64,000 nucleotides of DNA from Zancudomyces culisetae HAW-14-8 (GCA_052426225.1 JBNJNM010000006.1:682001-746000); one strand, 5' to 3'; counted from the first letter of the stretch, positions 1 through 64,000 are shown. A program made the numbers and translations. Notes: generated by a model not told the origin, from the sequence alone.

Positions 1-88
1 TTATGATCATGCAAACTTGATGGTTATTAAACGATCACAAATTAATTAATTGACACATATATTAAATGAAATTAACACGATAAAATAG

Positions 89-201
89 CACTTCATGAGG
101 AAGAGGAGTTTGATGTTGGTTTCATGAATGGACATCATGGATTGGACATGGAAGCAGATAGTTTGTTATTGGATTTGGACTTGAATCCAGACCTTGAATG
201 A
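89..201 (+). CDS. Probable terminal exon of a gene starting upstream of the window (acidic tail ...LHEEEEFDVGFMNGHHGLDMEADSLLLDLDLNPDLE*)
   Basis: Branch-like ATTAAC at 71-76 and AATAG acceptor ending at 88, followed by an open, G-richer frame ending in TGA at 199-201. Confidence 0.45.
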
Positions 202-1159
202 TTGTTACTACACCCACTAAATTTAAATTATTGGTTTAATAAAAATTGCGTTTTAATTAATTAATTAATTTATTCATTTATTTTCAATCATATAAGGCTA
301 CTCATTCTAAATGTTCAAATACGTCAGATAGTAAAACTCGCACATACCTATACCCTTAGCGAAACGAGGAAAAAGAGCATGTTTCTCAATTTGGTTCGGT
401 TAAGACTGGGCTGATCTCCTCGATATGAGATAATATGGTGTGTTGGGACGCATTGGGCACGAGTATTTTTGCTGACTGTCCAGGGTCAGTGGGTGTAACA
501 TTTTATTTCACAATGAACAACACCACTTTTTAGTGCAACGCAATATCAATATAATATAGGCGGTTTCTATAAAGAGTATTAATGAGAGTACTGATACATT
601 CAAGTTTATGCTAAATTATAAACTACTTTAAACTGAAATATCAATGAAAACACCTCCCTTCCCCAAACCATTCAGCAAGAAATGAATGATAAGAGATGTG
701 TCAAGTTGGGTAACTAGTCAGGTGCTAGGGTGTTAAGATGTCGGGAATTATGGAACATCAAAAATAATTCCACAAATAAAAAGCTGGTAAAATGATTGTA
801 ATTTGAAACGGGACCGGATTTTTTCCTGACTGTGTTTTTGCTTTTGTGACTTTGAAGTTTATGTAACTCAAAACTGTATTGAGCTAATTTGTTGAGGGAA
901 ATACTGGGAATAAAATAATGAGCAGTTATCTAGGTCAAAATGGGAAATAAATAAATAATTCGGATTTGTAATCTCTATTGTTTATTTTTGAGATTTGAGA
1001 TTTGTCGCACATACAAAGGTCACATTGAAAAGGAAATCCTTTTTAACGAGATTGTTTTATTTTTGTTACGATTAATAGCGCAACACTGAATGATAATCGA
1101 ATTATTCACACTGTTGAAAATGGTTTGAATAAGGGATTTCCAGAAACATATTGAGTAAT

Positions 1160-1352
1160 AAAACGAAAACTAAAAAATAATAACGAAGAACGAAGAACGA
1201 AGAACGAAGAACAAAAAAACAAAAAAACAAAAAAACGAAAAAACGAAAAAACGAAAAACGAAAAACGAAAAACAAATAAAAAATGACAAAAAACCAAATA
1301 ACAAATAAAAAATAACAAATAACAAAAAACAAAAATAAAGAAACAAGAAAAA
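1160..1352. repeat. A-rich degenerate simple repeat (ACGAAGA / AAAAACG / ACAAAT units)
   Basis: Tandem heptamer/octamer units are directly visible; they produce the spurious Phe-rich minus-strand ORFs. Confidence 0.85.
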
Positions 1353-2407
1353 TAGCCCCAAACACGTTGAACTAATCGAAACAAGGCAAAAAAATAATCA
1401 TTTTACCAGGTATGCAGAGTCGTTGCGCAGTGGTTTTCGTGAACATCCCAGGGAAAATAATTGATGGGGATAGAAAATTGCATGTAAAAGTTTTGTATGC
1501 GAGGAAATGAAGTAATTAAATGAAAAGATAGAGAAATAGTAGCAGCGAATGCTTGTGTGTGTATATTGTACATTCGTATGAGTGTGTTTTGGTTTGTGAT
1601 AGGAGTAGAAATATGAATATGAGTATGAATAATAGTATTACCAGCTTTAGTGATTTTAATGGTTTTTTCGGCTATTAACACAGTTACATTCATAAAAAAA
1701 ATTTTATTTCAACTGTTACATAATTTACATGCGCTTAAAAATGAAAGTAGATAACCTTGGCGGAAAATTAAAAAAGGGATGGTTTCTCTAAATTTTATTT
1801 ATAAATACAACAAATAATGCTTAGAAACAGTTTCAAAATAAACAATCGTTGTTATTACAAAAAGTATATTGGCAATACGGTAAAACAACAGTATATTTCC
1901 CAAAAGAAGTGTATTAACCTATTGCAAAAATTACAATATCATAAGTTTGACAACCTTTTTTCTCGTGTTAGCATACAAGAGAACATCAAGACGAATACTG
2001 AAATAAAGAACCCAAGGTTGCAAAAACAGGTAATGTTAGGTATATAAGAAATAGTTGTGAAGAAAGAATGTTTGTTTTACGAGAAATTATATGTTATAAA
2101 TAACACTGCGTGCAAACAGGTTTTGTAAAAAGCACTTATTGGTCTATTCAAATGATAAAAATACAACTTAATAAAGCTCGGGGAATAAAAGAATGTTTTA
2201 GTATCATGAAAACAAAAGAATATAATGGTTCTTTATGTTGGCAACAACACGAATATGAAATAAATTATAAATACCATGAAATATTATCAATTGATACAGC
2301 TTTTAATGAAATCAATAACAGGCTAAAAGTAAAAAGCTAAAAAACTACAAACTACGAGCTAAAAGTCGAATAAAAAACTAAAATAGATCCTGATAGGGGC
2401 GAGAAAA

Positions 2408-4682
2408 ATGACAAAGCAAGCTACAACAGATAAATTTGATATTGTTCACAAACCCAATGCTGACTACGACCTGGTAAACTTTAATCTGACAGCTAATGAC
2501 ATCAATATAAAGCTTGAAAAGATACTGAAGGAAGGAAAGGATGTGTTGGATAAGGTAGCAAGCATAAAGCCATCAAACGGAAACAATGGGGTAGGAGAAG
2601 AGGCCGGCTTTGATAATGTTATTGGGTATATTTCTAGGCATGATAATGAGACGGCGGCTGAAATATCCTCGATATCATTTCTCCAGTATGTATCATCGGA
2701 CCCAGAGATCAGAAAAGCGAGTGTAGCAGCTGAGAAAAAGCTTCGAGTAAGAAAAGACCTATTTTTTTGATATTGATATTGAAATTGATATTGAAATTGA
2801 AATTGATATTGATATTTTCGATGTACCCATCTGCTAATATTGTACAGTTACTAGTAAAAAAGAGAAAAGAGAAATTTTGTGAAATACAACAGTTACAAAA
2901 GAATTCGAATTGTATTTGGTCAAATAGGAATTTGATATTGATTCAAAGATGAGGGATGATGTATACAGCGTAGTAAAAAGAGTGATTGATTCCAAGGAAA
3001 AATGGGAAGGATTGTGTGAAGAGGATAAAAGACTAGTTAATAAAACCGAGCTCATGTATAAGCGGGTAGGAATGCAGCTGGAGAAGAGTGAGCGGGACAA
3101 GCTAAAGGAAATCAAGAAGCGACTGTCGGAGTTATCGATAGACTTTCAGGAAAATATCATCAAGGACGACGGCGTGATATGGTTTAGTAAAAACGAACTC
3201 GAGGGACTTCCAGATGACTTTTTTGAGGGTCGGACGCAAAAAGAGGATAAGGAAGATGGACAGGTTAAGTACGAGGTAACTACCAAATACCCAGATCTGT
3301 TTCCAGTATTGAGAATGGCGAAAAATGGAGAAACCAGAAGAAGATTGCAGGTGTTTGAGGCACAGCGGTGCAAAGAAAACGTAAAGATTCTAGAAGAGGC
3401 CGTTGAACTTCGCTTTGAGGCAGCCAAAATTCTTGGATACAAGAGCCACGCAGACTTTGTGCTTGAAAACAAAATGGCCAAGACAGTAGCAAATGTGGAG
3501 AAATTTGAAAAGGAGCTGAGGGAACTGTTGGAACCAATTGCAGCAAAGGAACTTGAGGATATGCTGGAGCTAAAGAGGAAAGACGAAGGTGCAAAAGGTG
3601 CAAATGTAGATGACTGTATTTACGTATGGGATTTTAGATACTATTTGCGCCTGTTAAAGGAAAAGCTATACAATGTTGATGAAGAAAAGATCAAAGAGTA
3701 TTTTGCAATGGAAAATGTGGTTAGCGGAATCTTAAGCATCTACCAAGAAATGTTGGGGCTCAAGTTTATCCAGGTAGATAACTCGTCTGGCTGGCACAAA
3801 GATGCCCAGCTATTTGAAGTATACAACAGTGAGGATAAGAGCTTTGTTGGTCATTTCTGGATGGATATGCATCCACGCGAAGGCAAATATACACATGCAG
3901 CTTGTTGGTCGCTGCGACCAGGCTTCGAGAGAGCTGATGGGTCAAGACAGTATCCTGTCTCGGCGATTGTTGCCAATCTATCCAAACCAACACCAACCCG
4001 CCCATCTCTCCTTAAGCACGACGAGCTGGTTACATTTTTCCACGAGTTTGGCCATTTGATGCACAACATTTGTTCGCAAACGAAATGGTCGCGGTTCCAT
4101 GGCGTTGAGGTCGAGCGTGACTTTGTAGAAGCGCCATCCCAAATGCTCGAGAATTGGTGCTGGGAACCCGAAGTTCTGCAGACTTTTGCAAAACATTATG
4201 AAACCAACGAACCAATTCCAGCTGAGGTGGTAACTAAGCTAGTCAATGCCAAAAACTTGGGTGCTGGCCTGCTAAATCTGCGTCAAATCTTTTTTGGCTT
4301 GTTCGATTTACAGCTTCACAGCCTAACTTCATCACCAAAGGTTAATCCTATTGATATTGTCAAACTCTACAATGATCTGCGCTTCCAGATCTCCAATGTC
4401 CACAGCGGAGAGGAGGAAACCTGGCAAGTTGCCACTTTTGGTCACATTATGGGTGGGTATGACAGTGGGTACTATGGTTATCTCTGGTCTGAAGTCTTTT
4501 CAGCAGACATGTTTTATAGCCGTTTCAAAGTTGAAGGTTTGAAAAACAAAAAAACTGGCTACGACTACAAAAACCTTGTGCTAGGACCTGGTGGTAGCAA
4601 AGATGGTATGGATATTTTGATTGACTTTTTGGGCAGGGAACCAAACAATGTCTCTTTTCTTAAATCTATTGGCATTTACTGA
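2408..4682 (+). CDS. PRD1: M3A metallo-oligopeptidase (thimet oligopeptidase/saccharolysin-like); join(2408..2746,2928..4682)
   Basis: HEFGH zinc motif in FFHEFGHLMH; HPREGKYTHAA, ERDFVEAPSQMLENW, FGHIMGGYDSGYYGYLWSEV and FLGREPN motifs. A phase-0 GTAAGA...ATAG intron at 2747..2927 joins the two ORFs in frame. Confidence 0.92.
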
Positions 4683-4776
4683 TTTACTTTTTTACTTTTT
4701 TATTTACTTATTTACATTTTGATTCACCTTTAGCTCGATGTGAATAAAAACATCTCTCAATTTTTTATTGCCAGTG

Positions 4777-6429
4777 CTAAATGTGCAATAGTGTTAGTTT
4801 TCCAGTGACATCACTTTCTTTTTCACCACCTTTGTCTGCTCTCATCCCATCCAAAGCTGTATTTTTTTTACCTTGTGTTTTTTTAATTCGTGATTGTTCC
4901 TTTTGTCGCCTTTTGGCTTCAATTTTTTTCTGTCTATTTGACACATATCCAGATTGGTGTCCTTGGGCCGTATGTTCTTTTTTGTTGTTTTTTACATTTG
5001 CACCTTCGGTATTTGTGGGTTCTTGTATCGTTTTTGCGGTCTTGTTTTTTTTATCCTTTTGCCTTCTCATTCCCTTTTCTGTCACTATTGCTTTTTCTTT
5101 TTCTTTTTCTTTTTCTTTTGAGTCACATTTTTTCGGGTTTTTTTTGTCAATATCAGCATCTAATCCCACCTTATCACCTATACCACTACCTTGATTCTCA
5201 TTTTTTTGGTGCTGTTCCGACTCTGGTTCCAACTCTTCTTCGTGTTCATTTTTCTCACCAGCAATACCATTCTCGTTAGAAATTGATGACATATATACTT
5301 CATCTATTACAGAGTCTACGTCCCAGTTATGTTTGATCAACAGATTTGTAGCCACTTCTTCGCTGGTTAGGTCTGTTGCTTGAATGACAATTTTTACTTT
5401 GGATTTCATTTTTTTTCTATTCTCTTCCGAAAGAAGCATCATATTTATCGAACCCCCACCACCACTACTGCTAAACTGCTGGTTCATCGACATACTTTCA
5501 TTCTTAAATTCTGGAATACCATCTCCCGTGTCTTCTTTTTCACGGATTGAAGAGTAATGTTCATAATCATGATATGCGATATGCAGCTGACGCCTTTTCG
5601 CAAGCCTATTGGTACCACTACCACTGTTTCCACCATTACTGCTACCATCAATTAAAAATACAGTCCCACCAGCCTGATAAACCTTAATATCAACATCAAA
5701 ACACCTAGCAAATGCTACCAGCTCCAAATTTCCGCCATAAACTCCTCTTTTTTTCATCAAGCTGACATATCGTTCAAAAGTTGTGGTTTCGTCGATAAAT
5801 GGTTCAAACTCTTCTCGATTCCCCAGTATATATTCACACGTCTTTTCTCGCAAAAAAAGATGCTTAATAGGACTGCCATAATACTGATCTGCAAGCGATC
5901 TATATTTATTTCCATTTCATATTTATTCTAACAAACTTTGTTTCCTGCAAACAGAGACGAAATGCAAAACACAGCATAATATTTATTTATGCTACATCAC
6001 TTGCCTGAATAAACAGTTTCCATCCCCTTCAATCTCTTTTAAACACAAACCCAATTCTTCTAGATACTCTGAAATATCTAAATGTTCGAAAGAATTTGCT
6101 CCATCTTGCTGTCCGTGATGATTTTTAATATAGATATTTAGTACTTAAATTTCTAGGACTCAGTAAAACAAACCTCACGGATTTTAAATAAAAAGAAATT
6201 AATAAAAATACTCACATTACCAGCAGCTCTAGCGTTTCCTATAAATCAACATTTTATTCATATACCTTTTTTTAGTCAAGTATTTGCAACCTGTAATGAT
6301 GCAGGAGCACTGCTGTCGAGAAAATAAAATCCGTAAAAAAAATAATATTTTGTATTTATTTGTAAATTCTTAGTGCATTATCGTTACTAATTCATTATTA
6401 TTACCCGTTATCTTTTTGCTCCTGACCAT
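4777..6429 (-). CDS. OTU-domain deubiquitinase (OTUD3-like) with a possible UBA/CUE-like segment and a Lys-rich tail. Core exons are ~6005..6104 and 4777..5899; 5' mini-exons 6405..6429 and 6221..6238 are tentative.
   Basis: Splicing out 5900..6004 gives GDGNCLFR|SLADQ (catalytic Cys box). YGGNLELVAFA and LHIAYHDYEHYSSIR (His box) follow. The upstream exons are inferred only from splice signals and frame. Confidence 0.82.
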
Positions 6430-6797
6430 TTTCCCACAACATATTTACAAGTGACTTCAACTTTAAATAAGTATAACAATAAATGTATTTAACCTAGCTT
6501 GTTTGTGATCAATTTTTCTTATTTGCAGATCCTATTTCATTTCCTTGTAAATGAAAAACGAAAAAAAAGGGCAAATTAACTGGGTAAAAAAATTGTATGA
6601 TGAGTGTTATGCAATATGAAATCGTAAGGGTGTTTAAAGTGTTTATTTTTTTTTTGGTATTCGATAATATCTGCCCTTTATTTTCTTTGCTTTTTTTCTT
6701 GCAAAAAAAAAACAACTCGGTAATGCTTTCTTTGTTCCTGAAAGAATTCAGAAATTTGAAGTTTGGAAATGATAAAACGATAACCACGATTTTAAAA

Positions 6798-8358
6798 ATG
6801 GGTAGCAATCAAAGTTGGTCAAAGAAAAATAAAGATTATACCAGGGACAAAAGCACAAGCTCGGAGAGTTTTTATGCTGTGAGGAAAGGACGGACGGCCG
6901 GGGTTTATACCGAATGGGCAAAATGTCAGGAGCAGGTTTCTGGTTTTTCGGGCGCGGAATTTCGGAAATTCGATAACATGGAGCAGGCCCAAAGATTCAT
7001 GCAATACCTTCCAGTAGAAGAAAAAAAGAAAAAAACAAATCCACCACCGATTCTTATTACCAAGCCCAGTGTATTGACTACTCAGCCACAACAGCCCAAT
7101 TCCACCCCCACGACCAACAGTGGAAATCAACCTGACGAACGAGGCTTTGGTAAAAAACGAAAGTCAAATCGCGCGCCACTGATTGAAAGCAGCAAAAGGT
7201 TTAGCTCTGGCGAATCATCTGACTTGAGAATAAAGAAGGAGGAATCTGATGTTCGTGACCACTACTATCAAAATCCAAGGAATGATTTTGGTAGAAAAAG
7301 ATACTATGACTATTTTGATAGAGACTCCACATCAGCGAATGCCAACCGTGATGATTCCAGGCGGGTGCGAGATGATCGTAGATCCAGACATAGAGATCGG
7401 TCACCAGAGCCTTACAGAAGGGATAGTAGAAATTCTGATAGCTATGCGCGCAAATCGCAAGTTCCAAGCGTTTTTGATGATATTGTACTGAAACCAGAAA
7501 AAAACTCGGAGGAATTTGTATCTAGCACAACGCTTTCACAGAGTACTGCGATTAATGCTACAATTCCTAGCAGCACAATTTTACAACCGGGTCGAAAGAC
7601 AAATGCGACCGATAAGGGTGGAACAAAAGGAGGCACAAACAAAATCTTCAGTGTGTATACCGATGGAGCATGTAGTGGTAATGGAAAAGGTGGTAGTCAA
7701 GCAGGTTTGGGTGTATTTTTTGGGGATGGTGATCCAAGAAATCTCAGCGAAAGACTACAGGGACCTCAGACGAACAATCGAGCCGAACTTATGGTAAGTT
7801 TTTTTTTGCTCTCTTTTTTTTGTACAGTTTTGCTAATTTGATTTCAATGATGATGCAATAAGACATAAATTGTATATTTTTAGGCAATTATAAGAGCATT
7901 AGAGGTAATAGCACATGAGAAAAAGAACGGCAATATACGTGAGACATACAAAAGGATAGTGGTATATACAGACAGCATGTACGCTATAAACTGTGTAACA
8001 AAATGGATATTCAAATGGTCAATTAACAATTGGAAGACATCATCTCAAAATGAAGTTTTAAACCGTGATCTTATAGAAAGGCTTTTCAAGTTGATTGGTA
8101 AAGCTGGAAAAATTGTGGAATTTGTAAGGAATTTGTATAGCAAGAATGCAAAATATGAAAATATCTTTTGTTTTATTTATTTATCTGGGTTTGAGTTGCA
8201 AAAGGGATGGTATATGAGGAAATGTTAATTATTAATATGGAATTTTAATATTTAAATGTACATAGAAACATGTTTTGGGGCATTCAGCAATTCATGGTAA
8301 TGAAATGGCAGATAGGTTGGCGGTTAATGGGAGCAAACTACCAGAAGCGACTGCATGA
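6798..8358 (+). CDS. RNH1: Ribonuclease H1; join(6798..7793,7884..8123,8266..8358)
   Basis: N-terminal hybrid-binding domain FYAVRKGR..GVYTEW..C.EQV.GF.GA.FRKF. Catalytic motifs VYTDGACSGNG, QTNNRAEL, YTDSMY and HVLGH...GNEMADRLA. Canonical GT-AG introns keep the frame. Confidence 0.92.
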
Positions 8359-8528
8359 TGAATAAACACATCTAATTGATTCTTGGTGTTTCTTATACAT
8401 CTTTATTTTATCATTTATTTCAGTTTAAAAAAATGTCTGTATTTTTAAGTAAAACAAAGTTTTTGATGTTTTTTCAATTTTGATTGCAAAATTAAAAGAT
8501 GTATATATAAATAGAAGAATAATTTCAT

Positions 8529-9320
8529 TTATAGGTATTTGAGTTTGATACTTGGTTCATTACAAGCAAAAGAAATAGAAGCAATTACCAATGTTAATAT
8601 GAATGGAAAGAACACCAATACCGAATACACATACTCATTATTTGGGTTCTCAAGGGATATAATAAATTTTGCTAACTTCAAGTAGTATTCGGTGAAGAGG
8701 TTGATTGATCCACCAGCGACCAAAAGAAATGAGCCCAACAGTGATACATAAATATTTAGAACAACGTTCTGGTTATTGTTATTGTTATTGTTATTGTTAT
8801 TGTTATTGTTATTGCTATTGTTATTGTTATTACTGCTTTCATACCAAAATACCGATACTGTGAGGAATATTGATAATCCCAAAAACAACGCTGCTTTGAT
8901 GAGTAGGCCTAGCATAAATTCGGTATCAATGAATGCGACAACATAGAAGGTTAATACCAAGCCGATAGAAAGACTGAAGTATACTAGTCCGATCCGTCTT
9001 TGATATTTCCCAAGCAAGCCGAACAATATGCCAAGGAGCAACATAGTTACAAGTCTGCCAGTAGGATTAATACCCGAAAAAATATCCAGTGCCCTATCTA
9101 AAGAACATGTGAAGATTTGGATAAATGTGGTACTAAAGGCAAACCCAGCAATAAAAAAACATGGTTTGGGGTTTTGGAGTCCTGGGTGTATCAAGAATAT
9201 ACCACAACACATGACAAGGATACTTTGTAAACTGAGAATTGTAAATGTCGTTTCATTTTCACCAAGAGTTGTAAGTACTTGATTTAGCTGGTTTATGGTT
9301 TGGATTTTATCTACTACCAT
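8529..9320 (-). CDS. Multi-pass membrane protein (~7 TM; possibly TM7S3/TMEM198/DUF4203-like) with a poly-Asn loop
   Basis: 263-aa ORF with about seven Gly-rich hydrophobic segments. The family assignment is by resemblance only. Confidence 0.6.
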   Translation of the reverse strand: MVVDKIQTINQLNQVLTTLGENETTFTILSLQSILVMCCGIFLIHPGLQNPKPCFFIAGFAFSTTFIQIFTCSLDRALDIFSGINPTGRLVTMLLLGILFGLLGKYQRRIGLVYFSLSIGLVLTFYVVAFIDTEFMLGLLIKAALFLGLSIFLTVSVFWYESSNNNNNSNNNNNNNNNNNNNNQNVVLNIYVSLLGSFLLVAGGSINLFTEYYLKLAKFIISLENPNNEYVYSVLVFFPFILTLVIASISFACNEPSIKLKYL

Positions 9321-10171
9321 CTCTTTTTCTTTTTCTTTTTCTTTTTCTTTTTCTTTTTCTTTTTCGTTTTTATTTTTGAATATTTATGTTTTAAAATACT
9401 CTTACTAACAATAATAGTGAAAGAAAGAGAGAGAGAGAGAGAGAGAGACAAGAGAAAAGAAAAAACCAGGAGAATATATTACTAAAAGGATATTTTATGT
9501 TTACAACATTATTATTTTTTTCATGATGATATACATCAATTTGCATTAAAACACTCATATTTGTTTACAATATTTAATATGGCTTGAAAACCACAAACAA
9601 ACCCATACCAGAAATTGAAAAAATAGTACAATAAAAGTCAGTCTGACTAGACTTGTATGCAAGTTTGAAAGTTTGATATTCTAGAATTAGCCTTTTAACA
9701 CTAAACAATACAATATATAATTATAAAAGAAAAATACTGTTTATTGAAAAAGAAAAAGTAAAGTAAAAAAATATTAAAAAAAATTTTTTTTTTTTTCGTG
9801 ATGGAAACAAAGATGGAAAAAAAAAATTACTGGAATCAATTTGTAGAATTTTAATGTTTACATTATTGAAAAAAATAAATAAATAGTATATTTTAATGAA
9901 AAACAGGGCTTAAAGAGAAATACTAGAACGGCGGACAAATATATAAACAAATATAAAGATATACAAATACAAATGTATAAAAAAGTTCTAGTATAGTAAA
10001 TGTAAAAAGAAAGCAAATCAAAAACAATTCAATTCAGTTCAAATCAATTCAAAACAACAAATCTTTTTCTTTTTTTCTTCTTTTTAGTAACAACTAGTAT
10101 TAAAAGAAAAAAGCAAAGTAATTAAAACAGAATAAGAATACTACAAGATAGCAGAGGAGGTGAAAATAAAG

Positions 10172-10790
10172 ATGACAAGCTGGAAAATAGGTAAATATGA
10201 GGAGATCTTACAGATGCTTGGGGTGGCGTTCAATTCGGTTGGAGAGAGTGCAGAATTTAGCCTGAAAGAGTTTGAAAAGAAACTGGAGGAACCGATGGAA
10301 TCGTTAGCCAGACTTTTTGAATTTGGAGGGAAGAATGCAATGAAACGAACCAATCTTGAAAATGGTAAGTTGTCTTTTTAATTTAACTTGATTTAATTTT
10401 AATCTTGATTTGTTTATTATTTAATTTTTAAAAAAAAACAATAATGTAAAAAGGAAAATGAATTGAAAATAATAGGGCAAATAAAGGTATCAGGGGAAGA
10501 AATGAAGGTGAATGCCAGGTTTATAGAGGAGACGAAAAAGACAAGTGAATTTTTGGAACTGGATGAGGAGGTAGCAGCAACAATAGTTCATGGGGCAATG
10601 GGATACGAAAGCAGGTTAGAGAGGACGGCAGCCGAGTGTGCAGTATTGTTATACTATTCGGAGCGGCAAAAGATGTTGGTATGTTTGGAGAATATATTTT
10701 TGGGGGGAGTAAAAGAGGAGATATGGACAGAGGTTAGAAGGATATTGTTGAAGGTAGCAGATAGGATATTGAGTAGTACGCTACAAGTTA

Positions 10791-10826
<36 letters not shown>

Positions 10827-13800
10827 GAGGAGGGGGAGGGGAGCAGAAGGATATGTTTCCAGAGAGGGTATTGAAGGCGATAAAGAAAAACAAACAGGAG
10901 AGGGAGAGAGTTAGGAAGCAAGTGGTGGAGGGGATAAGTGAGGAGACAAAAGCGGAGGTAGAGGCAAGTTTGAGAGAGGAGAATCGGATTTTGGGGGGGA
11001 TATACTATGTGATAGCATCGGAATACGAGTTGAATTCAGAAGAGTTATTGAGTTTGGTGAGTTTTGGACAAGAGATGAGTCATGAGGAAGAAGAAAGTAT
11101 ACAGATGGTAGCGAGCATGCTAGCGGCATTTGATACGGGGATAATAGGCGAGGGAGCGGCAGAGGTGGAGAAGTATGAGGAGAAAGTGGTGAACAAGATA
11201 ACGGTGTTGAGTATGGATAAAGGGTTTGTTGAGAGGTTGGATAACAAGATTATGAGGGAGAAATGGACGGAGACAGGGTTGCAAAGTTTGATTCAGATTC
11301 AATGGAGTCTTGGGGTGCTTATAGGGATTAAGAGGGTGGCAAAGTTTTCGGAAAAGGTAGGGTATAATGAAGAAACGGTGGAAAAGAATGTGGAGAATGC
11401 GATTAAGATGGGAGGATATGAGTTTGGAATAGAGTATTTACTTGGATATAAAGGAGGTAGTGAAGAAGAAGATGAGGAGGATGGAGAGATGAGAGAAGGA
11501 GGAGACGGGATGGGAATAGGAGAGGGAGAAAAGAGAAGGAGAAATGGTGGTAGTAAATATAAAAAGATAGTAGAGGTTGATGAGGAAGTTGCAGAGAGAA
11601 TAGAGTTTAGGATTCAGAGGATGCAAATGATGATGATTAGTAGGATGACATATGTGATAAGGAAGATTAGGTATCAAGAAGAAGAGGAGATAAGTAAATA
11701 TCAACAGGAACAGATTTTGGAGCAACAAAGAGAGGAGCAAAGACGAGCACAGCAGTTTTATGAGATGAGTCGAAGAGAATTTAGTAGGTATTATGGTACA
11801 ATGGAAAGAGGAGAAAGAGAAAGAGAGAGAGAAAGAGAGAGGGAAAAGGAGAGGGAAAAGGAGAAGGGGGAAGGGAGAGGAAAAGAACCTAGAAGAGATA
11901 CAGAAAAGTTATTTAGGTTTATAGGCAAGGCATTTAAAAAGCGAAGGGGAGCAGGAATTAGATTTTGGCAAGCGGATATGAATGAGGGAAGTGAAATTGA
12001 GGATCGGTTAGTGACGTTTATAAGATGGGGAGCAGATATGAAGGAAGAAGGAATGATTAGAGGATATTTATATATGATTACGGGGCTTAGTGAAGGTAGT
12101 AAATCAGCGTATTGCGCATACGAATTTTTACAAACAGGAGCAGGAGTAGGAACAGGAATTGGAACAGGGGGAGGAGGAGTAACAGGAGGAAAGAGAGATT
12201 TGGATGTTGAAAGGGGAATATATAATTATAGATCACCATTATGTTCATGGGAAGCATTATTTCAGTCGTTAGAGTATTATCAACAAATGATGAAAATGGG
12301 AGTAGGAATGGGGATGGGAATGGGAGAGGGGAAAATGGGATATAAAGGGGAGAATAGTTATATCCCAAGTACAGAGATAAAAGTGATAGAGGTATTTTTA
12401 GATTTGTTGATTAAAGTAACAGAGGAGTCGATAGCAGCAAGGGCAGGATTATATGAGAATCGAGAGTATGCAGCGATTCCGACGTTATTTAAGATGATAG
12501 CGCGACAAGTTCCTAGTAAAATCAAGGCCAAGTTGATAGAAGCAGTGGCGGCGTTTTGTGGACCAATTAAGGAGGAAGAGGAAAGGGAATTGGAGGAACC
12601 GGAAAAGATTAAACAAGGGATTTATGGAATAGTTGTGCAGGTGATGAAGATGATGAAGGTTAGTCAAATGTTGAGTAGAAGAGGAGGAATGGGGATGGGG
12701 ATGGGGATGGGGATGGGGATGGGAAGAGTAGGAGATGAAGAGGAAGAAATACGAGATATTAAATGGCAATTAAGAGTAGAAATAATGGAAGAGATTGAAG
12801 CAAAAGGAATTAGGGGAGAGTATTATTTGAGTAGAGCAATCCTAAAGTTAGTAAAGACACTAGTAATAGCACAACAACAACAACAAATAAAAGGAATGAT
12901 AATGATGGAAAATGAAAATGAAAATGAAAATAAAAAGGAAAAGGAAAAGGAAAATAAAGAGTATGTAGGATTTGTAATGGAACAAGTAGTGAGTAAGATT
13001 TGGGAGGGAATAGAATTAAAGGACAAGCGAAAATGGGAAATGATAACAAGTGGATTCGAGATAATATCGAGTAGCATAGAGAGTTTGAAGGTGCAATTGG
13101 AAGCGAGTAAGAACAAGAAATCCGGTATAAATACAAGTGAACAATATTTGGGAGTAGTGGAACAAGTAGGATTTGAGATAGTGATGAATATATTGAGTGG
13201 GATGGAAGTGTTTAATAAGATCAGTCAGGTTATAGAGTTGGGGGTGGATTGTATTAACAATAAGGAAATGAGACATATTCAAAGAGCAGTGGATTTGGGA
13301 TTGATAATATTTTATAAAGTAATGGAGATTCAACAGAGTATATTGGAACAAGTGATTCCTCAATTATTGGAAGTGAGTATGAATAAGAGAATAGATACAA
13401 ATACAAATATAGATATAGATATAGGTATAGAAATAGAAAGAATTCCCAAGAGTGCGACAAAGTTGGATCGATTATTGGTATTGCGACCAAAAGTGGTAGA
13501 GGAAATAGCATCATATATCAATAGTATGTATAGCGATTCGATATGTGAGACATCCGTTAAAATCATTAGTTTTCTATCACAAAGTAATGAATTTATTGGA
13601 AAAGAAAATGAATACGAATCATTTATAACAACCAATAATAATAATAATAGTAATAATAATACTATTAATAATAATGAGGATGCAAGCCATAGAGGACAAT
13701 TGGTATTTATGAATCGATTGGTTAGGATTATATCGAATAGTTCGGAGAGTACAAGAATATTACATGGTTATATTAGTAGGTTAGAAATGTTTCAACAAGA

Positions 13801-16800
13801 ACAACAAATATTGGATGATGATTCAAATGGAAGTATTCAACAATTGATATGCAACATGTTTATAACTGATTTGAAGAACAAGACGACATTTACATTGGCA
13901 CATTATTTGTTGGGATATGATATAAACGATATAACACATACTCAGTTGCCACAACCACACGAGCGATATACATGTTTGCATGCTATACTCAATATTATTC
14001 AGAGTCAAGAACAAGAGCAAGAACAAAGAAAAGAAATTCAGAATAATGTGGTGGCGGTACAACAACCTAAATTGAATGAATTGTGTTTTGAATTGTTGTA
14101 TTTGTTGTGTACAGATTCCGAGACATCGAATTGTACATTGACATATCTTGGAAAATACAATCAAAGTGTGATTAGAATACAACCAAGTATTATACAATAT
14201 AGTAAATTAGATTATTATCAACAACAACAACAACAACAACAAGAAAAATCAATTTATGATGAAGATATTAATGGTGGTAATGGTAATGGTGGTGGTCAGG
14301 ATACACAATTATATTATCAATTCATGTGTGCTAGTTGGATGATGAGATTGGCAGCAAAAGAACTGCATTGTTTATCATTAATGGGTAATCGAACTCAGGT
14401 ACAAAAAATATTTGAAACATTATTTTCCATGACCAACAAGAACAACAACGACAAGAACAACAATAATATTAATAATATTAATGTAGAGTACAAGTCGACG
14501 TATTTGATGGCCGAAATTATTTCGAGTTTTAGATTGAATTATATTGAGAATTTACAACAAGTTCAAAACAAGAAACGGTTTTTGATTCAACAATTGTTGT
14601 TGGCTTTAGAAAACATGAACCAATTTGGAACAGTCAAAACTGGAAATATGATTGGGATTGGGATTGGAAATGGGATAGATAGTAAATCAAGTATTTTGGA
14701 TTTTGTTGTTGGAATTCTGAGAAAATTTGATTCATCTATTGAATTACCAATTACTGTTAATAGTAAAAATCAAATGATGACATTGATTGATTTGGATAAA
14801 TTGGTGATACTATTCAAGGAACAAAAAGCAAGCAAGGGAGAAATGACGATTCCGGCACAGATTGCAGAACTGTTGCTATCTACAATATATTATGCAAACC
14901 TTGAATCTCGACTCTATTATTCGTATAACCAAGTGGTTAGTGGGTATTGTGAATTGTTGACTATAACGTTTACATCTGCATGGCCATACATCAACGTCAC
15001 GGCGCCAATGTATTTCCAAACCAAGGCTCAACTACTGGTTGATATATTGGCTCTTTCATGTCAACAAATCCTTTCATTCCCTAATTTGTACATGTATGGA
15101 TTGAGTTCAAATCGATACCAACATGATGCTGCTATTAATTATTTTGCGGAGGATTATATTCGAACAAGTGAAATTTGTGTATTGTCAAGTCGGTTATCTG
15201 TATCTACTTGTGAAAAATTATTTTCTGAATTCTCCAATTCCAATTCCAATTCAAATTCCAATTCCAATTCAAACTCAAATGATCTAGATTTATTAATGAA
15301 TGGATATAAATCTTTACTTGCTTGTTGTACAACCAAAATGTTTATATCTCTGGTAGAATTGAGAACAAATATTTATACTTCAATATTACATTTGTTTAAT
15401 CTCTCATCAACCTCAACAAAATCATTATCAATATCAACAACAATAGGTATAAATGAAACTGGAATTGATATACTTTTATCAAATCTTGCTTCTGATGCTC
15501 TTGTTGCAAATCCTGCTACTCGTGCCATTGCTTATACTTTAATGGGTTCTATCCTACGTAATCGAATCCATGCTGCTAACCTCTTGGATTTGTTTTCCAA
15601 AAACAATTATTACTCCTTGTTTGTCGATGCTCTAAAATCCATTATTCTCAATCCTTCCTTATACTCTCCTAACATTCAATCTCAATCTATATCTCAATCT
15701 ATATCTCAATCTCAATCTCAACCTCAATCTCAATCTCTAGCTATTGATAATCAACATCAACATCAAAATCTCTTGTTATTGTACCATTGTATCGTCTTGT
15801 TCTTTATAGATTGCTGTACAATTTCCTCTCCTTCTCATTCTTCTCCTTCTTCTTCTCCTTCTTGTTCAACTATATCAACTGCTGCTTCTAAACTCTTGGA
15901 TTCTAATCTTCTTGATGTTCTATGTACCTTCAATTACCCTTCATCTACCTCAAACATTCCTTACTCTACCTCTACTTCTACCTCAAACATCCCTCCCTCT
16001 TCATCATCATCATCTTCTTCAACTATTGATTATTCTCATCTCTTTTCCAACTCTTTAAACCTTGTAATTGCTCTTCTTTCTTCAATTCCTTCCTCTCAAC
16101 TCTCCAACTATTCCTTTTTGATTTCTGAATTTATCTCTTGTCACTTTTCCATGTTTTATCATTCTCTATCCTCTGTTCTTCTCTTTTCCTCCTCCTCCTC
16201 CTCCTCTTTTTCCTCTTCCTTCTCTTCCTCTTCTGCCTTTTTTGATCCTTCTCAATTATCTCTTGTTGCCCTTATTGCAAAATTCTTTTCAATCATCTCT
16301 TCCTCCTCCTCTTTTTCCTCTCCTCAATCATCTTCTCCATCTTCTTCCTCATCTTTTAACCTGTTGACTTCTCTACTATTTTCCTGTCTGTTCCAATTTG
16401 CTGATCCAAACTCTTTCATCTCTCCTTCTATTACAAACTCTGATACCATTGATTTCCTCCAAAACTCTATCAATGATATTCTAACTTTTACTCTAACTTT
16501 TTCCTATAACCTATTCCCAATTACTTCAACTAGAACTACCAACAGCAACAGCAACAGCAACAGCAACAATAACAGCAACAGCAACAGCAACAGCAACAAC
16601 AACAACAACAATAGCAAGAACATCAATAAAATGAAACCATGTTTTTCAACTGTAATTGATCATTTGGTTTCTCCATCTTCCTTTATTCTCAACAATAACT
16701 CTTTGAATGATATCAAAACAGGTGCTTTACTATTCAATCATACTACACTTCCATCTCTTTCTGTACTGATTAAAATCATCAATTCTCATATTCCAATTCT

Positions 16801-17011
16801 TTTAAAGAATCAAAAATCCTTAAGAAATACTACTACTACTACATTGACGATTATTCAACAATCTCTATTGATTCTTTATACTCATCTCGAGTATTTCTTG
16901 GATTCTTCTTCACTATCACCTTCAGAAAGGAAAATCTTTGTTAATGATTGTATTGTGGTATTGCCAAATTTACTAAATAACCTACATTCACTTGTTTCAA
17001 ACCTTACATCT

Positions 17012-17045
<34 letters not shown>

Positions 17046-17542
17046 CTAAAAATAATAGTAGTGATAGTGGTAGTGGTAGTTTAGATTTGAAGAATTGGAA
17101 TTATAATGTTGGTTTTTTGGTCTTGTTGGTTAAACGACTTGATTTCATTATCAGTTCTCTTTCTCCTAATAATTCCCAAAATACCACTACTACTACTACT
17201 ACTCCTCCTCCTCCTCTTACATCTAATGTTTGGTCTTCTTTTGATGATGTTCCTGTTTCATCAAATACCAACTCCAACCTTAACCTCAATTCTACTACTA
17301 ACGTTCTTGGTAATTCTTTGCAAACTCCAATTTCCTTTTCTCGCTTTAAACAACCTGGATTTTTTAGTTCCTTGAATCCAAATACAATTTCCAACCAGAG
17401 TCAGAATCAAAACCAGAACCAGAACCAAAACCTAAACCTAAACCAAAACCAGAATCAGAATCAAAACCAGAATCAATATCTAAATACATCATCAAGTTCT
17501 TTTGGTTTTTCTTCTTTTAAATCCAATCCTTATTACCTTTAA
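10172..17542 (+). CDS. NUP192: Nucleoporin Nup192/Nup205 family; join(10172..10364,10476..17542)
   Basis: N-terminal pattern LENG|QIKVSGEEMKVNARFIEE...SEFLELDEEVAA, YYSERQ.ML.CL, CSWEALFQSLEYY, TLAHYLLGYD, RYTCLHAILNI and ELCFELLYLLCTD. The protein is ~2400 aa and helical. Phase-1 GTAAGT...ATAG intron. Confidence 0.82.
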
Positions 17543-17963
17543 TTCTTTTTTTATTTTTAGCTATTTTATTTTACTTTATATTTTACCTTGTCAATTTAAT
17601 CAAAGTGCAAGTTTTAAATCACGTTATTTTTTTATTTATTAAATATACAAAATTATTACTAATCAAAATATAATGGTAATCAAAGCAATTATTACTACCT
17701 TGGGATTGGAATTTGAATTGGAATAAGGTAAAAGTTTATCTCTTATTGGGTAAAAAAAAAATAATTCAGATTCTTTTTTCTTTTTTCTTTTATTTTTCCT
17801 CATCAATTATTACACGGTTTTTGCATTACAAAAAGAAAACTTGGTTTGTTCTCTTTATCTTTTGTTATATATATCATATATAAAAATCTATATTATATTT
17901 GCAACTCATTTATCTAGAAAAGAGGAATTACAATAACAATAACATTAAATATATATAGCCATC

Positions 17964-19703
17964 ATGTATACTACAAGCAAGTCTACTTTTTTTAATTTCT
18001 ATTTTATATTTGTATTTTATACTTTGTATATAAATATATATTGAATTCAATAATACAAAAAAAAAACTGAAATGTAATGTAATAAAATAAAATAAAATAA
18101 AATTGGATAATAGAAACTACAAGGAAACAACTAGATTTGTCTCGATACAATGACGAGTCTACAACCACTACTAATACACAACAACAACAACAGAAAAAGG
18201 GACAAAAAACAAAAGATTTGGATTTCTATTTATCCTGCGAATTTACCATAAAAGAACTAGTTCCTTCAAGACTACATCCCAATTACGATCCAAGTCTTGG
18301 CAAAGCCCACAATGGTACCCAAAATTCCTTGATTATAGTTCCTTCCAATAACCATTCCTCTCCCCAATCCTCCAATACAACATTGGTTTCTGACACACCG
18401 CTCATTTATGATGTTGGTTTGAATTGTATTTATAAACAGGTTAGTTTATTCTTCCTTCTTCTTCCCTTCCTTCTCCTTCATTCTTCCTTCTCCCTTCCTC
18501 TTTCTTTTCTTTTCTTTTCTTTTCTTTTTTTTTAAAAAAAAAAATAATATTTTTAATGTACTTGAAATTATTATTACTATATTTATAGTTTGCAATGAAA
18601 TCTAAAGAGGCCGCTAGAGTTTCTAAACATGTCGAGTATATCAACAATCTTTCTGCAAGCAATACATTTGACAATAATAATAAGAATAATTTGAAGAATA
18701 ATAATAAAAACAAGAATGAGAATGAAAATGAAAATGAAAATACCAGGAATATTCTAAATTCAAGCCAAAATCTCGATTCAACCAATATCATCACTACTAC
18801 TACTACTACTGCTAATGGGACTAGTACTACAACTACAACTACCAATAAAACTAGTGTTACTTCACAAAACAAACAATCGTCTAGTAATGGTATTGTCAAG
18901 TGGTTTACATTTATTGATACTTGGTATGATTTTTTTTACATGTTGGATAGATCTCTAGTAAAAAAACCTAATCAAACCTCCATACTTAACAACAACAACA
19001 ACAACAACAACAACAACGATAATGTTAATGATGGTGGTAGTGGTGATAGTGGTAATGATACTGTGTCTAATCCTTTACCACTAAGATATCTTTTGAAAAA
19101 ATACGAAGGGTATTCTGTAATAAAAATCAAAGGATTCCAAGCAGTTGGTCATTTCCTTGGCAGTAAGTTGCAAAACTCGTTTTCATAATTATTATTTTTA
19201 TTATTAAACTAATTTATCTTAAATGTATGTGTATTTATATGTATATAATATGTATATGTATGTATGAATAAATAGATTTTGATTTATTCAGAGTACAGGC
19301 AAATATCAATAACACCAACAACACCAACAACGCCAACACATACAACAACAACAATGGCAATATTAGTGATAGTCAAACACATCATCATGATCATTACAAT
19401 TATCAAAGGAATAATTCTGGTTTGGGGTATAGTTATGATTTTTCAACAAATAAAATTCTTTCAAATAATACAGATACCAATACCAATAACAATACCAATA
19501 ACAATACTAACAAATCAAATAGTAGTCAACAAACTCAACCTCAAGCTCAATCAAATCTACAAGAACAAGAGCAAGAGCAAGAGCAAGAGCAAGAAAAAAA
19601 TCGACATTTTACAATTTCTGTAAAAAAGATATACGAAAATAACAATCTTGTAAAAATCAACTATGAATACAACATTCCAATACCAAGCGTTGATACCGAC
19701 GAC

Positions 19704-19737
<34 letters not shown>

Positions 19738-20150
19738 GATCCGAGTCTGTTGATCCCATGTCATATTATAACGATGGTTCGGTGGTTTATAGACTGGATG
19801 ATGTGTTTCATAGTCTGTATGATAAAACTTATCAAGCCTCCATCAATTGTCATGAACCTGGAATTCGAATGCTTAAAAGATATCTAGATAGTTGGACATC
19901 TACCAATTCAAATTCAAACTCCAACTCCACTACATTTACATCTACAAATAATCAAAATATAAATGAAAATGAAAATTCAAAACCTTCTACTACTTCTTCA
20001 ATCCTATCATTTATAACCACAAACAATTGGGCAGATAGCGTTCAAGGTCAGTTTTTCCATCGGTTTTATCTTGCCACCATTAATGCTGATGGTGTTAAAA
20101 TGATACTTGAATATTATAAACGGAAATCCCAAAATGATAATGATAAATAA
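17964..20150 (+). CDS. Hypothetical protein with Asn/Thr/Gln-rich insertions; join(17964..17976,18114..18439,18589..19162,19276..20150)
   Basis: Three listed ORFs join in frame via GTTAGT...ATAG and GTAAGT...ATAG introns. The first intron is GCAAGT...ATAG. I did not recognise a family. Confidence 0.65.
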
Positions 20151-20415
20151 CCTATAAAAAAATTAAGGTTTAAATGAAAAATAAAAAGTATAAAATATAA
20201 AATAAAATACATTTCTCTCTAGAATTCTTTTTATTTATTATTTATTCTGTATGTCTTGTTTTATTTTGATGTTTCTAGTCAAAATAAAACTGTTATTACT
20301 CTAGTTTCAAAAATATATTTAAATTATTGTTGCTATTGCTATTGTTATTGATATTGATATTGATATTGATATTGATACAAGTCTTATTTGTTTGCTTGAT
20401 TTCCTGTTTCCCTAA

Positions 20416-23400
20416 TTAGTCCAATTTCTCCCAACTACTAGCTACATAACTATTAATCTGTTGCTCTCGAATAATCAAGTTCAGTTTAAACGCTGCCTCT
20501 TCCAACTTGTTACGTTTATCTATCAACTTTAAATACTCTCGAATACTTGGATTTTCATTGGCAAAGTCACGTGCCATTTTTTTGTGTGGCCTACTACTTA
20601 TACCACCACCACTATTACTATTACTATTACTATTATTATTGATATTGGTGTTGGTATTATTATTATTATTATTGTTATTAGTAGTAGTAGTAGTAGTAGT
20701 ATTTCTGCCCCAGTATCGGTTATGCGAATCAGTTTTCCCACTGGTCATATTTTTCTGTGAAGAGGATAGTGTTGTTGCACCACTTGATACTCCATCACTA
20801 CCAATACCATAATTGTCATTATTACTGTTGCTACTAGCATTAGCATTAGCATTAGTATTGCTATTGGTACCGTAAAAGTATCGATAGGTTTGGTTATCCA
20901 AATCTCTAATGATCTGGAAGAAAAAGTCATGGATCAACTCGTAGTTAATAAACAACACAGCATTATACGCCAGTTTTTCGCCTAGCAATGTCATAAACAC
21001 CTCGATACACTGTGCTTTATTCTCAGCCTTTTTACACGCACTGCTTCCCACTACCCGTTTGCGTATTTGAAGCATGGCCCCACGTGCTTGTAGCGATAGA
21101 ATATCGTAAGCTGCTTGGACTGCTTGAGGACTTGCCACTACATTGAGTGCCGAAATTTCGGATTTGTAACTACCAACAGTACCATTGACACTATCAGTAC
21201 CACCACTAGTATTGCTACCATTATTACTGTTACCACTCTGATCCTCAACCTCAACCTCAACCTCACCATTACTATTATTATTACTATTACTGTTACTGTT
21301 ATTGTTATTGTTGCTATATAATGAATTCAATAGTCCACTTCCGAAAAAACTCTTTGTCACTTTAACCTTGGACGTCGACAGTTCATCGTCCCCACTCTCT
21401 CTGTTGCTGTCTGTTTCAGAATCCATATTCATATTCATATTCATATTGACACCGATTGTTGTCGAATCACGAGAATCTGTCGAATTCCTGGTTTCTTTGC
21501 CCTTGGTCTTATTCGCTCCTGATATTGAATTACCATTACCATTGTTAACCGCCCCTAATCCTCTCTTGAATCCAATTGAACCATTTTGAATCTCTTCAAG
21601 CACCTGTTCCATCTTCATCCCATTCTTCATTGCTGTCTTGAAAATACTCATTGCATTCTTCAAGTGTTTGCTTGGAACGTGTGATTTTACCTCCTTGATC
21701 TTTTTCTTGCATTCAGCTAGCTCCCGGTCAAGCATATCCAGCGCATGCTTCCTAGCAACCTCCCACTCATGAGAGTCTATTTCCAACTCATGTTTGAATG
21801 GCTTGATTGAGTTTTCAACCTGATCCACCGTAAGCTGGTAGTTGGATCGGATGTTTCTATATGCCATATTTATCAGCTCGGTGCGTGTATCTGGATGGTA
21901 TGAAAGTGGCGGTGCATTTACAATCTTGTTTACATTTGCCATTATCAAATCTGCCACCATGTTTGTCGTACTCCTTCCTACCCCACTTCTGGCCAACATT
22001 GCCGACGCCAATTCAAGTCTATGGTTCCAATACATGTCGTATTCTGGTCTCCACCCCCGTTTGGGTCTTTCCATCATCTTTCTTGCTCGCTCATTATCGT
22101 CTATTCCCATATTACGGTACCCACCATTCCCCGGAAATGATGATGTCTGCTGCTTATTTACACCATCGACTCCTGATTGTCCTGAATCAAACCTTGACCC
22201 ATTGCTATCCGAAGAAGACCCTTGCAGTATCATCAATTTCCTGTTTACAAAACCCAACTCAGCACCTTGGAATTCATTGAATGTTGCCGTAACAATAACA
22301 CCCAATTTTGCCAAAATTCCAGTCATTTTGACCGCAACAGAACCCAGTAAACCATCCGATGTCTCCCCCAAAATATGACTGTTTAGCTTCGATATACGTT
22401 GGTCCCTCCAATAAACATCATTGCATATTTCCAATACCCGCTGCTGCAACACCTTTTCTACCTCTGAACGAACCTGTGCCCTTCCAAACGATGCTTGGAA
22501 TACCTTGAATCTTTGTTTTAATGTATCCATACACTCTGCCAAATATGATTCCGCAGTTATCCTTTCGTCGTTGTAATGCACCTTTATCTGATACTTTGTT
22601 TCCTCTAAATCCACCCGAACCGCCTCTATAAACCCTGAAAGACTGCTGCTCATACTTTCCTCCAATACCCCTACAAGCTTTTCCCGTAAAAGCCCCACGC
22701 CCACCTCTACACCTGCCCGTCTAAACTCACCATGCTTGTTAAAATATTGCGTCTCAGTCAACTCATTCGCTCCATCTCGTAACTCACCTTCTTTTTTCAT
22801 TTTGATTTTTTTACTTATAACCCCTACATACCCCAGATGAAGAGGATAATCCGATTGTGTCAGCACTCTTACAGCCTCCCTTGGCTCTAAAACATCCACT
22901 TTTGTAACTACCCCAATTGTTCGTACTCCCAGAGGATCGGTTCTACGGGTTGCCTGTAGTGCCTCGGAATTGGCCAAATCAACATCTGCCGCACACACCG
23001 CCAGTATTATGTTTGGTTCCCTTATGTACTTTTCACACACATTCTGAATTTTTCGCTTCAACTCCAGCGGCTGGTATTTATTGGTAACTTGGATGTAGCC
23101 AGGCAAATCTACCAACCTCAGATCTGGAACATCACGAGAATATATCCGTAACTCAATAGCCTTTTCAGATACACATTCTTCCTCGGGAACAGCCATGTTC
23201 AAATCAACCAGTGTTCGCTGGATCTTCTTGAAATCCGTAATTCGGCCCAACCCCAGCTCTGGAAATTCTCCATATGATTCTCGTATCCCAGGATCATTTA
23301 TTAGCGTTAACTCTATAGGCCTTCTTGTTACCATGTTGGTACCCTTAGGCAAGAACTCCTGCCCCACTATTGCCTCCAATACAGAGCTCTTTCCGGAACT

Positions 23401-24471
23401 CTGCGAACCTATTACCACAATACTTGGTAGCTTCAGTTGTGACTTTACCCTTCTTTCCTCTGAATAGTCCTCAATTGAATTTATGATCGTTTGTATTTCC
23501 AACAGCCTCTTGGTCAGTTGCATCAAAACATTTGATTTTGCCTTATCGCTTCTATGTAGTCCAGTATTTTCCCCATCATTGTGCTGTTCTTTGTTCATAC
23601 CACTACCAAAATACTCGTCATCTTCAGCTCGGATAACCGTGGTCGCTGCTGCTGCTGCAACTGCTGCTCCCCCCATGCCATCTTCTGGATTTGGTTCTCC
23701 CTTTCCACCCTTTCGAGATTTTTTTTCTTTTTGCTCCTCTGATCCACTGCTACCCTTCTTTGAGTCCCCACTTGACTTGAACCACTCTTTATTCTTTAGA
23801 TTTTCGAGTGACGCTTTAAATTTTTGTATTCGTGAAGTTGCCCATTCTGGTGCGGAAAACTGATTAAGTTTGTACTCTATATATCCTAATCCTGCTATGC
23901 CTGCCATTACTATTGAACTGAGTAGCCGTGCACTCAAACTGCTAAATCTAAACGCTGCCCCAGCGCCCCCCGAAACTATCGTTTTTACTGCATTTCCTAT
24001 TATTTTGACGATATTGCTTCCTGTGGATGCATACCTGTATATTTGGAGTGTTGCAACTGATCTTTTTCCAATGAGCTTGTTAAATCTATACATACTGGGA
24101 TTCCCTGTTGTTCCGTTATATTGTCCACTAAAATTGCGCCAGAAATTGGCGTTTCTCGATCTGCCACTATACTGTCGTACATTTGTCAATTGCGCATTCT
24201 GAATGTTTGTATTTAAGTTGCATTTTGAAACCATTGAACTACTGAAAAATGATACGGTGCTATTTCTTTGCACACCTTTCTTTAAACTAACGTCTCTGCC
24301 TAACATTGAAGAGCACTGGATCTGCGTTGTGGTAGATTTTGCTCTTTTTCGAAGACCTGTGCCAAATTTGATATTTGGATTCGTATATCTTCCAATTGAG
24401 CTTGCCTTCACACTCAATTGTGCCCTTTTATTCATCGTTCTTACTTTTCTTAAATTCCTTAGATATAGCAT
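20416..24471 (-). CDS. MGM1: Mitochondrial dynamin-like GTPase Mgm1 (OPA1-type inner-membrane fusion protein), intronless
   Basis: Arg-rich presequence, TM segment ...GIAGLGYIEYKL and an Ala-rich second hydrophobic segment. G1 LPSIVVIGSQSSGKSSVLEAIVG, G2 MVTRRPIEL, G3 DLPGYI, G4 TKVD; DVDLANSEAL; QVENSIKPFK. Confidence 0.93.
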   Translation of the reverse strand: MLYLRNLRKVRTMNKRAQLSVKASSIGRYTNPNIKFGTGLRKRAKSTTTQIQCSSMLGRDVSLKKGVQRNSTVSFFSSSMVSKCNLNTNIQNAQLTNVRQYSGRSRNANFWRNFSGQYNGTTGNPSMYRFNKLIGKRSVATLQIYRYASTGSNIVKIIGNAVKTIVSGGAGAAFRFSSLSARLLSSIVMAGIAGLGYIEYKLNQFSAPEWATSRIQKFKASLENLKNKEWFKSSGDSKKGSSGSEEQKEKKSRKGGKGEPNPEDGMGGAAVAAAAATTVIRAEDDEYFGSGMNKEQHNDGENTGLHRSDKAKSNVLMQLTKRLLEIQTIINSIEDYSEERRVKSQLKLPSIVVIGSQSSGKSSVLEAIVGQEFLPKGTNMVTRRPIELTLINDPGIRESYGEFPELGLGRITDFKKIQRTLVDLNMAVPEEECVSEKAIELRIYSRDVPDLRLVDLPGYIQVTNKYQPLELKRKIQNVCEKYIREPNIILAVCAADVDLANSEALQATRRTDPLGVRTIGVVTKVDVLEPREAVRVLTQSDYPLHLGYVGVISKKIKMKKEGELRDGANELTETQYFNKHGEFRRAGVEVGVGLLREKLVGVLEESMSSSLSGFIEAVRVDLEETKYQIKVHYNDERITAESYLAECMDTLKQRFKVFQASFGRAQVRSEVEKVLQQRVLEICNDVYWRDQRISKLNSHILGETSDGLLGSVAVKMTGILAKLGVIVTATFNEFQGAELGFVNRKLMILQGSSSDSNGSRFDSGQSGVDGVNKQQTSSFPGNGGYRNMGIDDNERARKMMERPKRGWRPEYDMYWNHRLELASAMLARSGVGRSTTNMVADLIMANVNKIVNAPPLSYHPDTRTELINMAYRNIRSNYQLTVDQVENSIKPFKHELEIDSHEWEVARKHALDMLDRELAECKKKIKEVKSHVPSKHLKNAMSIFKTAMKNGMKMEQVLEEIQNGSIGFKRGLGAVNNGNGNSISGANKTKGKETRNSTDSRDSTTIGVNMNMNMNMDSETDSNRESGDDELSTSKVKVTKSFFGSGLLNSLYSNNNNNSNSNSNNNSNGEVEVEVEDQSGNSNNGSNTSGGTDSVNGTVGSYKSEISALNVVASPQAVQAAYDILSLQARGAMLQIRKRVVGSSACKKAENKAQCIEVFMTLLGEKLAYNAVLFINYELIHDFFFQIIRDLDNQTYRYFYGTNSNTNANANASSNSNNDNYGIGSDGVSSGATTLSSSQKNMTSGKTDSHNRYWGRNTTTTTTTNNNNNNNNTNTNINNNSNSNSNSGGGISSRPHKKMARDFANENPSIREYLKLIDKRNKLEEAAFKLNLIIREQQINSYVASSWEKLD

Positions 24472-25250
24472 ATCGATTTATGTTTATTTTTTATATTGAT
24501 CTACATGAAATAAAAGTAGTTATCAATCCAATCCAATCCACTCTGCCCTCCCTTGATTTTGTTCTCTTTTGAGTTTCGCTTTTCTTGACACTTTAAAGTA
24601 TGAAATTACACTCCGTTTATAAAGTATGATATATTGAAAGTCAAGATCTGTCAAGTTTTAATCTGTTCTATGTTATTGTCCAAGTTGCAAGTTTGGTATT
24701 TTTGGTATTTTTGGTAATTGATAAACTTTTTTCTTTATTTTTTTTTACCACACATCGCCAATAATTGTTAACCTATTCCTGCTAGGAACTGGCTGGCTTT
24801 TTAATTTTATTATTTACATTTTATGTGTGAATTTTCCATTTCTTGGAAAATATTGAATTAATCTTGGCTAAATCATTTAATTAAATATGAATGTTCAGCC
24901 TCTAGCTTAATAATGCCATGTGTTTGTTTTCTATTCTTTTTCTTTTTCTTTTTCTTTTGATCTTGGTTTTATCGTGTAAATAACAGTTATATAGATAGTA
25001 AATTGCTTATTAACAAGGATCAAATTAGATACAATAAAGTAAAAATAACAGTAAAAGTCGTGTAGAAGGGGAAGAAATGGAGGGAGGGGTATTAGTTGAA
25101 TGATAGACTAAAATAGGCTTTTAGGTTTATACAGAATATGTCTAACAATTCGGCTTTTGCTGCTTATTTCTAATAAAAAAAATAGTATTAAAGCTCCTCA
25201 GACCTAGATTACCCAAAAAGTTCAATCACAACAAGTTCATCATAATCCTT

Positions 25251-25269
25251 TGTGTGTGTGTGTGTGTGT
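25251..25269. repeat. (TG)n microsatellite
   Basis: Directly visible. Confidence 0.8.
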
Positions 25270-28200
25270 AAAAGTAGCGTGGGTATGGAAAGATGTACCT
25301 ATTAAAAAGTACATCCCCTAAACGTATTTCAAACATATATTATATACACAAGATTTATCCTTTTTTTTCTTTCTCCCTGCCATCCCCCATCTCTCATCTC
25401 TCATCTCCCATCCCTCACTCTTACTAATTTATCTCACTTGCAATTTCATTCAAAATACTAAAAAGCTTGATGTTGACAAATATATAAACACACAAAATGG
25501 TCCCTAGAGTCACACCAACATATGTTAGAATATCAAGTTAAAATCTCGTACCGTTGGGCATTTCAGTACTTTTTAGCGAACTTTTAGATACCAGGTAAGT
25601 TTACCTGACTATCTTAATAATACATTTCATTAATTACACCCTCTCCTGTAAAGAAAAAAAATGTTAAGAGTGAAAGTGCATGAAAATTGTGAATAACCTT
25701 CACCACTATTATTAGTTTGCCGGTTTCAACCGATTTGTGCTCATAGTGTTCTCGAAACTTTAGCGGAGAAGGACAGAAAAAATAAACGGAAAAAACTGTC
25801 TCTTTCATTTTTTTTTTTGAGCGAGAAGATGAATAGGTACTTCTTACTTTGAAGGTCTCAGATCTGTTAATGGAAAAAAAATGTAACGGCTGACCTTTCT
25901 ATTCAAAAGCATGGAGTTTCAATGCACCTACAAATGGCATTTCAATAAGCTTCAAAGTGAGTGATGTTTTTCTTTTCATTTGCTCAAATTGTTTAAAACC
26001 TAAACTAAAAATCTGGGGAGAGGCAAGCATCCATGAGGCCCTACTGTTTTTTTTTTTGAGAAGTTGAGACAAAATAAGATGAGATCTAGCCATGCATACT
26101 GTTGGTCTTTGAATTAATTAGCTAACAGAGTATGAGCAAATGTTAACTATGTGTACACCACCAAAGACATTTAATAACAGTCTAGATTCGTTGCACTAGT
26201 ACAATTTAATTGATTTCCAACTCCACTTTAAACCAAAAATCAGAAATATTGTTCATAAACACCTCTCAACACCGCTTTTTTAAATACCATATTTTTTAAA
26301 AAAGCATGGCGGTGTGGGTTTGGCAGTGAAGAAAAACAAAAATAGTAGACCCCAGTGGTTCCATACCTTTCTCCTCCCCTTTCTTTTTCCCTTTCTCTCG
26401 CATCAAATAATAATTATAAAGTATACGCTTCTTTTTTACTTTGGATTTTACCCTTTTTGCTCATATGAGAGTACAACCGTACTAAATGGGAACATTAATG
26501 TACCCGTATATAGTACAACTCTGTATGGCAAATGCTTGTAAATATAATCATTTGTTCAGCAATACGTTTTTTTCTGCATTCACTTTAAAAATGTTTGAAG
26601 AACTATTAAAAAAAACGTACTGAATCTAAATACCTTGCAAGAAAAACAAAAGTCTAGTAAAAATACCATCTGCTATGAATAGTTCCAAAAAACTTAGAAG
26701 TATTTATTTTTTTTGCTTTACGGCTATCCCCATTTAATAGAGTATCAAGGGCAGAATAATGTCATTAAACTCAATATAACATAAAAATATGCTTTCGGGG
26801 ATGAACTTCTCATTTCCCTTTTTTGACTGGTGGTTAATGTTTGCATCTATATTAATATGTTTCTAGACCCCGATTTGCAAATAAGCGTGTCCGTGATGCT
26901 AATATTCATGTGACTACTACTTTTAGTGCGGTTTCATTTTGATATACCAAAAGATATTGACCAATAAATCATATTTACAATTTTGCAAAATATCAAAAAG
27001 AATAGAGCAACAACATGAGCTTTTCCAGAATGGCACGAGTTTCGTGTATTATGTGTTCAGGCATGTTAACTTTTTTTTCCTGTATTATGTAGATGATCCA
27101 AACCTTAGCAGAGGAAAAAGAATGAGTATTGGTTTGTAGATAGTTTTTTAACTTTACCGCTAGTATGTTTATTCAAGTAGAAGCTGGCTTTTGAGTGGGA
27201 AATAATTTTATTAACTGTTATAGGTTTGTTATTTATTTTTCTTTTTTGGAACAGTAATAAATTTTTGTCTTGCTCTAATTAGCTCTAAAAGCGCACTATC
27301 AATTATGACCAATAAATGTTAAACGAAAATTCCAATCTTTCTTCTTCCACTCCTCCTCCTCCTCCCCCTCCTCCTCCTCCTCCTCCTCTTCTTCTTTTCT
27401 CCTCCCCCACATATACATACATACATATAAAAAGCACTAGAAAATCGCCATAGCAAATAAAAAGCACCTTCCCGCTTGAAAATAAGAGGAAAGAAAAAGA
27501 GAAACCACTAGAAAAGTAGCCATATGTTGATGCAGAAAAACCATTATGCACCAATTATTTTTTTTACTGAAAAGATGTGTTTAACTCTAAAAAGCACTTT
27601 TGCTTTAAGCTCTTATAATGGCTATCAGATTTTTTTTTCTAAACATTTGTAGATCAACATAAAGTAAATAAATGAGTAAATGGGTGGATGAATAGTGGTG
27701 AAAACTCCTGTGCGAAAACATTGCACAAAAAATAATCTTCACGTACGTTTAAATGCGCTAATATTCATGTTTTAGCAAAATTATTGCCATTCTAAAGGTT
27801 TTATTTTCATATCCAAACCTTGAGCTGCCTCCACGCACCACGCACCACGTTCATCAATTATTTCATTTGGACTATACAAGTCAAACATTAAATTCAAACG
27901 TTTGTTTTTCATGTTACTACTTCATTTGCAGTTATGCCTTGAAAAGTCAAAATTAATCCCAACTAGTAGGTTTCAAATTAAATAAATGTGTAAATCACAC
28001 ACTCTTCAAACTAATGCAAGAGATTTTGTGAATATATAATTGTATTTGTTTACAGGTCTTCATTTTAAAACTTAATTTGTCTTGAAGTAACTTTGCTGTT
28101 TTGCTTTATTATAGAAATAGAAATATAGAGTATATATACGACCAAAAGTACGCACCTATAATCAAATACTACCGCTTTTTTATTACTACGGTTAACAAAA

Positions 28201-28497
28201 ATAGGAAAAGATAAATAAGAAACCTGTAGACTAAAAATTAAACGCTTATATACGCTTTAGTAAATGACCTTTTTTGAATAATACCATACTATTTATGTAC
28301 GTATTGCCATATTTTTGCCTTTTTAGTTTTATATACCAAAAAAAAACAATTTACGAAGATATCGCAGCCCTTTATAGCGGAAAAGTAAAATAATACCCCA
28401 ATAGTAGCAATAAAAAAGAAATAAGCAAAAAAAAAAACAATCACTAATTAAACGACTTTTGCTATAAAGAATTTATGAAAAGAAACTCTGGTAGAAA

Positions 28498-30162
28498 ATG
28501 ATAAAATATGATCATGACCTCAACAATCGAGATAACGAAAAAATATTTAAAAAAAGTAATGGATACCCAGAATATACATGTGAAACAAGGGAGCATATAG
28601 GAGTAGTGAATGATTACATCAATAACCTCAAAGATGGAATGGATATTTCAAAAATCAACAAGAAGCCAGAGTTAATGGATATCACTGTTGATAGCTATGA
28701 TTATATGATGTCGACTTCCAGCTACGACTATACTAACTATTCCAGCAATTCTCCGCTGGATACATTGGAAAGAAATGTAGATTTGGGAGGAGGTATCACC
28801 AAAGAAAATAAAGGAACGAATGAGTACCTTTATTCAAATTCCAATGTATATAGCTCCAAAAATACACTAGTAGAGGATAGAAGTAGAGTAGACTCCTACA
28901 AAATAAATTCAGCAAGTGGGTTACACACAGCAAAAAGAAGCGAAACAACACATGCAATTGACGGTGCATTGTCAGTTACTATAAGACAAGTGGGTTACAT
29001 AAATCAAAAGTATGGCGAACCAATCAAACATTTGGGTGCAGGTACAGGTGGCCAAGTCAAACTTTTTAGAAAGAATGAGACAGGAGAGGTAATAATCCAT
29101 AGATCTTGGCGAATATATATATATATATATATCTGTAAACATTAAATATCAAATGAAATGAAATGAAACAGTACTAACCATTGTGTAAATAATAAATAGC
29201 TCATTGCAATTAAATTCTTTAAAAAGCAGTCAAGCAAGGAGAACAAAGAGGGTAGGGTGACCAGATCATGTCTAGCTGAGCTAGCGATATGTGTCAATGT
29301 AGACCACCCAAACATAATAAGAACATCTGAAGTAATTATGGAATACAATCAGCTTTACTATGCAGTGATGGAATATTGCCCAATAGATTTATTTACCCTT
29401 CTACAAGCAAAAAAACTAACAAAACAAGAAATCAACTGTTACTTTGGCCAGCTCATAAATGGAATTAGCTATCTGCACAGGAGAGGTATTGCCCACAGAG
29501 ATTTGAAACTTGACAACTTATGTGTTACATTGGATGGGACTCTAAAAATCATTGATTTTGGATGCTCGACAATATTTCGTAGAAAAATGCCCGAATCTAG
29601 GCTTGATGGTTCTCGGCATAATTACAATGTATTTAACGGTGGGAAACAATTATCGTCTGTACCAATGAGCAGGTCCGGTAATCATGACTCGCAAGGTACA
29701 TATAATAGGGATCATTATGAAAATACCAACAGCACATACAATGCTGGTCATGTAAATTATGTGTATGTTGATCTGCCTTCATATGGACTATGTGGTTCTG
29801 ACCCATATATTGCACCCGAGCTTTACCTCAGTGATTCCTACGACGCAAAAAAAGTTGATGTGTGGGCCGCAGGTATTATCTTTCTCTCAATGCACAATCT
29901 TCATTTCCCTTGGGATATTGCTCACCCCTCAAAGGACAAGAATTTTAGAACATATATCAAAATGCCGGCTGCGTTTATAGAGTGCTGGCTAGACGACAAA
30001 ACCGGAAGTGCTGAATTGATCAAAAAAATGCTTGAAATACAACCAAAGTTGAGAATAGGCATTGAAGATGTTTATATGGACCCATGGTATATGAATGTAT
30101 CTGTTTGTACAAAGACTTTTAAATCAAGAAGTCACTTCCACTATGTAACCGAAAAAGATTAG
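28498..30162 (+). CDS. HAL/NPR-family Ser/Thr protein kinase (Hal5/Sat4/Hrk1/Npr1-like); join(28498..29088,29200..30162)
   Basis: LGAGTGGQV P-loop, spliced IAIK, HPNII, IAHRDLKLDNL, KIIDFG, and the family-typical GLCGSDPYIAPE and DVWAAG motifs. Confidence 0.88.
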
Positions 30163-30586
30163 CCACATGCTGCAGATAGTTTGTGAACTACGAATGCCAT
30201 TCATCTAGTTTGTTTGAGTATTAACATTTCGTTTATATATATATATATATTATATATTATACACAATTCATTGTTTTCTGGGTAACTGTAATTATTTAGG
30301 GATGTAAATATTTAAACTTTAACATATGCATTAGATTAGTAAAGTTTTATAAAAATAAATAAATTGAGAAATATAAACTTTGTTCTCAAATAAGAGCAAA
30401 ATTGTACTGTGCTGCAATAAAAAGATATAAACCTAAATAATGTTTAATCTGTGAATTTTAGATATAGGTATGAGTAAACGGGCGAATTTGTAATTATAAG
30501 AGTTAATATAATAGCAACAATATAAATAAATTTGTAAAATAGTATATGTTTGTTTATGTATTAATAAAAAGTGGTGAAAAAAGCAA

Positions 30587-30657
30587 GCCGTTGTAGTATA
30601 GTGGCAGTACATCGCGTTGTGGCCGCGTCGACCTTGGTTCGATTCCAGGCAACGGCA
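30587..30657 (+). tRNA. tRNA-His (anticodon GTG), intronless
   Basis: Acceptor stem GCCGTTG/CAACGGC, D-arm TAGTATAGTGG, anticodon loop TT-GTG-GC, T-loop GGTTCGATTCC, discriminator A, and a downstream T-run terminator. Confidence 0.95.
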
Positions 30658-33017
30658 TATCTTTTAACTTTTTAACCAAATTATTGATAGTGTTATTACC
30701 ATCTTTTATAATTGAGTGATTGTAGAAAATTGCTTTTTTTATGGCCAACGAAAAAGATCTGAGTCATAGGCCTTATTTTGAATCTGTGTCTGACAGATTC
30801 AAGTTTAATTGCCAGTTTTTTGATAAAAGCGTTATGTAAAAGAAAACAAAACAAAAAAATAATTGGCATGCAAAGTGCGGCTAGCAGATGTTTTATTTAA
30901 AGAGTAAGAAAAAAGATGCAGACTTTGTGCTTTCTAGGTACATGACTGCATTCATGTTGATTAAACCACCTAAAAAAATTGTATTCTGTGTAATCATTTA
31001 TATCACATTCACGCTACTGTCCACATTCACATTCACATTCACAATCACACTCACTTTCACACTCACAGGCATTCGTCCTGGTTATAGGATATTCCAGAAT
31101 GAAAATAGCCTGAACATTATTCTATATACAAAGTGGTACAAAACAGAAATAGATCCGTTTTATCAAGAAACGAGATAATTCTAACCAGCTTTTGCTGTTC
31201 AAAAATTCAGCATTGGCACAGGTATGTTATCTTTATATAATCTACACCTCCTCGTCTGGGGTTACGCATGTTTTTGCACTAAACTTTTGAACTCCATCGG
31301 TCTATAGTATCAATCCCATTGTATAGCACGCCATAAATGTGGTCAGGAGATTAGCAAGACTCTGTACGTCCATTCTCTTTTAGGTTTGTTGCTTTTTTTG
31401 TATTGAAGTGATGACGGTTTGTGTTATAACCAATTTTATTGGACAAACCTACTTTATTAAACACTCTTTGCCGTTACCTTGGTGCCAACCACGTTAAGAG
31501 AATAATAAAACGGGGATTACTCTCTTTGGATCGTTGTTCTTACTTGTGATGTCCACTTCATTTTTTTTTGAAAAAACGACCATGATTTAAAAAATAATAA
31601 TAAAGCTACAGGCTTAAGCTATACCTTACAGGTGTATCTGAAGCTAATTTTTTAGCTTGGAATAAAGTGGGAAATCCATTCTAACTTGGCAAGTTGATAT
31701 CCCGCGACTCTTTTAGCCACACATTTACATGATTAAAGTTGCAAACATACTTTTAGCGTTTTTGCAGCCCAGCCATTTTGACAGTTTTGATAATTGGGTT
31801 TAATCTTTATTTTTCCTCAGTTCTTTGGGTGGCGTAAAATAATATTCGTTAATGGTTGTGCGGTTAATGGCGGAGAGGATAGCTTTGTTCACTTGTTATC
31901 CTCAATGTATTGTACAAATATCAACTGTGTTCTAAATTTTGGCAAATGAATGTGAAGGAAGGGAGGAGTTTAACAATGGGGGCATTTGATTTCTGGTTGA
32001 TTATTTGTAGGTCATTATAATATTGAGACTATGGAAATAGCGAATTGCCGAAATAGTTAATAAGAAAAATACCAATGTTAATTGGTTTACAATTTTATAC
32101 CTGGCAAAAAAAAATTAACAACAAATAAGTAGCTGATTTAATGGGAAAACTAAAAAGCGTGAAAAAAAACTGTTAATATCATTTTCAAATATCAGCATAC
32201 CCATTTAAACAACATCTGGTTTACATATGCAAGAACAATAAGCTGATACTCATCATCTGATACCCTTATACAGATAAACCTGCCTATTGATGCATAGTTG
32301 TAAGCGTTAAAGCACACGTATATACTCCAAAAGGAATGCGATATATCTGAAAAGTTGTTTTCACCAACGTATCTACCTTCAGACATGCAGCTCCTGTTGT
32401 TCACCAGGCATTAACATAAACAAAAAAAACTACTTAAAGCTTGCTCTATACTACTTTTTACTCTTTGTTTAGCGGTGGTAAGGTGCCAAATGTAAGATTA
32501 CTTAAACTTGGCATCAAATTAGATCATGAAAACATAACATGTTTTTTTTTTAGCGAAGCAAAGCTTTCTTATTAGCATTTTGGTAATTAAATAGATTGAA
32601 AAATCGAAAGAAATGCTCGTGAAAATGGAAGGCGGGAAGGGTTGAGTGAGTATTTAAAAAAACCACCTGTTTTTTCTGTTTAATTGCTGTTGTTATTATT
32701 GTTATTTTTTTATCGCCTCTAGCCCTCAATTTTCGGGTAAGAATCAAACTTGAAAAAAAAAAAAAAAAACAAAAAACAATTGAGGTAGACTAGCAGGGTA
32801 AAGTTTTCACAATGAAAATAGGGAGTATCTTGCTTAACCCCGACCCAAAAAAATATTCAATTGTTAATTGCAAAGATACTATAAAAACTCATTGCAATAC
32901 GCAGACAATTATACCTTCAATAAATATTATAGAATACCTTGAATTTATTCCACAAAAACAGAGCAACATTTGCCTAAAACTCAAATCCGTGCTCAGTGCG
33001 CCTCTAAAGAAGTAACA

Positions 33018-34731
33018 ATGAAATTTGACGCAAGCAAATTAAACACAGATCCCTCCTTTAAAGATTATGTTGACGATAGGTCTATGATATTAACCTGTGC
33101 TGATGAGGTAAATCTTTCAATCGTATTCTTTTTGAATTTAAATCGCTCTTTATTTAATTCCTAGCCAAGGACAATTATCAATACCACTATTTAATGCTGG
33201 TGGTATTTTCTGCAAATTACATCAACTACCAAACCAAACCAAACATATGAATAACTCGAAATAAAAATAGGCAAAAATCCAAGACAAAAAATACGATGTT
33301 ATAGTCGTAGGTGCTGGCCCTATCGGCGCAGCCATGGCAACTTCATTCGCAAGAGATGGAAGAAAAGTTTTGATTGTAGAGCGAAGCTGGGACAAACCAG
33401 ATCGTATCGTAGGGGAACTCATGCAGCCTGGTGGTGTCCAAGCATTGGAGAAGCTAGGATTGGTTGAGGCATTCTATGGAATTGGCGCGGTTGAGGCTAA
33501 TGGATACCATGTTGCATATAAAGACCAAAGTGTGTATATCCCATACAATATTGATGCAGAGACAGGAAAAAGAATAAAAGGAGTATCATTCCATCATGGA
33601 GATTTCCTTGCAAATATGCGCGCAGCATGTAAAGCAGAGGAAAATGTCACATGTTTGGAAGCTGAGGTATCAGAGCTTGTTTCAGACAAGATTACAGGGC
33701 AGATATTAGGTGTGGACGTCGAACCACGAAGAGGACACAAGGATTTAGAGGCATATAATCCTAGTGGTGATACACTGGCACTAGAATCAGGACAACATGG
33801 ATTCAAGGTTTATGCACCCTTCACTGTTGTTGCTGATGGCATTTATTCAAAGTTCCGTACGGTAAATAACCCATCTCGCAAGCCTACGCTTAGATCACAC
33901 TTTGTTGGCTTCGTAATAAAGCATGAAAAATCCAATCCACTTCCACGCCCCCACAACGGTCATGTGTTTTTGACGGGTTTTACACCAGTTCTGATGTATC
34001 AACTGACCGACAATGAAACCAGAGTATTGATAGATGTCCCAGGAACCAAGCTACCAAAACAAAGCGATGGGTCACTTCGTCGTTATATCGAAGCCGCAGG
34101 AAATACATTACCAAGTGGAGTTCGTGAAGCATTTTTAGATAGTTTGGAAAACTCAAAGAGGCTGAGGGTCATGACCAATTCATCGTATCAAGCAAAAAAG
34201 ATCAAAATAAAAGGTGCAGTGTTTGTTGGAGATTCGTTTAACATGAGACACCCACTGACTGGTGGTGGAATGACGGTTGGATACTGGGATTGTGTTTATG
34301 TTATGCAGGCCTTGTCACCAACAAACATTCCCGATCTTAGTGACACAGACAGCATTATCGAAGCCCTCGAAAGTGCATACACTTCACGACGCCCACGCGC
34401 ACTTGTTGTCAACACCATGTCTGTTGCACTGTACTCTTTGTTTGCCGCTGATAACGAGCACTACAGAATCCTGCGTGATGCTTGCTTCCAATACTTTACA
34501 CTCGGTGGAGATGCTGTCGATGGACCCAGTGGTCTTCTTTCTGGTACCAATATAAATCCACTCGTACTTGCACATCACTTTTTTTCCGTTGCTCTTTATG
34601 CTCTCTTTTTGCAAATGTGTAAATCAACAACGGGATTGGAGATGCTGCAGTATTTCATCAAGGGTCTTTACACTCTGTTTGTTGCCGCGAGCATTTTTAT
34701 TCCGCTTATAATTAGCGAAATGATGTCTTGA
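33018..34731 (+). CDS. ERG1: Squalene epoxidase; join(33018..33107,33271..34731)
   Basis: YDVIVVGAGPIG FAD motif, PDRIVGELMQPGG, FHHGDF, VADGIYSKFR, GDSFNMRHPLTGGGMTV and C-terminal hydrophobic helices. Confidence 0.95.
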
Positions 34732-35790
34732 AACATCGCGTTTTCTGATATCTAGTATTATTTTTATTGTTTTACATTGACTTTTAAAGTGAAAAAAAAA
34801 AGAAATTTGCCCAAGTGTCTTTGTAATTTATCTATGTTGCGGATTACATCACTAAGGATTTACCTCATCGATTTTTATTTGGGTGTGAAAAAGAAGAAAG
34901 GTTAGCTAAATTTTAACACTCTTTTCCAACCAAACAACATTACAGTTGCTGTTCCCATCTTTTGCTTTAATTGTCAGGTGTTCCCCTTCGATACCAAGTA
35001 TATATGCTATGTAATAGCTTATTAGAACTGGGCATCTATTTTTTGTCATGTACAACCTAGGGCATCTCTCCAATCTTGTATATTTTGACTCTGCTGTGAT
35101 TTAGGGTTTAAAAAGCCAGTGTAATTGAAATTACCACAGAATACACAACAAATTATACAAGGTATAACATAGAATACAACACAAAATATAAAGCAAAACA
35201 AAAACATAAATAAATGAAAACTGGTAACCCCATTGCAGAATTTACATATCACGTGAACAATATGATGAGCCAACATAACAAAAATTCACTTTTTTTTTCT
35301 TTTCACCAGTACCATTTGCAAGAAGAATGCACACTTCTCTGATGCCCCCTTTTTTTAATTTGCTCATGCATAAAATCTCTATCTCAAATTCATTAGGCTT
35401 GGAAAAAAGAAACAATCAAAATGTACGGTTTTGGATTTTCGGCACGTGCAGTTCACAGGATTACTATCATTTTCAGTTTATCACAATAAGGTTTTTAGAG
35501 AATTTTTAGCTACCCGAGTTAAAATTTAGGTTATCAAAAAAAATTTCTAACTGTTTCATTTTTTTTAATACTATTTTTTTGTGTTTAAGCAACCAGCTTT
35601 CCAAAACAAAAAAATACATATTTTTCACCTAATAAAAAGTTAAAGTTGGATAGGTTTTTATAACCTGAAGGGCAAATATCGAATAGTTTCTACCAGAAAT
35701 CAAGTTGTTAAATCTTGTTTAATATAATAGAGAGGCAAATTATAAAGAAATCGTATAGAAAGCGACAGTAAAAAGGAGCAATTGACTAAA

Positions 35791-37076
35791 ATGCTAAACA
35801 ATATCGCGACACTTATGGCCCCAACGCCATTAAGGGAATTTATCTCTCAGTTTTTTGGTTATGTTTCTCTTTTCTTTTTTGGAATTGTAATGATACCGTA
35901 AGTACTCGGTTTCCTGTTATGATATTTATATTCAGCTGCATTTGCCTACCATGTCCCTAGCTATCACTATTATGTTGGTATGCGACTTCTGGTGCATTCA
36001 TTTTACTAACATACTGTGTTCCTCTTTACAACAGCCAAATTATAGAAAACTACAGAAATAAATCGGCAGAATCGGTTTCAGTGGTGATGCTCTATATATG
36101 GTTAGTTGGTGATATCCTCAATTTAATTGGTGGTTTTACTCAAGGAATAATATTTACAGCAGTAAGTATAGTGGCATTAAATGTTGTTTGTTCATTATAT
36201 ATGTTGCTTATCGTACATTATTTGCGGACTTTATACTATATTTCACTTTACTTTAATTTTCTACGTAAAAATAGTTGTTGTTGGCCACATATTTTATCGT
36301 TTCTGACCTCATTGTTACCTTCCAAGTCTATTACTACAGATTCTACTACAACAGCAATAAGAGAGCATATGTAGAAGACGAAGAATCTGACCAAAATTCT
36401 CCAATGCTAGGAACCAACAACGAAATTCCAACAACATACGAATCCACATATAGCCAACAACATGAAGTCGCAGGTTTGCAACCACAGCGCGTTTTATGTG
36501 AGAGAAAAAACACAATGATAAGGCTGGCTCTATCTATTTTACTGGCCGTTGCTGTAATTGGGGCATTATGCATTATGTTCCCCGCTTATAACTCTAACAC
36601 CAGTCCTTCGCAGGTAACTTTTACTAATATCAATCAAACAATTATTATTAAACATAATTACGACCATTAATATGTTATTTTAACTTCCTACATTAGAATA
36701 CTAAGCGCAAACCCGAGCTTAGTTTTTGGCCTCAAGCATTTGGATATTTAAGTACGACACTATATGGTAAGTTTATCTACCTATATCTATTACACGTTTT
36801 TCGTATATGATTGCTAATCAACTTTTGTGTAAAAATGATATAGTTACTTCGCGAATTCCACAAATAATGCTAAACTACAAAAATAAATCTTGTGAAGGGC
36901 TTTCACTTTGGCTTTTTATTTTCACTCTGATCGGAAACCTAACTTACATCCTTGCCTTTTTTGCAGATTCAATGGAGCTCGATGATATTGTTTTAAATTT
37001 GCCCTGGATATTAGGCGCTGCAGTGACTCCTGTATTTGATATGGTCATTTTTTACCAGTTCTACATTTATAAATGA
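35791..37076 (+). CDS. PQ-loop family vacuolar/lysosomal amino-acid transporter (Ypq/PQLC2-like); join(35791..35897,36035..36161,36275..36613,36697..36766,36844..37076)
   Basis: Two PQ motifs after splicing (VMIP|QIIENYRNKSAESVS..LYIWLVGDILNLIG and SRIPQIMLNYKNKSCEGLS). Four GT-AG introns preserve the frame. Confidence 0.88.
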
Positions 37077-39088
37077 TGATAGTCCCATCACCCCATTCGC
37101 GATGACAATTCGTTACTACTATTTGCTGCCTAATTTTTGGAAATAAAACCTCATAATTCAATATCCACAATGCGAAAGTCGATGAGGAATGTATATTTTT
37201 TCTGTTTGCATCTAAAATATTATTTTTCTGCTTTTAAGAAGTACCCACTTACAGCTCTTAGCTATTTAGTATGTGAAATATCAATAGTATTATTGTTGTA
37301 ATAGTATTGTTTATGAGTGCCAGACTTTAAAAGCGACTTTACTATTTTTCTATTTGTCAAAATAATAGTAATTAAGATTGTGGACTTGCAGAGACTAGCA
37401 TAAACACGTCGGTGTTCATATTTATTGGTGATATTTACCAACTTTAACTAAATTATAAGATATCGAGACGGGGCAAAGCGTGGCAGAGGAAGTCTACTTT
37501 GTTTTGCGTATTGGATTATAGGCACTATCTTTGTAAGATCAGTACACGCTATTTAATAGATTTTCAATTATACCCAAAAGTTCTTTTCTCCAACTTGTTA
37601 ATAGACTTTGTCATAATATTCTATGAAAAAATGACAACAGTAGCAAACCAAAAGGAATTATAATTTATACTCGAGCATTAGTACAGTTTTTTTATATTGC
37701 CTTTAAGATTTTCTAGTGATGCAGCGGGGCTGTATTTCATTTGGGCAAAATGGTTAAACACATTTCTCAATTATTAGGGTGACCATTATTGGTAAAGCTT
37801 CCATAAAGGATATGGTTAGAATTGAACAACTAAATTAGAACTTGAATGGAACAAGAAAGCAGGCTTCATTTGAACCAAACTGGTTTTGTGATTTATGCAT
37901 TTCGTCGACTTTTGAGTACCTTGGCTTTCTTTTTTATCATCTTTATCATCTTTATCATCTTTATCATTTTTATCATTTTCCATTTTCTTTATACTTTTTT
38001 GGAACTCTGTAAACGTTTAGCTCTTATAGAGTCACTATTTTTTTGTGTAGCATTCTGTTTTTCCATATATTTGCATCCATTTTTTGTCATCTCAAGCTAG
38101 GGTTGGTTCGTTTTCCTCAGTTCATAACGATTACTACTCAATATTACTGTTCTAAATAATACAACAAAAAAAAAGAGAGAATCCGTTGGCTGTATTTATT
38201 ACAAGCTAACATTATCACACGGTGTTATTTTTTAAGTGTTACTTCTTTTCAGTTTATACACCATCATTAAAGGTGGAAATCAGATTAAGAAAAGAATGAT
38301 GTGATTAACTTGACTGCTAACAAGAGTCCGTGTTGCATATTTCGCTATTTTATAGATTTTTTGCTAGGAAATATGAATTATTGATTTCCATAAACCATTC
38401 TTGTACCTCTCGCTTATAAAAATTATAAATTGTCAAAACGCACTTTTTACTGCTTAATAATTTGTATCATGTATAAAAAAGCAGTAATATTTTAAATCAT
38501 TCAAATAATACAATTTTATAATTTTACCTGTTTTTTTGTTATTAAGTCACATAACAAATGTATACCCGTGATTCTAGCATTTGTTTGCTATATCACACTT
38601 AGTCCCTATACTTTAGCAAACAGTACTAATTTCAATTGTATACTAGAATTTCTTCAAGTAGACCATATTAAATATTATTTATTTTAAAAATAACAATTAA
38701 AAGTCTAACTATAAAAATTGGCTCCCCAGTATCTGACGAGTAATCGAACATTATTATGTATGTAAGGATATTCATAGTTCCTTTGTTTTGGTAAGTACGA
38801 AAAATGTATTTTTGTAAATTAAATTTTAATTATAATGGGAGCAACTTTTTCATTTGCACTATCTAAATAATGAAGTGTAGAGTGTGTTTAAGGTTTACTA
38901 ACCAGAGCTCAGTATACAAAATAGGGACAATAATTATAATTGTTATCAGTTATTTGTATAGTTGTAATAATCGTAATTATATGGAACATGTTAGTCTTCT
39001 GCACAGAGCACTCTTGAAAATTATTGTTAAAAGTATAATTTTGCTGTACAAAAAAAAAGTAAAAGAAAAATCATTGAATAACATATTT

Positions 39089-39347
39089 TTGAACAATTAT
39101 AATTTGAATAGAAATCGATCAAAGGTGGGGATGTATGAATCATTATGTACTTTATAGCAGTTATCTTGAAATATTATACAATACAGGTTCTTTTAAAAGC
39201 ATAATACAGAAAAATAGCAACCAGCAGTTAAAGTATTGTGTTATCAGAAAATACACTTGTATTTATGGTGGATTGATTTAACTTGACTTCAAGTGTTGGG
39301 ACACTCAAATACAAGTAGTACACATGTTTACAAAAAACTATAAATAG
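39089..39347 (+). promoter_or_regulatory. Upstream region ending in the TATA box TATAAATAG; identical to 61667..61925
   Basis: 259-bp direct duplicate (offset 22578) upstream of both secreted-repeat genes. Confidence 0.8.
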
Positions 39348-39508
39348 TCAACTTTTAGTGTTAACATTTGTAGTTTAAACTAAACAAGTGTTTTCTATTT
39401 TGACTTTTAATTACCACAAAAATAGTAAAAGACAAAAGGGTTTTATGTTAAGAAACTAGTTTAAAGAAATTACATATTAATAAAGCTAATACAAACAAGT
39501 AATTAAAA

Positions 39509-41389
39509 ATGAAAGTTTTAATAACTACATTAATACTTGCTTCGCTCAAAGTAGGGGTAAACGCAGCCGCGATACGCCATGAGCCAATGCAACTTAGAGG
39601 CTACGAACCAGCTACAGATCAGGATATGGCATACTCACATACGTTAGAGAATGTATACCCAGATACTACTAATGTAAAGGAGTATAACTCAGAAGTTTGT
39701 CCAAAATACTACCGAAGAAGATATGGTGGTGGTGGTGGTCGTAGGAGTCATATGAGAGGGCGTGGACAAAGACTGGGACGTGTAGGAGTGAGTAGAGCTG
39801 GTGGAATAAATGGGAATTGGTGGAAGCATGGAAATAATCAAATAAGAAGGAAAAACCATGGAAATAGTGGTAAAAATAGGGGTAAAAGTAAAAAAAACAT
39901 AGCAGCTAGTGGCAGAAATAGAAGTACCAATGCAAGGAATACTGGTGTCGCAAGAAGTTTGTTAAGTACAAATGCCAAAGTTAGTTCGACTGGAAATGAA
40001 AATAGAGGAACCAGCAGTGGCAATAGTGGAAACAATAATGAAAACAGTGCAGCTAGCAGTGAAAATAGTGAAAACAGTAACGGCAATAATAGAAACAGCA
40101 GTGGAAATAGTGGGACCAGCAGTGGAAATAGTGGGACCAGCAGAAATAATAGTGAAAGTATTAGTGGAAACAGAGGAAATGGTAATGGTAATAGCGAAAG
40201 TAGCAGTGGAAACAACAGTGGTAATAGTGGAAATGGCAGTGGAAATAGTGGGGATGGCAATGGCAGTGGAAGTGGAAGTGGAAGTGGAGGTGGAGATGGC
40301 AGTAACGGAAATGATAATGGAAGTGGCAATAGTGGCAATGGCAGTGGAAATAGTGGAAGTGGTAGTGGCAGTGGCAGTGACAGTGGAAGTGGAAGTGGTA
40401 GTGGAAGTGGAAGTGGTAGTGGAAGTGGAAGTGGAGGTGGAGGTGGCAATGGAGATGGCAGTAACGGAAATGATAATGGAAGTGGCAATAGTGGCAATGG
40501 CAGTGGAAATAGTGGAAGTGGTAGTGGCAGTGGCAGTGACAGTGGAAGTGGAAGTGGTAGTGGAAGTGGAAGTGGTAGTGGAAGTGGAAGTGGAGGTGGA
40601 GGTGGCAATGGAGATGGCAGTAACGGAAATGATAATGGAAGTGGCAATAGTGGCAATGGCAGTGGAAATAGTGGAAGTGGTAGTGGCAGTGGCAGTGACA
40701 GTGGAAGTGGTAGTGGAGGTGGCAATAGTGGCAATGGCAGTGAAAATAGTGGTAGTGGAAATAGTGGAAGTGGTAGTGGTAGTGGAAATAGTGGCAGTGG
40801 CAATGGCGGTGGAAGTGGAAGTGGAAGTGGAAGTGGAAGTGGCAATGGAGATGGCAGTAACGGAAATGATAATGGAAGTGGCAATAGTGGCAGTGGCAGT
40901 GGCAGTGGCAGTGGAAGTGGCAGTGGAAGTGGAAGTGGTGGTGGAGGTGGAGGTGGAGATGGCAGTAACGGAAATGATAATGGAAGTGGCAATAGTGGCA
41001 GTGGCAGTGGAAATAGTGGAAGTGGTAGTGGCAGTGGCAGTGACAGTGGAAGTGGTAGTGGAGGTGGCAATGGAGATGGCAGTAACGGAAGTGGAAATAG
41101 TGGAGGTGGTAGTGGAGGTGGCAATGGAGATGGCAGTAACGGAAATGATAATGGAAGTGGAAATAGCGGAAATGGAGGTGGCAATAGCGGAAATGGCAAT
41201 GGAGGTGGAGGTGGCGAGAGTGAACATGATCATGAGCATAAAAATAAGGATAAACACGGCCATGGTCATGACCACAATGATGATCATAGAGATCATGACA
41301 AGGGTATTCCAGTACTTGCAGATGTGGTTGACGTTGAGGTTGTTATTGATACTAATGCCCATACTAATAACACTACTATCACTGAGTAA
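39509..41389 (+). CDS. Secreted Gly/Ser/Asn-rich repetitive protein, paralog 1 (signal peptide, propeptide ending in RRR, basic RG block, GS/GN repeats, His-rich tail)
   Basis: MKVLITTLILASLKVGVNA signal-like N-terminus. 159-nt (53-aa) repeat units start at 40292, 40451 and 40610. The tail reads EHDHEHKNKDKHGHGHDHNDDHRDHD. Confidence 0.85.
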   Translation: MKVLITTLILASLKVGVNAAAIRHEPMQLRGYEPATDQDMAYSHTLENVYPDTTNVKEYNSEVCPKYYRRRYGGGGGRRSHMRGRGQRLGRVGVSRAGGINGNWWKHGNNQIRRKNHGNSGKNRGKSKKNIAASGRNRSTNARNTGVARSLLSTNAKVSSTGNENRGTSSGNSGNNNENSAASSENSENSNGNNRNSSGNSGTSSGNSGTSRNNSESISGNRGNGNGNSESSSGNNSGNSGNGSGNSGDGNGSGSGSGSGGGDGSNGNDNGSGNSGNGSGNSGSGSGSGSDSGSGSGSGSGSGSGSGSGGGGGNGDGSNGNDNGSGNSGNGSGNSGSGSGSGSDSGSGSGSGSGSGSGSGSGGGGGNGDGSNGNDNGSGNSGNGSGNSGSGSGSGSDSGSGSGGGNSGNGSENSGSGNSGSGSGSGNSGSGNGGGSGSGSGSGSGNGDGSNGNDNGSGNSGSGSGSGSGSGSGSGSGGGGGGGDGSNGNDNGSGNSGSGSGNSGSGSGSGSDSGSGSGGGNGDGSNGSGNSGGGSGGGNGDGSNGNDNGSGNSGNGGGNSGNGNGGGGGESEHDHEHKNKDKHGHGHDHNDDHRDHDKGIPVLADVVDVEVVIDTNAHTNNTTITE

Positions 41390-42179
41390 GGTTATGGTGA
41401 GGTGTCAAGTGGTATCTACAATAGCAAATTTATATCCTATTTCGCCAAAATTCAAGCTGACTAATTATTTGAGCACACATATTTCTTTATTTTTATCCTC
41501 GATGTTGGGGTTGATACTACATTTCAAAAAGGCTTTATTTGCCGGATTTCCTCCTACGATTCATAATTAGTAATTTGACAAATATAAGTTCATAAAAGCT
41601 AATAAATATTTAAAACATAAAAACCGTTCTGCCAAGTGCATGAAATATCTGTTTCTCATATTTATAAATACCTTTCTTGCCTTCTCCACCTTCCAAGACA
41701 AGGCAAATTGCGTCTTAAACATACTATCCCGTTTTTTTTGCCACCCCCATCACTTTTTAATTATTCTAGCAAAGAAGAAAGGGAAATTATTAAATAATCC
41801 ACAACAAAGCTGAACAGTAAAACCATAACTAAAGACTGTTTTTTATATACAGTAGTTTGTATCTTATATAATACTGATATACTGATATACTGAAATCATA
41901 ATTTTTGTTTATCGGAGATAGCACTTTTGAAAACACGGGAAAGTTGATCTGAGTTAACAACCAAGAAGGGCTGCCCGTTTAAATGTGAGATATCAACTAA
42001 AAACCTTTTTAGGGTCAAGCTTATGAAAAAATATTACACAAAGACAAAAGCAAGAACACCAAAGTAATGCAGCCTGCCAGAAGGTACATCTCAATTTATA
42101 GTTGTGAAAAGTAAATGCTTGATACACAACAAGCTAAATCAGCTATGGAGATTTACTATGACGCTTATATGAAAGATAA

Positions 42180-43230
42180 TGTCAAGTATCAGCAACATAT
42201 GAGTTCAAACATGCAGGTCTAGTTGATTATAGACGGAAACACAGAGAAAATAATATGGTTTGACCACTTTGATATTCTTGTCAATGACCTTACAGATAAC
42301 AGCAGAGATTCTACTAACAGACATGAAATGGGTTTTGTCCAGACAACGGACGAGAAGGATTTTCTCAGGAGATAACAGAGGTTTTAAATAATACCCAAAC
42401 AACAAGGCAGTAAGTATAGACTAAATACAAGCTAAACATGGAAGATTACACTAGGAGAGGAAGAACCAACTACACCCATATGGCTCGTAGTGTTCAAGAT
42501 GGTTAGCAGAACCTTTGAAACGGGTGAGATAGTCGAGAGGTGGAGCACTATTATTTTGGTTCCAGTACCCAAGAAAGGCAATTTCACTGACCCTAAAAAT
42601 TATTGCGGCATTTCGTAATACCAACCATGATAAAACTTGTAGTCAGGTTGGTTGCAGCAATACTAGATAAAGAAGATAATAGAATAAAAAAATAGCAAAA
42701 GAACAAGCGGGCTTCAGAAACCGAGAAGAGTGTGTAGCTCAAGCTACTTCTCTTTATGAAAGTGTCAGAATACAAAAACTGAACAAAAAAGAAACTTGGG
42801 TAGCGTTTATTGACTTTGCAAAGGCGTAATACAAAGTGCCTAAGAAGCATGCTAGCTAGTTTAATGCCGGGGGATAAGAAAAAATTACCTTAACATATAA
42901 AGAATCATACAAAACATCTTAAATGAGCGTTAAAGTCGGAGGGGAATTGTCCCCAGTCCTAAAATATGATTGTGGTATGAGGCAAGTTTTACCATTGTCG
43001 CCGTTTCTCTTCGATAATACATTAACAATATATTTAGTTGGATAAAAGGAGTAACAGTACCAGGCTTACCTAATTTGGACCTCGGGAATAACTAAAATAC
43101 TATGTTAGTTTTTTGCAGAGGACTTTATTGTGTTTATGAAACACCAGAATAAATGGAAATATCTTTTAATATGAGTAGTACCTGAGCATAATTATTAAAT
43201 GTCTGTAAACGCCTGATAATGCGGAACAAT
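42180..43230 (+). pseudogene. Degenerate non-LTR (LINE) reverse transcriptase fragment
   Basis: Interrupted frames give WSTIILVPVPKKGNFTDPKNYCGIS*, KEQAGFRNREEC, AFIDFAKA*YKVP and GMRQVLPLSPFLF. Boundaries are approximate. Confidence 0.8.
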
Positions 43231-44367
43231 GGCGAATATTATGAAAAAAAATCAATGCTAAATCCAATGGTTATGCTCTAAGATCTAAGAGTTATGTCTA
43301 TCAGAGCTGAAATTATTACAAGACTTATAAGAATGAATATATTATAAGAAATTTGAATGGCTTTTTATGGGGCTTAATCAATTTTAAAAAATAATAGTAT
43401 ATCAATAGATGTAAAATACAAATATACAACCGGATATGATACAGACAGGATAGATATGGGAAGGTTGACTCCTTGGAAAGAGAGTAAGAATGATTGTTAC
43501 TTAACCCGCAAGGAAGAAAGACTATCGTAGCATTCCTGGCTGAACTGTATCAGTGTGGGATACTTGAATAATATTTTATTGAGCCTTAATGATCATCTCA
43601 GTTTGATTCAGATCAGAGCAAATATTCCTGAATAAATTTATGGAGTATATGGATTTGCTGGAGGAATAAATGTAGGATGCAAAAGAGTTTATAATTTTGA
43701 AAGTTTTTCTAAAATAGAACATACTTGTGTGGATCGGAAGTTCATTATTTATTTTTCAATTACTATTAAATATACTTTCGTATATAGTACAAATTGCTAT
43801 AGTACAGATATCCTCTACGGTTGTGGTGTGAGCTAATCTCTATTTTTGAGTAACCATTTCTACAGAACTGATATTTCCTGTTATTCTAACTATCAAGCGT
43901 TAAAATGTCAAATTAAGAAGTTGCTAATACAGTCTAATAATAATCATTATTAGCAAATAGTTCTGTAATTTAAACTTCCAAAGGCTTATGATTTACTAAA
44001 AAATGCAGGAAGATGTGTTTTTGCAAAATAAATAGAGAAGTGGAGTTCACAGACAATGTTAAGAAATAACAATAATTTCCTAATCATTTTATTAGTTATT
44101 TTAAACCTTATTAGCTAATTATAAATCATAAGCCTTTTAGTCTAGCTTGTTAGTAACTATACTTTTACAATAAAATAATCATAACTTTTTAAAAGACTTC
44201 ATATAAGTTCCAGTATTCACCAACGTTAAACCCACACCTCGTTTCCCCAGTAATCCCAAGTATAATTGTATGAACACTCATGTATCATAACAGTATTGAT
44301 ATTAAATACATTATATTTAATTATTATTTAATTAATAGTTTTAAACGTTAATATTGATACTCATGAT

Positions 44368-44677
44368 TGTCACGATTGACGCTAGATACGGTTGTTGCTT
44401 GGAAATATATTATTTGGATAAGATAATATTTTATCTCTTAGAATTTCATAGCTAAAAAATATTACTATATATATTCAAGTATTATTACTTATAAAAGCAT
44501 GTACTAATATTATAATTAATTATTGTAAAATTAATATTAATGTATAATTTTGATTTAGTGTTAGTATCATTACTTAAGTAAATGATTAAAACAACAAAAT
44601 GTTTCAATAAAAATAAGTGTTTTGAATCAGTATTGTAATGATACTAAGTAAAATCTTATCATGTCATATTCATGACA
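44368..44677 (-). mobile_element. Solo LTR, family A (inverted relative to 45491..45803)
   Basis: TGTCA...TGACA termini; the reverse complement aligns end to end with 45491..45803 with scattered mismatches. No TSD. Confidence 0.75.
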
Positions 44678-45183
44678 TATAGTTAAAATATTGGTGAATC
44701 TAATTATAGACATAATTCATATGTATGAAATAATTAAAGTATAAGTAGTCAGTTCAAAAAATATGTAGAAATTTATCTGTATTTAAAGTTGGGACTATTG
44801 ATAATTATAATATTGCTGAAAATATATCTGAGTATTACAATTAAATAAAAAATATTAATTTATTACAGAATAAATTTTTGCTTAATATTGGTATATTTGG
44901 AATTGTCGGGTGAGGTTGGGTGCAGCCTCATCCTTTGTCGGGTTTTTCAATTGTAAAAAAACATGATCCATAATATAAGCAAATAAGTCACGTGATTCTT
45001 CGGGATCCACTTTCATAGAAGTTGCTCCTGAACGATCACTATCGGATGAGTACCTGCCCTCGTCCCTTTCTGACTGGATCCATCTGGATCTGAATTTACT
45101 CATGAAGCCTGACACTCTTTATGTGAGATTTTAATAGTTTCTAATATGTTTTAAAACTTAATATTCATTAACTAGCTGTAAAC

Positions 45184-45473
45184 TGTCATGATCCATTCAT
45201 GACATTTTTGCTATTTTTAATAATTTGGTTTTACCCCATATTATTAAATGTTAACTGTGGAGTTGACAGTTAATATTATTTAGTTTTAAGTTATAGTTTA
45301 AGTATAGTTATTATTATGTTTTACAATTAATTTTGTATATTTTAAAACTATATAAAGACAAGGATTTTATTGCTTTAGGAAACTTTAGAAATAAAATACT
45401 TATCATCTCATAGTATTATATTAAATAAATCATAGCCAAGTAAACAAATAGTACTTAGTGTCAAGTCGTGACA
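45184..45473 (+). mobile_element. Solo LTR, family G (short variant)
   Basis: TGTCATGATCCATTCATGACA...TGTCAAGTCGTGACA. Homologous to 54036..54429 and 59378..59773 but lacks a ~100-bp internal segment. Confidence 0.85.
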
Positions 45474-45490
45474 GTTGGTATCTAATTTCG

Positions 45491-45803
45491 TGTCATGAAT
45501 ATGACATGAAAAGATTTATAATTAGTATTGTTACAATACTGATTCAAAACACTTATCTTAATTGAAACATTTTGTTGTTTTAATCATTTACTTAAGTAAT
45601 GATACTAACACAAAACCAAAATTATAATTTTAACATTAATCTTACAATAGTTAATTATAATATTAGTACATGTTTTTATTAGTAATATTTATTGAATATA
45701 TAAAGTAATATTTTTTCGCTATGAAATCCTTAGTGATAAAATATTATCTTATCCTAAATAAAATATTTTCAAGCAACAATAGTACCTAGTGTCAATCGTG
45801 ACA
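45491..45803 (+). mobile_element. Solo LTR, family A
   Basis: TGTCATGAATATGACA...TGTCAATCGTGACA; inverted homolog of 44368..44677. Confidence 0.75.
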
Positions 45804-46750
45804 ACAAGTTAGACTTCAAATACATTGGTCCATTTGAAATTATTGAGATGGTCAACCCGGTAACTGCTAAACTCAATGTTAGAACTAGATATATTAATTA
45901 ATAACTTGATTTAAGAAAAATATTAACTTTATTAAACTAAAGAGAATATTTTTCACTGACGATTTCCACAACAAAATTCGTTGGGTTTATATACTTTTTC
46001 GTCAGCAAAAATTTCATGAAAAAAACCAAGGTCGCAAGACCTTGTTTATCGAAGAAAAAATATTTTCTTACTTCGATAAACATTCAAGGAGTTTGTCATG
46101 ATCCAATCATGACATTTTGGGGAAACCCAAAATTATTTCGTTTTTGGGGCAAAACAAAAACGAAATCAATTTTGGGAAAAAACCAAAATAAAATTAAATT
46201 TGGGTAAAATCAAAATTAACCACATTTTGAGAAAAAGATAATTATCCACATTTTGGGTAAACCAAAATTGGTTAACATTCTTTTTCAATTTCCCAACCCC
46301 CAACTCATTATTAAATTACATTTAATATCGAGTTGTGCTGTTTGTTTCATGCCTAGTGTCATAACCATAAAATATAATTAAATTCTAGACCGTTGTGTCT
46401 ATTTATTTTATTGGTAAGTTTAAATTACGAATTTTAATTAATAAATTCGTAATTATCATTTCATGATTTTCTAAAACATTCTAGAAATTTTATTATTACA
46501 TAATAATTTTAATAATAAGTTCCTGTCTAGAAAATTTTGATTAGTAATCAAGCGATAGAAGCAATAATTTTTATTCAAGTTTCTAACTTTTTTATAAGTA
46601 TAAAAACCCTAGTTTTTTCCTTAAAATTTCTATTCCTTATCTGACAACAATTGTCTTATATAAATAAAAAAAAATAGTACTAAACTAAATATTCCTAAAC
46701 CAGTTTTGACAGTTTGTCAGATCCATAACAGTTTACTACTATTCCAAGCC

Positions 46751-47713
46751 ATGTCGGACACACACATTGAAGATTTAGACGCACCAGTCATGATGACTGT
46801 CCGCGAGTACAACGAACTCCATCGCATGTTTAACCGTCTAGGAGACTTGCAAAGCCGTGTAGACTCTTTAGCCAACCCTGGACACGTTCAATCCATGACC
46901 GTTTCTCGTGAACCCAGAGTAGCAGATCCCGAATACTATAATGGTAACAGAGATCATCTCCGCAATTTCATTTCACAAGTCAATCTCGTAATCGAAGCAC
47001 AGCCATCTCGGTTCCCTTCAGACAAGCAAAAAGTTGTTTTTGCATCTACCTTCCTTCGTGGTGCAGCCTTCTCGTGGCTACAACCCTACCTCGAGTCCCG
47101 TACACCGGTACCTATGCTTACAGATTTTGAACTATTTACTGAAGAACTACATAGAGTGTTTGGCAACCCACATCAAGCGTCTACTGCCGAAAGACAATTA
47201 AGAAGGCTTCGCCAAACCAATTCTGCTGTCAACTACGCGACTGACTTCCGTCGCCTTTCTACGTTAACCAATTGGAACGACTCCGCCCTTTGTAGCCAAT
47301 ATTATGAAGGACTCAAGGATGAAGTCAAGGATCAACTGGCAAGATTTGACAGACCTGAAAACCTCAACGAACTAATTGATCTTTCTATCAAGGTAGACAA
47401 CAGACTCTTTGAAAGACAATTAGAAAGAACCCATCGCAGCCGCTTCGCCTTTAACCAGCCTACAATACCCAGATCAGACCCTACAAGTCCACACCAACCA
47501 CGCACACAGCCCATGGAAATTGACGGAACATCCACACGCCGCCCACCCATAACACCTGAAGAACGCCAAAGACGCCGTGACAACAACCTCTGCTTGTATT
47601 GTGGTAACCCTGACCACATCATAGCGATCTGTCCCAGACGCCCACAAAATAGATCCACAATTACTCTCGCTGCCACCACCACACAGGAAAACTCTCCAGC
47701 CCAGAACGTTTAA
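46751..47713 (+). CDS. gag: Gag of element D (PEG10/sushi-like capsid plus CCHC zinc knuckle)
   Basis: [61 protein letters not shown] and [14 protein letters not shown]. Confidence 0.93.
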
Positions 47714-50700
47714 AGGACGTACCTCTGGGCTTTATCGAACATTACAAACCGTCCTCCCCTGGTCCAATCCCACAAGTTCTGAACCTTTATTCCACTTCTT
47801 ATCAACCGGAATCTACCCACCAAGATTTTGACGACTGCCTTATTAATTCTAAAATTTTTGAACCTGAACCTGAATCTGAACCTGAATCTGAACCTGAACC
47901 TGAATCTGAACCTGAACCTGAATCTGAACCTGAACCTGAACCTGAACCTGAACCTGAACCTGAATCTGAACCTGAACCTGAACCTGAATCTGAACCTGAA
48001 CCTGAACCTGAATCTGAACCTGAACCTGAACCTGAACCTGAACCTGAATCTGAACTTGAATCCTATATGTTATCTGAATATTCATCATACCTTGACTCCG
48101 ATTCCGAAAATGAATTGGACCTCGAATCCCATCTCGTACTTAATAATTTACCATCTGCAAGAACAAACTCGAACAACTTTGATGATATCAATACTTTTAC
48201 AATTGATCAACCACTGACGTCTATAATGACTTCGACTACTAACGAACATTTAGTAATCCCTGTTACCTTATTCATAGCCAACAAGAGCTTAAAACTAAAT
48301 GCTATGATCGATTCCGGTGCCACTAGCTGTTTTATTGACTCCGAGTTTGCTATTAAAGTTAACATCCCGCTACTAAAGAAAGAAGTTCCTATCCCACTAT
48401 TAGTAATCGATGGTAGATCAATTTCATCTGGATCTATCACTCACAACACAATTCCTTTACAACTACAAACATATCACCATCACGAAACGATTAGTTTTGA
48501 TGTAACTAAGTTAGGTAAATACTCATTGATTATTGGTATTAACTGGCTTAAACTTCATAACCCACAAATCGAATGGCCTAAGGATAAACTGGATTTTAAC
48601 TCAGAATTTTGCAAAAGTAATTGTAATAATCCTTTACAAATATTTGCAAACATTAGTGATCTGGATAATGCTCCTATGAATCTCGTAAACCACAATCATA
48701 TTGATTCGAAATATGTATCCATCCCCCCTGAATACCTAGACTTCCAAGATATATTCGACAAAACCTTCTCCGATCAATTACCTCCTCACAGGTCATACGA
48801 CCATAAGATACCCTTAGAACCTAATTCGGTACCGCCATTTGGACCCATATACTCCCTATCGGAACTAGAGTTATCGGCACTTAGAGAATATCTTAAGGAG
48901 AATTTAGATAAGGGCTTTATCCGATCTTCGTCGTCACCAGCCGGTGCACCTATACTATTTGTAAAGAAAAAGGATGGTTCGCTAAGGTTATGCGTAGACT
49001 ACAGAGGGCTAAACAAAGTAACAATAAAGAATCGATATCCTCTACCTCTTATCAGCGAACTCCTAGACAGATTCAGACAAGCTAAGATATTTACAAAGAT
49101 AGATTTACGTGGCGCCTACAACTTAATAAGAATTGCTGAAGGCGAAGAATGGAAAACGGCATTCCGAACCCGGTATGGGCATTACGAATACCAGGTCATG
49201 CCTTTTGGCCTCTGCAACGCTCCTGCTTCTTTTCAACACCTTATGAACGACGTTCTATCTGATTGTTTGGATAAATTCGCAGTAGCTTACTTAGATGATG
49301 TCCTTATATATAGTAACCACCTTGAAGATCACATCACTCACGTCCGAGAAGTACTTTCACGTCTACGAAAATACTCATTATATGCAAAATTAGAAAAATG
49401 CACATTTCATAAACGTAGCGTAGAGTTTTTAGGATACATTGTCTCTGATGACGGCGTACAAATGGACCCATGCAAAACAGATGCCGTTAACAACTGGCCC
49501 ACCCCAACCTGTGTAAAAGATATTCAGTCTTTCCTCGGGTTTGCAAATTTCTATCGCCGATTCATCAAAAACTTTTCTGCAATCGTTACCCCAATTACTA
49601 AACTACTTCGAAAAAATATGAAGTGGGACTGGTCCGACATAGCTCAATCCTCGTTCGAAGCTCTGAAAAAGGCTTTCACCTCTGCACCAATATTGAAATA
49701 CTTTGATCCGAACAAACCTATTACAGTAGAAACTGACGCTTCCAATTTTGCTCTGGGAGGAGTAATTTCACAGACAGACGAAAATAATATTATGCATCCC
49801 ATCGCATACTATTCACGGAAGCTACAGCCCGCCGAATTGAACTATGAAATTTACGATAAGGAGCTTCTTGCAATAGTTGAAGCATTCAAGGAGTGGAGAG
49901 CATATCTGGAAGGTGCGCAACATCAAATAACAGTTATTACTGACCACAAAAACTTGGTCTACTTCACTACAACGAAAACACTGAACCGACGACAAGCAAG
50001 ATGGTCCGAACTTCTAGGAAATTATGACTTCGTAATCAAATATGCACCTGGATCTCAAAACGGAAAACCTGATGCTTTATCTCGTCGTCCGGACCATTAC
50101 CCTAAAGAGGGGGATGGTGCTATAACTAACAGTAACGTTCTATTAAAGCCGGAACAATTGATTATTTCAGCAGTAGAACGACTACAAAACAATGATAACT
50201 TGATAACAGATATTGAAAATGCCTACTCAATAGACCCCTACGTCTATACCATATTCAAACACCTACAAAACCCTAAGCTTAGACCTCCACCTATTTTATC
50301 AAAACGCCTGTCTGACTTCAAATTAACCAATGGACTACTATTTTACAAAGGACTACTTTATGTACCAAATAGTAACAACATCAAGCTACAAATACTCTAC
50401 AACCATCATAACTCAAACACTGCTGGTCACTTAGGAGGATTAAAGACCTTAGAACTCATCACCAGAAATTATTACTGGCCAAGCATGAGAAGATTCGTAG
50501 AAGATTACATAGCAACTTGCGACCTATGCAATAGATGCAAAATTTCACGACATAAACCATATGGATACCTGCAATCCCTACCAGTGCCCCTTAAACCATG
50601 GGAGTCCATATCTATGGATTTTATTGTGAGCTTACCTGACTCCCATGGATATAATGCTATCTTAGTTGTTGTAGATCGGTTTACTAAGATGTCCCATTTT

Positions 50701-51684
50701 ATACCAACAACAAATACGATTAGTGCTTCCCAAACTGCTAAACTGTTTCTCACTCACATATACCGACTACATGGTCTCCCCACAAATATTGTATCTGACA
50801 GAGGTTCTATATTTACTTCAAAATTTTGGTCAACCCTCATGAAACTACTAAACATAAAAACAAATTTATCCACAGCCTTTCATCCTCAGTCAGATGGCCA
50901 AACCGAGCGTGTCAACCAGGTTTTAGAACAATACCTACGATTCTACTGTAACTACAATCAAAACAACTGGTCCGAGCTGCTGTCGCTAGCTGAATACTCC
51001 TATAACAACTCACAACATTCTACAACGAAGTTCAGCCCTTTCTTCGCTAACTTTGGATACCATCCAACTTCTCTCCCCAACTTAAAGATATCATCCATAT
51101 CACATTCACCTGCAGCATCTGACCTCGCTTCCATCATTTCTATTACACATAAAAAGTTGATCCAAAATATAAAAGAAGCTAATACTAGATATGCTAAAGC
51201 ATATAACAAGAAAAGAATGCAACCCCCTGACTTCCCTATCGGTTCATTTGTATGGCTCAACAAAAAATACATCAAAACTACTAGACCAAACAACAAGTTG
51301 GATTATACTAAAATTGGTCCATACAAAGTCATCCAAAAAGTTGGAAACTCTGCCTACAAGCTGGAACTGCCGGACTCCATGCGCATACATCCAGTATTCA
51401 ATATCTCACTTCTGGAACCAGTCGTAAGAAAAGAAACCATGGATCGTATTCAAGAAACCCCTCCCCCTATAGTTATAAATGGTCAAAATGAATATGAAGT
51501 AGAACAGATACTTGATAGCAGAGTCAGGTACAACAAGCTTGAGTACCTAGTTGATTGGAAGGGATACGATATAGACTCTAGATCGTGGGAACCTGCCATA
51601 AACTTAGAAAATGCACAAGAGTTAGTCAAGGACTATCATCTGCGGAACCCCACAAGACCTAAGCCTCGCGGTGCTCACCATTAA
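47686..51684 (+). CDS. pol: Pol of element D (PR-RT-RNaseH-IN-chromodomain), entered by -1 frameshift
   Basis: The -1 frame is open from 47686. Motifs: [32 protein letters not shown] zinc finger, SMDF/SDRG/QTER, GPY and the chromodomain [22 protein letters not shown]. Confidence 0.93.
47860..48060 (+). repeat. (GAACCT/GAATCT)n hexamer array encoding poly(Glu-Pro/Glu-Ser) in the pol frame
   Basis: About 33 tandem hexamers, in frame with pol. Confidence 0.9.
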
Positions 51685-53203
51685 AGAGGGAGATACTGTC
51701 ATAACCATAAAATATAATTAAATTCTAGACCGTTGTGTCTATTTATTTTATTGGTAAGTTTAAATTACGAATTTTAATTAATAAATTCGTAATTATCATT
51801 TCATGATTTTCTAAAACATTCTAGAAATTTTATTATTACATAATAATTTTAATAATAAGTTCCTGTCTAGAAAATTTTGATTAGTAATCAAGCGATAGAA
51901 GCAATAATTTTTATTCAAGTTTCTAACTTTTTTATAAGTATAAAAACCCTAGTTTTTTCCTTAAAATTTCTATTCCTTATCTGACAACAATTGTCTTATA
52001 TAAATAAAAAAAAATAGTACTAAACTAAATATTCCTAAACCAGTTTTGACACCTAGTTATTTATTGTAGTTAAATTATATTTGAATTTAAAGTGAGTTTT
52101 AAAACTATAAATACTTAGTGATTTTATTGTAAAGATCTTTAGCAATAAAATAACAACTTCTTTAACTATAGTTTTCGACAATAAATTAAATAATAATATC
52201 ACTCAGTTGTCAAGTCCTGACAGAGTTTGACCCTTGATTAGTTTCATGATTTTCAATGTTGGGGTTTAGTTCAACATTGTTTTGTTTTGGTTATGTAAAA
52301 TAAAAACAGTTACTAAAAATCGAATATGTAATAAATGAATTTCATGATTACCTAAATCAATTTATGTAACTTTACTAAAATGGAAATTCAACTTACTAAT
52401 TTAATTAAACTAAAATAGAAATAAAATTAATTAAAAATAAATTATAGAACTACGTTCTATTCATAACACTCAAGCTACCTGACAATATGAAAATTCATCC
52501 CGTCTTCCACGTGTTCCTGCTTAAACCTCATAAACAGACACCATATTCAAACCGTACCCAACCACTCCCACCTCCTATCATAGTAGACAATCAAGAAAAA
52601 TACGAAGTATCTTCTATCCTGGACTCCAAGTTTGTTAAAAGGAAGTTAAAGTATCTGATTGATTGGAAAGGATACAGTCCTGAAGATCGGACATGGGAAT
52701 ATGCTGAAGACGTTCATGCACCTGACCTCGTTACCAAGTTCCATGCCAGATATCCAGAAAATCCAAGACCGCGTGCCAGCATTAGAGAGGGATGATGTCA
52801 TGATTTATCATGCCTTTTGAAATTAAATACACGTGTTGTATTTAATTACCAAATTGCTGCGCAATTTTCTCAAATATCATTTTGGGAAATTAATTTTGTT
52901 GATTGCGCAGTAGATTAGGTAATTTAGAAACGTGTTAAAATTACGACATTTTGCTGCGCAATTACACGTTTTACATTACTAATCAATTGATTATTAATCA
53001 TTCTAGAATTCTAACATTCCAGAATTTTCTATATAGTTATAACAATGTTTTTCATAGTTTTTTAGTAGTTTTGGAAAAGTATATATAGCCATAGATTTTA
53101 TTGAAAGAGAACTTCAGCAATAAAATATCTTCACAAGATATATACTACTTTAAATAACTTATTAAAATAAAATAAAATAATACTTAGATGTCAGGTCCTG
53201 ACA

Positions 53204-53704
53204 CTGACAGCGCAAGTGGAATGGGAGATAACTCCCAGGATGTTCAGCAAGATAGATCGAATGTTCGGTCCCCACGACATCGATCTATTTGCCTCAGCGA
53301 CCAACAAGAAGGTTCCCTTGTACATGACCTGGTACAGGGACCCGTTGGCGGTAGCCTCCAATGCTCTCCGTTACCATTGGAACCTATGGAGGAACCCTTA
53401 CATCTGTCCTCCATGGAACTTGATACCCCAGGTCATCCAAAAGGTCAAGAGGGAGAAACTTTCCGTGACCTTGGTGACCCCATACTGGAAGTCGAGCCTT
53501 TGGTTCCCGGATCTCTGGGCCCTGTCGACCTCCAGTCCACTTCTGATCCCTGCCCGGAAAGTTCTAGCAGACACCTCAAGCGGAAAACGCCTCATAAACA
53601 AGAACAAGAGCTGGAGGCTAGCCGCTTGGAGGTTAAGCGGTCACGGTATGTCGAAGCGGGACTCAAAGATCATGCCTTGACGCTTATTACCAGTAATCAC
53701 AAGT
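53204..53704 (+). mobile_element. DIRS1-type retrotransposon fragment: Dam-like methyltransferase (MT) domain overlapping the start of the tyrosine recombinase ORF
   Basis: EWEITPRMF...GPHDIDLFAS...NPYICPPWNLIPQVIQKV..EK..VTLVTPYW.SSLWFPDL is the typical DIRS MT domain. A second frame overlaps it at the 3' end. Confidence 0.82.
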
Positions 53705-54035
53705 TGTCATGATCCATTCATGACATTATTGCTATTTTTAATAATTTGGTTTTACCCCATATTATTAAATGTTAACTGTGTGTCAGGACCTGACACTAAG
53801 TACTATAATTATAACTTGATACTTTATTCATTAAATAAAATACTATGGAATAAAAGTATTTTATTGCTAAAGATCTCCTTTGCAATCAAATCCTTTCGTT
53901 TATATAATTTACCTAAACAGAATTTTAAAACGTAAAATAAAACTTAATCAAAATGAAACTAGAGAATGTATAAACTAAAACATCGTAAATATTTTAACTG
54001 CAATATTTTTATGAATTGCAGTTATTGAAACATTC
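53705..54035. mobile_element. Two abutting LTR fragments: G-family 5' part (+, 53705..53780) and a related LTR H (-, 53781..54035)
   Basis: 53705..53780 matches the start of the 45184 LTR. 53781 begins TGTCAGGACCTGACACTAAG, the reverse complement of the E-type U5 end. Confidence 0.75.
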
Positions 54036-56324
54036 TGTCACGACTTGACACTAAGTACTATTTGTATTAACTATGGCTATGACTTATTTAATAAAATACT
54101 ATGAGATGAAAAGTATTTTATTGCTAAAGTTTTCTAAAGCAATAAAATCCTTGTCCTTATATAGTTTAACAATATACAAAATTAATTGTAAAACATTATA
54201 AAAACTATACTTAAACTATAACTTAAACTAAATAATATTAACTGCAACTCCGCAGTTAACATTTAATAATATGGGGTAAAACCAAATTATTAACAATTAT
54301 TAATTCTTACTCCATAATTAATAATTTAAGGATTAAGAATTAAAGCGGAGAAAACGTTAATAAATTTAACATTTGCTATTTTTAATACCATATTAAAAAT
54401 AGCAATAATGTCATGAATGGATCATGACATCACTCCCCTCTAATGCCTACTCAAGGACCTGGCTTATTCGGATATTGGTTGTGGAAGTCGGCTACAATTT
54501 CAGGGGCGTGAACATCTGATGCGTCTTCCCATGTTCTATCCTCAGGTGCGTATCCTTTCCAGTCGATTAGATATTTCAATTTACCTTTGGATATTTTAGA
54601 GTCGAGTATAGCAGCTACTTCTTACTCTTCTTGGTTATCAACAATAACAGGTGGAGGTGGTAGTTCTTGAATACAGTTAAACATTTCAGTGGTCTTCTAT
54701 GGTTTCAAGAGTGATAAATGAAATACAGGGTGTATTCTCATGGTTGCAGGAAGTTTGAGTCTTGCAGCTACTGGGTTAACCATCTCAATGATTTCAAATG
54801 GTCCGATGTATTTGAAATCCAGTTTTTGAGATGGTTTCATGGTTTTAAGATTGGTTTGAGACAACCAAACCTTATCTCCTGGACTGAAAACAACTTGAGG
54901 TTTTCTTTTGCGATCAGAAACCTCTTGTAGTTCTCCTTGGCCTTACTTAGGTGTAGTTTTAACTCAGTTGAATAGTTTGTAGATGACTAGCAAACTCCTG
55001 AGCACTTGGGACATTGGAATCCCTGGAATTGCTAATATTAAACTGGGGGTCATACCCATAATTAGCATGGAATGGACTGACTTTAGTACTAAAATGAGTT
55101 GCATTGTTGTAAGCAAACTCAGCCATTGGAAGCAACTGACACCAATTATCTTGTTGATAGTTAACAAAACACCTCAAATACTGTTCAAGTATTTGATTGA
55201 TGCGTTCAGTTTGACTATCAGATTGTGGGTGGTATGCAGTAGAGTGATGAAGTTTGATGTTTAGAAGTCGAGAGAGTTCGGTCCAAAACTTGGATACAAA
55301 CTGTGTGCCACGATCAGATATAATGCTACTTGGAAGTCCATGTAGTTTAAATACATGATCCATAAAACTAGAAGCAGTAACAGAAGCAGATGGTGTACTT
55401 TTGAGTGGAATGAAATGAGCCATCTTGGTGAGACGATCCACAACAACCAGTACAACAGTGTTGCCCTGTGAACGTGGTAGTTCCACAATGAAATCCATTG
55501 ATACTGATTCCCAAGGACGATTGGGAGTATTCAATGGCATTAAGAGTCCCGATGGCTTAGTAGTGATGTGTTTTGCTCGATTTCAGGTATCGCAAGAGTC
55601 AATGTAGTCTCTTATTGTGACTTTCATGTTTGGCCACCAGAACTGACGTGAAACCAAGGACATAGTTTTAGCGTGACCAAAATGACCAGCTGGCAGTGAG
55701 TCAGACACATGGCAAGAACTTGAAGACGCAGTGATTCAGGAACAAACATCCTATCGTTGTACAATAAGATTTTATCAGAACAGGAGACTTTTGAGTTGTT
55801 TAGAAGTTCTTGAGCTTGAGTATCAGATACAGTAATTGCTTTGATTTGAGAAATGATATCACTAGTCTGGCTGGTTTCAATAGCTGCAATTACAAACTTG
55901 GGTTGCCAGATAGGTCTATCTTCAAGATTCACCCCCTCCTTATGCTCATCCTTCCTAGATAGAGCATCTGCTTTACCGTTTTGTGATCCTGGACGGTAAG
56001 TAAGCTCGATATCAAACCGGGTTAGGAACAGGGCCCATCTTGCTTGACGCTGATTTAGAATCTTGGCGGAGCGGAAATACTCAAGATTCTTGTGGTCGGT
56101 GATGACCAAAACCGGATGAGAGGCACCTTCTAGATGATGTCGCCACTCTCGAGGGCACATTTGATGGCTAGTAGTTCCTTGTCATAGATGTGGTAGTTTC
56201 TTTCAGCAGGATTCAGCGTTCGGGAATAGAAAGCTACAGGATGAGTTTCGCCATTAATTTTCTGAGATAACACAGCTCCTAGAGCAAAGTTGGATGCATC
56301 ACATTCGAGGAGAAACTGAGTTTC

Positions 56325-56574
56325 TGTAATGGCCAATCAGGTGACATCTAACCTCCTATAACATTTATTCTAATATTTACTTAGTATTTAATTAATAACA
56401 TTTGCCTAGCTGTAATTCCTTAAGAATTACAAAATGTCACTGAACGAGTTTTATTAGTTAAACAGGTTGTAATTCTTAAGGAATTACAGCTAGGCAAATG
56501 TTATTAATTAAATACTAAGTAAATATTAGAATAAATGTTATAGGAGGTTAGATGTCACCTGATTGGCCATGACA
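56325..56574. mobile_element. 250-bp foldback (MITE-like) element with 108-bp arms, TG...CA ends and the 5-bp TSD GTTTC
   Basis: Arms 56325..56432 and 56467..56574 are reverse complements with one mismatch. Removing the element restores pol HPDPET|[10 protein letters not shown]. Confidence 0.9.
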
Positions 56575-57645
56575 GTTTCTGGGTCAGGATGTGAGAGAAC
56601 GGGAGCTGTGGTACATTGTTCCTTGATATTTTCAAACGCAGATTGTTGTGCTGAGCCCCAGATAAACTGGGCATTATTCTTGAGTAAGGAGGTAATCGGA
56701 GTAACAATACGTGAGAGTTCTTGGATAAAACGGCGATAGAAGTTAACAAATCCAAGGAAGGATTGGATGTCCTTGACTGATTTTGGTGTATCTCAATCCA
56801 ATATTGCAGATACTCGAGACGGATCCATGACTAGGCCTGCAGGTGTGATTATGAAGCCTAAAAACTCTACTCTTTCTTGGTCAAACTCACACTTTTCAAG
56901 TTTGGCGTAGAGTTTGTGAGTAATCAGTCTTTCTAAAACAGTACGAACATGAATAGTATGTTCTTCAGGTGTTGCAAAAAATACCAGAATGTCATCAAGG
57001 TATATGACAACATAGACGTCTAGGATATCACGAAAAACGTCATTGACAAATGATTGAAAGGTTCCAGGAGCATTAGCCAGGCCGAATGGCATAACTTTGT
57101 ACTCAAACTGACCATACTGTGTTCGGAAAGCCGTTTTTTCTTCATCGCCTTTCCTTATGCGTACCAGATTGTACGCGCCACGCAGATCAAGTTTGGTGAA
57201 GATTTTGGCAGATTGAACTCGTTCCAGTAGCTCAGTCATCAACGGTAAAGGATACCGGTTACGTTTGACGACTTTTTTTAGAGCTCTGTAGTCCACAACT
57301 AGTCTTAAAGAGCCATCTTTTTTACCTGTGAAGAATACAGGGGCTCCAGCAGGTGATTTCGAGCGGACTATGAAACCTTTTGCAAGGTTTTCATCGATGT
57401 ACTCTTTAAGCGCTGTTCGCTCCTTTGGTGCAAGTGGATAAATTGGTCCATACGGTAAGGCGGCATTGGGTAACAGATCGATTGGGCAGTCATAAGGGCG
57501 ATGAGGAGGTAGAGTATCGGCCTTTTGTTTGTCAAAAGCTTGGCTGAGGTCTTGATATTTACTTGGAATAGTAGCAGTTAAGGAATCAGGAGGTGGTGAA
57601 ATTGGTTTGGCTTGTTTTATCATGCCTATCAAATTATAAAGAAGA

Positions 57646-58057
57646 TGTCAAGATCTGGAGTCAGGAGAGTTATATTTATTATTATTAAAGTTTATTGTAT
57701 GAATGTATACAAGATACTAGATACTGAATCCAAGACAGGTAAATTGTACCCTTTTTATACTTTTTTCCAGCCTTGGTTTTTGAACAAAATCACTATGAAA
57801 ACTGCGGAATAGCTAAAAATGCAAGTTAAAGTAAAACGTGTTTGATTACTAATCAAATTGGATTAGTAATCAAACAAAAATCAAATATGAATGCTAATAA
57901 AATTAAACATGTGTAAATTATTACGTAAGAAAAATTAATAAATAATGTGAATTTTCGGTATGTTCTAGAATGTTCCCCAACATTCTAGAACATTACTGCG
58001 GATGTAAATCAGATGATTCTAGAACGTTTTCGAACATTCTAGAATCAGTTCATGACA
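57646..58057 (-). mobile_element. Solo LTR inserted between PR and RT of element F
   Basis: TGTCA...TGACA termini, AT-rich, TATAAAAA and AATAAA on the minus strand. No TSD found. Confidence 0.7.
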
Positions 58058-59377
58058 CGGCACTTTGAATTGAGATTTCGCTGATATCGGAACTTGGTGA
58101 GTAGTACAGCTCAGAATCCAACGAATACACTGATTCAAGTTCGTAATCAAAATCTGTTTTATATTCTAGATCAGAATTTTTATCATCATTTTCAGAATAT
58201 AGTGCGGATTCAGATTCCTGAACTTGAACTTCAACTTCTTTACTGAGCCTTAACTGTGGTGTTTCTTGAAGAGTATTATGGTTCTGGTCTTGACATTGAT
58301 CAGTGTTTGCTTGTACTTGGCTGTGACTGTGACTGTGGCTGTGACTGTGGCTGTTGCTTTTCTGGCTTTGAAATTTCTGGACTTGGCTGTGGTTTTTCTC
58401 GGAGTACGTTTCCTTTTGACCATGGCTGTAGTTTTCCTGGCTATGAGTTTGTTGTTCTTGGCTATGAGTTTGTTGTTCTTGGCTATGAGTTTGTTGTTCT
58501 TGGCTGAGAGTTTTTTGTTCTAGGCTGTGAGTTTTGGTGTAGTTGTGACTTTCATGGTTGTTGGTATCATTATTTTGGATTACTACTGGTGGCATTGGAC
58601 TTGGACCTGGCAAATTAGTTATGACTTGACTGTGGCTTTCTTTGAGTTTGGCTTTCTTTGAATTACAATTTATCAGACAGTATTTGGAATTTAAGCTGAT
58701 CTGTCTTCTTTTCCAATGGATCGATGGTTCATGTTCTTCTAACCATGGAAGTCCCAGAATTATGTCAACATGATAAGACGTAATTATTTCAAACGTGGCA
58801 GTTTCGTGGTGTGCACCAATGTGAAATTCTAGTGGATGGGTATGGTGTGTAATTGGTCCAGAGTTCATAGACGTACCATCAATAAACTCAACTGGAATAG
58901 GAGTTGACTTTGGTTTGGTTGGAATAGAATTGTCAATAACAAACTTCTGGTTTATGAACAAACCAGAAGCACCAGAATCTATCATGGCAGTAACTTGTAG
59001 TCTCACACCATTTGGAAGGTGTAGGCTAATAGAAACGAGGAAACGGTGTGGATTGTAGACGTCTCGAATGCTGCTAACTCTATGGCTAAGTTGATTGGAA
59101 CGGGGGAAGTCTCTTGGCGCAGTGTTTTGGTTCAGGATTGGCTTCCCAATTAAGCCTGAACCCGGTGGTTTCCCTGTTTGATTTTTTTCTGTTTCTCGGG
59201 ACAGGTGGTAACTTGGTGGCCTTCTCCGCCGCAGTAATAGCAGAGACCAAGTTTCATTCTGCGTTCTCTCTCGGTTGGAGAGACGACACGCTGGACAGCA
59301 TCCACTTGCATCGGTTCTGGCTGAGAGCCGGTGGCTTGTACATAAGGCTGAATGCCTCCTCTTCTTCTGGCTTTGTC

Positions 59378-59773
59378 TGTCATGATCCATTCATGACATT
59401 ATTGCTATTTTTAATATGGTATTAAAAATAGCAAATGTTAAATTTATTAACGTTTTCTCCGCTTTAATTCTTAATCCTTAAATTATTAATTATGGAGTAA
59501 GAATTAATAATTGTTAATAATTTGGTTTTACCCCATATTATTAAATGTTAACTGTGGAGTTGACAGTTAATATTATTTAGTTTTAAGTTATAGTTTAAGA
59601 ATAGTTATTATTATGTTTTACAATTAATTTTGTATATTGTAAAACTATATAAGGACAAGGATTTTATTGCTTTAGAAAACTTTAGCAATAAAATACTTTT
59701 CATCTCATAGTATTTTATTAAATAAGTCATAGCCATAGTTAATACAAATAGTACTTAGTGTCAAGTCGTGACA
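59378..59773 (+). mobile_element. G-family LTR (long variant), inverted relative to the 3' LTR of element F
   Basis: Near-identical to the reverse complement of 54036..54429. It truncates gag of F and abuts DIRS YR sequence. Confidence 0.88.
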
Positions 59774-60250
59774 ATAAGGCTCACGGTTGTGGCACCTAAA
59801 GAGAAACGAATGGGCCTATCCATCACCAAGACAGTCACTATCCACAAGCATTCACTCTCATACTTATGCCCAGTGCTAACATACATCGAGTATGTTAACA
59901 GATTGGGTCCAGATGCATTTACATCTGCATCACCCCACCCTAGGAACAACAATACCAACATTGTCTACCTCATCAGGGCGATCAACAACAAGAACAACAA
60001 AATCGGAGCACAGAGGATCGGTAAACATATAAATTTCTTTATTGATTTGATTAAATTACCGAAAGGAATCAAAAGACCTAAAGCTAGGGCATTGGGATCT
60101 ACAATCGCAACGGATGCAGGAGCAAACATCGATGATATAGTCGCACATGGATTTTGGTCGTCTAGACTCGTCTTTGATTCGCTCTACAGATTGTCACGAG
60201 AATCTCGAACCAATCTAACCGAATCTATATTTAGGAATAAATATGGATGA
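59774..60250 (+). mobile_element. DIRS tyrosine recombinase C-terminal fragment
   Basis: APKEKR, LCPVLTYIEYV and KARALGSTIA..AGANIDDIVAHGFWSS..VFDSLYRL, including the catalytic Tyr region. Confidence 0.8.
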
Positions 60251-60252
60251 AC

Positions 60253-60832
60253 ATCAAGCGTATTTTTCCGATTGAAGAACTATTACAATATGGTTGAATG
60301 TAAATGAAAACCATAAGTAATTGTACGAAGAGGAAAAATATGCTTGATCCCACTCATCCACTCCCAATATACACCTGCTCAAAAAACAATTACTCGATTT
60401 AAGATTAGAGATCAGATTGGATAGATTGGTATCGAAATTTCGATTTTCCAATTATTCGCCCTATATTACTATTATTTATATTATTTACTATTATTATTTA
60501 TTACTATGAGTGTAATAATTGATAAGCAGTGTACTACGCGTGGACTACGCGCATATTACTGTAGTCAAATAGTAGCACTGAAGTAGTCCAAAACATAGCA
60601 CGCTGCAAATGGTGAAGAATTTCAAATAAAGTACGATAGTCAGATTGATCGTTATTTGCGAAAATATTTTATAAGCAAAAATTACTGATAAAATTTCTAC
60701 TATTTTTATTATCTTAATTGGTGAATCAAATTATAATCATATTTGGTGAGTAATTTCGAATTGAAATAAAGACTGTGCACATCAAGTGTATTTTCCTCTT
60801 CGTACAATTTGGTATGAATTTTCATTCAACCT
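60253..60832 (+). repeat. DIRS 3' structure: internal complementary region (~60253..60348) and right terminal repeat (to ~60830)
   Basis: 60301-60348 is complementary to 60781-60828 (core AATTGTACGAAGAGGAAAA / TTTTCCTCTTCGTACAATT). 60253-60269 is complementary to 60332-60348. Confidence 0.72.
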
Positions 60833-60949
60833 AATTGTTTGTAGAAATCAATTAATAATAAATACTATTTAGAACATTAATCTTTATGCAGAGTTTGCAT
60901 GGTCCCAACTTATTCATTGACAATTGTCATTTAGCAACGTTTTTCTAAA

Positions 60950-61600
60950 TCCGTATATTGTCATCTATTAGATGGTCTTATAAATAATTTAAACTCTTTC
61001 AAAACGATTTTAAAATTCCATTCCATTGTTATTGGTATTTAGTAGTATGTTTTCTGTTCTCCCATTAAGTAAATTCCATATTGTAAATCCATGAGTATTT
61101 TTTCTCCCAGGTATTTACCTTTTCAACTTTAGAGTGTGTATGTATATGTCGTATATGATTCTATCTTTGTGGTTATTATTGTCATTGTCTCGTAAAAAGT
61201 CAGATATTTTAACCAGTACTCTCTTAATCGTTTGCATTCATATCTCAGTGTTTATTGTGTATTTTTTTTTTTGAGGAGTTACAGTTACTATTTCATTATT
61301 TATTAAACCATTTTATTTTTTATCATAAATGTATACTTTTCAAATTTTTATTGTATTTGTTCCTAATTTTTGATTCGATTGTGATACAAGCCTCACAGTA
61401 GTATTGTGTAGTCTCGAATAATATGTGTGGTGCGTTGTTTTTTAATCATCAGCTTTACCGATTGTTTATGTGGTGTTGTGATTGTATTATGATAATTGTT
61501 AAAAATAGTGGTTTTTAATCATAATTAAATACCACAATGGATTGTATCCTTGTAAGGTCTGGTGTTTATCCAAAAATAAATTTTTTTGGCTTTATAAAAC
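60950..61600 (-). pseudogene. Possible highly decayed LINE RT remnant
   Basis: Scattered minus-strand remnants in the expected order: LQG..., KADD, KYLG, KLFIRP. Many stops. Confidence 0.3.
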
Positions 61601-61666
61601 ACACAAAGATGGAAAATTATCGAAACCGCAAAAGGGTTGCGTTATATTGAATAGGAAATTTAGTGA

Positions 61667-61925
61667 TTGAACAATTATAATTTGAATAGAAATCGATCAA
61701 AGGTGGGGATGTATGAATCATTATGTACTTTATAGCAGTTATCTTGAAATATTATACAATACAGGTTCTTTTAAAAGCATAATACAGAAAAATAGCAACC
61801 AGCAGTTAAAGTATTGTGTTATCAGAAAATACACTTGTATTTATGGTGGATTGATTTAACTTGACTTCAAGTGTTGGGACACTCAAATACAAGTAGTACA
61901 CATGTTTACAAAAAACTATAAATAG
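61667..61925 (+). promoter_or_regulatory. Duplicate upstream/TATA region of secreted-repeat gene 2
   Basis: Identical to 39089..39347. Confidence 0.8.
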
Positions 61926-62085
61926 GCAACTTTTGTGTCAATAATTTTTAACACAAAACCCCCTCCTAGTATATCCTATTCCTATATATAATACTAATAA
62001 CATAATAAAATACGAGAATTTTATGTCAAGAAGCTAGTTTAAAGAAAATTTAATTAATAAAGCTAATACAAACAAGTAATTAAAA

Positions 62086-64000
62086 ATGAAAGTTTTAATA
62101 ACTACATTAATACTTGCTTCGCTCAAAGTAGGGGTAAACGCAGCCGCGATACGCCATGAGCCAATGCAACTTAGAGGCTACGAACCAGCTACAGATCAGG
62201 ATACGGCATACTCACATATGTTAGAGAATGTATACCCAGATACTACTAATGTAAAGGAGTATAACTCAGAAGTTCGTCCAAAATACTACCGAAGAAGATA
62301 TGGCGGTGGTGGTGGTGGCGGTCGTGGAGGAGGTGGAGGATTTAGCGGAGGACGAGGAGGAGGTGGAGGATTTGGCGGAGGATATGGAGGCGGAGGATTT
62401 AGTGGGGGACGTGGAGGCATGGGTGGATTAAGTGGGGGACGTGGAGGAGGTGGAGGATTTGGCGGAGGATATGGAGGCGGAAGATTTAGTGGGGGACGTG
62501 GAGGCATGGGCGGATCTAGTGAAGGACGTGGAGGCATGGGCGGATCTAGTGAAGGACGTGGAGGCATGGGCGGATCTAGTGGAGGACGAGGAGGCATGGG
62601 CGGATCTAGTGAAGGACGTGGAGGCATGGGCGGATCTAGTGGAGGACGAGGAGGCATGGGTGGATCAAGTGAAGGATATGGAGGACGTGGTGGACGTGGT
62701 GGAAGTGGTGAACGTCAAGGAACTGGAGGAGCTAATGGAGACAGTGGAGGGCGTGGAGGACGTGGAGGACGCCAAGGAACCGGAGGAGCTAATGGAGATA
62801 GCGCAGGACGTGATAATAACCAAATGAGCGGAGGAAGCAATGGAAATGAAGCTGGAAGCACGAGCCCAAATCAAAAAAATTCAGCACCTGAAAGCAGTAG
62901 TGGAGGTGCCAATACTGCAAACGTTGGTGCCGCAAGTAGTGATTCAGGTAGAACTGCTAGAGCAATGGGAAGTGGTAGTGGTAATGGTAATGGAAACATC
63001 GGAAGTAACAATGGCAACGGCAATAGCAGTGGTAGTACTGGAAATGGTAATAACAACACTGGAAATGGTAATGGCAATGGCAACACTGGAGATAATAATG
63101 GTAATGGAAATACTGGAAATAATAATGGAAGTGGCAACACCGGAGATAGCAATGGTAATGGCAACACCGGCGATGGAAATGGCAGTACTAACAATGGAAA
63201 TAATAATGGCAGTGGAAACACCGGAAATAACAATGGTAATGACAACACTGGAAATAATAATGGTACTGGAAACGCTGGTGACAACAATGGCAATGGTAAC
63301 GCTGGAGATGGCAATGGTAATGTCAACAGTGGAAATAACAATGGCAGTGGCAACACCGGGGATAACAATGGCAATGGCAACACCGGCGATCTTAATGGAA
63401 GTGGTAACACCGGAGATAGCAATGGTAATGGCAACACCGGCGATGGAAATGGCAGTAATAACAATGGAAATAATAATGGCAGTGGAAACACTGGTGACAA
63501 CAATGGCAACGACAACACTGGTGATAATAATGGCACTGGAAACACTGGTGACAACAATGGCAATGGTAACGCTGGAGATGGCAATGGTAATGTCAACAGT
63601 GGAAATAACAATGGCAGTGGCAACACCGGGGATAACAATGGCAATGGCAACACCGGCGATCTTAATGGAAGTGGTAACACCGGAGATAGCAATGGTAATG
63701 GCAACACCGGCGATGGAAATGGCAGTAATAACAATGGAAATAATAATGGCAGTGGAAACACTGGTGACAACAATGGCAACGACAACACTGGTGATAATAA
63801 TGGCACTGGAAACACTGGTGATAACAATGGCAATGGTAACACAGGAGATGGAAATGGTAACCTTAACAGTGGAAATAATAATGGCAGTGGCAACACCGGG
63901 GATAACAATGGCAATGGCAACACCGGCGATCTTAATGGAAGTGGTAACACCGGAGATAGCAATGGTAATGGCAACACCGGAAATAGCAATGGAAGTAATA
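62086..64000 (+). CDS. Secreted Gly/Asn-rich repetitive protein, paralog 2 (3' partial; runs off the window and is absent from the ORF track)
   Basis: ATG at 62086; the first ~76 aa are nearly identical to the 39509 gene. RGG/GGM 30-nt repeats follow, then 27-nt NTGDNNGNG-type repeats in 270-nt higher-order units (63361, 63631, 63901). No stop seen. Confidence 0.88.
   Translation, partial: MKVLITTLILASLKVGVNAAAIRHEPMQLRGYEPATDQDTAYSHMLENVYPDTTNVKEYNSEVRPKYYRRRYGGGGGGGRGGGGGFSGGRGGGGGFGGGYGGGGFSGGRGGMGGLSGGRGGGGGFGGGYGGGRFSGGRGGMGGSSEGRGGMGGSSEGRGGMGGSSGGRGGMGGSSEGRGGMGGSSGGRGGMGGSSEGYGGRGGRGGSGERQGTGGANGDSGGRGGRGGRQGTGGANGDSAGRDNNQMSGGSNGNEAGSTSPNQKNSAPESSSGGANTANVGAASSDSGRTARAMGSGSGNGNGNIGSNNGNGNSSGSTGNGNNNTGNGNGNGNTGDNNGNGNTGNNNGSGNTGDSNGNGNTGDGNGSTNNGNNNGSGNTGNNNGNDNTGNNNGTGNAGDNNGNGNAGDGNGNVNSGNNNGSGNTGDNNGNGNTGDLNGSGNTGDSNGNGNTGDGNGSNNNGNNNGSGNTGDNNGNDNTGDNNGTGNTGDNNGNGNAGDGNGNVNSGNNNGSGNTGDNNGNGNTGDLNGSGNTGDSNGNGNTGDGNGSNNNGNNNGSGNTGDNNGNDNTGDNNGTGNTGDNNGNGNTGDGNGNLNSGNNNGSGNTGDNNGNGNTGDLNGSGNTGDSNGNGNTGNSNGSN

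Follow-up and report, generated by a model that had tools for sequence, protein, structure and literature searches.

The window analysed here, a 64,000-nt stretch of the Zancudomyces culisetae HAW-14-8 genome (GCA_052426225.1, JBNJNM010000006.1:682001-746000), carries two co-oriented open reading frames that start at positions 39509 and 62086, and their spacing of 22,577 nt matches that given in an earlier sequence-only reading of this DNA. The organism is a mosquito-gut fungus of the order Harpellales, the host that this reading had supposed. Both genes share an identical promoter block with a TATA box (TATAAATA at 39339-39346 in copy 1 and 61917-61924 in copy 2); the 100% identity reported earlier is real, and the block measures 268 nt, not 259. 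The upstream gene, copy 1, is organized as follows:

39089-39356, plus strand: copy 1 promoter block, 100% identical to 61667-61934 (268/268 nt)
39357-39475, plus strand: divergent patch of 119 nt between two identity tracts
39476-39739, plus strand: second identity tract, 98% (260/264) identical to 62053-62316, comprising the end of the 5'UTR and the leader
39509-39565, plus strand: predicted signal peptide, 19 codons ending V-N-A (rule-based)
39566-39721, plus strand: propeptide ending PKYYRRR (RRR codons 39713-39721), a motif invariant in seven of seven genes
39722-39958, plus strand: collapsed, A-enriched remnant of the RGG block, with linker
39959-41215, plus strand: Ser/Gly/Asn/Asp repeat array in 159-nt higher-order units
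41216-41386, plus strand: eroded His-rich block and GIPVLADVV hydrophobic segment
41387-41389, plus strand: premature stop TAA, where four paralogs have TAC
41390-41464, plus strand: in-frame relic of the former C-terminus, 24 codons to ..AKIQAD, with the ancestral TAA at 41462-41464
41465-41993, plus strand: conserved family 3' flank, with homology starting only past 41464

The downstream gene, copy 2, is cut short by the end of the window, and its full length is 939 aa (L011:2001-4820):

60079-61666, plus strand: upstream flank common to paralogs c21a and c23, about 88% identity over 2 kb
61667-61934, plus strand: copy 2 promoter block, 100% identical to 39089-39356
62086-62298, plus strand: predicted signal peptide (62086-62142) and propeptide ending RRR
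62299-62805, plus strand: Gly-Arg-aromatic block of FSGGRGGMGG / FGGGYGGG units with 14 RGG motifs
62806-63072, plus strand: linker (NQKNSAPESS..AASSDS) and irregular start of the repeat
63073-64000, plus strand: phased nonapeptide array, G-[NS]-G-N-[TA]-G-[DN]-x-N, in a gene that extends past the window

The shared leader, ending in KYYRRR and followed by YGGGGG, spans residues 1-71 with three differences between the copies, which part just after RRRYGGGGG; the divergence had been placed correctly, as had the order of Arg/Gly block, linker and repeat in both genes and the repeat motifs themselves. The propeptide, described earlier as acidic, is only mildly so, with a pI (basic end included) of 5.2-7.0 in the four long-type genes, both window copies among them, and of about 4.9-5.0 in the remaining three. 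It is Tyr-rich and 52 or 70 residues long in all members, and its PKYYRRR end is identical in all seven genes, with 23 nt that are unchanged even at synonymous sites.

These seven genes constitute the entire family in the Z. culisetae genome as defined by a whole-genome leader search, and the same seven loci were recovered independently by a DNA search with the promoter block, which is absent from the rest of the genome. The expectation that further leader-sharing members would exist was therefore borne out. Approximately 430 nt of promoter are common to all family members; every one of the seven has a homologous block, with 65-82% identity between the more distant paralogs, and the TATA box within it is invariant throughout. 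Sequence searches returned no homolog outside Z. culisetae and no Pfam domain in the proteins, and a match to an already characterised family, which the sequence-only reading had named as evidence that would count against it, was looked for without any being obtained. The seven-gene family is thus found so far only in Z. culisetae.

The description of a constant leader with variable cargo does not hold, as five genes agree in their overall block order and in a conserved C-terminal domain, which lay beyond the earlier reader's view. In these five, the signal peptide, propeptide and RRR are followed by the Arg/Gly/Phe/Tyr block, a linker (present in four of the five; c21t2 has none) and a strictly phased nine-residue G/N repeat. 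After the repeat come polyGly or (GGS)n, then (HG)n, then a short, hydrophobic domain with two cysteines, and finally the Tyr-rich tail repeats. In six of the seven genes the RGG block contains 5-14 RGG motifs together with 9-15 Phe/Tyr, and in copy 1 it has none; polyGly runs to 47-73 residues in four genes and is replaced by (GGS)n in one; and the (HG)4-9 and KDKHRHGHG blocks place 9-13 His in a short stretch. The tails consist of 4-14 YT[AT]EPK[AS] heptads in three genes and of YTSKHE-type repeats in two others. Beyond the window, copy 2 continues with a polyGly run of 67, the (HG)n block, its two-Cys domain and some 14 YT[AT]EPKA heptads. Predicted mature chains are 32-80 kDa with 0-2 Cys.

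Copy 1 departs furthest from this architecture, and its sequence indicates that it is a deeply diverged, degenerate, prematurely stopped paralog. Its TAA replaces the Tyr codon of a conserved EYGD motif 25 codons before the ancestral stop, and the RGG block, polyGly, both cysteines and the tail are missing. The segment 39722-39958 still aligns in frame with the linker of c21t1 and the beginning of its RGG block, at 70-77% DNA identity; 29 of the 57 substitutions are changes to A, and the segment contains no RGG motif. The 3' flank (41465-41993), by comparison, is 93% identical to that of copy 2 and 84-92% identical to those of three other paralogs. These losses, together with a second truncated member (the C15 copy ends after the repeats, with the rest cut off), raise the question of whether segmental duplication and conversion have carried along low-complexity reading frames that have no function, in the family at large or at least in copy 1. 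The mosaic identity in the flanks suits frequent conversion, and other frames of copy 1 remain open for 450-530 codons; as low-complexity composition alone keeps several frames open, reading-frame length is weak evidence. Against a non-functional family stand the invariant processing site and TATA box and the substitution pattern: leader comparisons between subfamilies, at dS 0.28-0.53, give dN/dS of 0.3-0.5, indicating purifying selection, and values for leader and C-domain are 0.2-0.5 at dS up to about 1. Repeat residues are likewise fixed despite synonymous variation. The copy 2 array runs through 40 units without an indel, with G1, N4, G6 and N9 invariant while Gly codons vary synonymously. 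Between higher-order repeat copies, dN is 0.10 against dS of 0.53-0.57. Even in copy 1, dN stays below dS between such copies (dN/dS about 0.15-0.7). As an account of the locus, loss of function is thus improbable, and for the family as a whole it is unlikely; confined to copy 1, which may be decaying, it comes close to an even chance.

How a degenerate gene came to share a promoter and leader with an intact one is best explained by gene conversion, in which the 5' end of copy 1 would have been overwritten by copy 2. The two near-identical tracts (268/268 and 260/264) enclose a patch (39357-39475) in which the window copies are only about 54% identical, and the C-domain of copy 1 is distant from that of copy 2 (dS 0.80), a combination that supports conversion. 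Leader dS is 0 between the window copies, compared with 0.17-0.53 to other paralogs. Within the patch, which probably represents the start of transcription and the 5'UTR, copy 1 shows 53-57% identity to each of the other paralogs, and copy 2 shows 76-77% to c21a and c23, its close relatives. A conversion-like pattern of the same kind is shown by the tandem pair c21t1/c21t2, which is 99.9% identical from -425 to +300, yet has a C-domain dS of 0.33. We read the near-identity as a conversion footprint and rejected the alternative of a leader swapped between unrelated proteins. The contrast between the window copies is therefore strong because copy 1 is degenerate and its 5' end has apparently been homogenised with copy 2.

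The conserved flanks of copies 1 and 2 lie about 18 kb apart, with at least two Ty3/gypsy elements in the spacer between them:

46354-51993, plus strand: apparently intact Ty3/gypsy retrotransposon, gag 46706-47713, pol 48067-51684
54959-59390, minus strand: degraded Ty3/gypsy element with protease, RT, RNase H and integrase in separate broken reading frames

The first has LTR ends that are identical over at least 300 nt (repeat family D5) and encodes gag, protease, RT, RNase H, integrase and chromo domains, so that the LTR pair, gag and protease-RT-RNase H-integrase(-chromo) pol that define a Ty3/gypsy LTR element are all present.

Several features of the encoded proteins point to the secretory pathway. 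The N-terminus combines an MK n-region, a 15-residue hydrophobic core averaging above 2 on the Kyte-Doolittle scale, and V-N-A ahead of the predicted cleavage point, so that the signal peptide claimed earlier agrees with the rule of thumb by which we called it (hydrophobic core plus V-x-A). Sequence analysis of the family proteins revealed no transmembrane segment or hydrophobic C-terminus: the termini are hydrophilic (..IYATKIQAD, ..SKHKTY), and, in windows of 19 residues, hydrophobicity peaks at the internal, Asp-containing GIPV[VL]ADVV segment. The genome contains a single gene for a kexin, with both S8 and P domains, and a single RRR site stands ahead of a mature chain with 0-2 dibasic pairs. 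Secretion and kexin processing are accordingly plausible from the sequences. The signal peptide, basic processing site, tandem repeats and fungal origin recall the KEPs, in which a dibasic site follows every repeat and many small peptides are released (PMC6339444, PMC7329392); identity with KEPs was rejected given the one invariant RRR before the whole body and the scarcity of dibasic pairs behind it. GPI-anchored adhesins of the Als, Flo or Mad1 type were rejected on the hydrophilic C-termini and lack of a Pfam domain, and hydrophobins on the size of the mature chains and their few cysteines, as opposed to an eight-Cys small-protein pattern.

The predicted mature chains are dominated by Gly (31-37% of residues) and Asn (15-23%), and match the Gly-rich adhesive and structural class in composition (a Gly share of 20% or more, a signal peptide and the lack of a globular domain). 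Single-sequence AlphaFold2 gave a mean pLDDT of 28 for copy 2, without secondary structure, and of 37 for c21t2, with weak strands at a 27-residue period; such low confidence fits disorder and offers no positive support for any fold. The strict nine-residue period, rich in Gly/Asn/Asp with a G-x-G-N core, resembles the RTX nonapeptide beta-roll (PF00353). The RTX profile was rejected, as neither the Ca-binding Asp nor the hydrophobic position of GGxGxDxUx falls in register, and the family has no Pfam match, PF00353 included, up to E = 10. The low-confidence copy 2 model contained no roll.

Taken together, the seven genes are best explained, with a probability of roughly 0.6, as encoding secreted (by prediction), modular, largely disordered Gly/Asn-rich proteins with a role in an extracellular matrix. 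The protein would enter the ER, and the single kexin would cut after RRR in the late secretory pathway, removing the propeptide and leaving a mature polymer that begins at YGGGG or NGGGG. Outside the cell the chains might then self-associate by contacts between Arg and aromatic residues, by protonation of His or binding of metal, and perhaps by cross-links between Tyr residues, to form a matrix for which a pH-triggered spore glue or holdfast, or a trichospore appendage, would be the most attractive candidates. The genome has nine tyrosinase loci.

What such a matrix would be for is a more tentative matter. Harpellales spores release a glue in certain pH conditions, and the glue protein is unknown (PMC5954228). 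An attachment glue or spore-appendage role could be assigned to the family from composition and host biology only, and we entertain, as a tentative possibility, that its members are the protein material of the holdfast glue or trichospore appendage: a kexin-activated, pH- or metal-switched block copolymer whose blocks would be Arg-aromatic coacervation segments, Asn/Gly nonapeptides, about 70 Gly, an (HG)n switch and Tyr/Lys/Pro heptads. A doubtful alternative is that these are general Gly-rich structural proteins of the cell or spore wall, possibly heavily N-glycosylated, with no specific attachment or appendage role. The high Gly and Asn content agrees with this, seven copies suit a bulk structural product, and mature long members carry 8-21 N-x-S/T sequons, which in copy 2 arise in 18 of the 40 repeat units where the invariant N9-G1 is followed by S/T at position 2. 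In contrast, Pfam and sequence analysis found neither a GPI-type C-terminus nor a known wall-linkage domain, and (HG)n, the Arg-aromatic block and Tyr/Lys/Pro heptads are commoner in triggered adhesives and in metal- or pH-switched materials. Gly/His-rich peptides include known antimicrobials, and the dense His of the (HG)4-9 and KDKHRHGHG blocks would also suit secreted metal-binding, pH-buffering or antimicrobial proteins of the gut lumen that form no material. We consider this improbable, as the His block accounts for little of a 40-80 kDa protein, chelation needs neither long phased repeats nor polyGly, and there are no internal dibasic sites to release small peptides.

The adhesive or appendage reading finds a parallel outside the fungi. 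A glycine-rich protein of tick cement undergoes phase separation by means of Arg and Phe/Tyr residues set at regular intervals in its Gly-rich sequence, and its condensate ages into an adhesive gel (PMC11794139). The family shares with it a signal peptide, a disordered Gly-rich chain spaced by polar Ser/Asn residues, AlphaFold confidence that is low beyond the signal peptide, and Arg and aromatic stickers in Gly-rich spacers (FSGGRGG / FGGGYGG), the last in six of the seven genes and not in copy 1. Unlike the 77-residue tick protein, to which they have no sequence homology, the fungal proteins are 40-80 kDa and possess a cleavable propeptide, a nonapeptide array, Gly runs of 47-73, (HG)n and a two-Cys domain. 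The published Harpellales adhesin candidate, FISCoG.g2, is likewise predicted to be extracellular with a proposed role in gut attachment; it is a globular fasciclin-domain (FAS1) protein conserved across insect-associated fungi, whereas the present family, to which it does not belong, has no domain match and has so far been found in one species (PMC5954228).

Further likenesses are found among marine animals, again with no homology. The Gly/His blocks, possibly switchable by pH or metal ions, are reminiscent of squid beak HBPs and Nereis/Glycera jaw proteins, His-/Gly-rich load-bearing or coacervating proteins of marine invertebrates, although the His block of the family is short. Its brief Tyr-Lys-Pro-Thr C-terminal tandem peptides (YTAEPKA) show some resemblance to the Tyr/Lys/Pro tandem peptides of mussel foot proteins. 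To our knowledge, no such material protein has been described in any fungus. If the glue or appendage reading is true, it would represent convergence on an animal underwater-adhesive design, by a material that stayed invisible until long-read assembly resolved the repeats; in an older short-read Z. culisetae assembly, the family is present only as a 35-aa fragment.

The two window genes are members of a genuine gene family of Z. culisetae, seven strong and not described before, which encodes modular Gly/Asn-rich proteins predicted to be secreted; their positions are the following.

39509-41389, copy 1, co-oriented with copy 2, an ORF of 626 aa
62086 to beyond the window end (L011:2001-4820 in the locus that carries its continuation), copy 2, co-oriented with copy 1, an ORF of 939 aa
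39339-39346 (copy 1) and 61917-61924 (copy 2), TATAAATA in both promoter blocks

A repeat search placed two tracts of identity at the 5' ends of these genes, one at 100% over 268 nt (39089-39356 = 61667-61934) and the other at 98% (39476-39739 versus 62053-62316), separated by a 119-nt patch in which the copies are ~54% identical. The leaders differ at three of 71 residues and end in KYYRRR, which is followed by YGGGGG. Together, the repeat search and the leader comparison confirm the sequence-only reading of a shared identical block and leader with bodies that diverge past KYYRRR/YGGGGG. The identical promoter block is real but measures 268 nt instead of the 259 first given, and the propeptide described as acidic is no more than mildly so when its basic end is counted in.

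A six-frame search of the 27.1-Mb assembly (25 contigs, with the window at C6:682001-746000) using the 76-aa leader recovered seven loci, bearing out the prediction of further leader-sharing members, and a DNA search with the 268-nt promoter returned the same seven loci and no others. The five paralogs lying outside the window are these.

L012, c21a, 885 aa
L013, c23, 872 aa
L014, c21t1, in a tandem pair, 565 aa
L014, c21t2, in the same tandem pair, 527 aa
L015:2644-3960, minus strand, c15, 438 aa

A common order of blocks runs through copy 2, c21a, c23, c21t1 and c21t2 (five of the seven genes).

Block 1, a signal-peptide-like start
Block 2, a Tyr-rich propeptide, 52 or 70 residues long
Block 3, PKYYRRR, invariant
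Block 4, an Arg/Gly/Phe/Tyr block of FSGGRGGMGG-type units
Block 5, a linker, missing from c21t2
Block 6, a long Gly/Asn nonapeptide array
Block 7, a run of 47-73 glycines, with (GGS)n instead in c21t1
Block 8, an (HG)n KDKHRHGHG block
Block 9, a short conserved GIPV[VL]ADVV..VVDT..KDC..EYGD..KC segment with two cysteines (the C-domain)
Block 10, Tyr-rich tail repeats, either YTAEPKA heptads (three genes) or YTSKHE-type (two genes)

The idea of a constant leader with variable cargo is not upheld by this arrangement, in which five genes keep the whole architecture and the C-terminal end and not the leader alone; the C-terminal conservation had been missed because copy 2 leaves the window. The uninterrupted polyGly of 47-73 residues, found in four paralogs (the continuation of copy 2 at L011:4080-4280, L012, L013 and the second L014 gene), is encoded by (GGAGGAGGT)n-type DNA, and the fifth paralog has its (GGS)n at the same place; polyglycine runs of such length are unusual in any protein. 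The remaining paralog, c15, is 97% identical to c21t2 across the promoter and leader and ends past the repeat array, where unrelated sequence follows, and so is a truncated dispersed copy.

Evidence of selection was needed because low-complexity DNA of this type is open in several frames through composition alone. Between subfamilies, dN/dS is 0.3-0.5 in the leader (at dS 0.28-0.53) and 0.2-0.5 in the C-domain (at dS up to about 1), and the 23 nt encoding PKYYRRR are identical in seven of seven genes. The nonapeptide array of copy 2 holds its register over 40 units with zero indels; G1, N4, G6 and N9 are invariant and both Gly positions use three or four codons. The 270-nt higher-order copies show dN of 0.10 against dS of 0.53-0.57. 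These patterns are evidence that the family consists of real protein-coding genes under selection.

Neither a word-index homolog search with the leader nor its comparison with metagenome contigs identified a homolog, and a leader profile search of 1.84 billion cluster representatives returned nothing beyond a Z. culisetae fragment of 35 aa and a satellite translation that is spurious. OMH80465.1, at 35 aa, is the sole database protein matching the leader; the 15 billion catalogued proteins contain no other trace of the family. In the 2016-18 short-read assembly (GCA_001969505.1), contig LSSK01001175.1 (L016) ends inside the gene, 35 codons into a family member, and over 3.1 kb matches one paralogous locus here at 99.4% identity. 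The family was never described because that older assembly broke at the repeats, and an entire gene family was thereby concealed but for an annotated 35-aa fragment; the 2025 PacBio HiFi assembly, for whose annotation RNA-seq was made, spans 27.2 Mb in 26 contigs (PMC12611240).

Word-index searches with the C-domain found no homolog within a length limit that shorter fragments or fusions could escape. Pfam at E up to 10 yielded none but a chance Alanine_zipper (E = 0.32), the ESM Atlas gave no usable match, and a PDB profile search gave chance matches only, the best being a streptococcal M protein repeat (E = 0.0077). The family thus has no match among characterised ones, be it in Pfam, among solved structures, in the Atlas clusters or among database proteins. 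Its restriction to Z. culisetae is provisional, because the other Harpellales genomes were compared via predicted proteins only and their assemblies probably break at such repeats.

Each protein has an N-terminus that is signal-peptide-like in shape, no transmembrane segment, and no GPI-type segment, the last of which led us to reject a GPI adhesin. There is one invariant tribasic site per protein, and a kexin with both a subtilase and a P domain is encoded in the genome; because Kex2-processed repeat proteins (KEPs) carry one processing site per repeat (PMC6339444, PMC7329392), the family was not assigned to them. Tryptic sites are absent from the repeats. RTX repeats were rejected as well, with no profile match and key positions out of register, as were hydrophobins. 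By composition the family falls instead into a loose class, the secreted glycine-rich proteins of structural or adhesive type, and there it is new and combines its blocks in an unusual way.

A plausible course for these proteins is that they would enter the ER, be cut by kexin after RRR to release a mature chain starting YGGGG or NGGGG, and assemble outside the cell. In a glycine-rich protein of tick cement, a sticker-and-spacer pattern drives phase separation followed by ageing into an adhesive gel, and the Arg-aromatic Gly-rich block of the present family matches that pattern (PMC11794139). Harpellales spores are reported to release glue in the gut under particular pH conditions (PMC5954228), and the (HG)n block would shift charge near neutral pH. 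Oxidative cross-linking would also be conceivable, given the Tyr/Lys/Pro heptads and nine tyrosinase loci. The nine tyrosinase-domain loci of the 27-Mb genome lie on contigs C8, C10, C11 and C23 (for example L018 and L019), and one has in-frame stops. AlphaFold2 run without an alignment gave a pLDDT of 28 and no secondary structure for the copy 2 repeat, and a pLDDT of 37 with weak strands of 27-residue period for the c21t2 repeat plus C-domain; these outputs are compatible with disorder, and the models offer no support for or against a beta-solenoid.

The host is indeed a gut-attaching Harpellales fungus, as the earlier reading had made its condition, Z. culisetae being a mosquito-gut member of the order. 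We know of no identified proteins for the adhesion of Harpellales to larval hindgut cuticle in mosquitoes and black flies, or for their coiled spore appendages. The sole published attachment candidate is a fasciclin-domain protein (PMC5954228), to which the present family is unrelated. It is reasonable to hypothesise a role in adhesion or in the appendages for these apparently species-restricted, promoter-sharing, predicted secreted low-complexity polymers, which supply concrete candidate genes for attachment or appendages and, if adhesive, would be a fungal counterpart to the material proteins of tick, mussel and squid.

The relationship between the two window copies changes along their length. 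In the promoter tract they are identical to each other and each is 81-82% identical to c21a and c23, whereas the 5'UTR patch of copy 1 has 53-57% identity with that of every paralog, and the copy 2 patch has 76-77% with those of c21a and c23. The leader tracts are 98% identical with dS = 0, as against a dS of 0.80 between the C-domains, where copy 1 has the 4-residue shorter GIP-VLADVV form in common with the c21t genes. An origin of the copy 1 5'UTR patch specifically from the c21t subfamily was rejected, as the patch is equally distant from all paralogs. The tandem pair follows a similar course, c21t1 and c21t2 being 99.9% identical from -425 to +300, with C-domains at dS 0.33 and unrelated 3' flanks. 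The 3' flanks are also mosaic, with copy 2 closer to c21t1 (95%) than to c21a (91%). The identity mosaic of the window copies is what gene conversion between neighbours produces, and the locus is a clear case of conversion holding neighbouring paralogs identical in promoter and leader as their repeat bodies diverged.

Copy 1 itself is a degenerate paralog whose 5' end was probably converted by its neighbour. Past RRR it can be aligned in frame, at 70-77% DNA identity, to the start of the c21t1 RGG block and to the c21t1 linker, on which ground a frameshifted copy was rejected, and this region is both shortened and enriched in A, with 29 of 57 substitutions to A and an A content of 41% compared with 23-30% in the paralogs. 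Neither an RGG motif nor a long polyGly is present in copy 1, its His block is eroded, and other codons stand in place of both cysteines. The Tyr codon of the conserved EYGD motif, TAC in four paralogs, is a TAA in copy 1 (41387-41389); past this stop another 24 codons remain open as far as ..AKIQAD and the ancestral stop, TAA at 41462-41464, from which the conserved 3' flank starts. We found no credible ORF in that flank. On the other side, the 159-nt higher-order repeat copies of copy 1 carry more synonymous than non-synonymous change (for example, dN 0.047 versus dS 0.31), which speaks against simple decay. That copy 1 is a young pseudogene is a prospect we put slightly short of even, the alternative being a truncated but working variant.

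A segment of about 730 nt lying upstream of copy 1 (window 37793-38525) shares 81-94% identity with sequence found ~1.06 kb downstream of other family members. This resemblance makes the DNA upstream of copy 1 look like a tandem-pair intergenic spacer that has lost the upstream gene, or else like a shared repeat element.

The 22.6-kb spacing of the two genes includes inserted elements, with flank homology stopping at 41993 and back by 60079.

46354-51993, a Ty3/gypsy element, apparently intact, whose LTR ends are identical over at least 300 nt
46706-47713, its gag
47859-48060, a (CTGAAC)n array between its gag and pol

The pol of this element encodes 1205 aa with a chromodomain, and a second, degraded Ty3/gypsy lies in the interval on the other strand. 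Both retroelements are bracketed by a 226-nt direct repeat pair (45213-45438 and 59510-59735, 96% identity), which may represent the LTRs of an outer element, older than the others and the site of their insertion. No tRNA gene was found in 36000-64000, so such a gene was rejected as the target of this retrotransposon pile. Upstream of the two window genes, the neighbours appear to be ordinary genes, named from translation alone: an ORF at 33334-34731 resembling a squalene epoxidase-like FAD-dependent monooxygenase, and at 36081-37076 an intron-split gene for a membrane protein.
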